Positions 1 through 64,000 of a DNA stretch of 64,000 bases are shown one piece after another. The DNA comes from Prorocentrum cordatum (taxonomy: Eukaryota). The stretch spans positions 124,001 through 188,000 of the forward strand of contig CAUYUJ010000059.1 in assembly GCA_963575745.1 (NCBI GenBank). Reading direction: 5' to 3'. The first letter of the stretch is position 1. Each line of letters begins with the position of its first letter. The notes under the pieces were generated by a model. It was not told the DNA's origin. It saw only the letters and a program-made list of their open reading frames with translations, and searched no databases. A program made the position numbers and the translations under genes.

Positions 1-19
1 GCTTGGCACCTCCCCAGAG

Positions 20-630
20 ATCCAACGTGTTGAAAGAGTCAAGGCGGAGGTTTTTCGCAATGTTCGGCCTTTGGGGGCCCTCGCCAGGCCCCGGGACCGT
101 CAAGAAACGACTCGGGATGAAAATCGGGTCACAGGGAAGTGGGTCGAGACTTCCGGGGACCCCGCATTGAAGAAATCACGACATCGGATCTCTGGGAATC
201 TCCGCAGAAGCGGTCGGGCGGTGCTGGGACGAGGATGAATGTCCCAGGGCGTTCCGGAACGCTCTCGGAGCGTTCCGGGGCGCTCTGAGACAAGGCCGCG
301 GCGCCCGAGACATTCTCCAGAGCCGCTGGTCGCAGAGATTCTGCACGAACGAAATTGGCACGGAAAGAATGGGTACAATGCCCAACAGCAGTCCCTGTTC
401 ATTTTGAACAGGACTCGCTGTCGGCGCCGCCGCGGCCTGTGTCCACTTGAGACAGAAGGCCGCCTGCCCAACAGCGGCCGCTGCTGGTTTGGGACAGCAT
501 TTGTTGTTGGGCATTGTACCCATGTTTTCCGTATCCATTTCGGGCGTCCAGACGAGACATTTTCCAGAGCCGTTGGGTCGCAGAGATGCTCGGTGCAGCC
601 TCACCCGATCTTGGCCTCGTCCTGGTTTCT
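20..630. repeat. Dispersed repeat, copy 1 (second copy at 12120-12467), interrupted by a MITE at 340-552
   Basis: Shares GGACCGTCAA.AAACG, GACGAGGATGAAT...GCGTTCCGGAACGCTCTC, AAGGCCGCGGCGCC.GAGACAT and CCTCACCCGAT...CCTCG.CCTGGTTTC with 12120-12467. Confidence 0.75.
340..552. mobile_element. MITE (family J), ~50-bp imperfect TIRs, TCTG...CAGA termini
   Basis: Left TCTGCACGAACGAAATTGGCACGGAAAGAATGGGTACAATGCCCAACAGCA is inverted against right TGTTGTTGGGCATTGTACCCATGTTTTCCGTATCCATTTCGGGCGTCCAGA; absent from the host paralog at ~12.4 kb. Confidence 0.8.
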
Positions 631-767
631 TCTTTTGCACCTCTTCCTCGCGGGCGGGAGGCCTCGGCGGCGAGCGAACCGGCGGAAGGCATCGGGGTCG
701 AAGGGTTTCCGGAGGTGGCCAAGATCAGGGGTGGAAAAAAAGACACCAACAAAAAGAAACAAGCGTC

Positions 768-890
768 GATCCCCAGGAAAATATGGGAAGTGGAGGGGAA
801 GACGAGACTCCAGAAAGTATAGAAAAGGTTGGGAATCCCAGGATTTGTGTCTATCTGTTTGTGTGTCCCTGGGCCCCTTGACTCTTGGAC
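768..890. repeat. Dispersed repeat (other copies 51040-51161 and partial 53713-53773)
   Basis: AAAATATGGG.AGTGG.GGGGAAGACGA.A.TCCAGAA...GTGTCTATC...TTGTGTGTC..TGGGCCCCTT shared between copies. Confidence 0.7.
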
Positions 891-1067
891 GCCTCCCCTC
901 TTGGGCGCCCCCGAGTCGAAGGAGTTGACATCTTCTCCTTGGCGGAGGCTGGCGGAAGCCGGCGGAAGCAAAAGATGCGCCCCCAAGGGATGGCAACATA
1001 TTTGGGCTCAGGATTTCCTGAATGAGCGAGTCTTGAGGGATCGTCTCGTCCTGAGGGGGACCGTCTC

Positions 1068-1300
1068 TCAAGCAGTGGCGAAGCGTCCTGCCTCGCCTAT
1101 AGCCCTACCAAACAAAAGTCTAATAACCGGTTGTGGTTTCCACGAAAGGTTCTTAGAACATTTCTGGCGGAGTCTGTCTTGGTTTATCACATCGGGTTTA
1201 TGTTCTGAGAACATTGTTTGTGTTCTTAGACGGTTTGTGGGTTCTGAGAACATTTCGTGGTAGGACTACAGGAATGCCGGGACGGTCGCTCCCTGCTCAA
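1068..1300. mobile_element. MITE family C, copy 1; ~45-bp imperfect TIR, 5-bp TSD GTCTC
   Basis: GTCTC at 1063-1067 and 1301-1305; left TCAAGCAG...TATAGCCCTACCA versus right TGGTAGGACTACA...CTGCTCAA; second copy 10646-11055. Confidence 0.8.
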
Positions 1301-1429
1301 GTCTCGAGGATCGGGGGTTGTCTCGCCATGAAGCGAGCGGGCCTTGAGGGACACGGGCTCTGAGGTTTTCCACCGCGTTGGACCCCGCGGGGCTTTCCAT
1401 TGGCCCTGGGACTCACTGAAGACGACTGC

Positions 1430-1800
1430 GGGGGAAGGCCCCAGTGTCCCAGGACCCGCTTCTCCGGTGGCCCGCTCGCTTCATGCCAGATCGCCAGGAA
1501 AAGAAGAAGCAGCTGCGAGCATCAAGTGGCAGATGTAGGCAGGGCTGGACCTAAACGGTGTTTTGGCGATTTCGTGGGCCGTTTTCGTTTCGATTTCGTT
1601 TTGCGGTAAAGGCGGGTTGAAGACAAAACGAGGGAAAACGAAAACAAAACGAAAACGAAAAACACCGTTTAGGTTCAGCCCTGGATGTAGGAGGAAGGCC
1701 CCGGGGTCCCAGGACCCGCTTCCCCCATGACCCGCTTGCTGCATGCTCGATCGTCAGAAAAAGAAGAGGCAGCCGCGTGCATCAAGCGGCACATCTAGCG
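1430..1800. repeat. Two-copy ~108-bp tandem duplication with a hAT-like MITE at the junction
   Basis: GGAAGGCCCC.G.GTCCCAGGACCCGCTTC...AAAAGAAGA.GCAGC.GCG.GCATCAAG.GGCA at ~1433-1539 and ~1693-1800. Confidence 0.8.
1540..1683. mobile_element. hAT-like MITE, 144 bp
   Basis: TIR CAGGGCTGGACCTAAACGGTGTTTT / AAAACACCGTTTAGGTTCAGCCCTG (24 of 25 match); perfect 8-bp TSD GATGTAGG at 1532-1539 and 1684-1691; CAGGG termini with an 8-bp TSD are typical of hAT. Confidence 0.9.
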
Positions 1801-2026
1801 CGCGCGCGCGTAGGAAAATAAAACTGCCCCTGCGGCAGTGCTCGAGAGGAGCGTCCGCTGGCCATCTCGCTGATTTCCTGGGCCCGGGCCCGTCATTGGC
1901 CCAGGATGGGTGAGATGTTCAGTTTTGACGTCCCCTGGCTGATACTGGGTCCTGAGGAGGAGGAGGAGGAGGAGGAGGAAGAAGAGAATCATATGCCGAT
2001 GCATCGAAGAAGAGAAAACGGCATAC

Positions 2027-2323
2027 ACAGAAACTTTTGGCGCTGCCCCCGGACCTCTCCTGGAGCCAGGTCTGACCAGGATGTCTAGGCGAATTGGGTC
2101 GCAGCGACGACGACACCCTGGGAGGCCCCAAATGGTGAAAACGACGGAGGGATATCTGCAGTAGAAGCAGAAAAAGCGGCATAAACATAAACTTCCAGCG
2201 CTTCGCGCAGATTTTTCTTGGATTCGCGCTGGGCCTCGTCGCTATGACCATATTGATTCGCCTAGACATGCTGGTCAGATCTGGCCCCAGGAGGGGTCCG
2301 GGGGCAGCGGTACAGTTTTCTGT
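2027..2323. mobile_element. Fold-back element with ~70-95 bp inverted arms
   Basis: 2027-2094 (ACAGAAAC...CGCTGCCCCCGGACC...TCTGACCAG.ATGTCTAGGCGAAT) is inverted against 2256-2323; no clear TSD. Confidence 0.7.
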
Positions 2324-3739
2324 TTTCCCCAGATCGAGGCGGGGAACAGGATCGAGGATCGAGGGGCGTGAAGCCTGAGGGAGATAGGGTTGGAGAGCCT
2401 CTGAGGACCTCTGTGGGAGGAGATTCTTCAATGTTGAACGGTTCACGGGCGCTCACGTCGACCATCGACGTCGTCGCAAGAGGAATTTGCCGACGCCGTC
2501 ATACTGACGTTTTCGTCACATCAAGCGAATTAGAAACAGGTGGCATCACATGACGTGGTGTCACTTCGTCACCAGGCCTACCATGCTGAAACCATGCCCA
2601 CGTCAAGCAAACGACGCAGAGAAGCGGGGTCGGTTGCACGGACACTGTCGCATAAGCTGCCTGCGTAAGGTCGCTCGGAAGCACCCTCGTTTCCACTGTG
2701 GCGTGCCGCGTTGGCAGGCCGCGTAAGCCGCCGCGTAAAGTCGCTATGACATCTCGCGTAGGCGTCGTGTCTTTTCGTCGCTCGCGTGACGTGGCCACTT
2801 CACCTCACGTGAGCGACGACTTCACGTGAGCAACGACGCCGTCTGTCGACACTCACGTGACGTCACGTGGCCACGTCGCGTCACGTCAGGCTGAAACCAT
2901 AGTCGGCGCCGCTGCCGCAGTCGTCTGGTGGCCCTCCGCCACGCCCCCTGCCAGCGCGCAGGCCGACGGGCTGGTCCACGCTCGCAAGGGCCAGCAGGAC
3001 ATCGAGGCCGCCCTTCCAATCTTGCTGGGCCCCAGGCTCAGCATTGTCTCACCAGTCCCACAAGACCGCTACTTTATCCCCTGACGAGATCGGGCGTGAC
3101 GGGGGGGGGGCCAGGTCGATGCGCGTCAGCGCGGCCTGGGAATGCTCAGGAATGCCTAATTTCCACACGGCGCCGGCGCGAATCGTAGTGTGACCGCGGG
3201 GTGGGAGGGGGGGCGGGGCCGGTCACGGGTGTCATCGCGAATGATCCCCGTTGGGCCATTCTATCTCGGCCCCGCCAGATCACCCGCTCAGATCGTCCAC
3301 GAAGCCTATTTCCACCCTGGGGGTAAGTCGGCCAGCGGGGCCAAGGCCATGCCAGTGGGGATAGGGATCGGTTAAACGATGCTCATGGGCTTCTCCTGTG
3401 CCCGCCAGCCCGCACAAGGAGTTTGGAGATGCGGATGCATCCTTCTCTCCGACCCCCTCTCCCCCCCTCCCCCTCCTCCTACTCTTCCTTCGCATTCGCT
3501 CGCCAGGGGCCACGCTAGGATTCTTCACTGCTGGCCCAGCGGCCTTCCAGTCTCGCGTGAACGTTCTGCTATCGAGAGCTCTGCGCGCCTCCATGCTGCG
3601 TCTTCATCGAAGACGTTTACGGCGAGTCCCCGCCGCCCCCTGCCTTCTTGGAAGCGCCTATGTGGCCAGACGTTGAGGCCAGACCTGCCAAGCTATCGGG
3701 CCATGTGTTCCCCGAGTCGGTTTGGAAAGCCTTCGGGGA

Positions 3740-5020
3740 ACACGTGGGCATCTTGAAAGTCATCTTGGCCGTCTGGAGGCCATTTTGACCCTTTCGGGCC
3801 TTCTTGGAGGACGTCTTGGAGGGGCTCTTGGGCCGTCTTGGAGGCCATCTTGAGCGTCTTGGAGACCTCTTGGGCCGTCTTGGGGGGCTCTTGGGGCCGT
3901 ATCTTGGGCCTCTTGGGCAATATTTGGGGGCACTTGGGCCGTCTCGGGCCGTCGGAAGGCAGAAAAAAAGCAAGTGCCACAATCCTTCAAAAACCCATGG
4001 GAAATAAATGATATTCGCCTTTTCGGGACTTCCTGGAGACCCTCTTGGAGGCCTCTTGGGCCGTCTTGGGCCATCTTAGGGCCATGCTCGGCCGTCTTGG
4101 TGGGCTTCTGGTCCGTCTGACGCCGTCGGAAGCTGTTTGGGGGGCCTTTATGGGCCGACTTGGGGCCCTCTTGGAATGCTCCAGGGCCGTCTTGGAGGCC
4201 ATCTTGGGCTACTTAAAGGCCTCCTGTGCCGTCTTGGGGGCCTTTGGGGGCAGTCTTGGGGCCCTCTTGGGCCGTTCTGGGGCCATCTTGGAGGCTTATT
4301 GGGCGATCTTTGGGAGCTCTTGGGCCGTCTCGGGCCGTCGGAAGGCCGAAAAGAAGCAAAGTCAAAATCCGTCAAAAATCTCGGGACCATCAATGTTTTT
4401 GGCCTCTTCTGGCCTTCTGGAGGCCCTCTTGGGGGCCTCTTGGGCCGTCTTGGGCCAGCTTCGAGCCAACTTCGGCCATCTTGGTGGGTTCCTGGCACGT
4501 CTGACGCCGTCGGGAGCCGTCTTGGGGGCCTCTCTGGGCCGACTTGGGGTCCTCTTGGGGCGCTTCGGGGCCGTCTTGGAGGCGATATTGGGCGTCTTGG
4601 AGGCCTCTTTGGGCCCTTTTTGGGGCCGTCTTGGGGGGCTCTTGGGCCGTCACAGGGGCCATCTTGGAGGCCTCTTGGGCGACCTTGAGGCGATCTTGGG
4701 GGTCTCTTGGGCCGTCTGGGGCCGTCGGAAAGCCGAAAAGGCGCAAATGCCAAAATCCTTCAAAACCTATGGAACATCAATGATTTTGCCTCTTCGGGCC
4801 TTCCTGGAGGACCTCTTGGAGACCTCTTGGGCCGTCTTGGAGGCCTCTTGGGGGCCTCTTTGGCCGTCTTGGGCCATCTTCAGGCTATCTTAGGCCGTCT
4901 AGAGTACATCTTGGGCCGTCTTGGAGGCATCTTGGGGCCATCTGAGCCATCTTGGAGGCCATCTTGGCCTTCTTGGAGGCATCTTGGCCGTCTTGGAGGC
5001 CATCTTGGGGCCGTCTGGGG
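3740..5020. repeat. Degenerate 10-11 bp satellite (GGGCCGTCTTG / GAGGCCATCTTG) with a ~387-bp higher-order unit
   Basis: Dozens of TCTTGG(A/G)GGCC units; A-rich marker GGGCCGTCGGAA.GC.GAAAA recurs at ~3946, ~4333, ~4719. Confidence 0.9.
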
Positions 5021-5214
5021 CAGGAAAACCGTTTGCAACCACCTCTTCCGGGTGGCCGGCGGGACGTGACGAAGCCCGAGGGGGAGTTGTCTTGGAAAAA
5101 GAACCAAAACCAAACCCATATCGTTTGGCACGCCAGGCACCCCTTTGATAAATCAAAAGGGGGCGGCGGATAATGGCCTTCGGCCCATCCCGCCACCGTG
5201 CCTGGATTGTGGGT

Positions 5215-5670
5215 CGGGGTCCTCGTGGGTGCTTCTTGGGGCCTCTTCGGAGGACTCTCAGACCTCGGGGACAGTGTTGGGGGCTTCTCGAGGACAGTTG
5301 TGTGGCCTCTTAGGGGACCTCTTGGGGGCGTCTTGGGAGGGGGCCTCCTGGGGGCCTCTCCTGGGGGCCTCTTGGGGGCCTCTCGGGGCCCCTTGGGGCC
5401 TCATGGGTCCTCCTGGCGGCCTTTCGGGGCCGAGAGCTCGAAGTGTCCGTTCGGGTCCCCCGTCTGGGCCCCCTCTTGGAGCTGTCCCGGGGTTCCCTCG
5501 GGCCGTCCTGGAGGCGTCTCGGGCCGTCCTGGGGCCCTCTGTGGCCGTTTTGGGGGCCCTCTTCGAGGCCTCTTGCGCCGTCTTGGGGTGATATTGGGGG
5601 CGTCTTAAGCCGTCTCGGCTCGTCGGGAAGCCGAAACGGCGACAGAGCCAAAATCTGTTAAACAAAAAAA
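5215..5670. repeat. More diverged second tract of the same TCTTGGGGGCC satellite
   Basis: Same monomers plus the marker CGTCGGGAAGCCGAAA at ~5621. Confidence 0.75.
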
Positions 5671-6260
5671 GCGCCGTTGCTCTCGAGGGTCCGTGGTTCT
5701 CGAGGGCGTTGGCCCCCGCACAGACGGAGGGCATCCTCAAGGCGCTGGGCGCCGAGGGGGCGCAGCGGAGCCACCGAAGCGGGTGCGCGGCGCTGGCTGG
5801 CGCAGCACGCATCTACACCGGCAAGTCGGCGTTGCGCGGGCAGGCGGGCTCGGCCGAGGCGTCTGGGTGGGGCGACCCCGTCTGCCTGCTCCATGGCACC
5901 AACGTGGGCGAGCTCACGGCGGCGGCGCGCGCTCTCTGCCAGGGAGCTCCTTGGGCCCGAGGGCGCCCAAGAGCGTCCAATACGGTCCGAGGCGCACCAA
6001 GGAGCACCCCAAGGCGGCTCAAGAGGGCCCCGCGAGAGCTGTTAGCGGGCCCGGGAAGACCGTCAGAGGGCGGTGCGAGATCCAAGGGAATTCCAAAACG
6101 CCGCCCGAAACAGTTTCGGGAGAGCTGCGGGACCCCGAGGACGCCTCCGAGGTGACCAAGATGGTCCCTTAGGGTCGCCCCGGATCGCTCCCCCACGCGG
6201 GTCGGAGAGTCGCCCAAGATGCCCAGATATTACCAGACCCGGCACGTTCCAGAACACGTC

Positions 6261-6403
6261 CAGGCCAGCCACAACTGGGGGAGCTTTGGTCCTTACCCCC
6301 CTGGGGGGCCCATCGATTTCGACACCCCTTTCGAGAGATCGTCGATGCGATGGGTTCCCCCAGGGGGGGAAGGACCACAGCTCCCCCAGTTATGGCTGGT
6401 CGG
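6261..6403. mobile_element. MITE family H, ~55-bp TIRs, 5-bp TSD ACGTC
   Basis: CAGGCCAGCCACAACTGGGGGAGCTTTGGTCCTT.CCCCCCTGGGGG inverted against CCCCCAGGGGGGGAAGGACCACAGCTCCCCCAGTTATGGCTGGTCGG; ACGTC at 6256-6260 and 6404-6408. Confidence 0.85.
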
Positions 6404-6824
6404 ACGTCCGCCAGAAAGTGCTACCGCACGCGGGGGGAGGGGAGGAGGGACGCGGGAGGCCTGGGCAAGTGTCAGGAAAAGGATGTGGATGGGGGAAGGA
6501 TGAGGAGGGAGAGGCGACAGATCGAGGGATGGTCCCAAGAACGCAGCAGCAACAGGTTGATGAGAAAATCAACGGTTCAATCACAAACGTAATGTGGGAC
6601 ATTGAGTAAGTAAGAAGTGGACAAGAGGATACACAATATTCGGAGTAGGAGGAGGAGGAGGAGGAGGAGGTGAATTAGTAGAGAAAAGAGTAAAAGCAGG
6701 ATGAAACAGAGGTGAACGGGATTACGAACACCAATGTAGTTGCAGGTAGTGTCCCATAGTTGGTCTAGAACCTGAGCGCCCGCGAATCGCACGCGAATGT
6801 ATTATGCATAGGCATCTATACACA

Positions 6825-6834
6825 CATACATACG

Positions 6835-6867
<33 letters not shown>

Positions 6868-6930
6868 GTGTATGCATGTATGTATGTATGTATGTATGTA
6901 TGTATGTATGTATGTATGTATGTATGTATG

Positions 6931-6962
<32 letters not shown>

Positions 6963-7160
6963 TGTATGTATGTATGCATGTGTGTATGTATGTATGTATG
7001 TATGTATGTATGTATGTATGTATGTATGTATGTGTGTATGTATACATGCATGTATGTATGTATGTATGTATGTATGTATGTATGTATGTATGTATGTATA
7101 TATATGTGTATGTATACACACAACAGTATGCATATAGGTGTGTGTATATATACACATACA
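6825..7160. repeat. (TATG)n microsatellite with (TA)n edges
   Basis: Seen directly. Confidence 0.98.
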
Positions 7161-8375
7161 GCTGATGCCGCAGTGCCTCCGCGGCAAACGGGCCCGACAG
7201 TATATTTCGCTCGTTGATGGTAAGTTCCAAAATATGGATCGTACTTGGGGTTCCCTACTGGGATCCAGGCGGAATTGGATTTAGATGTTGCGAGTTTGGA
7301 TGGTGGGTGCTCCATGACACCCCAGTCGTCGATGCCCTGTGCCTGTCATGACTTCTGGTTGCCGCCCAGGTGCCCTATGGCTGGTGCCATCTGTTCCCAG
7401 CCCACGGTTGTCGCGATGTCTGACTGCCGCCCTGGTGCTCCCTGGCGGGTACCTTTGTGATGCCCTTGTCACCAACGGCATGCGCGCATCGAGAGTCCAA
7501 GAGCCCATTGTTTGGGGCACATGTTGGCAGTCTTTTGTTTTATTGAGCTGCTGCGTCTCAGCGGACAGACAGTGCAAGAGGAGCGGCGTGCCGGCCACCT
7601 TCATGAAACTCGCGACTTCAGGATGCGATACACACTACATGTTTCCTGGGTCGCGGGCCGACTTGCAAGACGCTCCGCGGAAGTTGCCCAAGTGAAGCAG
7701 GATCACGACACAACATACGTGCACGATCAAAGAGGCGTCACCTGCGCGGCAATGATGTTTGCGACGTTGCAGCTGCAAGCAGCACGATGTACCCGTGGCA
7801 TGTGTTTCCGTTGGACATTGGCCTCAGCAATTGTAGCAGTCGGTTTCTCTGGCTACTGTGCAAGATTGGTTAGCTGCAGCAATGGCAGCCTTCTGACCAT
7901 ATGGGTTTACATGGGCATCGCATCGAGTCAACATTTCGATTGGTTCAAGGTCATACAACAGTTTGGGATTCTGCCCCGGAGCGATCCCTCCCTTCCCCAC
8001 CACAGTGTGCCGTGCTGTGTCTGCGGTGTGTTTTCGTACTTCGTTCTCTTTCGTTCCCCCCTCTTGTATAACTGCGCAGTGCTTTGCAATGCGATGTCTG
8101 CTTGCGTAGCGACCGTAGGAGCACCATGAGCGCAGAGGTCGCCGCCTCATGCACCAGGACAGCCAGTGCACGTTCACCGCTCACTGCCAGCCGCCAGGCC
8201 CGTGCCGACAAAAATGTTTTCGTCGGCCGCGTACGTTCGGATGCATGCCTGCCACGCGGTGCTGAGAGACGCCCGCCCCGACTGGGGCCCCGCAGAAGAG
8301 CCGGTCAGGATCCTGCCAAGGCCGCGCCAGGACCCTACCACGACCTTGCTAGAACCCCACGGGGGCCCATACCAC

Positions 8376-8547
8376 TCGGGGATGGACAGAACCCCCAACA
8401 GTGACACGTCGATTAGTGAATTGTTCGTTTTCGGTTCTCGAGAGGGCGCCGTGGCCGTTATTTTCCAGGCTTGCGCCCGCCAGGTTTGGGCCTCAGGTCG
8501 TTTTCACTAAACCACGTTTTACTAAAGGGGGGTCTGTCCATCCCCGA
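8376..8547. mobile_element. MITE family B, copy 1, 172 bp; 5-bp TSD ACCAC
   Basis: Perfect 15-bp TIR TCGGGGATGGACAGA / TCTGTCCATCCCCGA; ACCAC at 8371-8375 and 8548-8552. Confidence 0.92.
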
Positions 8548-8774
8548 ACCACGACCCTGACGGTCACCAGGAATCCACCCGCACCCTATCAGGACCCCCA
8601 CATGGACCCTGCCAGGAGCGTTCGCGTCCGCGCATGATGGCAGCGGTCGGCCCGTGCCACGTCTTTTTGTGGTTTCCCATCCCCCGCGCTCGCCAGGCAG
8701 CCTTCGGCGACGAGAGCAGCAAAGCTCTTCTTCCCGCGGCGACGCCCCCCCCCAGCACAGCCCCGCAGCAGGAA

Positions 8775-9730
8775 GAAGGGGAGGGGAGGGGAGGGGAGGA
8801 CCACGAGGGGAGGAGATGGAGGGCAGGAATGGGAGGGGATGGGGAGGAGAGTGAGCGGAGGGGAGGGGAGGGGAGGGGAGGAGAGTGAGCGGAGGGGAGG
8901 GGAGGGGAGGGGAGAGGATTGGAGGCGAGGGGGGGAGGACCACGAGGGCAGGATCGGGAGAGGAGGGGAGGGGCGGGGGGGGGTCGTGGAGCCTGCCTGC
9001 GGCCTGGGCCTGCCGTGGGCCGGAGGCGCCCGCCCTCGTTCCTTCGTGCGCGTTTCTCGTGGCGGCAGCGCGACGACTGTGCTCCCCTATCTCCTCCTCC
9101 TCCTCCTCCTCCTCCTCCTCCTCCTCCTCCTCCTCCTCCTCCTCCTCCTCCTCCTTCTCCTCGATCCCTCCTCTCCTCCTCCTCTCCTCCTCCTCCTCCT
9201 CCTCCTCCTCCTCCTCCTCGATCCCTCCTCTCCTCCTGCTCCTCTTCCTTCTCCTCCTTCCTCCTTCCTCCTTCCTCCTCCTCCTCCTCCTCCTCTCCTC
9301 TCCTCCTCCTCCTCCTCCTCCTCCTCCTTCCTCCTGGGGAGGCCGCGGCCGGCCTCGGAGAGCCTGACCTCGTCGGTTGCGGGGTGCGCCTCGCCCCGGC
9401 GCTCCCGCTGTTCTCTTGGTGTCTCTCTTGTGCTCTCCCTCGTGTGCAGTTCCGGCTCCTCCTCCTACTCCTGCCCTCCTCCTCCTCCTTCTCCTCCTCC
9501 TCCTCTCCTCCTCCTCCTCCTCCTCCTCCTCCTCCTCCTCCTCCTCCTCCTCCTCCTCCTCCTCCTCCTCCCCCTCCTCCTCCCTCCTCCTCCTCCTTCC
9601 TCCTGGGAGGCCGCGGCCTGCCTCGGAAACCTGACCTCATCGGTTGCGGGGTGCGCCTCGCCCCGGTGGTCCCGCTGTTCCCTTGGTGTCTCTCTTTTGC
9701 TCTCCCTCGTGTGCACTTCCGCTCCTGCTT
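8775..9730. repeat. (GGGGA)n tract, then (CCT)n tracts with a ~125-bp direct repeat at ~9333-9458 and ~9601-9725
   Basis: GAGGCCGCGGCC.GCCTCGGA.A.CCTGACCTC.TCGGTTGCGGGGTGCGCCTCGCCCCGG...CTCCCTCGTGTGCA occurs twice. Confidence 0.9.
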
Positions 9731-9742
9731 GTTGCTGTAGCT

Positions 9743-9919
9743 TCGGGGGCGGAAAGAGGGGGGGGGGATATCATGGCGGGGGCCATGATATTTCCCCAGA
9801 TCTCGTGGCGCCTCTTCTTGTTTCATTAGGTCCCTGGCCCCCCCACTGGCCGCGCACATGCCGCCGGTCATGATTTGCAACCCCCCCCTCTTGGACACCC
9901 CCCTCTTGGCCGCTCCCGA
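9743..9919. mobile_element. MITE family E, copy 1
   Basis: TIR TCGGGGGCGGAAAGAGGGGG / CCCCCTCTTGGCCGCTCCCGA; internal sequence matches 58550-58743; TSD not preserved here. Confidence 0.85.
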
Positions 9920-10112
9920 TGGGCGGCGCGCGGTCCTTCCGCTTGCGCTCGCGAGCAAAAAAATGACTGTGCCCCCGCCCAGCGATGGTGACGGTGGTGG
10001 AGACGGGGGAACGGCTGTCATCGCAGACCCACGGGCCGACACCAACACAAGATCGGCGCCTGTGCCTCCACCGAGGGAAGACGATCCCGATCTCGGTGGT
10101 GGTGGCACTAGT

Positions 10113-10203
10113 CTGGCTTCCCAGGGTGACCGAAACACTGCCACCGGCACCGAGCTCTGGGATCGCGCTCCCCATGTGGAGGCAGCCCTCTGGTGTTGGT
10201 CGG
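10113..10203. repeat. Dispersed repeat fragment (second copy 18574-18665)
   Basis: CTGGCTTCC.A.GGTGA.CGAA...CACCGAG.TCT.GGATC...CCCATGTGGAGGCA.CCC shared. Confidence 0.7.
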
Positions 10204-10645
10204 AAACTGGAACATATACACTACCAGTGGCCGGCTGTTTTTCTATCCCGGGACTTGTTGAGGGTCGAGGACGACGCTGGGGTGGTGTGGTGCATATTTG
10301 TTCCCCCGATGTCCCGGGGAAACAACGAAACATGTATACACCAGGGTCCCGTCTACACCAGGACCCGCTCCCCAGTGCAGATGTCAATGCAGGGCCGGAG
10401 CCAGCGTCGGCGTACAGAGTTCGATCCCTTGGTTGGTGCCCGTTTCCAGGTCTCCAGTGTCAGTAGCTCTTCGCACGCACGCAGGACGGACAGAGAGCAC
10501 GGTCGGACCTGGGCATCAGGTCGCGGTCGGTTCGGGGAGCGTGGCCTATTGTGTTCTTCGTGCCTCTTGGGTGTCATCGTGCGCCCGGGGAGGGGTGCCC
10601 TCGAATGCTCCTTCATCTCGGCCGGCGGAGGGCCCCATGTTCTTG

Positions 10646-11055
10646 TCAGGCGGTGGCGAAGCGTCCTGGCTCGCCTATAGCCCTACCAGACAATGGTCTC
10701 GGAACCTTTTGTGGTTTCCACGGAATGTTCTTAGAACACGTATGGTTGGAGCTGTCTTGTTTTAACACATCGGGCTGATGTTCTAAGAACCGCGATTTTG
10801 TTCTTAGAACATTTTTGGGTTCCGAGAACATGTCGTGGTAGGATAATATCGGGGCTGGACAGAACCCCCAACAGTGACACGTCGATTCGTGAATTGTCCG
10901 TTTTCGGTTCTCGAGAAGGCGCCGTGGCCGTTATTTTCCAGGATTGCGCCCGCCAGGTTTGGGCCTCAGGTCATTTTCACTAAACCACGTTTTGCTAAAG
11001 GGGGGTCTGTCCATCCCCGATAATAGGAATGCCGGGACGGACGGTCCCTGCTCAA
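10646..11055. mobile_element. MITE family C, copy 2, interrupted by a family B copy
   Basis: Collinear with 1068-1300 once 10849-11025 is removed. Confidence 0.85.
10849..11020. mobile_element. MITE family B, copy 2, 172 bp; 5-bp TSD TAATA
   Basis: TCGGGGCTGGACAGA / TCTGTCCATCCCCGA; TAATA at 10844-10848 and 11021-11025; the empty paralogous site at 1261-1280 has a single 5-mer (TAGGA-CTACA-GGAATGCC). Confidence 0.95.
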
Positions 11056-12499
11056 GTCTTAGGTCCGGCCGTGCACGTAGGATTGGGCAGGAGTAGGAAG
11101 ACCATTGCTGCGAGTAGCTTTCTGGACTCGTCAGGCTTGGCTGAGGCTTGTGGCGCTCGGGGTAGGAGTGGGGGCCTCCGAGCAGTCGGCCGACCCTGAC
11201 GCCATGGTTCCCAAGCCCTTGTCGATCGCCTCTTGGTCAATCGTCATTTTCAAGGAAGGGAGGAGGAGGAGGAGGAGGAGGAGATCTAGGAGGATTAAGG
11301 AGGAGGTCGGGGTTACGAACATTTCTGTTTGTCCCACTCGGTCGTCTGCGAACCGTGACCGCGTCGCACTCCTAATGATCAGTCCCCCCAGAGGATCTTG
11401 GCTTTCTCGATCTACATTTGGTCGACCCTGGTCAACGCTGCCTTTCGTGTCCCAGCCTGTTCTTTATCCATGCCGTTGCCCAGTATGGTCGGACCGAGGC
11501 GTAAGAGCGAGATCGGCTCGGGGAGGGTACCCGAGTGCTCTTCGTGCTTGTGGAATGGTCTTGTGCGTCCTGGGGGAGGGTGCCCTCGAGTGTTCTTCGG
11601 TTCGGCCAGCGGAGGGTCTGGTGTTCTTGGGGGGTGTTCTTCTGTCCTAGGTCCGGCCGTATGCACCACGCTACGAATCATCCCATGCTTGCCCCTTGGA
11701 CATTTGCACTGTGTATTGCAAGTGGCCGAGCCTGAGCGATCGGGGTTGAAGGGGCGTCGGCCTTCGGACTCGATCTCGCCTGCTCTCCTTGCTGGCTGCG
11801 GACTTCGCGTGCAGGGCTCCGTGCAGCCCATCCCGCAGCTTGCGCGTGCCGGCACGCCGTCTTCACCGGAGCGAGACTGTGGGCCTGGGCAGGGATGAGG
11901 CGGCCGAGGCCTCTCGCTTCCCTCCCGTGCTCCTGCAGGGGGGCGTCTGGGGATGCGTGCCCCAGCTCTTGGCGTGGGGCGGCCTGGCTGCGGTGTCGCC
12001 GCTCCGCGCGCCTCTCCGTCCTCCTGCGCTCCGCGGGGGGCGTCTGGAGGTGGGCCGGCGCGCCTGCAGCAGTGTCCGTGCTGCTCGCCATGGAGGAAGG
12101 GGGTCTCGAGGGACCTGGGCCCCAACGTTTTTGATGTGTTCCGGTCCCCCGGGCCCTCCCCGGGCCCCCGGACCGTCAACGAACGCCTCTGGATGCAAAA
12201 AGCTCGTCCCGGGGGAATACCCAGGACCCCCGATTTCCCTCAGGACTCGTTTCTTTCATGGTAAGGTGCTCTCTGCGTTTGGGGGGTGATCTTATTTCTC
12301 GGACGGGGTCAGGACGAGGATGAATCCGTTCCAGAGCGTTCCGGAACGCTCTCAAAGCGTTCCAGAACAATCTGGAAAGGCCGCGGCGCCTGAGACATCC
12401 TCCAGATCCGCCGGATCTCAGAGATTCTCGATTTATCCTCACCCGATGTTATCCTCGCCCTGGTTTCGTCTGAATTACCCCTCCATCCTGGTCAGATTC

Positions 12500-13600
12500 A
12501 TCTATGTAGAGTGCTGGGTCATATGTGAGCGTACTCTGGGGGGCGTCCACGCTGCAAGGCAATGCGTTTGTGCATTGACCCATGCGCACACGCTGGTCGT
12601 TGAATGCCCAGATCCCAATATAATTTAGGTGCCTTCCTACTTCAAGAGTGCATTCAACGCCTTCCTACTTCATGATTCTACCTACTCTTCCGATCGATGG
12701 GCAACTAGATCTGGCAAGTTGGTACGTCGTGGTATATGAACGCTTTCGGGCTTCTCTTGACGCTTGTGCCCCAGATGTATGCGCGCATGTTGCGATCGTC
12801 GTTCTTATATTTTATCAGGTGAGCCAGCTGCACTTCATGTTGGCGCTCTCTGGGCCGTTCGAGTTCTTGTCGAAGACGCTCCATCGCCCGGTGAAGGTTG
12901 CTAGGCCTGAGCCTCTTGATAGCGCTGTTATTGGGAGCAACGTGCGGGATGCGAGCGGCGGCGCGCGATGGAGCAGAGCAAGTAACCCATCTTGTTGCGA
13001 TGTCTGTTCATAGACACTGTGGCTCACTTATTCCTAATCCTCCTTCTCCTTCTCTCCCATCCCTTCCCCCTCGCCGTCCCGACCCCGATTCGGTCAAAAT
13101 GTGTTCCCAGACCTTCCTCCGATTCTCGAGCTGGCGTAGTCCGTCCGTATCTCAGTTGTTGGAAGCATTCGTTTATTGCCGTCCGTTCTGCAGAGGTAGC
13201 AGTGAGCCAGACGCATGTGCCGACGACGTCCCACCGTGCGAGGTCAGCGCTCCTCCTCAGTCTGTTCGCGCGTGACTCATGTTTGAGACTCCGATCCGCA
13301 AGACTTCGGTGGCTCGTTCGACGTTCGTTTGCGGTACCCTCCCGAACAGTGTTTCCGCTGAGTCTGTTAGCCTGGTCGCTCCTGCGCTGGGCCTGTTGTG
13401 GGCGTGCTCGAGGTCGAGTCCGTGGTTGAGGTCCTTGCTGTCTTCCCCTCTTCCCGGGTCGATCCTGAGCTTCTGTAGACAGCCTATTTGCGTTGCGTGA
13501 GCGGCTCTCGGATCGGCCTGTTTGGAGCCGGGTTCCAGTCTGCGCAGATCCGGCTTAGAAGGCGACATATTGGTCATGGAGTGCGTTCCGGTCTGTTGTG
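12500..13600 (-). pseudogene. Possible heavily decayed non-LTR retrotransposon fragment (ORF1 / AP-endonuclease-like)
   Basis: Lower-GC, non-repetitive island; minus-strand stop-ridden peptide KALNALLK*EGT*IILG loosely resembles the APE GDxNA motif region; weak. Confidence 0.2.
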
Positions 13601-13785
13601 GTGTCGACAGTATGGCGGCGATGACCTGGTATCGAGGTATTGACAGAGAGATCGCCAGGCAAGGAGATCGAGCAATACATCGATATCGCTAGATAGATCG
13701 CGAATCCGATCCGATGCCAATCGCAATGCGAAAGTCGCGCCCATCCCCCCCGCAGTCTCCTGATCACCCGCAGGGTGGTCGTATA

Positions 13786-13931
13786 TCGGGGGTGGACAGA
13801 ACCCCCACCCTGACGCGTCGATTAGTGAACTGTCCGTTCTCGGTTCCCGAGAGGGCGCCGCGGCCGTCATTTTCCAGGCCTGCGCCCGCCAGGATTGGCC
13901 GAGGTCGTCTTCACTAAACCACGCTGTACTA
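13786..13931. mobile_element. MITE family B, copy 3, right end truncated
   Basis: TCGGGGGTGGACAGAACCCCCA...TCACTAAACCACG; right TIR missing. Confidence 0.85.
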
Positions 13932-13966
13932 CAGTCAAGACGTTGAAATGAGGAACGGTCTGGGCT

Positions 13967-14192
13967 CGGAAGGGGCCCGATGTTCCTGAGATTCCCCCAG
14001 TGCTGTTCCCCTTGCCCTCCTGGGGCACGGAGGCGCTTACAGGGCCAAGAAGGGGCTTCTTTCCTTATTCAGCGTTCCTTCTTTCAGCGGCCGGACTGTA
14101 TTCATCCCCGACTTCGGAAGGGGCTCGATGTTCCTGAGATTCCTCCAGTGCTGTTCATTTTGCCCTCCTGGGGCACGGAGGCGCTCAGCTGA
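13967..14192. repeat. Direct repeat, ~75-bp core with ~147-bp period
   Basis: TCGGAAGGGGC.CGATGTTCCTGAGATTCC.CCAGTGCTGTTC...TTGCCCTCCTGGGGCACGGAGGCGCT occurs twice. Confidence 0.85.
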
Positions 14193-14649
14193 CCAAGAGA
14201 CTTGCCGAGGCCTCTGAGAGAGCTCAAACAACTCGGCAGCGCCAGGCCCACCCCTCAGCCCTACCCGGGACGGGGTAAGTTAGCTTTTGCAGCGTACGCC
14301 CTCTGAGTGGAGATGCGCGCCGCGAAACCCTAAGGAGAAACGTTTGGAAAATCGTCAACGCCCGCGGGCAACCCTTCCAGAACCGTCAAACAGCTTCTGG
14401 AAACCTCAGAGGGACGCCGATGACCACCAAGAATGTCTGATGATCTCTTTTGAAAACCGCCTGGAGACCTCAGAGAATTGGTGAGGACCTCGAAAATATC
14501 CCAAATCCTCCGAGGACCGCCGAGAGCCTCCGGGAACCGTTGGAGAAAAGAGTCCGCACGCATATTTGGGAACCGCCGAACCCTGGAACATCTCCCCCAG
14601 CTGATGGGAAGCCAACGGGGGCGCACGCGCTGGGGCCAACTGGGGCGCC

Positions 14650-15145
14650 GGCGCTCGTCGTGGTCGTCGCCGACGCCGCTGTCGCCGTCGTCGTCGCCGC
14701 CGCAGTTGTCGCCACCGTCGCCGTGGCCGTGGCCGTCGTCGCCGATGCCGTCGTCGCCGTTGCCGTGGTTGGCGTCCTCGTCGCCGCCGTCGGCGTCGCC
14801 GCGGCCCCTGCCAGGCTGCGGAGGCTGGCGGGGGGCTACGGCTGGCGCGCGCCCGCGTGGCTCCTGGCCGCGCTGCTGTGGGCGTGGTCGTTGCCCGCGG
14901 CGCGGCCGCCGCCGCGACCGCCCACCGCGCCCGCCACCGCAGGGCGGCACTCGTCGTCGTCGTCGCCGTCGTCGCCTCCCTCTCGATGTCCTCCTCCTCC
15001 TCCCCCGCGTCCTTCTCCCCCTCGTCGTCGTCGTCGTCGTCGTGGTCGTCGTCGTCCTCCTCCTCCTCCTCCTCCTCCTCCTCCTCCTCCTCCTCCTCCT
15101 CCTCCTCCTCCTCCTCCTCCTCCTCCTCCTCCTCCTCCTCTATCT
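14650..15145. repeat. Compound (GCC/GTC)n to (CCT)n microsatellite
   Basis: Seen directly. Confidence 0.9.
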
Positions 15146-15592
15146 CCCCCTTCTTCGAATGAGGGGGAGGAAGGGAGGAAGAGAGATGAGGGAGGTGGGG
15201 GAGGAAAGACCTCCCCATCCTCCTGTTCCTCCTTCTTGTCGTTGCTTCCCTTTCCATCCTCTCCCCTCCTGCCTCTTCCCCGCGGCTTCCACCCTGCCCA
15301 CTCCTGCTCTTCACAAGCATCCACTCCCTTCCCCATTCCTCCTCCGTTCCCTCGTATGCTCCGCCCCGTTTCCCCTTTCCCTGGAGTCTGTAGCCCTTTC
15401 GGCTCCAGGTCTGGAGTGTTTCGCTCGGGAGTTGCTCGTGGGGGTCGCGGTCCAATCTGCCATAGTTGTTGTGCGCTCCCCGAGCGCAGGCTTCCACCTC
15501 CTGGCGTACGTAATGCACTGCGGTTTCAGCCCGCACGGCCCCTGCGAGCCCACACTGCAGTCAACCCGCGCAGGAAGGATGGGCAACCTTCC

Positions 15593-15790
15593 CAAGGGTA
15601 CCCCAGATTTCGTAGTAAAAGGGAGGGGGTCTGGACCCTCCAAGACGAGCCGTTTCAGACCTTCTCTTTTGGGGGAACCCTCCAAAACGTCGTCCCCAGA
15701 CCCCCCAGGCCCTCCAAGATAGCCTGGAAGAGACCCCCCCCCCGAAATGAGACCCCCCTCCCTTTTATTACGACATCTGGAGTGCCCTTG
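15593..15790. mobile_element. MITE with ~40-bp TIR, CAAGGG termini (P- or hAT-like), 198 bp
   Basis: CAAGGGTACCCCAGATTTCGTAGTAAAAGGGAGGGGGTCT inverted against AGACCCCCCTCCCTTTTATTACGACATCTGGAGTGCCCTTG; 8-bp flanks AACCTTCC / CACCCTCG match only 5 of 8. Confidence 0.8.
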
Positions 15791-16079
15791 CACCCTCGCC
15801 TCCTCGGCCCATCCATGGCCGCTTTCGTGGGCCGCGCCCCGCTCGAGAAGCTTCGGAGTGGGCGTCCAGGGCCCCTGCTCCCTCACCGCGCAGCCTTCCT
15901 CTGCGGGCGGACCGTACGACGGCGCGGCCCAGCGGCCCTCCAGCGATGGCGACGCGTGCCGGAAACGCTGCGGAGGCGGAGGCGCAGGCGGGCCCCCTTG
16001 CCACAGCCGCCAGCGCCCGCACTGCTGGCCGACCTCGGCTCGCTGATCGCTGGTGACATGGGGCGGGCCCGGCGCGCTG

Positions 16080-16256
16080 CAGTCGGGGCCCTGAAGAAGG
16101 AACCCTTTTCGTTGGGGGGGGGCTCCGCGTTCCTTAAGTGTTTCGCAGTTTGCCTCAGGTTTTCCTTATGTTTCCGACAGGAAATCGAAGTCTAGCTAAT
16201 AGAAAAAAGGGGCCTCGTTCTTTATTTTTGGGTTCCTTAGGTCAAGACCCTCACTG
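16080..16256. mobile_element. Tc1/mariner-pogo-like MITE family A, copy 1
   Basis: CAGTCGGGGCCCTGA...TCAAGACCCTCACTG, flanked TG / TA; collinear with three other copies. Confidence 0.9.
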
Positions 16257-17631
16257 TACAGCCTACAGGCCTCGCACGAAAGCCATAGCCGGCACGCATG
16301 CCACGGTCACGGGTCAACGCCACTCCCCCTCCCCCCAGGATTCGAAGCTGGCAGTGGGTCTGATGAGTTCCAAGTCGACCGCAGTGTTCGCCCGCATGTG
16401 CCGACCTCGATGTTGGGGGGGGCGGGGGAGTGTCCACCAACTGCTTCCCCCTGCCGTGTGCCGCCAGCCCAGGGGCACGGCGCTCGGAGGCTGCTGCGTT
16501 CCTGCCAGCCCGTCGGCTCGCGTCCAGCAGGCCGGGCAGGGCGGCGGCGGGAACCGGGCAGCGGCCGCCGAGAGGTCAAGGAGGCCAAGCCGAAGTTGCG
16601 GTCTCGGCAGCGTGAGCTCCGCCAAAAATGGTTGAGGGCAAATCCCTGGGCACGAGGCTCTATATGATGCAATGCTAGTATTTCCAGCATGCGAAGCCGG
16701 CGAGGCGCATGGACAAGCAGGACGAGGTCGTGGAGGTTTTCGCGAGAAGGTCGCGGAGGCCGAGCGGGCGGTGGCCGTGGCGAGCAAGCTGCGCCGCCAG
16801 CTGGCGGCGGAGGTGCCGCGGCCGCAGCCTGCAGCCACTGCCAAGCCGTCCTTGGCCCGGGTGCCGCCCAGTGCCGCGGACAAGTCCACGATCCAGAAGC
16901 TCGGCGAGCTGCTCTCCTGCTCTGGTGGCTCGCAGGCCTTGGCGCCAGCGGCCCCAGGCTTGGTTGGGGGAGGTTCGCCGCCAGGCCGAGGCTGCCCACC
17001 ATGCGGAGCAGCAGCGGCAGGCTGCCACAGCCCAGCCGCCTGCGGCCCCACCGGTGGCGGCTGACGGCGGCGGCGGGCAGATGGGCCCACGGGCAGCGGA
17101 GCCGGCTGCGCCAGCATTTGCCCGGCACGCCGCCGCAGATGCCTCGGCCCGCCGACGGCCCCGAGGTGCGGCGCGGCTTCCTCGGACGGGTCCACGCCGA
17201 GGCGTCGGGAGGCGGCCAAAAGTTGCACAAGGCGGCCGAGCAGGCAGCAGGTGACTTGCTCTCGCAGCTCGCCGGGAGGCCGCGCGCGTCGCAGCAGGCA
17301 TGGGGTGAGCGCGCGGGCCCGAGTGGCGCTTCCCTTGCACACTGCAGCGATGAATACTGCGACGGTGAAGGGTTCCGCGCGTGGGCCCTGCCTGAGATGT
17401 CGGAGGCGACGTTCCCGTGCTGGCTCTGTCCTACCGCCCTCTTCTGCCAGGAGCGCCATCTGCCGCCGTCAGACCCTCCTTCCCTCGGCAGGCTGTCGCG
17501 GTGCGTGGGCGGCGGGGGCCGACGGAGGTTCAGCTGACGGACGAGGCTGGACAGGTGGAGTTGCGGTGGTCGCGCCGGTCAACGTGCAGGTCAAGTTCCC
17601 TTCTCTGCTGTCCTTTCCCCGAGCCCTCCCA

Positions 17632-17823
17632 TCGACTAACTACACGTAAGAGTGACCTTTCGCCAGAGTGACCTTTGGTGCGGGCACAGTGGGGTCCCCC
17701 GATCACCGATTGCGATGCGACAGTAGCGCCTTGCGCGCCTGAGTTTGGTCCCCCCGCGGGCCCCCCAAAAGCCGCGCACCAAAGGTCACTCTTACCCAGA
17801 GGGTCACTCTTGCGTGCAGCCGA
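17632..17823. mobile_element. MITE family G, copy 1; 5-bp TSD TCCCA / TCCTA
   Basis: TCGACT...CACGTAAGAGTGACC / GGTCACTCTTGCGTGCAGCCGA; two AGAGTGACC subterminal motifs at each end; second copy 30849-31032. Confidence 0.85.
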
Positions 17824-18189
17824 TCCTAACCCTGCCCTCCGCCCCCTCGCCTCCACTCCCCACCTCCCTTCTCTCGCCCCGCTCGCTCGGAGTACGCCCA
17901 TGACGGCAGGCGACCCTCAACAGCTCTCTGCTCATGTGGTCGTTTTTGTTACTCCGTGTTTTGACGATTTGGGCGCGGGCCCTTGCACCTCCTTCCCCCT
18001 CCCCCTCGCCCATGGAGTAGATCTTGGCTGTCGTTGGCGCCTGTTTCAGGCAGGTGGGATCTCCCCCACAAGCCGCACTGTTGCAAACGGTCGCATTAAG
18101 TAAAGGTCCAGAGCAAGACCCCCCCCTTCCCCCCCCCCTTGCGCCCAATGTCGAAACGCGGAATAAGAAAACGTGCACTATAGCATCTA

Positions 18190-18272
18190 AGGCAGCCGGC
18201 GCCGGGAGAAGCAGCTGCGTGAGCTGATTCCCAAACCCCCCCTTTGCTATCCCCCCCTTTCGCCCGACCCGA
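18190..18272. mobile_element. Right end of MITE family F
   Basis: CAGCTGCGTGAGCTGATTCCCAAACCCCCCCTTTGCTATCCCCCCCTTTCGCCCGACCCGA matches 63426-63487. Confidence 0.75.
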
Positions 18273-18298
18273 GACCCGAGACCCGATCCGGCCCGAGA

Positions 18299-18520
18299 CC
18301 CCGCTGGCCATGTCCGACCCGAGACCCGATCCGGCCCGGGAGGTCTCCCGTGGCAGTCACACTGCACGACGCACGCGTGGCATTATGTGGACGCTATCTA
18401 TTTAACAGGTCACGATCGTTACTTTACCCCGCTGGCCATATCCGACCCGAAGCCCGGTCCGGCCCGGGAGGTCTCCCGCGGAGGTCACACTGCGCGGCGC
18501 ACGCGCGGCGTGATGTGCTG
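18299..18520. repeat. Two-copy tandem repeat, ~129-bp period
   Basis: CCCGCTGGCCAT.TCCGACCCGA...TCCGGCCCGGGAGGTCTCCCG.GG..GTCACACTGC occurs twice. Confidence 0.85.
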
Positions 18521-18914
18521 CGACCCACGTGGTCATTCACAGAGCATTTTCGCAGGTGGATTGACCTCCTACCCTGGCTTCCAAGGTGATCGAACTATTA
18601 CCACTAACACCGAGATCTAGGATCATCTTCCCCATGTGGAGGCAACCCCCTGTGCTGGTGTTGGTGCCAATTTCCAGGCCTCCCCAAATGATGGGGGGAG
18701 GGCAGGGTGGTGTGCCGATGCAGTCGAGACGCCGAGGTAAGGAGCAGCTCCGAGGGGGATCGCCGCTGCTCCTGCCCAGAGCCCCGAGGCGCCGTGATTC
18801 TTTCGCAGCGTCGACCCCCAGAGGTCTGGACCCCTTCCCGGGGACCGGTTTTTGATCCGGAGTCGCTTTTCGACAGTCCCGAGGCCAGGGAAGGGCCCCA
18901 TGATGCCGAACATA

Positions 18915-19084
18915 TCGGAGGTGGATTGGCCTCCTACCCTGACACGTCGATTAAGGAATTGGCCGTTTTTGGTTCGCGAGAGGGCGTCACGGCCGTCATC
19001 TTTCGGGTCCAGGTCCGTCGGTTTCGGACACAGGCCGTGTTCACTAAAGGGAGGTTTACTAAAGGGAGGTTTGTCCACCGCCGA
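18915..19084. mobile_element. MITE family B, subfamily B2, copy 4
   Basis: TCGGAGGTGGA...TGTCCACCGCCGA; internal CTGACACGTCGATT...GGTTCGCGAGAGGGCG shared with family B; TSD ambiguous. Confidence 0.85.
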
Positions 19085-19950
19085 CATTTCTTGATTTCAT
19101 CCACTGCATCGTCGAACCCATCAACAAAAACATAAACACCAACGATTGTAACGTCCTGTCAGAGTTTCTGCGCGCGCGCCGAAGCCCAGCAAGGCCACCA
19201 TCGAAGTGCGCGCGTGGAGCCGTCAATCGGCGGCCCTCCGGATAGATTCGGAGAACAATTTGGCGAGATCCTGAACAGTCAGACAAGGGGCGCATCTGAT
19301 TTCCAGGGGGCATAGTTCGACTGTTCGGACGCGATGGGTCAGGATGAGTCAGGTTTTAGCACTGCTTTAAACCCGTGGGTATGGTCGCGCTCCGCCGTTG
19401 CAATGGACAACGCTATGCATTCCACGCTTAAAAATGAGTGATCTCTCCCATGCTCGGTACCGTGCCTGATCCAGCACTGGCATTGTCCCATGCGGTGTCA
19501 TATGTAGAACGGACCCACGTCTTTCACTTCGGTGATCCGCCAGACCCAGCCTGGGCACGACGTTGCGCAACAAATGGTATTAGGTGGAGATGCATTCTTC
19601 GCCGTTGCGGATCCCATGAAATAATGTAATGCGGGCCACATGCGCGCGCTCGCCCACGCAATGCGCACTCATTAAGCAATCCTTTGGTCGGAGAGTTTGA
19701 ATCGAGCCCTTCAGACCCATGTGAAGGAACGTTGTTGGGTGATGACAAGAGAATGTCATTCACATCCTGCCGTGCCATAATTTCTGTGCGCGCGGATGCT
19801 CATAACCGCCATGATCCATGTGCGTGCATGGGTTCATCACTTCGCACGTGGAATTGAGGGATCCAGTTCATGATGCATATTCTGCGGTCGGGCCAGCAGC
19901 CATTGTTATGATGTATTGGAGAGGCCTTGCGGCCAGAACCGCCGACACTG

Positions 19951-19975
19951 AACGACGACGACCACGACCACGACC

Positions 19976-20050
<75 letters not shown>

Positions 20051-20318
20051 ACGACGACGACGATTTTCTGATGGTCCTGGGGCCCCGGGAGTCCCGGGAG
20101 TCCGGGAGGGGTGACCTGGGAGTGGCAATTTGATCCGGGACTCCTTCCAGGACACCCCCCTTGGACACCCCTCCCCCAGGACCCCCCCCCCCGGGACCCC
20201 CCCCAGGACCCCCCCGGGGGGGCGGGGAAGGGATCAAAGAGAAGCGGCTCCTCTTCGATGCAATCTCAGCGTTCGTCATTGCTGTTACAAGGAGATGGGC
20301 TCAGGGAGAAGACGGGGA

Positions 20319-20372
<54 letters not shown>

Positions 20373-20665
20373 CCGACGACGCCGACGCCGACGGCGACGA
20401 CGACGACGACAACGCGTCCTCCGCACGCCGACAGCAGGGCCGGCGGATTTGGCAAGGCTGGGATGTTCGGACGCGATGGGGTTACAGTGGGTAAGTGTTG
20501 TGACCCGGTTGGTCGGTGGATCTGATCGCGTCCCCGAACAAGCCAGACTCGACTACACATGTCTCCTCCTCCTCCTTTTCCTCCTCCTCCCCCTCCTCCT
20601 CCTCCTATTCCTCCTACTTCTCCTCTTCCTCATCCTCCTCCTCCTCCTCCTCCTACTCCTCCTAC
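19951..20665. repeat. (GAC)n tracts at 19951-20063 and 20322-20410; (CCT)n at 20563-20663
   Basis: Seen directly. Confidence 0.95.
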
Positions 20666-21278
20666 CAGAGACCAGGAGCAGAGGCCACGGGCCTCGACCA
20701 CCACGGGCCACGACCAATGACCACCGGGCAGAGACCACAGGGCACGACCGGAGATCACGGGAAATGCCAGACACCGCGGGCAGAGATCACGGGCCACGGA
20801 TTCGAGATCTTGCGAGGCACCTACTAGCCTTAGAAATTATACAAGGCCTTCGTAGATAAGGTGTTCAGGGAAGGAGGAAAGGAGGAGGAGGAGGAGGCGG
20901 GAGGGAAGGAACGGTGGTAGAAAGAGGGAGCAGAAGGCGCACAAGAGGAGGACCAGGACGAGGTGGACGACAAAGAGGACTTGGGACGGCGACGGCGACG
21001 GCGACGACGACAGCGGCCATCACGGCGGCGACGACAACGACGACGGCGACTGCGGCGTTGGCAGCAACGACGACGACGGCAGTGTGGTGGAGGACGATCA
21101 GTGGAGAGGAGGCATGTTGAAAAATGATTTCCAGATGTCTAAAACATGTGTTCAACATGATTAAAACATGTCTAAACAGGTTTAAAACATATTTCGAACA
21201 TGTTTTACATATTGAACGCATTTTCAATTCAATGATAGGACTGTTAGGCTGTCCATTGTCGTGGCATCCACAACGGTA

Positions 21279-21454
21279 CAGTCGGGGCCCTGAAGAAGGA
21301 ACCCTTTTCGTTGGGGAGGGGCTCCGTGTTCCTTGATTGTTTCGCAGCTTGCCTCAGGTTTTCCTTAGGTTTTCGATGGGGAATCGAACTTTCACTGATG
21401 GGAAATAGGGGCCTCGTTCCTTATTTAGGGATCCTTAGGTCAACGCCCCCACTG
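21279..21454. mobile_element. Tc1/mariner-pogo-like MITE family A, copy 2, 176 bp
   Basis: TA|CAGTCGGGGCCCTGA ... TCAACGCCCCCACTG|TA. Confidence 0.93.
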
Positions 21455-21784
21455 TAGTGGCCGCGAGTGCGGCGACGGCAACGGGGGAGGAGGAGGAGGA
21501 GGAGGAGGAGGAGGAGGAGGAGGAGGAGGAGGAGGAGGAGGAGGAGGAGGAGGGAGGAGGAGGGAGGGATGCTGTGGCCACGAGTGCGGCGACGGCAACG
21601 GTAGGGCGGCGACGCTGCTGCCTCCGCGCGTGCGCTGCGGAGAGGCGTGCGCCCTGCTCGAGCTCGGCCCGCCGCCCCCGCGGAGCGCCGGCTCCGCCCC
21701 CGAGGACTCGCTCCGCGAGGAGGCGACGTCCCCGCCGCCGCCGCCGCTGTCGTCGCCACCGTCGCCGCCGCAGTCGTCACTCAC

Positions 21785-21943
21785 CACCTACCAAACCACC
21801 CCAACCCAACCCGAAGGCCTCAATTTGCCCTGCATTTCCAGTCGGGGGGGTCGGGGAACATCGAGAAGACACATATGGAACCCGTACCCCCCCCCAACCC
21901 GAAATTCGGGTCTTCAGGTTGGGTTGGGGTGGTCTGGTAGGTA
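21785..21943. mobile_element. MITE with ~40-bp TIR and 9-bp TSD (Mutator-like), inside a GC-rich microsatellite
   Basis: CACCTACCAAACCACCCCAACCCAACCCGAAG / CTTCAGGTTGGGTTGGGGTGGTCTGGTAGGTA; flanks GTCACTCAC (21776-21784) and GTCAGTCAC (21944-21952). Confidence 0.8.
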
Positions 21944-22699
21944 GTCAGTCACCGGCGTCGTCGCCGCCGTCGCCGCCGCCGTCGTCGCCGCAGTCGTCGC
22001 CGCCGTCGTCACCGCCGTCGCCGCCGCAGTCCTCGCCGCCGTCACCGCCGCCGTGGCCGCCGCCGTCGCTTCCGTCCTCGCCGTCGGCGGCGGCAGCGCG
22101 ACGAGGAGGACACGGGGGGAGGAGGAGGGCGGAGGCAGACGGAGGAGTGAGTAGGGAGGTGGGAAGGGCGGAGCAGGAGGGGAGGAGGGAGGAGGGCGGA
22201 GAGAGGAGGGCGGACTAGGAGGGGGGAGGAAGAGATGGGAAAGGGGTGCAGCGGACGAGGAGGAGGGAAAAGGAAAGGGGGGCTAGGTGCGCTCTCGCCA
22301 CATCTGACTTCCTACTCCTACCCAATCCGCCCCGCTGTGATGAATAATGTTCTATCCGCCGACTGGGGTGTCCCAGAGGACATTGGTCCACAAATCGCAG
22401 TTGCCGAGTTGCCAGTAAGGATTCATCGTTTGTCGCGCAATCGCAAGGCTTTTTTGTAAATTTGTGGGGGCGGACGCGGCGCAGGCGAGCAGGAGGAGGA
22501 AAAGGAGGAGGAGGATGTGGACGAGGAAGGGGGAGGATGACGACGAAGACGACAAAGATGATGTTGACGAAGACGACGAGAATAGCGAGAATAACGGGAG
22601 CAACGAGAACTATGACCACGACGTTGACGTTGACGTTGGCGACGACGACGACGACGACCGCCGCTCCAGCTCTCGCGAAACCCCGCTGGCCGTGTTTTT

Positions 22700-23606
22700 G
22701 TCTGTGTGTGTGTTTGTCTGTGTCTGTGTCTGTGTCTGTGTTTGCGCGTGTACTATGTCTCTGTGTGTGTGTGTTATGTCTGTGTGTGTGTTCTGTATGT
22801 GTATGTGTGTTGCGTCTGTGTGTGAGTGAGTGTGTGTGAGTGTGTGTGTGAGTGTGTGTGTGTGTGAGTGTGTGTGAGTGTGTGTGTTGTGTGACGTGTG
22901 TGTTGTGTGTTGTGTGTGTTTATGTGTGTGGTGTATGTGGTGTGTGTGAGGTGTGTGGGTGTGTGTGTGTGTGCTGTGCGTGTTGTGCGTGGTGTGCGTG
23001 TTGTGTGTGCGTGCTTGTGTGTTGTGTTTGGTGTGCGTGTGTGTGGTGTGTAAGGTGCGTGTGTGTGTGGTGTGCGTGTTGTGTGTTGTGTGTTGTGGTG
23101 TTGCGTGTGTTGTGTGTTGCGTGTGTTGCGTGTGTTGTGTGTTGTGTATGCTGTGTATGTTGTGTATGTTGTGTGCGGCGGGCGGGCGGGCGGGCGTGCG
23201 TGCGTGTGCGTGGGTGTGCATGGGTGTGCGTGGATGTGTGTGTGTGTGCGTGTGTGTGTGTTGTGTGTTGTGTGTGTGTGTGTGTGTGTGTTTGGGTGTT
23301 GTGTGTTGTGTGTTGTGTGTTGTGTGTGTGTGTTTGCGTGTTCGTGTGTTTGTGTGTGTGCGCCCGTACCCTTCTGCATCGAGCTCTGGCTCGAGCCCAT
23401 TGCTTTCTTTCACAGTATGTCCGCCGCCCGGGGCGATGGCTCCGTCGCCGCGCGGAGGAGACTCTTCCGCCCACCGCTCCCTTGGCCGGTCTTCCCCGCC
23501 GCTGTTCAGCTGAGTGAGGACCGCGTCGCCGCCTGGCGTCCCTGCGCCCACTGCGGGGTCCACAACTGGCTGGCCTGCCCCGCCCGGTGAGCATCGAGGA
23601 AGGGCT

Positions 23607-23659
<53 letters not shown>

Positions 23660-23862
23660 GGGGTTTGGGTGGGTGGGTGGGTGGGTGGGGGTGAAGGGTG
23701 GGTTGGTGTGCGAAGGGTGGGTGGGTAGGTGGTGGGTGCGTGGTGGGTGGGTGGGTGGGTGGTGGATGGGAAGGATGGAGGGAGGGATGGAGGGTGGGTG
23801 GGTGGTGGGTGGATGGGTTGGGTGGGTGGGTGGGTGGGTGGGTGGGTGGGTGTGGGTGGGTG
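22700..23862. repeat. Degenerate (GT)n 22700-23360, (GGTGTC)n 23607-23658, (GGGT)n 23660-23862
   Basis: Seen directly. Confidence 0.95.
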
Positions 23863-24155
23863 TCAGGTCTTCACAGGACAAATCCTGCCACACGGTCACA
23901 CTGGGCCAATTGTGAACGCAGCTATGAGATGTCAATCTCCACCAGTAAAGCACCACGCGTTGTTATGCCAAGCGCATCGTATTTCAAGTCGCTCGGAAGA
24001 GTTGAAAAGATATGTACTCATCACGTGCGAAGATAAGGATCCATACGCGCTCTGGTTGGCGTCGCCAGTATGTATGCGTGCTAGGTGGTTTGCTCAGTTA
24101 GGTAGGGCTGGCCACGCATGGTTGTTCGATTCGACGCCAATGGCTTTGGCGGTCG

Positions 24156-25955
24156 ATGTGTTCAAGCATGGGAACTTCCATGGGCTACCGAGCTGCTTCC
24201 GGCCGAAACGCAGCCCCGTTACTCACGCTGCCGTGTATGCACCCGACTGGAAAGCGGAAGGGTTGGTCAGCATTCCCCGATCTGTATTTGAATAACCAGT
24301 TGGGCCAGTCTATACACACGTGTTCCGAACAAGGCCACGCGTGCATGAGGAGCATATGTTCGTTTGCGCGGATGGCGTCTAAGAACACATGGCGCTTGTT
24401 CGGCAAACCTTTCAATTTTGTCGTTCGTTATGTCTTCGATGGGGGTTGGGCATTCTCGAACTTGGAATGTGCGCCGGCGGAGCTATCGCAGGCGATTTCT
24501 CGCCTCGAGCCCGCAGGCCGCCTTCATGATGCAGCTCCGTTCTCATGTCGCCGATGCGGGTCTTCGCTTTCGTCCCCGACAGTTGGCGTGGCCGATGCCC
24601 CTCAAGCGTTCGAGGGTCTGTCATCAGGCAGCATCGAGGATACCTTGACGTTCTTGTTCGCCCAGGCCCGCTGTCACATCACAACCGGGACGATCAGCGT
24701 CGCAAAATGCAAATTTTTCACAGTGGCTTGCGGGGGTAACCCGAAAGAAAAAAAAAGAGACCGGCACGTCATCTTTCCCAGCACGCTTGAACGCGTTGTA
24801 CGATTGTATTTGCAGCTACGGTTGTATAGAGTTGGGAAGAAGATCTGGCGGCAGATATCCCGCGTACCCATTGGCGGTCCGATCAGCAATAGCATGTTCG
24901 ACGCTGTCTGCATGTACCAAGAGTTCAAGTATGACCGCAGTCATCCCGCCAGGAGTTCGAAGCCTGCCGCAGGCCGCTACACCGATGATGCATTCGGGCC
25001 AGAAGGTCAAACACAGATAATCAACGATTGTGCCATCCTGCAATACTCAGATTTCACCATACACAGGGATTGGAACCGTATTTTGATCACGCATTTGCAT
25101 AAGAATTTCGATGTTGCGTTCAGTGGCGATATGTCGAAAATGAAGGAAACGTCACTCGCACCTTCCACATGTATATTCGACAGCAACGTCAGATTGAGAC
25201 ACAGGTCTGAACTATTTGGCCGGCTGCGGAGATGGGAACTTGCGAAAGATAATCTGTTGAACATGATCATGCCCATCATTTCTGACATAGTATTGTACAT
25301 CAGATTTGGGTATAATGTGAAACATATTCGTGCCTTTTGGCGTGGTGTGCCCCTTGACGAACACGTCCGCGAGAGGGTGTGGCGGCGCTTGGATGCCATT
25401 GCCTGTTCTTGCAAACGCTTGCCCCTGGGTGAAAGCCAGCAGGTGCAGAAGTTAGAACGGCCGCTCCAGATGTGCATCGGGGCGACATTGGCCGTCATGA
25501 GCGGCAGGACGTCATGCATGGGTTCGGATGTGTGTGATCCTTTGTGGGCGACCCGTCAAAGCAGCGCACCAGCTTTACCTGCGAGGGCGCTCGCGCATGC
25601 ATTATGCGATCTGTTTGAATCGTTCGGGGCCAGCCGTGCGAGGCCAGGCGAGTCAAGTCTCGAGGTAGTTTTCGCGTTGACCACCCTCACCAGATTGGCC
25701 GACCTGGTGGAGCCTAGGGGACAGGATCGCCATTGCACTATTGGATTCTTCGCGTGGTTTGCCTACCCACCTCATCTGGGAGGATTTACGTATGCATGGA
25801 CTGCTCACGACAAGCCAGCAAATGTGCGACGCCCGAGCCTCTGGAGAGTACCGCTCTCATCGTCCAGAGGCTGTTGTCTCACAGTCGATTCAGTATTTTC
25901 GTGTGCCGTTCGTTGCGAAGCCGATTGTATTTTCGATTTGCAACACGTTGTATGA
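24156..25955 (+). mobile_element. Penelope-like retroelement reverse transcriptase frame, probably decayed
   Basis: The 599-codon frame has RT motifs in order: RSICS, VADAPQAF (Asp codon 24594), YRVGKKIWRQISRVPIGGPIS (~24825-24887), RYTDD (24975-24989), then LYIRFGY resembling the PLE C-terminal helix region; conserved G replaced by R in motif B; start codon uncertain. Confidence 0.7.
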
Positions 25956-26207
25956 TCCGTAACCGCTATGGCTCAAAATCCGCGTGGGCCGAGTTCATTG
26001 TTAGAGCCAGTCTCTTCCGTGGGGTGCTTTGCGTAAAGTTCCGGTCCAGGCTTCACGTTGCAGGTAGGACCCAGCAGGTTTGCAACGACCCGTCGGCAGT
26101 GAACCGTGTTGCAAAAACATAAACATTAGCATAGATATCACCATTGATATTTGATCATCCATGTCATCGAGTGCTACTTGGTGTGTAGATCAGCGTTACT
26201 TCCACTC

Positions 26208-26630
26208 AGTGTGTGTGTGGGTGTGATGTGAGTGTGTGTGGGTGTGTGTATGTGTGTGTGTGTTGGTGTGTGTGTTTGTGTTTGTGTGTGCTTGTGTGTG
26301 CTTGTGTGTGCTTGTGTGTTTGTGTGTGTGTTTGTGTTTGTGCGTGTTTGTGTTTGTCTGTGTGTGTTTGTGTGTGTGCTTGTGTGTGCGTTGTTTTTGT
26401 GTGTGTGTGTGTTTGTGTGTGTTTGCGTGTTTGTGTGTTTGGTTGTGGTTGTGCTTGTGTGTTTTGTGTGTTTGGGGTGTGTCTGTGCGTGTTTGTCTGT
26501 GCGTCTTTGTGTTTGTGTGTGTGTTTTTGTGTTTGTGTGTGTGGGAGGGGGGGAGGGGGGGTGTTCTTGTGGTTGCGATGGCGATTGTGATTGTGGCTGT
26601 GATTGTGATTGTGTGTGCGTGTGCGTGTGC
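26208..26630. repeat. Degenerate (GT)n / (GTTTGT)n microsatellite
   Basis: Seen directly. Confidence 0.95.
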
Positions 26631-26925
26631 AGCCATTGGGGCCATTTCTGGCAAAAAGAGGGCGGTCCCAAGTGACCCTTGTCGCAGGGGCCGAGGGAGC
26701 TTCACTCAGCGGGTCCAGGTGGTAGCACAGGCTACCCAGCCCGGGCTTCCGAAAACCTTTCGAAGACATCCGAAACGTGCGAACGACCCGAGGGACCGCC
26801 GAGCACAATCGACAGCCGCCGAACACGCCCGACCACCTCCTCGCTCGCGCCAGGGGCGGCCGACGAGAACGGTGATGACGGTGATGACGACGAACACGAC
26901 GACGCCGACGCCGCCACGGCCGACA

Positions 26926-26969
<44 letters not shown>

Positions 26970-27090
26970 CTCCACTTCAGCTCTCGCGCCGGCCGCTGGC
27001 CGTGGTCGCGCTGGGGCCAGCGTTCTGGTTGGCGGCATCGCTTGCGGCCCTGGTGCTGGAGGCGCCGCATCGTGGAGGGAGAAGGGAGGA

Positions 27091-27259
27091 TCGGCCACGC
27101 GCGCAAAGGGGGGTAGGCGGAGGGGGGAAGCCTACTCAGAAACACCCGTGCCTCTCCGAAGGCGAAGGCCTGATCCGTAGACGTGGGGCCGGCGCCTTCT
27201 CAGAAGCTGCCTCTGTCTAAGAAGCTTTCCCTTCCCTACCCCCTTGCGCGCGCCGCCAA
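27091..27259. mobile_element. MITE family I, ~45-bp imperfect TIR, TCGG...CCAA termini
   Basis: TCGGCCACGCGCGCAAAGGGGGGTAGGCGGAGGGGGAAGC inverted against GCTTTCCCTTCCCTACCCCCTTGCGCGCGCCGCCAA; flanks GAGGA / GGAGG, TSD register uncertain. Confidence 0.7.
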
Positions 27260-28533
27260 GGAGGGACGATCTCTTCAGAGGCAACGTTAGGGTGGGATCG
27301 GCTCAGGGCGGGGGGGGGCACCGACCTCCACTCGCCTGTCCATTGCCGATAGGGGCCCGATAGCCCACCCAAGCCAGGAACGTTCGGTCTCGCGATCGGA
27401 GGACCATCGCCGATCCATCGGCGACGTCTCGCCGCCTCCAGGGCGATGCTTCCCCCAAAGAACTGGGTCCCCCCCCCCCCGACGTTCCCCCTCATCTTTC
27501 CCTCTGCGCTCCGCGAGAGGCCCCCCGGCACAGAAGTTGCGGCAGGCGGGCTCTTTCTCTTCCGCCCCACCCTCGGCATCCTCAGCCTCCCCTCCCCCAC
27601 GTCCTCCTCCCTGGCCGGTTTTTGGCGCGGTGGAGTTCCCTCCCCATCAGTCTGGAGGTTGGGAGTCTTCGGGGACGAGCTCAGGTTTCTGCCATTACGG
27701 CAAGGCCAAGGCGGCTGGCTTGTACCGATCTGGGCATGTGGGGGCCTGCCTCGGTCCCCGCTGCCGTCGGAAAGCAGCCCAGGATGGAGAACCGGTCCTG
27801 GGGAAAAGGTGGAGCGTTTTGGCTGCCCACGTCTGAAACAAAGTCGTGACGTTGGAGCTGTGGGAGAAGGAGGAGGAAGAGGAGCTGGAGGAAGAGGAGC
27901 TGGAGGAAGAGGGAGAAAAAAAAAGGAGGCGGATGAGGAAGAGGGAGGAGGAGGAGGAGGATGAGAAGAGGGGGAGGAGGAGGACGACGAGGAGGAAGAG
28001 GAGGAGGAGGAGGAGCAGGAGGAGGAGGAGGTTGGGGACAGAGAGGGAGGAGGAGGAGGAGGAGGAGGAGGAGCAGGAGGAGGAGGAGGAGGAGGAGGAG
28101 GATTACGGGGTGGGCCTCTTGTGGCCTCCTGGAGGGTCCTCGCGGCCACAGGTGCATCCGTTTCGACATCCTGTCTAGAACGCGCTGGTTGAGATGTCCA
28201 TGGGTCGGTTTCGAGGTCGTCGTCGACGACGTCTTTCCTCGTCATGGTCGCCGTCGTCGTCGTCGTTGTCCCAGGGGAGGAGGCGGGGGAAGGATAAAGT
28301 CGCATCCGTCCCTGCCCCGCCGAAACCCTCCATCCTCCAGCTCCTCCTCGTCCTGCTTATTTCCGTTCTTCCGATGCGTTCTGGCTCCCAGGCCCGCAAC
28401 GTCTGCTCGGTCTCTCGGCTTGGATTGATCATTGGGCTCTAGGGTCATCGATTCGACCACGCATACCCTTCCCCCTTCCTGACGTCGTTTGTATTATGCG
28501 GCCATCAAGACGAGGGCCTGTGAACCTTTTTAG

Positions 28534-28990
28534 GACGAGGGGAGTCGCACTGTATGTAAAAAGGGCGCCAGAGGAAGATGGAGCAGAAGAGAGCAACTGA
28601 CTTGCAACAAGAGCAGATCCCAGGCGTTCGAGGAAGCCCAGCCTCCGCCCGACCCACCCCAGGGTTGGAGGCGAGGGGGGCTATGCGGCCTCCAGGCGAG
28701 GGCCTGTTAACTTTTTACGACGAGGGGAGTCGCATTGTATGTAAAAAGGACGCCAGGGGAAGATGGAGCAGAAGAGAGCAACTGACTTGCAAGAGCAGAT
28801 CCCAGGCGTTCGAGGAAGCCCAGCCTCCGCCCGACCCACACGACGAGGGGAGTCGCATTGTATGTAAAAAGGACGCCAGGGGAAGATGGAGCAGAAGAGA
28901 GCGACTGGCTTGCAAGAGCAGATCCCAGGCGTTCGAGGAAGCCCCGCCTCCGCCCGACCCACCCCAGGGTTGGAGGCGAGGGGGGCTAAG
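28534..28990. repeat. Three-copy tandem repeat with a ~120-bp core
   Basis: GACGAGGGGAGTCGCA.TGTATGTAAAAAGG.CGCCAG.GGAAGATGGAGCAGAAGAGAGC...CCTCCGCCCGACCCAC starting at ~28534, ~28718, ~28842. Confidence 0.92.
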
Positions 28991-30848
28991 AAGGAGAGGC
29001 GCGCGACCGCGAACGATGTCAACATCCTCCTCCTCTTCTTCCTCCTCCTCCTCCTCCTCCTCCATGTCTTCTCCTCCTCCTCCTTTTCTCCTCCTCCTCC
29101 TCCTCAGGTGGTGGTCCTTGGCTGCCCTGTCTGTGCCCATGCCCCCATGCCCCCCCCCCCAGAGCACGCTGGGGCGCGGGCGCCAACACAGCGTCTGCTT
29201 GACAACCTGTCTGGCGCGGCAGAGCCGGGGAACCTCGGTGAGGGGGCGCGTCGGGCTGGGCGCGATCGGTTTCGCCGACGAGCCACGGGGGATTGGGTTC
29301 AACCCAGGGGCGCAGGGCCGATCGAAGGCTTATGATCGACCGGCAAGCGAGGATCCAGGACCGATCGAAGACCAAAGACCCGGGCCTGATCGAGAATTAC
29401 GTAGGGGTCCAGGATCGGGGATGGGTCGAATATCGAGGAGCCAGGATCGATCGAAAGTCGAGGATCCACGCTCGAGGATCGACGAGCCAGGATCATGGAT
29501 CATCAGAGCGTGAATTACCTACCCCGCTTTCGCTTCCAGGCAAAACCAAGTCATACTATACGCCTCCTCGTTTGGCATCGCTTGTTATCTCTTGGAAGCG
29601 AGGGTGGTCAAAAGCGAGGTAGGTTTGTTTGCCCCCTAGATCAGGTGGGCTCCTGGCGGCGACGAGTTTTGGACGACACGGCGATGGACCGGGGGTCAAT
29701 GCGGGCCCCAGAAGTGAGAGAGTTGGCGGGGCGGGGCTGGCGATGGCGACGAGGCGTGGGGAGCCACAGCGAGGGGGCACGGGAGCAGATGGGGCCAATG
29801 ACGGCCACAAGATTTGAGGGGGGACGCCGACCCAGGACCTCCCGCCGTCGTGATTGTTTGTCAACCCCTGCGTTGAGGCCCCAATTTTGGCCTGCGGAGG
29901 CCCGTTTCGGGCACCAGGATTCTGAATGGACGACCTATGATGAAAACAGGGTCCCGGGACAGGGTCGAGAGGTCTGGTGGCCACGCATCACAGAAACTAC
30001 GACGCCCGAGGTCTGGGGAAGGGCATGGCACAGGGTCATGCGGGGCGAGAGGTTGCCGCGATGCGGGAGCAACGCAGGGTCGCGGAGCTGGCTGGGGCGA
30101 TCGGCGTTGGCGAGTTGCGTGGGGCGGTCAGCGTCGTTGAACCGATCCCCATGCCCATCCCCATCCCGATCCCCACCATCCCACCACTGGGCATGTGCCC
30201 CTCGAAACCCGAAGGGAAGAGCCCGCATCCCCACCCGAAACCGGCCAGTGCGGCCCAGGCCACGCCGGTGGGGACAGGGATCGGTTCAACGATGCTCGGC
30301 CGGGGAGCGGGGCGGCCGGGGCGGGGGCGTGCGCCTCGGCGGGGCTTCTGGCGGCAGTGGGCGGTGGCGGGCGCGGCGCCGCAGCAGCACGCCGGGCGGG
30401 GCCCACGGCGACAACGGGGCTCGGGCGGCACATCCGTGGGGCCGAAGTCGGTGGCCGTGTCTCGGGTGGCATCTCGAGGCACCCCGCAACGGCGGCGCAG
30501 ATGTGACGCCTGGGGCGCGTCTGTGCTGCCATTCGTGCTGCGAGGTCCACCTGCATGTGGATTCACGCAGGCACCTTGGGCACCTCTCTTCGGGGTGTGT
30601 CGCCCAGGTGTTCTGTCTGGGCACAAAAAAGTGACATGAGCGGAAGTACTGTCTGTTTCAGAAGGGGGAAGTCCTGGCAGCATCTCCGGACCGATGTCGC
30701 TGCTCGCAGTCCACTGGCACGCGCGGGCGTGTTTTGCCATCACCGCTCCTCCCCGTGAGCCATGGAAGGCGCTGGCTCGCGCGGCCGCCTGCTGCCCAGC
30801 CTGCAAGCGAGCACCGGACCGGCGAGGGAAGGGTGGGATGGGTTGTGA

Positions 30849-31032
30849 TCGATTACGCGTAAGAGTGACCCTTCGCTGGAGTGACCATTGGTGCGAGCCC
30901 ATTGGGCCCCCCCGATCGCCGCGCGCGATGCGATAGCAGCGGCCTGCGCGCTTGCGTTTGGCCCCCTCGCGCCCCCCAAAAGTCTCGCAGCAAATGTCAC
31001 TCTTACCTAAGGTCGCTCTCGCGCGCAGCCGA
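30849..31032. mobile_element. MITE family G, copy 2; 5-bp TSD TGTGA / TTTGA
   Basis: TCGATTACGCGTAAGAGTGACC ... GGTCGCTCTCGCGCGCAGCCGA; collinear with 17632-17823. Confidence 0.85.
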
Positions 31033-31400
31033 TTTGAGGACTCGGGAGAGGCAGGCTCGCTTCCCTCCAAGGATGCAGATCCGTGCACGTTTCGCTCCCA
31101 CTGCCGTGGGCCAAGCATTACACGAGTCAGAAGAAACATCCAACCGCTTCAGCGTGTACTCAACGCGCACGCGTTTGTAGAATCATGCACGAGCATGCGT
31201 ATTGATAGCAGGGTGTCACAATCAGTTACGACGTGACACGCCTTGGATCGCGTGGGTGTCTCCGCACTGCGCGGAAGCTGCTGCAACATGCCGCGCCTGC
31301 GCGCACTGGGATGTTGCCATACTTCGTCTCGCTTTCGCACCATGCCGCGAACATGTCTGCATTTTTGCATTGCGTAGCTTGCACCTTCCTTACGGCGGGC

Positions 31401-39055
<7,655 letters not shown>

Positions 39056-39759
39056 GGAGTTGCCTTTGTGGGTTTTCGGGCCCGCCTGTCTGGCTCGGGC
39101 CCCGAATTCCGAACAGGTCATCCCTCTGTCGCCGCCTCTGTGGATCTCTTCCCTCGGAGTTCTTCTTTTGGGCTCCGTTTCGTACGCCTCGTCTGGACAA
39201 GTTGTGACGGAGCCGTTTGGCGTCGTTCGCCTCTGGATGCGTTGGGAGGAGGGCGCTTGGAAAAAGAATGGGCAACTGTTGTCGTCTGAAGCTAGCGGCG
39301 CGCGGGGTAGAACAGGGCATCAGGATAGCACGGGTTTTGAGCAGGTTTTGGTTGGCGAAGTGTTCGGTGGCGTTGATCGGGTGGCACGTTAAGGGCGGCC
39401 GTATTGATGAAGCCGCCATGAGCATTGCACGGTGGCTGAAAGTGCAAGGGAAATTCGCCGGGAGGCATTCACACGCCCTTGTTTCAGAAGGCGCCGTTGT
39501 TGCTTCTTTTGGTGTGGAGTTGCTTGTTTTTTCGAAGTTGGGCTTTGCCTGAATAGTTCCCAAGGGCCCCGTGGGATTCCGAAAGGGTTGCCTGGGAAGG
39601 GTGCCAGGGGTGTCCCCGGCGGATCCTGAAGAGTTGGTGTTGTTTGGGTTTGATTGTGTTGATGTGTAGTGCGCAGTGTGTGTATGTGTGTGTTGCTTGG
39701 CCTTGTCTGTTCTTTGATTGATTACGGTCCCTCGTCTCGGCTCATCTACCTTGCGCTGG

Positions 39760-40440
39760 TGTATGCAATACCATGCAACGATACGATGTGAGATACAACG
39801 CCACGCTGCGCAATGCAGTGCCAGTGTATGCTAGGATTCAGTGAGCAATGCTTCTCCCTACCTTCGGGCTGCCCAGGGAAGCGTCCTTGCAGGTATAGTA
39901 CATGATGCCATGTGATATATACTGGTATCCGGAGTATTGCTATGCACTGCCGCGCTAAGATAGGCCATGCTGAGCTTTGCATTGATACGCTTTTCAATTG
40001 GATGCAATGCTATGGTCCCTACGATAGCCTGCACTATGCTGCGGCGCTGCTATGTGTTGTTGATCATATACCATGCAGCTATACGGCATGATGTGATAAG
40101 CACAATGGCGCAACGTTGTGCCACACGGCGCTATGCCATGCATCGTATCCCAATGTTGTGCAAGCGTGTGTTTCGCAATCCAGCGCTGTGTTATGCATGA
40201 CCATACCTTGCAATGCTATGATGTGTGATACCTTATGCGATGTCATGGTGCGTTGTGCCATGGTGTTCTCTGCTATGTCATGCAATGTACTGGTTGGTAT
40301 GCTATGTCCGTTACGCTGGGTTGCACAAAACTAGCATTGTCAATCATGCTACACAGGTTATGTAATGCTACGCAACACTATTCAGTACCATGATATGCTA
40401 TGCCATAGTGTCATGGGCGATTCAGTGCAACGAATTGTTA
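39760..40440. repeat. Highly decayed short-period (TGCTA/ATGCA-like) satellite
   Basis: Dense ATGC, TGCTATG and CCATG motifs; lower GC than the flanks. Confidence 0.55.
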
Positions 40441-40906
40441 TGCTGGGTATACATACACTTTGACACACACGCACGCACATGATCTCAGTGCTTGCGCATG
40501 GTTGTCTGGGGCTGGCCAGCTTCCATCGCCGTCCGTTTGCTCAAAATTCTTAGTGATTTGACAAGAACGCCCACCCTTCGTCTGGAGCACCAGATCGCCA
40601 CATCCAGTGCCGCGGCAGAGGACCGTGCTTGATTCCTGGGGGCGGCTGGTGAGTGAGGAGCTGCCGTCGGAAGGTGACGAGTTCGGGCGCAGCGGGCAGG
40701 CCGAGAGTTTCGATGAGGCACCGCCGGGCGAGTTGCGCGTATACGAGCAGGTTCCCCGGGGAAGGCGGCGCGACGACGGGCTGCCCGTTCGGGATATCCT
40801 GGGCGTGCTGCCGAGTTGGGGCACGAAGCGCCTTCGCCACCTCGGAAGGAGGTGGCGCCTCGGCTGAAGATCCCGCCAGACGTGCTGCCATCGATGATCG
40901 TCGGTA

Positions 40907-41082
40907 CAGTCGGGGCCCTGAAGAGGGAACCCTTTTCGTTGGGGAGGGGCTCCGTGTTCCTTAATTGTTTCGCAGCTTGCCTTAGGTTTTCGTTATGTTT
41001 TCGATCTGAAATCGAAGTTTAACTTATGGAAAATAGGGGCCTCGTTCCTTATTTTGTGTTCCTTAGGTCAACGCCCCGACGG
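40907..41082. mobile_element. Tc1/mariner-pogo-like MITE family A, copy 3, 176 bp
   Basis: TA|CAGTCGGGGCCCTGA ... TCAACGCCCCGACGG|TA. Confidence 0.92.
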
Positions 41083-42800
41083 TATGCGTTTGGACTTCGG
41101 TCGAGTGCGGGTCGCGCGCGTGCCGGTCGGAGCGCCCGCGGTGGAGGCGCCCCCCAGCGTGTCGGTTTCAAGTTCAGAGCCGGCCGAGAAGCACCGCGAG
41201 GCGGTGGCTCCAGGTGTGTGGGCGGAGAGTCTCGTGCGCCGCTCCCCCGGCCACGGTTGCGGAAAGGCGGCCAGCTGGGATCCCTCGCCCGTCGTGGATC
41301 CCGGCGCGGAAATCCTTAAGACGCCCGTACTACGGCTCCATTACGAGGCGTGCCTTGGCGAGTCGGTGCGCGAGCTACGGTCGCGTGGTGCCGATTCCTG
41401 TCATCGTTTTCGAGCTGAGTGCGAGGATCCTCGAGGACGACGGCCAGTCCCTGCAGGGGTGGGGCGTCGCAGAGGACGTGGGGATCGCGGCTACCAGGCG
41501 GGTTCGCGGAGGGTGCGACGCCGACGACAGCTCCGACGAGGGCATGGACGTTGCCGACGCAGTGGATTAGGGGCCGGCGCCGGGAGGCGACCTGCTGCCG
41601 ATGCCAGCGCCTGCGGCCGAAGAGCCAGTGGTGGGTTCGGCCGTCGTGGACGCGGACGGCAGCGCGTGGCTGCCTGGTCATCAAAAACCGTGATTTCGAG
41701 CCGACATCCACCGCCAGCGATGGGGAGGAGGAGGAGAAGGAGGAGGAGGAGGAGGAGGAGGACCACTTGGCCATCAGTGTGGGGCCGCCGGTGAAATGGC
41801 ACATGCAGATTACCAGGCGTCGAATGGAGGCGTCGGAGCTCGAGACCAGCGTCGCGGCAGGAGGCGTCGCGGGCGATGGAGGTGTCGACGGGCACCGTGG
41901 CTACGATCGAGTCAACCATGCGCTCCAGGCATGAGGGACCTGCTCGCCCGGGCTGCCGCGCGCCCCGCCGATCCGGGGCCGGCGTCTGGCGCCGCGAGCT
42001 CTGCAGCAGCTATTGCCGACGCCGGCACTTTGACGCGCGAGACGGCGCAGCGCGCGCCCCAGGAGGCCAGCGGGTGCCCTGACCCCGCTAGGGGCCAATG
42101 GCGAGGAAAGCGCCTCGGGGGCGGCGCCCGCCGGCCCCCCTCGCAACGAGGTCCACCCTTGCCCTGGCCGCGATGGAGCAGGTGCCCGGAGCAGCGCTGC
42201 TCGAGTTTGCTCCGCGCCCGCAGTTGGGCGAGCGCCTCGAGATTCGCCCTGGCTTGTCCCGCTCGGTTCAGCAAAGGCTGATGAAGTCGCGGCGCGGTCG
42301 CGGGCAGCTCGCCGTTGCTACGATTGGCGCCCTCAACTGGCTGCGCGGCGGCGAAGGGTGTCGCGCCGTCTTCGACGCGCGCCCAAGGGCCGCGCGGCCG
42401 GCGGCGCAGTGCAGAGGCGTTGCGCAGGCGGGCGCCGATGATGGTCGCCCGCCCGTGGATTCTCGAGAAGCCGCTCGCGTGCTTCTCCGCTCCGACCTCG
42501 GCTGCGATGGTGGGGGGTTCTATTATTGTTTCTCCTGGTGCGCATCAGCTGATGGCCATCCCGGGGCCCGTGGGGCGGCCCCGGATGGCCGCCGAGCTGC
42601 TCGGCCCCGCCGGCGCCGCGTGCCCGGGCGGGCTTCGCAGCGCCGTGATTCGCTGGGGCACGCGGGGCCAATGCGCCGCCGGCCAAGCCCTGCACGGGCC
42701 CAGCCTAGGAGCGCCCCCCGCCCCAATGCGTTGGCTTCCTTCGCCGGCGCGCTGCCAGTGGCACACTGGCACGGGCGACTAGCCCAGAGGATCGGATCAC

Positions 42801-43620
42801 CCCATCTTCGCCAGAAAGAAAAGCGGCGCCGCGAGAGTAGTTTGGGACTGCCGCGGGGTCGCCTCCATCCACGGGCCTGGCCAGCGCGGCCCGATTTGCG
42901 GACGCCGCGGCGCGCTTCGGGCCCCGAGGCGTTCATCGCCCAGGCGAACATCTCCAATTGCATCTACCATGTCGACATCTTCTCCGAGCTGTCCGCGTCT
43001 TTCGCCTCGCCCATGGTCGAAGTGGGGGCGGTCGGGGAGTTCGCCGGCTTCCCAGTCGCTCTGGCGCGGCTGCCCCGTACTCACCTGGTGGCCCCGCGCC
43101 TCGAGGCGGCGCCGGCGGGCCCTTGAGTCCGGCGTGATCTCCGCGGACATGGCGCTGGCGCGCCAAAGTCCGACCGACCCCAGAAGTCGGCCCGGGCGAG
43201 GCCCCGTCGCCGCCCCGCGCGGACAATCTCAACGCGATGGCCTTCGACCCAGACGCCGCCGGGAACGCCAGAGATCGCCTGCAAGCCCACCGCGAGGCCG
43301 CGGGGTTCAGGGTGCACGAACGGGGCGGCCCCGCCGCGGGCGCTTCCTCGCTCGGACACCGCGCCCACGGTCGTCGCCGAGACGCCGCCCCCCGTTGCCC
43401 GCGAGCAGCAGCTGGTCGAGGCCGCCGGGCGGCGGCCGCAGTCTCGCCCCAGAGCCGGCGGGCGCGAGTTGGAGCGTTGCCTCGGACATTTTGTGTCCGT
43501 CTTTGCTTGCTCGGAGAATTGCTCTCTGTCTTCCACTGCGCGTGCTCCTCCGTGGGAGATCGCCAGTCGCATCGAGGGCGTTCGCGCAGTCTCGCTGCCA
43601 TTCTGCTACGCTTGTCTTGA
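42801..43620 (+). pseudogene. Reverse transcriptase domain remnant (DIRS-type)
   Basis: PIFARKKSGAARVVWDCR (42801-42854; FxVxKKxGxxRxIxDxR), FIAQANISNCIYHV (motif A, D->N at 42947), RADNL (43216-43230; YVDN-like), GFRVHE, ERCLGH; several frameshifts. Confidence 0.8.
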
Positions 43621-43899
43621 CAGAACGCGGAGCGCGACCGCTTCGGGCCCAGACGCCCGCCTCTCCGGCTACGCCGCATGCCCCAGGAAGACGCCTGGCA
43701 ACGAGGTCACCCATGGATGGGGGCCATATACAGGGGCAACAACCCCGCAGCGCAGGCTCGCAAGGGGGCCCTGGAGGTCCCCGACGCATTCCCCGACGCA
43801 AAGGGCAGACGCCGTCGCGGCCCATGGCGTCGACCAGGGCGGCTCCAAGCGCGTGGAAATTCCGGGGGCCCGGCGGCCGGCTGGACCCCAAGCGCCGGC

Positions 43900-44200
43900 A
43901 GTTCGACTGCGCGGCCAAATCCGGCCAGGAGGAAAATATCATCATGGTCTCGGAAAGAGAAACTGCATTTGCTCTGGGGCATCTACGTTCACTACATAAC
44001 ATTGCAAACGTCACCTTCATCCAGGGGGCAGACTGTCGCTCGCTTTGGCTTCTGAGAAGGGGCGTTCGTCATTGTTTGGCGTTCTCATGCGTCCTCGCGA
44101 GTTACTTGCCCCGTGCGTCGCCGGCGACATCGCGCTCGCTCACCGGCGGCGCTCCTCGGAGCTGAACGCCGCCGACGCTGGCTCGAGGCTCTGGGAGGGC
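43900..44200 (+). pseudogene. RNase H domain remnant (DIRS-type)
   Basis: EENIIMVSERETAFALGH ... EKGRSS ... HRRRSSELNAADAGSR (RWxxSxxNxADxxSR consensus). Confidence 0.85.
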
Positions 44201-44329
44201 GACGCCGCCCCGCTAGCGCAGGCAGGTGGCCCCTTGTTCGTCGGGGGCCCGGCCGGCGTCGACGACGTCGAAGACGCTCTCGACCGGGCTCGCGCGCGAA
44301 GCGCGCGACACGGCCGCGCTCTTCGATTG

Positions 44330-45182
44330 GCGGGCGCCCAACATCGCGGCGGTGTCCGCGGTAAAGGAGACCACGTGCAAGCGCCGCCTGTGCGCCCCCC
44401 GCCTGCTCCGCCTGTTCCCGACGAGCGCCGGGCGGCGCTTCGCCCCCCCCCCGGGGGGCGCCGATGCCGGGGCGGCGAGCGCGGTCGAGGTCGGGTTCTT
44501 CGCGGGCGGCCTCCGCGCCGAGGCGCGCGTGACCTGCGCCGCTTTCTTGGCGCCGCGCCCTCGGCCGATGAGAAGGGGCCCCGGCGCTGCCGAGGACGGC
44601 GCGGGCCGCGCGGGCCTGGCAGCGCTTTCCTCCAGCTGCGAGTAGGGCGCCAACCCTATGGGCGGCGCTGGCGGCGATGGCACGCGCGATGGCGATGCGG
44701 CGCCTGCCAGCAGAAGCGATCGTGAAAATCACGACGTCCTCGGCGCACCTCCGTCCTCGCGAAGCGCGGGACCTACGCGCCGAGGACATAGCGCCGCCGT
44801 GCCCACCGCCGCCCTGGACCGCGGCCCTCAACTTGCATCCACAAGCAAAGGGGGTGATATCCAAGACGTTCGCCACAAACGAGGGCATCTTCATGGACCT
44901 TTCGCAGCTCAACTTCCTCAGTCACGAGCTGGCGCGACTGGCGACGGCCCGCAGGTCCGGCCGCCCGTTCGCATTCAGAACCCACCAACACAATGCCGGG
45001 GTCAGAGCGTGCAGAGGCAGCTCGAGCTCCCAGTGAGGCACGCGCCGCACCAGCTCCGTCACGGGGGCCCGGCGGCCGACCGCCGAGACGGAAGTCGCCC
45101 GCTGGCCGAGGTGAAGCAGAGGGGGCGGCGGGCCAGCGACTCGCCCCCACGCCGATGCGAAGCTGCCGCCCGACTGCGGTGA
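44330..45182 (+). pseudogene. Tyrosine recombinase remnant
   Basis: HLRPREARDL (44746; box I LRxxE), SKT, HQLRHGG (45048; box II), EVKQRGRRASDSPPRRCE (GRW...RY, catalytic Tyr read as Cys at 45156). Confidence 0.85.
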
Positions 45183-46295
45183 GAAGAAGCGAAGCTTCCC
45201 CCGGAGTGGCAAGGTCTCTGCCTGTCCGCCATCGCCTGTCTCGTTGCTGGTCGACCCTGGAGCGTCGGTGAACTAGCGCCGGGAGTCACTCGAAAAAGAG
45301 AACACGTCGTGGTGATCCTCGCAGGCTCGAAGCAATTCTCGCAAGCTGCTGCCGGGTTCGGCTACTGTTGCTATACAGTCGGCATTGAGGATTCGCCATA
45401 CCAGAACGCATGATTCTCCAATGTTTAACTCGCTCTCAAGGGTCTCATCTCGCGCCCTGGGTGCGCCTTCGTCTGGATGGGCACTCCGTGCGTCTCACGG
45501 TTGCGGGCGAGGTGGGGAGGCGTACCCTGTTCCCCCGCTCTCAGAGAATCGCGCGACAAGGGAGAGTTGAGGAGAGAGAGAGAGAGTGTGTGTGAGAAAG
45601 ACACCAGTGCATTTACATGTCCACAATTAGGTACACATGTATACATAGCCACCTATTGCATGATCTCTGGTGTTTTCTGGCGTATGATTGTAATGTTGCG
45701 CAGTTATATGGTTAAGTATGCCCCAGGTTGGGTCGCGCCGGATTCATCTGCTCTGGTTCTCTTGTCGTAGTTACGATTGCCATCACGTTTCGTGTAGTGT
45801 CAGATTGCCGAGCCGCCCTGCCTTGTTCGCATTTGAATAGAACGTCCTGGTAAGTTCTTTATCTAGGACCATTGTTCTCAAGCATTCTCGATGTTGATCG
45901 CAATGTAATTGCCAGGAGTTGCTTCTCCATCGCGGCACTTGTCTTCGTGTGAATCAATGTTCGATTCATCATGGGATGTTCCTTCATGTAACCCTCCTGT
46001 GCTCACGTATGAGATTGCCCCTTGAACGCAATATACTGTTGCATTATATGCGTCTTGCCGTTTCTGATTTCCGCTAGTCGTATTGTTTCACGCTGTTGTC
46101 GGCAAAATCACATGTTGATCTTTATCGCATAGCTTGATGCCACCTATTCCTGTGATGCTCTCGTCCTGCTGCTCTTGTCCGAACATCCCATCCAATATTG
46201 TTATGTTTAGTTCCCTAGGGAGCTTGTTTTTGAGACGGTTCATTTGAATTTGCAGAAGCCGCTTCTAAGACTTGGATGGCCAAAAAGGTGCAGCC

Positions 46296-46555
46296 CAAAG
46301 GTGCCGTGACCTGCCCGCGTGTTCTTGAAACCCAGAATGCAAAGATATGCCGTCCCGTGCGGTGCCCGCGTGTTTTGAAAGCCAGAGAGCGAACAAAAAA
46401 TGCCGTGCTGTGCCGATCCCGCGTGTTCCCGAAGGCCAGACTGCAAAGCAAAGGTTCTTTGCCGTGCCGTGCCCGCATTGTTCTGAAGCCCAACATGCAA
46501 AAAGGTGCCGTGCCGTGTGCGTTGCCGTGCCCGCCAGTTGTGCGGTGCCCGTTCC
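46296..46555. repeat. Minisatellite, about 5 diverged copies of a ~45-55 bp unit
   Basis: AAA..TGCCGTGCCGTGCCCGCGTGTT...GAA.GCC.AGA.TGC recurring. Confidence 0.8.
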
Positions 46556-46833
46556 GTGGGTATTCTTCAGGCACCATGTTTTTCGTCATGACACGTTAGT
46601 TCGCACTATCGTTCTACAGGTGTGGCGTTAGTTCTTTATGTTGTGTTGTTCATCGTGGTCCTACTTGTATTCCTACCGAATCGGGCCTCCTTTTTGATTA
46701 TCCTTATTTTCATCCTCATCCTTCCCCCTCCTCGAGTGCGAGTCTGAGTCCTCATCCTCATCGTCGTCACCCCCGTCATCATCATCGTTGTCTTTTTCTT
46801 CACCATCATCTGCATCACTGGCAGCATCACCAT

Positions 46834-46864
<31 letters not shown>

Positions 46865-47498
46865 AGCAGCATCATCAGCATCATCTTTTCTCCAATCCCT
46901 TCCTCCCCTGGAGGTCTTGCCCGTACTGATGAGTCACAGCGTGCAGTCCAGCACTGGGGCGAGGGGACATCCTGCAGGAAATGCGAATTGCCTGGTTCGT
47001 AATCCCAGCGAAGCCCCGCACGGCGCCGGGGGCGCCAGCGCCGCCCCGCAAGGCGGCGCCGCGCGACGGCCTCCGACGCCACACGCGGCGCCTTTGCCCT
47101 CCGAGCGGCAGCCATGTTGGGCGCTGGCTTCACCTTCGCCGACGTCGTCGACACGACCTGGCACGTGTGGGCCATCTGGGGTGCGGCCACCGCGCCCCTC
47201 CCGGCCGCCGGCCTGGGCCCTTGCGGCCCCGAAAGGCCCCTCCTTCTGCTCAGGCCGGCCTTCCCCTCCGCCCCCTCCCCGCCGAAGCTCTCCTCGCCGC
47301 GCCGCCCGCCGCGCCCGGCCCCCCGCCCCTGCTCCTCCGGGCACTGGCCGCGGCCCCTCGGCAGCGCCGGGGCGTGCCGCGGGCGCGCCGGCCGTGGGAG
47401 GAGAGCCATATGCGCCGAGAGCGCCCCCGGGCGCTCTTGGCCCCTCCGTCCTCGGCTGCTTCGTCTCTGCTTCCCCTGTCCACCGCGCTGGCGGCCTT

Positions 47499-47500
47499 AC

Positions 47501-47597
<97 letters not shown>
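47499..47597. repeat. Pure (CTA)n tract flanked by a perfect 21-bp direct repeat
   Basis: GTCCACCGCGCTGGCGGCCTT at 47478-47498 and 47598-47618. Confidence 0.95.
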
Positions 47598-49036
47598 GTC
47601 CACCGCGCTGGCGGCCTTGCCTCTCCAGCCGCCGCTGCGGCCCGTGTGGCGGGAAGTCCGCCCGTGCGGCCCCTCACTTCCTTCCCTGCCTGCCACGCCC
47701 GGTTGGCCACGTCTGTCCTGCTGGCTTGGCGGCTCGCTGCGTCGCCGCATGGCATGCCCCGTTCCGCGCTGGGCAGCGCCCTTCCTCGCCATCCTTGCCC
47801 GGGGTGGATATGCGCCTCCAGCTGTTATGTTAGCGCGGCAGTCCAATGTTACCCTGGTTGAGGGCCTGGCCCCTCGCTTTCCCCGCTGCTCCGACTCACT
47901 CCGCCTCGTCGCCGGCCGCAAGGCCGCGACCGCCAAAAGTGTCTGTGTGTAAGTGTGTACGTGTGTGTATGTACGTGTGTGAGTCTGTATACGTGTACGT
48001 GCGTGTGTGTGTGTGTGTGGGGGGGGGGGGTGCGGTGCAGCCGGTAGTGTCGGGTCTTCTCGGGTTACGCGCACGTGTGCGCTCATTCCTTGCGTTTTCC
48101 GCCGCGGTCGGTCGGCTCGTCGCTGTACTGCTCGTCTCAGCCTTCGGACGATGTCACAGTTTTCTCACTCGCCACCCACGCCCGGGCGGCACATGGGCGG
48201 TTAGTCGTCCATTGGGGTCCCGTGTTTGAGGGCCCAGCCGTGCGCGTTGGTTCCTTGTTGCTTGCTCGACTAGCTCCGCTTCGTCGCTGCGCGCGAGGCC
48301 GCGATCGCAACAACAAAGCGTGTGTAGCGAGTGTGCAGCCGCTGCAGCACGCTGGGCGCGCAGCACCGTGCCTTTTGCCTCAGCTTGCTCCTGGGCAGTC
48401 CGCTGAGTGGATGAGGGGCGCGTTCCTTAGCCGAGGTCACATCAAAATCAAATCATGATCCTCGCCATAAGTATTATCATCCCCTTCCCCCCTCCGCCAT
48501 TCCAGGGCAGCGGCGGTGCGGGTACAGGGGGGGCCACGCGCATCGTGCAGCCACTTCGGCTCGCAGTGTGGGGCTGGTCGCGGTCGAAAGCTCTTGCAGG
48601 CGCCGCGTTGGATCAGTGCTTGTCTCTCTCTCTCTCTCTCTTTCTCTATATCTCACTCTCTCACGCGTTTTCTCTCTCCCCCTATCTTGCTTTCGTGTCG
48701 GCGAGTCCCTTCACATTATAATTACGTGCGCATCTAGATTGTACGCATGTCTGTGTATCTGTACATATATAAGCACACATTGTGGTTGGGTTGTAGGTCG
48801 AAGGATGTACCTTGTATATGTAGATGTGTAGTCACACACATTGCGGTTGGGTTGTAGGTCAAAGGTCTCTTGGGTGCCTGCGCCCGTTTCTGTCACGCCA
48901 CGGCCTGTTGGCGGCCCTGTTCCATGGGGCTGCGGACTCTGCTCGGGACAGCCCCCTTGGAGGGCAGCGGACTCGTCTTGGCCCCTAGGCGGGCATCAAG
49001 TCGTCTCCTGCCCGGGGCTGTCCGATCCTTGCCTTC

Positions 49037-49238
49037 AGGGGTCGGACAAGGGGGGGGGGCGGGATTGGGAAAGCCTGGGGGCTCAAAACCTGCTGCATGC
49101 AGCTGGTGTCGCCTCCGCCGCCCGGCGCGTTGCCCGCTGCCTTCGTGCCTCCGGCACCGGGGGGCGCCAGTCAAAAGGGGCTGCGTGAGCTGACTCACTG
49201 ACCGCCCGTGTGCTATCCCCCTGTTTCGTCCGATCCGA
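49037..49238. mobile_element. MITE family F, diverged copy; 5-bp TSD CCTTC / TCTTC
   Basis: GTCGGAC.AGGGGGG...GGATTGGGAAAG, TGCTGC..GCAGCTGGT.TCG, GCTGCGTGAGCTGA and TGCTATCCCCC..TTTCG.CCGA.CCGA shared with 63290-63487. Confidence 0.7.
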
Positions 49239-50384
49239 TCTTCGGACCGCTGCGCCCCCGGGGCCTCAGGCTTCTGCCAGGCTCCCAGCATCATTCAAAG
49301 CGGGAAATTGTGAGATCGCCCTACCCTCACCGGTCCACTGCTCGCAGAGTGCCTACTCGCCGACGTCCGAACAGAAACAGGTGTTTGCCTCGATGTAACA
49401 TACCGTAAACCCCCCGCGGCAGATCCAGGCCGTTTGCGAGTGGTTACTTTGCGAGTAGTGGAACGCGCTGGTCTGTACCCCATAGGCGAACAGTGCCTAG
49501 TCATGCTTACTGGAACCCTCCTGGAGGCCAACAGCAGAGGACGCTCTCCCCGCCCGCCCCGAAGCGGTCCGATTCGATCCCGATTTCGGGGCTGGCCCGA
49601 TTCGACCCCGATCTTCCGACGACGCGATGCGGGCCGATGCTGGCACTATGAGGGTGAGCATGCTTGCGCGGCCCACCCGACTCGATTCCGACCCCGTGCC
49701 GATGCGGCCGGACCCGATGCGCATCCCGACCCGATCCGATTTCCCGACCCGATGCACCGACTGCCTCTGTTTCGGGTGCCACTCCTGGGAAGTGAAGCTC
49801 TGATCTTGCCCCGATCCGGAATCCGGCTTAAGCCGGCTTGTTCCCGCTAGATCCCGCCTGATCCGGCTTCATCCCGCTGAATCCGCGGCTCAAGCCGGCG
49901 CAGCAGCTTCCCCGCGGGGCTTGAATCCCTTTTAATACTTCTGGCGAAGGCCTCCCAGTAGTTGCCTCCTAACCCTGTCCCGGGGGAAGAATGACGTCGA
50001 CGATGACGACGACGACCACCACCACCACCACCACCACCACCACCACCACGACGACGACCACGGCGACCCGAGGCGACGCCACCACCACCAGTGGGGCCAC
50101 CTCCAGCTCGGGGGTCCACGGTGCCTCCCCGAGCCGGGCGGGAGCGGCGGCGCGCGGCCCCTCTCGGGGTGGGGGCGAGCTGGATCGTCGCAGGCGCCGC
50201 GGCTCGCGTGCGCCGTCGGGGCCTCCCCCGTCTTCGGGCTGCCTCACGAGCAGATGGTCGTGTGGCGGCAGCTGGCTGGCAGAGGGGATGCCTCGAGCGA
50301 GACGGGGGGGGGAGGGGAAGGCACACCACCGGGAGCACCCTCCCTGGCGCCTCGCGCTGGTGCCGGCTGTGGTCGCCTGCCCTC

Positions 50385-51217
50385 GCTCCTCCTCCTCCTC
50401 CTCCTCCTCCTCCTCCTCCTCCTCCTCCGCCTCCTCCGCCTCCTTCTCCTCCTCCTCCTCCTCCTCCTCCTCCTCCTCCTCCTCCTCCTCCTCCTCCCCC
50501 TCCTCCTCCTCCTCCTCCTCCTCCTCCTCCTCCTCCTCCTCCTCCTCCTCCTCCTCCTCCTGCTCTCTTCGGGCCTGGGCGCCTCGCCGCCCTCCCCCGT
50601 CCCCGAGCCGCCGCAGGCCATGCCTCTGCAGCGGTCGTCGAGCGCCCGGCCCTTCCGCGGCCTCGCGCTGCTCTCGGCCTTGCTCGCCTGCGGCCTCTAC
50701 AGGGAGAGGGGGGGGGGTCCTCCTCCTCCTCCTCCTCCTCGTCCTCACCACCCTCCTCCCTCGCTTCTCCTCCTGCTCTCTCTCCTCCTCCCTCCCTCCC
50801 CTCCCTCCCTCCCTCCTCCCTCCCCCCCCTCCCTCCTCCTCCTCCTCCTCCTCCTCCTCCTCCTCCTCCTCCTCCTCCTCCCTCCTCCTCTCTCCTCCTC
50901 CTCCTGGTCCTCTTCCTCCTCCTCCTCCTCCTGCTCCTCCTCATCCTCCTCCTCCTCCTGCTCCTCCTCCTCCTACTCCTCCTCCTCCTCCTCCTCGTTC
51001 TCTCGGGAGGGGAAAAACACGCGGACACTAATAGTAGCCGATTCCCCAGAAAATTTGGAAAATATGGGGAGTGGTGGGGAAGACGAAATTCCAGAACATG
51101 TGGAAAAATATGCGGAATCTTGGGTGGTGTGTCTATCCAGTTGTGTGTCGTTGGGCCCCTTTATCCTCCCCCTCCCCCTGCTCCTGCTCCCGGTCCTCCC
51201 TCCGCCTGCTCATGTTT

Positions 51218-51251
<34 letters not shown>

Positions 51252-52389
51252 ATCGTGCCCCCCTCTCGAAGCTTCTCGTCTGCCTCCTCCCGCTGCTCCT
51301 CGCCCTGGCACTCCTCGTCATCATCGTCCCCTCTGCGGCTCCTCCTCTGCCACTTCCTGATGCGGCTCCTTCTCATGGTCTTCCTCATCTGCAGCAGCAT
51401 CAGCGCCATCGTCTTTTCATGGTCATCTGCCTCTTCTTCATCCTCGCATCCTTGTCCCCCTCCTGATTCTCCATATCCCCGCCCCCCTTTGGCTCTTCAT
51501 GCTCCTCTTGGTACGAAGGAGCGCTCTTCGCGTGCGCAGCAGGGGGGGTACGAACACCCCATCCCCACCCGTCGTCGGTCGTCGGTCATCGTCGTCGTTT
51601 GCCGGCGACGAGGGGGAAGGGTAGGGGGGGTCTCGTCGATTCACCCTTGCGCTGGGAGGGGGTTGGGGTTCGTGACCCCCCTTGCCCCTCTTGCGCGGGA
51701 GGGTGTCGGTGGGAAGCAAGGCAGGCGATTTTGAAATGCGCGTTTTCTCTTTGTTGTTGATGATGTTGCCCCGAAACTCCCTATTCCCCTTTTCGAATGT
51801 TCCGCTTCCTCCTCCTCCTCCTCCTCTTCCTCCTCTTCCTCCGCATCAATCTCCTTCCACATTCTTCCTCCCCGCCCCCCTCGTCCTCCACCTCTTGCTG
51901 TTTTCACATTCCTTGTCTGTACCCCTCCTGTCCCTCTTTCTCTTCCTCCTCTTCCTCCTCTTCCTCCTCCTCCTCCTCCTCCTCCTCCTCCCTCCCTCCC
52001 TCCCTCCCTCCCTCCCTCCCTCCTTCCTCCTCCTCCCTTCTCCTCCTGCTCCTCCTCCTCCTCCTCCTCCTCCTCCTCCTCCTCCTCCTCCTCCTCCTCC
52101 TCCTCCTCCCAACCTCAATCATACTACCGAGGAGGGGCAGGGAGGGGCCGGCAGGTTGAGCAGGCACGTAAGCAGGGGGCGGGGAGAGGTGAGGAAGAGG
52201 AGGAGGAGGAGGAGGAGGAGGAGGAGGAGGAGGGTAAGGGGGGCGAGGAGGAGGAGGAGGGGAATCAATACGAAGGAAGTAAAGGAGAGGGGTCGACCCG
52301 GAGGGATGCTGATGATGATGATGAGGAGGAGGAGGAGGAGGTGGAGGAGGAGGAGGAGGATGAGGATGAGGATGAGGATGATGAGAATG

Positions 52390-52420
<31 letters not shown>

Positions 52421-52598
52421 AGACGATGAGGATGAGGATGATGCTGATGATGTTGATGTTGATGATGAGGAGTATTACTATTGTGGTGATGATGAGGAGG
52501 ATGATGTTGATGGTGATGATGATGATGATGGTGATGGTGATGAGGAAGAGGATGATTATGATGATGCTCATGATGAGGATGATGATGATGGTAATGCC

Positions 52599-52630
<32 letters not shown>

Positions 52631-52998
52631 CGATGATGATATTGATGATGATGATTGTGATTATGATGACGACGACGACGACTATGATGCGTATGACGAT
52701 GGTGGTTAAGGTGATGAGCATGATGATGACGGTGATGTTGATGCTGTTGCTGGTGGATGACGATGATGATGATGGTGGTGGTGGTTCGGTAATGCGCATT
52801 ATGATGATGGTGATGAGGAGGGTGATGATGGTGACGTGATCATTGCTATGGTGATGGTGATGCTGATGGTGGCGATGATGGTGATGATGATGGTGGTGAT
52901 GATGATGGCGATGATGATGATGATGATGATGATGATCATGTTGTTGATGATGATGATGATGTTGACTACGACGATGATGATGATGATGATGATGATGC

Positions 52999-53033
<35 letters not shown>

Positions 53034-53034
53034 T

Positions 53035-53129
<95 letters not shown>

Positions 53130-53270
53130 GTGATAATGATGATGATGAGGAGGAAGAGGAGGAGGAGGAGGAGGAGGAAAAGGTAGAGGAAGAGGTTGAG
53201 GAAGAGGAGGAGGAGTAGGAGGAGGAGGAGGAGGAGGGGAGAAGGAGGAGGACGAGGAGGGGAGGAGGAG
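50385..53270. repeat. Microsatellite cluster: (CCT)n 50385-50995 and 51800-52110, (GGA)n, and degenerate to pure (GAT)n 52305-53147
   Basis: Seen directly. Confidence 0.95.
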
Positions 53271-54356
53271 GCGTGGCTTTGATGTGGTTGGCCCTAAAGG
53301 CAGCCCAAAGAACAAGCTAGCCACCCTCGTTCGAACCCTCTTCAAAGTCGGGGTCCTCAGAGGTGGACGATGGTGGCTGGATCGCTTGCCGACACATCGC
53401 GAGCATTCGCGGGCGGTCCTCGACCGTCAGCCCAAAAGATTTGAGCACTCCGTCCCGCCCCCCGATCTCCCCCCCGCCCCCAAGTCGAACTAGACAGGGC
53501 AGAGGTGCTGGAGGGAGCAGCCACTTGGTCAGCCTGCACCTGCATGCACTCCCTGACTGCTGGCAGCACCCCGTGCGGGCGGGAAAACCGCAAGTCCTTC
53601 ACCCCAGCTCTGCAGTGGGGGACTGTACCCTTGCAAAGTCGTCGCAACTGATCCTGGGTGCCTTTACCCACACGGGCAGGGCGCCCCTTCAGAGATGGAC
53701 CAAACAATTTCCGAATCTGGGGATTTGTGTCTGTTTGTGTGTGTGTGTCCCTGGGCTCCCTGAAACTCCAGGATCCTCGGGCGGCTCCCGGTCGGGCGGA
53801 AGGTCTGGGTTGGCGGGGCCAGAGGCAGGAGGAGAAGACGGGCTTTGGCGCTGGGCGAGGTGGAGCTCCATGAGATCCCCGTGGTCCTGCCTCTCAGGGG
53901 CACTCCCTCCCGAGCGTGCCCACCAGGACTGTCCCTGGAACCCCTCCCGGGCGATCCAGGGTCGCCCCCCCCCCGAGCCCGCAGCATTCCAGCGCTCTGG
54001 CGCTGGACGCCGCGCACGGAGCGCACCTCCCCGTCGATGCGCCTCGGCCCCCCCTCCGCTTGAGTGTGTGCGCCGCTGCGGCCCCAGCGGCCGCCTCGTG
54101 CACGCGCTCGGACAGGCCTCGCCAGGGCCCACAGAGATGTTTGGCCGACGCCGGGTGCTGCTGCCCCTCTCCCCTGCCGAGCTCGTCGGTTGCTTGACCA
54201 GCTCGCTGCTCCCACCCCGTGGTGAGCCCCGAGCCTACAGCTGCTCGTGTGCGGCGAACTCTGGTCTTCTGCGTGCGAAGGCCCGGCGGCGAGGGAGGGG
54301 TGGAGGATCGGGAGCCTCGGGACGGGGGTCAATGCAAACGGGGGCCAGCCAGAGCG

Positions 54357-54520
54357 CCAGATCTTGCAGGATCCTGCAGGGCCAGGGTCGCATTGACCCC
54401 GGTTTGGGTGCAGGATCCTGCAGGATCCTGCAGGATCCTTCGCATTGACCCGGATTTGGGTGCAGGATCTTGGAGGATTTTGCAGGCCTGATTGACCCGG
54501 GTTTAGATTGACCCGGGTCA
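54357..54520. repeat. Short modular tandem repeat (GCAGGATCCT and TTGACCCGG modules)
   Basis: GCAGGATC(C/T)T about 5 times and ATTGACCCGG 4 times. Confidence 0.8.
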
Positions 54521-56044
54521 GAAGATCCCCGAGAGGAGAGGCAGGAGGAGGGGGAAGAGGGCACTGGCAGGGATGAGCAGGCCTCCAGATTGCCGCAGCC
54601 CCAGAGCCCGAGCTGCAGTAGAACAGGGATGGTGGGAGCAAGCCTCCAGATTGCCAGAGCCCGAGCCTCCAGATTGGCCTGAGGATTCATACCTCCCCCT
54701 CCTCCTCCTCCTCTCACCTCCTCCTCCTCCTCCTCCTCCTCCTCCTCCTCCTCCTGCTCCTCCTCCTCCTCCTCCTCCTCCTCCTCCTCCTCCTCCTCCT
54801 CCTCCTCCTCCTCCTCCTCCTCCTCCTCTCCCCTCCTTTCTGCCTCCCTCCATCTCCTCCCTTCCTCTTCTACCCCCCCTCACTCCCTGCCCTGATCATC
54901 TTGTCTGGGTGGATGGGAAATGTCACCTGACCGAGCCACGCCCGTCCGAACTACTTAGTATTCGGCTTAGTCGTCTGGGCTACTTGGAATGCTCTTGCAA
55001 GAACAAAGGGGTCGGTCGCAACGCATGTGCCATCGGAGTGTGGAACCTCGTACGTCGTAAACGCACCAAGCGCCATGTGCCCCTCACCGTTTCCGGCGCC
55101 AAGTGCATGTTAAGAGGTATGGGTTGGGATTGTTGAGTTGACCCGGATGCGTTGGTTGGCGACTCGTGCGACCGCCTCTGCGCCATTGCCACCGCCGTGC
55201 GGAGCAGACAGGAGCGATGTCCCAGTGAGACCGAGCGGGAGAAGCGGAACCGAGGAGCCTCGCCGCGCATTCGTCAAGAGGCCTGCGCAGGTCAATAGGG
55301 GGAGCCTCGGGAGGCCCGAAGGCGTTCTTCGACGGCGTGCCGAGGGAGGAGGCGAGAGGGGGCAGGCCTTCCGAGAAGGTGGCGGGGCTTCGCAGAAGCC
55401 CTCGGGCACTCCGAGGAGCCCCCATGTGGCTTCGCAGAGGGGCCACGCACGCACAAGTCCTCGCAGATGGCAGGAGGCCCTCCGAGCCTCCCGAGAGGGC
55501 CCGCCCCCCTCCTCCTCCTCCTCCTCCTCCCCTCCTCCTCCTCCTCTCCTCCTCCTCCTCCTCCTCCTCCTCCTCCTCCTCCTCCTCCTCCCCCTCCTCT
55601 TCCTCCTCCTCCTCCTCCTCCTTCTCCTCCCTCCTCCTCCCCCTCCTCCCTCCTCCTCCTCCCTCCTCCCTCCTCCTCCTCCTCCCTCCTCCCTCCTCCC
55701 TCCTCCTCCTTCCTCCTCCTCCCTCCTCCTGCCTCCTGCCTCCCTCCTCCTGCCTCCTCCCTCCTGCTCCGCCTCCTCCTCCTGCCTCCTCCCTCCTCCC
55801 TCCTGCCTCCTCCCTCTCCCTCTCCCTCCTCCCTCCTCCTGCCCTCCTCCTCCCTCTTCCCTCCTCCTCCTCCTCCTCCTCCTCCTCCTCCTCCTCGACC
55901 TCCTCCTTCTGAGAGCGCGCCGCCGCTCCACGCAGAAGCATGCAGCGCGTTTCTCCGAACGCCACCGGGGAGGAGCACAGTCCGCCCGCGTACCGTCGGA
56001 CCGAGGCACAAGACCGAGGTCGGTTCGGGCAAGGTACCCTAGTG

Positions 56045-56210
56045 TTAAGACGGGCTTGTCCCTCTACAGGGGGAATAGTTAAGAATAGTCCAAACATAGT
56101 CTGGGGACTAGTTTTTGAATATTGGCACCCTCTATGCCTTTTTGGGGATGCTTGGGGTATGTTTTAGTTTCCGTCGAAAGTCCCCCTGTAGGGGGACACG
56201 CCCGACATAA
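56045..56210. mobile_element. MITE family K, ~30-bp TIR, 8-10 bp TSD; diverged copy at ~63511-63671
   Basis: TTAAGACGGGCTTGTCCCTCTACAGGGGGA / TCCCCCTGTAGGGGGACACGCCCGACATAA; CCCTAGTG at 56037-56044 and 56211-56218 (ACCCTAGTGT if the termini are 1 nt shorter). Confidence 0.85.
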
Positions 56211-56229
56211 CCCTAGTGTGCTTCATGAT

Positions 56230-56400
56230 TCGGAGGTTGATGGACCTCCTACCCTGACACATCGATTCGTGTATTGGCCGTTGTCGGTTCGCGAGAGGGC
56301 GTCGCGGCCGTCGTGTTTGCGGGTCCAGGTCCGTCGGTTTCGGCTCCAGGCTGCTTTCACCAAGGGGAGGTTTATTAAAAGGAGGTTTGTCCACCGCCAA
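56230..56400. mobile_element. MITE family B, subfamily B2, copy 5; 5-bp TSD ATGAT / GTGAT
   Basis: TCGGAGGTTGA...TGTCCACCGCCAA; collinear with 18915-19084. Confidence 0.88.
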
Positions 56401-58085
56401 GTGATTGTTGGGCATTGTTGTGCATCCTGGGGAGGGTACCCTTGGATGTTCTGTGTCGCCTGACTGGCGGAGGGCCTCGTGTTCTTGAGGGGCGCTCTTC
56501 TGTCCCAGGTCCGACTGCAGTAGGGATGCAGGACTTTACAAGGCGACCCTCGCATCCTTAACCTTCGGCCCACCCTTCGACCGCTGTCGCTGGCCGCGCC
56601 CCGCCCGCAGAGTGTCGGCAAGGCCTTCCAAGGCCCTTGCGTCCTCAGCGTGCGTCCCTCACTGTACGGCCTGCCTGCAGCAGCAGCAGCAGAGACGAGT
56701 GGGGCGGCAGGGGGCAGGCCACCTTGCCGTCCTTCGTGCCGCCGCCCAGCGCGTCCAGCGGCGTGGACCGCCGCGCTGCCCTCGGTGGGCACGGGGGCAG
56801 ATCTGCTGTGCCTCTCTGCCCATGCCAGCTGGGGTCTTCCCCTCCTCCCTCCTCCCTCCTCCTCCTCCTCCTCCTCCTCCTCCTTCCTCCTCCTCCTCCT
56901 CCTCATCCTCCTCCTCCTCCTCGTCCTCCTCCTCCTCCTCCTCCTCCTCCTCCTCCTCCTCCTCCTCCTCCTCCTCCTCCTCCTCCTCCTCCTCCTCCCC
57001 CCTCCCCTCCTCCTCCTCCTCCTCCTCCTCCTCCTCCTCCTCCTCCTCCTCCTCCTCATCCTCATCCTCTCCTCCTCCTCCTCATCCTCATCCTCCTCCT
57101 CCCCTCCCTCCTCCTCCTCCTCCTCCTCCTCCTCCTCCTCTCCTCCTCCCTCCTCCTCCTCCCCCCTCCTCTTCCTCCTCCTCCTCCTCCTCATCCTCTT
57201 CCTGCTCCTCCTCCTCCTCCTCCTCCTCCTCCTCCTCCTCCTCCTTCGAAGAACAAAGAACGGCAGAAACATGAACTCTCGGTGCTCTGCGCGGATGTCC
57301 TGCACCGGCGTTGGGCCCCAATGGCGGTGCCTCCTGCGCCGCCCTTGGTGCGCTCCGCGCGCTAGGGAGGCGGGTCCAGCGCCGATCCGAAGCATTCCGC
57401 TCGGAGCACCAACAGTTTATGCTGCTGCAGCTTGCTCCTCCTCTGCTCCTGATGCCGCGGTGGCCGCAGGTCCGGGGTGGCGGCGAGACGGGTGCAGGTC
57501 GGGGGCAACGTTTGAGAGGAGTGGGCACAGTGGGGAGGCATCTACCCCCTAAACGGTTGTTCATCGCCGACGCGCCCGATGCCCACCCCGCCCTTGAGCG
57601 TGCGGATTCGCCATCGGGGGCCTATCGGAGATCAGTCGGCGGTGTATCGCCGCCTCTAGCTCGATACCACCCCCCATCCACCCGAGCCAATCCCCCCTAC
57701 CGTTTCCCCTCAGCAGGGTAGCCCACGATGGAGAAGAGCAGACGTTTCTCTTCCTCCTGTACTCCTCCCCATGCTCCTCATCCTCCTCCTCGCCTCATCC
57801 GTCCTCCTCCTCGTCATCATCCTCCTCCTCATCCTCCTCATCCTCATCCTCATCCTTGCCTCTTCCTCTTCCGCCTCCGCCTCCTTCTCATCCTTACTGT
57901 ATCCTCTTCCTCCTCCTGCTCATGCTACTCCTCGTCCTCCTCCTCCTGCTCCTGATCCTGCTCCTCCTCCTCCCTCCTCCTCCTCCTCCTCCTCCTCCTC
58001 CTCCTCCTCCTCCTCCTTCTCTTCCTCCTCCTCCTCATCCTCCTCCCATTCTTCCTCCTGCTCCTCCTCCTCCTCCTCCTCCTCC

Positions 58086-58119
<34 letters not shown>

Positions 58120-58137
58120 ACCGCTCCTCCTCCTCCC

Positions 58138-58170
<33 letters not shown>

Positions 58171-58549
58171 TTTCCTCCTCCTCCTCCTCCTCCTCCTCCT
58201 CCTCCTTGTAGGAGGAGGTCGGTCGGGAGCCGAGCGAGCGAGCCGCGGTCTGTGACGCAGGGGGGCAGCGCCCACGCAGAGGGACCCCGGCCGGAGGTCT
58301 GGCGCTCTCCCCGAGACGGCCCCAGCCTTCCGAAAAGGAGGAGAGAACGTGGAGCGGAGCGGAGCGCGACGGGTCCGCCAGCTGGCTGGCCAGCCCGCCC
58401 CGCGATCTTAGGGGCAGCAGCGGAGGCCGGAGCGGCGCCGCAGGGCCGCACGGAGCGCGGCGTCACTGCGGCGGACTCCGAGGTCGATTGCGCTTGGAGC
58501 GCGGGGCGGCCCGCACGAGGTCGTCGATGCGGATGGGGGGGCCCCAGTG

Positions 58550-58743
58550 GCGGCGGCGGAAAAGAGGGGGGTGATGACTAGGGGGGGGGGAGATCATGGC
58601 GGGGGGGCATGATATTTCCCCAGATTGCATGGCGCCTCTTCTTGTTTCATGACGTTCCTGGGCCCCCCGCTGGGCCGCGCACATGCCGCCGGTCATGATT
58701 TGTACCCCCCCCTCTTGGACACCACCCTCTTGGCCGCTCCCGA
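58550..58743. mobile_element. MITE family E, copy 2; 5-bp TSD CAGTG
   Basis: CAGTG at 58545-58549 and 58744-58748; right end CTCTTGGCCGCTCCCGA identical to the copy ending at 9919. Confidence 0.88.
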
Positions 58744-59425
58744 CAGTGACGGCGGCGGTGGCTTCGTGCGCAAGCTAACGGACAAGTGCCATGAGTTGAC
58801 AGCGATGCGGAGGAGGTGCCTGGCGGCGGAGGCGGGAGGCTCGACGCACGATGGCGCGCAGACGGCCATGCAGCCCGTCAGCGTTCGTGAGCGCACGGTG
58901 GCGGCGCGACGTTGCCAACGTTGCAGGAGTGCGTCGGAGATCGTTGAGGGCGGGCCGTCCCTCATCCTCCTCGGCCTCGCCATGGAGGGTTTCGAGGACA
59001 TCGGCGTCGACGACGTGCTGTCGGCACTGCGGGCGCTGGTCAAGCTCGCATCTCGCACAGGAGTTGGGAGAGACATGTGCCCGGGTGGGCTCGGGGAAAG
59101 GCTAGACGTTCCATCGGCGATGGCGTTCACATCTCAAAGGTCGCCCCCTCGCTCAGGTACAAGAAGCATGCGATCTCCCTCCGGGAGGCGGGGCAGCCCG
59201 CCTAGAGGGCTCGGTCCGTGGTGATTCGGCCGCCTGGAGGGTGCGCGTCGATGAGAGCGACGGCCGTCGCGAGCCTTCCTCCGCCCCCCCTCCTTTCCTC
59301 CTTCCCTCTCCGCCCTACCCCTTCTCCTCGGGTCCTCCTCCTCCCTTTATTTGCAGGTGGGTCCGACGCTTTGCTTAGGATCCTCTTGTCCGTCCCCTGG
59401 CGGGATCGGGACTGCTTGCCCCCTC

Positions 59426-59493
<68 letters not shown>

Positions 59494-59717
59494 GTCTTTC
59501 TCCCTTCCCTCCTCCCCTCCTCGTCCTCCTCCCCCTCCTTCCTCCCCCCTCCCCGCTTGAACCCTGCAGGTGGCGTCCCGCCCCTGCTGGGTCCAGCCGC
59601 GAGGGCTCCGCAGCGCCGCGAGCGGCGCCCCGGGCCTCCTGGCCGCTTGCCCCTGGAGGGGGCGCACGGCTTGCAGCGCGTGGCCACCTGCCGCGCGCTG
59701 CACCTTCCCTTCCTCTA

Positions 59718-59893
59718 CAGTCGGGTCGCTGAAGAAGGAACCTTTTTCGTTGGAGAGGGGCTCTGTGTTCCTTCAGTGTTTCTCAGCTTGCCTCAGGTTT
59801 TCCTTATGTTTTCGACGGGAAATCGAAGTTTAACCCATGGCAAAAAGGGGCCTCGTTCCTTATTTACGGTTCCTCGGGTCAACGCCCCGACTG
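59718..59893. mobile_element. Tc1/mariner-pogo-like MITE family A, copy 4, 176 bp
   Basis: TA|CAGTCGGGTCGCTGA ... TCAACGCCCCGACTG|TA. Confidence 0.93.
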
Positions 59894-60124
59894 TACAATA
59901 CCGGCCACAGCCCGAGGGGGCCGCCCAGCTTTGGCTGTCCTCCTTCCCCCCCCGTCCCCTTCCCTCTCTCCTCCTCGCCCCGCTCTGCGGCGCGGGCCCC
60001 GGCCTTTGTGGCACTGGCTGGGGCGTCCGCCACGCCAGTTTTCGCATGCTGCAGCGCTCCTCGTCCCTCCCACTGTACGCGGGAGCTGTGCTTCTCTGGG
60101 GGTGTCTCGCGCTCGTGCTTCTTT

Positions 60125-60144
60125 GCCGAGCCATTTTGGCCAGG
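60125..60144 (+). other. Dinoflagellate spliced-leader-like relic
   Basis: GCCGAGCCATTTTGGCCAGG versus DinoSL DCCGTAGCCATTTTGGCTCAAG; exact 12-nt core AGCCATTTTGGC at 60129-60140. Confidence 0.45.
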
Positions 60145-60462
60145 GCCTCGGTGCGGTGCCGAGGGGTGGCCCGCATACCGCGGTCGAGCGCTTCCGTGAG
60201 CGCGTGGAAGGTCCGGTTTCAAGGTTTTCCCCATTTAGGATGCGGTCGCTCTCCTCTCTCTTCTGTCCTCCTCGCTTCCTCCTCCAACTCCTTCTCCTCA
60301 CCCCCTGGCGCTGGTACGTTTTAGGGGCTAGTTCGTATCGCTCAAGGCTCTGCTCCTGAAGCCGCCCACGGTGGACAGATTGACGAGTTGATCAGCAGGG
60401 TGTTCGTCATGCCTTCCCCCTTCACCTTTTCTTCCCCTCACAAACAAATCAGGGGGCAGCGG

Positions 60463-63268
60463 ATGAGGAGGAGGAGGAGGAGGAGGAGGCGGAGGAGGAA
60501 GGAGGAGGAGGAGGAGGAGGAGGAGAAGCAGGAGGAGGAGGAAGAGGAGGAGGAGGACGAGAGCAGGAGGAGGAGGAGGAGGAGGAGGAGGAGGAGGAGG
60601 AGGAGGAGGGGGAAGGAGGAGGAGGAGCAGGGCGAGGAGGAGGAGGAGGTGGTGGTCAGAGGAGGTTGAGGAGGAGGAGGAGGAGGAGGAGGAGGAGGGT
60701 TTCCCTGCGTCGAGTCTGCGTGCGACTCGTCCTCCCCAGCACTCGCAACCCGATGCACCTGCGGCCTCCTTCTCCCAATGGAAGCCGTGAGCTCCTAGGT
60801 CTGAACCTGCGGCTGCTGGACTCTGATCTCGAGCCGCCGTGGGTCCAACATACCTGCTACGCTGCCTGCTCGGTCCCCCCTCTCGCTCGCTCTTCCTGAT
60901 TCCACCCGCTCCCCCCCCATTAGCGCAAACATGGGCCTGAGTTTCGGCCACGTTCGCAGGACGGCCCCTGGTAACCGAATTGCGCCTGGTCGATGACGGA
61001 AGATGGTCGGCGTGAACGTGGCGTCAGCATGATCGAGCATTGTCGCGCCAGATTGTGTGGCCTCGGGGGCGGGCCGACTGGCGCAGGAAAAGATGAGGAG
61101 ATGAGAGGAGGACAGGCGAGGAGGAGGAGGAGGAGGAAAAGGAGGAGGAGGAGGAGGAGGAGGACAGGTGAGGAGGAGGAGGAGGAGGAGGAGGAGGAGG
61201 AAAAGGAGGGGGAGATACAAGGATGGAGGAGGAAGGAGTCTGGATGAGGAGGAGGCGGGCGAGAAGGAGGAGGAGGAGTTGCGCTGTTCTCGGAAAGGGG
61301 CGGGGCACTCTGTCCACTGCGCTCGACTCCCCAACCGCCGCAGGTCTGCCAGTCCGCCTTTCCACCGCCTCCGCCCCTGACTCAAGCAACGGGGGCGTAG
61401 AGACCCCGTCCTCCTCCATCCCCCATCCCATCTGATCATCAGTATAATCCTCAGCATCTTCCTCATCGTCACCCTCCCTCATCCTTGTCATCGTCGTCGC
61501 CGTCTCCGTCACCATCGCCGTCATACGCCCAACAGAAGGCTGCTCTGGAGAGGCTGGCGTGAGGACTTGGTCCCCCTGGAGCGGGCAGCATGGGCGAGCC
61601 GAGCCCGTTCTGGCTCAGGCCATTGGCATGAGCGCGTCCTGCGGGGGGGCTCAGGAAACTTGACCCCAAATTCGAACAAGTGTGCTCCGAACCAGCGATA
61701 CATCTATACGCATACATATATATATATATACACACATATATAGGAAAAATGTTGGGGAGTTTTTTATGACCCTTGTTCCGCGGGGGCAGGAAGGCTCACC
61801 CCAAGTTCAATCGTCGAGGGGTTACTGCTGGCCGGCGGCGGAGGGGTGGGTCCGGCAGGCGTGGAGGTGCCACGGAATACCTCCCGCGGGGCGGCCAGCG
61901 GAAACCGCGACGCCTTGAGGGCCGGCCTGCCGGCGGAGCCGCGACAACCAAGAGGCGGCCCTGTGGCTTGCTGTGCAAGCTGTCGCGTCCGATTGAAGCC
62001 GCCCCGCCAAGGCAACATCAGCCGTCGGCGCTGCGAGCGGTGGATGGGGTGAACTCGTTACGTTCCAGGTGCCCTCTGGTCTCTCTCTCTCTCTCTCTCC
62101 CTGGGTCTCTCTCTGGCTCTCTACTATATACACATATGAAGCTACATTGCGGTGCATTGGCGCCCCCCGCTGGGGCTAAACCTCGCCCCCCTTCCTGGGC
62201 ATGTGTCGCAGGGGAGACCTCACCACCTCTCTGAGCCCCTTCCACTCGACGTCGCCGTCGTCGTCGTCGCCGTCGTTGCCGCCGTCGTCGCCGCCGTCGT
62301 CGTCGTCGTCGGCGTCGTCGACGTCGTCGTCGTCGTCATCGCCGTCGTCACCGCCGACGTCGACGCTGACGCCGGCCCTCCCCCCCTGCCTTGGCATCGC
62401 TCGGACGTGTGCATGTTTCCTTCCTCTTCTCCTCCTCCTTCTCCCTCTTCTCCTCCTCCTCCTCCTCCTCCTCCTCCTCCTCCTTCCTTCTCCTCCTCCT
62501 CCTCCTCCTCCTCCTTCTCCTCCTCCTCCTCCTCCTCCTCCTCCTCCTCCTCCTCCTCCTCCTCCTCCTCCTCCCCCTCCTCCTCAAAACCGGAAAAAGC
62601 TCAGGGAAGGGACGTCCGAGCGATGGCGGGCTGTTGCGCGCGGCCCGGCGGCAGGCCTCCTCGCGGCCGGCGCCGCCGCCGCGGGAGCCGCCGCCCCCGC
62701 CGCGGCGGGGCCCCGCCTGTGGCCGGCCCCTCGGCCTCCGGCCGCTGCCAAAGAGAGGAGGAGTGAGGAGGAGAGGAGGAGGAGGAGGAGGGGAGGGGGA
62801 GGAGGAGGAGGAGGAGGAGAGGACGACGAGGAGGAGAGGAAGGGAGGGAGGAGGAGGCGGAGGAGGAGGAGGCGGAGGAGGGAGGAGGAGGAGGAGGAGA
62901 CGAGAGGAGGGAGGAGAGGGGAGAGGAGGAGGAGGCGGAGGCGAGGAGGAGGAGGAGGAGGAGGAGGAGGAGAGGAGGATGAGGCGGAGAGGAGGAGGAG
63001 GAGGAGAGGAGGAGGAGCAGGGTGATGTGGGAGGAGGAGGAGGAGGAGGAGGAGGAGGAGGAAGGAGAGGGAGATGGGGGAGGGGAGAGGGAGGAGGGAG
63101 GAGGAGGAGGAGGACAGGAAGGAGGAGGAGGAAGGAGGAGGAGGAAGGAGGAGGAAGGAGGGGAGGGAGGAGGAGGAGGAGGAGGGGGGGTGAGAGGGGA
63201 GGAGGAGGACGAGGAGGAGAGGAAGGAGAGGAGGAGGAGGAGGAGGAGGAGGAGGAGGAGGAGGAGGA
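60463..63268. repeat. (GGA)n 60463-60697, 61095-61278 and 62755-63268; (GTC/GCC)n 62250-62370; (CCT)n 62420-62585
   Basis: Seen directly. Confidence 0.95.
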
Positions 63269-63289
63269 GTTGGGGAGGCCAGGCACCAG

Positions 63290-63487
63290 TCGGGCCGGAC
63301 GAAAGGGGGGGATTGGGAAAGGGGGGGTTGTACGAAATTTGCTGCGCGCAGCTGGTTTCGGCCTCACCGAGGGGCCCAGTCCTCGATACATAGCCGCCTC
63401 CGGCGCTGGGAGGCGCCGGGAAAATCAGCTACGTGAGCCGATTCTCAAACCCCCCCTTTGCTATTCCCCCCCTTTCGCCCGGCCCGA
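63290..63487. mobile_element. MITE family F, full copy, ~40-bp TIR, 198 bp
   Basis: TCGGGCCGGACGAAAGGGGGGGATTGGGAAAGGGGGGGTT / AACCCCCCTTTGCTATTCCCCCCCTTTCGCCCGGCCCGA; only CAG is duplicated at the flanks. Confidence 0.88.
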
Positions 63488-64000
63488 CAGGGGCAACGCT
63501 GGGGCAACGCTCAAGTCGGGCACGTCCCTCCACAGGAGGAAGATCCAAAACGAGTCAAAAAAACTGTCGGGGGACGAGTTGTGTTGGGCATGTTTTGCCA
63601 TTTGGGGGTATGTTTTGACTATGTTTTATTTGTCGTCCAAAATCCCCCTGTAGGGGGATTTGGGACGAAAAACGCTCGACCTCGAGGTTCGAAAAGAGTT
63701 CCGGACGTCTTCGGCGGTCCTCGGCGGTCTTTTGGCCTCGGGACGCGTTGCGGCGGCTGCGTCTCGCAGAGGGCGCTCCCGGGGGCGCCCGGACGCTCCC
63801 CGACGGCCGCCGGAGACCCGAGTCATGACCCGAAAACCAGAGGTCAGGGGGATCAGGGTCGGAATCGAAGATGAGAGACGACAAGGGGCAGCGTTGGGGG
63901 GGGGAACAGGCTCGGGGGGAGACGCAGCGACCCCGAATCGCCCACTCGTCGCCGGCAGGGGCCCGAGGAGCGGATTCGCCATCGGGGGCCGATCGCCAAT

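What the first reader, a model, noticed from the sequence alone, without database searches (positions are those of the whole stretch)
8371..63490. Several unrelated MITE families share TCGG...CCGA-type termini and a 5-bp TSD: candidate unassigned transposon group
Seen: families B (8376, 10849, 13786, 18915, 56230), E (9743, 58550), F (18190, 49037, 63290), G (17632, 30849), H (6261) and I (27091) are ~140-200 bp with unrelated interiors, yet converge on TCGG/CCGA-like ends. C (TCAA/TTGA) and J (TCTG) are looser matches. Perfect 5-bp duplications are ACCAC, TAATA, CAGTG, ACGTC and GTCTC; 4-of-5 matches are ATGAT/GTGAT, TCCCA/TCCTA, TGTGA/TTTGA and CCTTC/TCTTC. No target consensus is apparent. 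Established: 5-bp-TSD systems I know end differently (Transib CAC, Ginger/retroviral-type and Mu/Tn7 TG, Polinton AG, Tn3 GGGG). Inference: one unassigned transposase lineage has spawned these families, and its autonomous partner is not in this window.
Basis: partly seen in the sequence, partly recalled or inferred. Interest (0 to 1): 0.8.

Follow-up and report, generated by a model that had tools for sequence, protein, structure and literature searches.

The report
Small jumping elements with TCGG ends
This repeat-rich stretch of a GC-rich eukaryote-like genome holds several families of small gene-less jumping elements that start with TCGG and duplicate five bases where they land, a combination matching no transposon group I could check, though the enzyme that moves them is not here.

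Summary
The observation largely holds. All 14 listed coordinates are real repeat copies and all nine listed flank pairs are as stated. Five of the six named families (B, E, F, G, I) have 5'-TCGG...CCGA-3' ends; H does not (5'-CAGG...TCGG-3').

Flank matches occur only at five bases. Of 19 curated elements, 5 match perfectly and 5 more match 4 of 5. None matches perfectly at four or six bases. No set of 5000 random controls reached 10 matches. Two paralogous empty sites fix the B boundaries and the 5-bp duplication.

These are non-autonomous cut-and-paste elements. Related transposases making 5-bp staggered cuts probably move them, and B looks recently active (B1/B2 96% identical).

No transposase lies in the window. 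No outside copy was found, no genome is held, and Repbase/Dfam could not be consulted. "Unassigned" is therefore plausible but untested.

TCGG also sits just inside the ends of TA-, 10-bp- and other families here, so the four bases alone are not diagnostic. Interest is modest.

The parts
8376..8547 (.). B1: 172-bp MITE. TIR TCGGGGATGGACAGA(A/C)CCCCC (20 of the first 24 end positions pair). Perfect 5-bp duplication ACCAC.
10849..11020 (.). B2: 172 bp, 95.9% identical to B1. Perfect duplication TAATA. Sits inside C2.
   Evidence: Empty paralogous site in C1 has exactly 5 bases (CTACA) at that point.
13786..14111 (.). B3: older B copy, interrupted at about 13935-14100 by a TA-flanked element related to the CAGTCGGGG family. 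Flanks GTATA/CTTCG, no duplication (1/5).
18915..19084 (.). B4: B subfamily (76% to B1), TIR TCGGAGGTGGA. Flanks ACATA/CATTT (1/5).
56230..56400 (.). B5: B subfamily (86% to B4), right end mutated to CCAA. Flanks ATGAT/GTGAT (4/5). Sits inside K3.
   Evidence: K3 with B5 and one flank copy removed aligns without a gap to K2 across the site.
9743..9919 (.). E1: 177 bp, TCGGGGGCGGAAAGAGG...GGCCGCTCCCGA. Flanks TAGCT/TGGGC (2/5).
58550..58743 (.). E2: 91% identical to E1, first base mutated (GCGG). Perfect duplication CAGTG.
18198..18272 (.). F1: 5'-truncated fragment of F holding only the right end (...CCCGACCCGA).
49037..49238 (.). F2: left end mutated (AGGGGTCGGAC). Flanks CCTTC/TCTTC (4/5). 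Lies 3 bases from candidate M.
63290..63487 (.). F3: TIR TCGGGCCGG(A/G)CGAAAGGGGGGG (22 of 24 pair). Flanks ACCAG/CAGGG (1/5).
17632..17823 (.). G1: TCGACTAAC...GTGCAGCCGA. Flanks TCCCA/TCCTA (4/5).
30849..31032 (.). G2: 81% identical to G1, TCGATTACG...GCGCAGCCGA. Flanks TGTGA/TTTGA (4/5).
27091..27259 (.). I: single copy, TCGGCCACGCGCGCAAAGGGGGG...CCAA. Lies in GGA-rich target, so flanks GAGGA/GGAGG (2/5) are uninformative.
5180..5857 (.). T (my candidate, single copy): 678 bp, TCGGCCCATCCCGCC...GGCGGGCTCGGCCGA. Flanks GGCCT/GGCGT (4/5). Interior holds tandem-repeat units also seen at 3768-5020.
49242..49572 (.). M (my candidate, single copy): 331 bp, first 10 end bases pair perfectly (TCGGACCGCT). 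No flank match (0/5).
1068..1300 (.). C1: ends TCAAGCAG / reverse-complement TTGAGCAG. Perfect duplication GTCTC. Not TCGG-ended.
10646..11055 (.). C2: 82% identical to C1, carries B2, sits inside K1. Flanks TCTTG/GTCTT (1/5).
6261..6403 (.). H: near-palindromic 143-bp element, left end CAGGCCAGCC, right end GGCTGGTCGG. Perfect duplication ACGTC. Not a TCGG-start element.
21277..21456 (.). Different superfamily: one of 4 copies (also about 16077-16260, 40905-41084, 59715-59897) of TA|CAGTCGGGGCC...CCCCGACTG|TA. TA on both sides in 3 of 4 copies. Tc1/mariner-like by TA flanks and CAGT ends (features recalled).
1540..1683 (.). Different superfamily: 144-bp element CAGGGCTGGACC...GGTTCAGCCCTG with a perfect 8-bp duplication GATGTAGG. 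hAT-like.
56046..56209 (.). Different superfamily: L1, 164 bp, TAAGACGGGC...GCCCGACATA, with a perfect 10-bp duplication ACCCTAGTGT (56036-56045 and 56210-56219). A second copy lies at about 63513-63680.
   Evidence: K2 holds one copy of the site
24156..25955 (+). 599-aa ORF with reverse-transcriptase-like motifs. A retroelement fragment, not a transposase for these MITEs.

Best explanation
Families B, E, F, G and I, and perhaps my single-copy candidates T and M, are miniature non-coding derivatives of cut-and-paste DNA transposons. A transposase encoded elsewhere in the genome binds their inverted ends, which all begin 5'-TCGG. It inserts them through cuts staggered by five bases, and repair of those cuts leaves a 5-bp duplication.

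Shown: the inverted ends, the precise boundaries, the 5-bp duplication, insertion into other repeats, and the lack of coding capacity.

Inferred:
- The enzyme is a DDE-type transposase.
- The families use the same or closely related enzymes. This is best supported for B, E and F, whose ends read TCGGG..(Y)GGA.
- B was active recently.

The superfamily cannot be determined from this window. I judge a divergent lineage of an already described superfamily more likely than a new one.
For: - Length specificity: flank matches only at k=5 (5 perfect and 5 more at 4/5 of 19 elements; 0 perfect at k=4 or k=6). All 5000 random sets stayed at 5 or fewer with >=4/5.
- Empty paralogous sites: C1 has exactly 5 bases where C2 carries TAATA-B2-TAATA. 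K3 with B5 and one flank copy removed aligns gaplessly to K2.
- Ends: TCGG at 25-28 of 28 ends per position. B3 and E1 differ at 1 of the first 11 positions.
- Boundaries of B, E, F and G are set by where copies stop being alike, independently of the flanks.
- Youth: B1 and B2 are 95.9% identical and both have perfect duplications.
- No coding capacity: no Pfam transposase domain in 313 ORFs tested.
Against: - 5 of the 12 complete copies of B, E, F, G and I show no duplication (B3, B4, E1, F3, I). This fits decay of old copies but is not proof.
- Only four end bases are common to all families.
- TCGG also lies just inside the ends of three families with other duplication lengths.
- H and C make 5-bp duplications without TCGG ends, so more than one 5-bp system may be present.
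- The sample is one 64-kb window. No transposase, no genome-wide copies and no outside copies were found.
Confidence: 0.75

Rival explanations
1. The TCGG families belong to an already described superfamily that makes 5-bp duplications: hAT5, Transib/CMCT, or Ginger2/integrase-type. Their end bases are simply atypical, so nothing here is unassigned.
For: hAT5 is a described hAT group with 5-bp duplications (PMC12730594, passages). CMCT elements make 2-5 bp and Ginger2 4-5 bp duplications. A hAT-like 8-bp MITE is present in the window, so hAT-type elements are present in this window. H (CAGG..., 5-bp duplication) could be hAT5-like.
Against: CMCT ends are mostly 5'-CA..TG-3'. Integrase-type relatives end TG..CA or TA..TA. 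hAT ends start YA (recalled). 26 of 28 ends here start with T and 25 of 28 have C second. No transposase is available to test.
Confidence: 0.4
2. Two or more unrelated transposases move these families. The shared TCGG is a recurrent motif of this genome's repeats, or a recombinant end module, and not the signature of one enzyme lineage.
For: TCGG sits 3-5 bases inside the ends of the TA family (CAG|TCGGGG), the 10-bp family L (TAAG|TCGGGC) and K (YAYGG|TCGGACC). Beyond base 4 the ends fall into at least two types, TCGGG.. and TCGGC... C and H give 5-bp duplications with other ends.
Against: All families with zero-offset TCGG ends that show any duplication show 5 bases and no other length. B and E meet the Repbase 11-base rule. 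The background TCGG frequency is only 0.49%.
Confidence: 0.2
3. The flank identities are chance matches or products of boundary picking, and there is no real 5-bp duplication.
For: The element list was curated. A few ends (E2, F2, H) are mutated and were placed partly by eye. The blind exact-end scan recovers only B1, B2 and T.
Against: Only k=5 shows matches. The observed 10 of 19 exceeds every one of 5000 random sets. Two paralogous empty sites independently give 5 bases.
Confidence: 0.01

Closest known systems
hAT5 (hAT lineage with 5-bp target site duplications; Kapitonov and Jurka 2007, Repbase Reports, as cited in PMC12730594)
   Same: Cut-and-paste elements with short inverted ends and a 5-bp duplication. 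hAT-like MITEs are present in the same window (1540-1683, 8-bp duplication).
   Different: hAT ends begin YA (CAG/TAG; recalled), whereas these begin TCGG. hAT5 was placed among animal hAT lineages. No transposase is available here to test.
Transib / the CMCT clade (CACTA-Mirage-Chapaev-Transib)
   Same: 2-5 bp duplications, with Transib at 5 bp.
   Different: CMCT ends are 5'-CA..TG-3' in most cases (PMC12730594). Here they are 5'-TC..GA-3'.
Ginger2/TDD and other integrase-type transposons
   Same: 4-5 bp duplications (PMC10045372).
   Different: Ends of this group are TG..CA or TA..TA (for the related IS481EU, IS3EU and GingerRoot; Ginger itself recalled). Here they are TCGG.
Unclassified MITEs ('DTx') in plant and algal surveys such as P-MITE
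   Same: Small TIR/TSD elements that cannot be tied to a superfamily from ends and duplications alone. [quoted passage not shown]
   Different: Here the duplication length and end motif are clear and shared by several families, so the group is definable rather than ambiguous.

Membership tests
MITE (non-autonomous TIR transposon) | Terminal inverted repeats | tested here: met
   14-22 of the first 24 end positions pair in 13 of 14 elements; G1 pairs at 10.
MITE (non-autonomous TIR transposon) | Target site duplication of fixed length | tested here: met
   Matches at 5 bp only. Two empty paralogous sites agree.
MITE (non-autonomous TIR transposon) | Small, non-coding, multi-copy | tested here: met
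   143-331 bp (T is 678 bp). 1-5 copies per family in 64 kb. No Pfam domains.
hAT (hAT5 group) | 5-bp duplication | tested here: met
   Group definition from PMC12730594.
hAT (hAT5 group) | Ends 5'-YARNG (recalled) | tested here: not met
   Ends read TCGG at 25-28 of 28 ends per position. H (CAGGC) comes nearer.
hAT (hAT5 group) | hAT-type transposase | not testable with these tools
   No autonomous copy in the window and no genome held.
Transib / CMCT | 2-5 bp duplication | tested here: met
   range.
Transib / CMCT | 5'-CA..TG-3' ends | tested here: not met
   feature from PMC12730594.
Ginger2 / integrase-type | 4-5 bp duplication | tested here: met
   range from PMC10045372.
Ginger2 / integrase-type | TG..CA ends | tested here: not met
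One superfamily by Repbase's rule for non-autonomous elements | Same duplication length and ends alignable at positions 1-11 with at most 1 mismatch | tested here: inconclusive
   Met for B3 against E1 (1 mismatch). Not met between B/E/F and G/I/M/T, which share only positions 1-4. Rule from PMC4455052.

The most novel reading that the evidence does not exclude
The TCGG-ended, 5-bp-duplicating families are the non-autonomous tail of a eukaryotic cut-and-paste transposon lineage that has not been described. Its transposase would fall outside hAT, CMCT/Transib and the integrase-type groups.
Probability: 0.15. Interest if true: 0.6.

Novelty: new variant of a known kind. Interest (0 to 1): 0.35.

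Why it matters
If the end motif and duplication length hold genome-wide, they give a simple handle for finding the autonomous element: search for 1-15 kb intervals bounded by TCGGG...-type inverted ends with 5-bp flanks. That element would either add a divergent branch to a known superfamily or define a new one.

In practical terms, these families, together with the TA, 8-bp and 10-bp families nested with them, make up much of this gene-poor region. They would need curated models for proper annotation of this genome. On present evidence this is ordinary transposon biology with an unusual end/duplication combination.

Tried and rejected
Getting more copies or the source genome:
- No whole genome is held.
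- The look-up of sequencing runs on 8001-18000 listed 3 runs, each holding only 8% of the words and no RNA holder (a first try was one base too long). I did not lay them, so I draw nothing from them.
Nothing was laid.
- Exact-pattern scans found nothing. B-type patterns: viral contigs and metagenome contigs. CAGTCGGGG-family patterns: prokaryotic genome contigs and viral contigs. E pattern: viral contigs. My first B pattern fitted only the older B3/B4 type, not B1/B2.
- Earlier findings of this scan: none for this genome or for the B sequence. A word search gave only unrelated prokaryotic and viral MITEs.

Looking for genes or a transposase:
- Pfam on 13 long ORFs and on 300 of the 443 stop-to-stop ORFs of >=90 aa, at E-value cut-offs of 0.01, 0.001 and 0.0001, gave only low-complexity hits below the curated cut-offs. 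The 143 lowest-entropy ORFs and all ORFs under 90 aa were not scanned.
- No tRNA or Rfam match.
- The 599-aa ORF had no word-indexed homologues.

Methods that did not work well:
- Repeat finder output was swamped by microsatellites.
- A 4-mer-only end scan was dominated by tandem repeats.
- A strict ungapped TIR scan misses mutated ends and over-extends palindromic flanks such as TAATA.

Elements considered and set aside:
- S (48943-49600) and U (12106-12233): TCGG-type pairs with no flank match, possibly chance.
- V (about 10093 and 18550), N (214-633 and 12299-12471), and W (776-914): a TCGG at one homology boundary but the other end unresolved.
- K: the five bases outside TCGG are conserved between copies and inverted, so they belong to the element.

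Literature:
- Six end strings from the window occur in no held paper.
- Searches for 5-bp-duplication MITEs and algal transposons found nothing describing TCGG ends.
- I saw passages only of PMC12730594, PMC10045372, PMC4455052 and PMC3964958. A term search of PMC6004678 found none of my terms. No supplements were read.
Full report
**What the window is**

The 64 kb are 57-66% G+C, apart from an 8-kb trinucleotide satellite at about 31.4-39.4 kb that is 44-47% G+C. GGA/TCC, AGT and TG microsatellites are everywhere.
- No tRNA and no Rfam family was found.
- No credible Pfam domain was found in 13 long ORFs, nor in 300 of the 443 stop-to-stop ORFs of at least 90 aa. The E-value cut-offs were 0.01, 0.001 and 0.0001, and the few hits were low-complexity matches below the curated cut-offs.
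- No whole genome is held.

I read this as a gene-poor, repeat-rich piece of a GC-rich eukaryote, probably algal or protist. That reading is inference from composition and repeat content.

**Checking the observation**

They show no similarity between the interiors of different families.

For B, E, F and G the element boundaries can be set without looking at the flanks, because copies stop being alike exactly at TCGG on the left and CCGA on the right.

Over 28 ends of 14 elements the first four bases read T (26), C (25), G (28), G (26). From the fifth base on they vary. TCGG accounts for 0.49% of tetramers in the window.

- H is the exception. Its ends are CAGGCC... and ...GGTCGG, so read from the right end it starts CCGA, not TCGG.
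- C (TCAAG / TTGAG) and J (TCTG) do not share the motif either.
- F1 (18198-18272) is only a right-end fragment.

**The five-base duplication**

- Perfect: ACCAC (B1), TAATA (B2), CAGTG (E2), GTCTC (C1), ACGTC (H).
- Four of five: B5, F2, G1, G2.

I compared flanks at every length from 2 to 9 bases for 19 curated elements.
- At five bases, 5 are perfect and 10 have at most one mismatch.
- At four bases the counts are 0 and 1. At six bases they are 0 and 1. At seven to nine bases they are 0.
- In 5000 random sets at the same spacings in unmasked sequence, the mean was 0.037 perfect (maximum 2) and 0.43 with at least 4/5 (maximum 5).
- As a second control, TIR-like pairs on the other 255 end tetramers gave 2 perfect and 36 with at least 4/5, out of 1402.

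The sharp peak at five bases cannot come from boundary picking alone.

**Independent confirmation from nested insertions**

The region is a pile-up of elements inside elements, and that supplies paralogous empty sites.
- B2 sits in copy 2 of family C. Copy 1 of C has exactly five bases (CTACA) where copy 2 has TAATA-B2-TAATA.
- B5 and an unrelated element L1 both sit in copy 3 of family K. When each insert and one copy of its flank repeat are removed, K3 aligns to K2 without a gap across both junctions. This confirms a 5-base duplication for B5 and a 10-base duplication for L1.

**What else is in the window**

Other transposon types with their own signatures lie among these families.
- Four copies, plus one inserted into B3, of TA|CAGTCGGGG...CCCCGACTG|TA. 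TA flanks both sides in 3 of the 4.
- A 144-bp CAGGGCTGG... element with a perfect 8-base duplication.
- L, with a 10-base duplication.

So the five-base signal is specific to one set of families and is not a property of the region.

One oddity is that TCGG recurs 3-5 bases inside the ends of the TA family, of L and of K (YAYGG|TCGGACC). In K the outer five bases are conserved between copies and inverted, so they belong to the element. I cannot explain this. It means the tetramer alone is weak evidence for a single enzyme.

**How it most likely works**

These are non-autonomous cut-and-paste elements. A transposase encoded elsewhere recognises the inverted ends and inserts the element through five-base staggered cuts.

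B1 and B2 are 95.9% identical and both have perfect duplications, so that family probably moved recently. Copies without a duplication belong to older, more diverged subfamilies (B3 86% and B4 76% identical to B1), which fits decay.

B, E and F share more than four bases at their ends (TCGGG..(Y)GGA). B3 and E1 differ at one of the first eleven positions. That satisfies Repbase's stated rule for assigning non-autonomous elements to one superfamily (PMC4455052, passages). G, I, M and T share only TCGG with them.

The DDE nature of the enzyme and the one-lineage idea are inferences.

**No partner in the window**

No Pfam transposase domain was found. No 1-25 kb pair of TCGG-type ends has matching flanks.

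The one convincing long ORF (24156-25955) is not a transposase.
- It has 241 relatives at E<=0.001 in the representative library, some 1100-1828 aa long.
- The alignment consensus shows GIPIGGPLS and GRYADD, which I recognise as reverse-transcriptase motifs.
- Language-model look-alikes carry RVT_1 in a minority of their members.
- Formal support is weak: RVT_1 at E=8.5e-4 in 1 of 8 relatives, and one PDB reverse transcriptase at E=0.63.

**Comparison with known groups**

From papers of which I read passages only:
- hAT normally makes 8-bp duplications, but hAT5 and hAT6 make 5 and 6 bp.
- The CACTA-Mirage-Chapaev-Transib clade makes 2-5 bp and mostly ends 5'-CA..TG-3'.
- Zisupton and Dileera make 8 bp, Kyakuja 7, IS3EU 6, Harbinger 0-3 (PMC12730594).
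- Ginger1 makes 4 bp, Ginger2 4-5, Polinton 6, LTR elements 3-6. piggyBac makes 4 bp with CC..GG ends. Merlin makes 8, Zator 3, Academ 3-4 or 9-10 (PMC10045372).

So the described eukaryotic 5-bp groups are hAT5, Transib and Ginger2.

None of these groups is reported, or recalled by me, to start TC. The combination found here is therefore unusual.

The test that matters could not be run. That test is the transposase, or a comparison with Repbase and Dfam. Exact-pattern scans of viral, metagenome and prokaryotic contig collections found no outside copies. No held paper prints these end strings.

**Verdict**

The pattern is real and statistically solid for B, E, F, G and I. It is ordinary in kind (MITEs) and unusual in its end/duplication combination. 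Its superfamily is open.

I put 0.75 on the general mechanism. I put about 0.4 on these families turning out to be a divergent branch of a described superfamily, and about 0.15 on a truly undescribed lineage.

Noticed in passing
window 24156-25955 (+): A 599-aa ORF with reverse-transcriptase-like motifs (RVPIGGPIS, RYTDD). It has 241 relatives in the representative library, some 1100-1828 aa long. The consensus of the long relatives also shows, far upstream, a Y..Y.GR...R..EH stretch that I recall as GIY-YIG-like. This hints at a Penelope-like retroelement with an N-terminal nuclease. Pfam and PDB support is weak.
   Followed up: partly
window 16077-16260, 21277-21456, 40905-41084, 59715-59897; 56046-56209; 10496-10645, 11482-11665 and 55991-56515: TCGG recurs 3-5 bases inside the ends of families with other signatures: TA|CAG|TCGGGG, the 10-bp-duplication family L (TAAG|TCGGGC), and K (YAYGG|TCGGACC). 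Unexplained. It could be chance, shared end modules, or a common binding motif.
   Followed up: partly
window about 343-552, compared with 12392-12428: Element J (51-base inverted ends, 82% paired) is flanked by a direct repeat of about 37 bases of family-N sequence. That sequence is present only once in the second N copy. This is far longer than any usual target duplication.
   Followed up: partly
window 10496-11075 and 55991-56515: Nested pile-ups: K1 holds C2, which holds B2. K3 holds both L1 and B5, ten bases apart. Elements seem to land in one another repeatedly.
   Followed up: yes
window 1532-1691: A 144-bp hAT-like MITE (CAGGGCTGG..., 8-base duplication GATGTAGG) inserted at the junction of two 109-bp tandem units (1430-1538 and 1690-1798).
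   Followed up: partly
window 63488-63512: Between F3 and L2 lies a tandem doubling of an 11-base unit (GGGGCAACGCT twice). It might be an excision footprint or slippage.
   Followed up: no
window about 31400-39400: About 8 kb of AGT/AGC/CGT-type trinucleotide satellite with G+C of 0.44-0.47, in an otherwise 57-66% G+C window.
   Followed up: no
window 15597-15800, 30130-30296 (with 3329-3384), 2027-2323: Three further inverted-repeat elements (P, Q, R) with long paired ends (about 45, 14 and 68 bases) and no clear target duplication. Not classified.
   Followed up: partly
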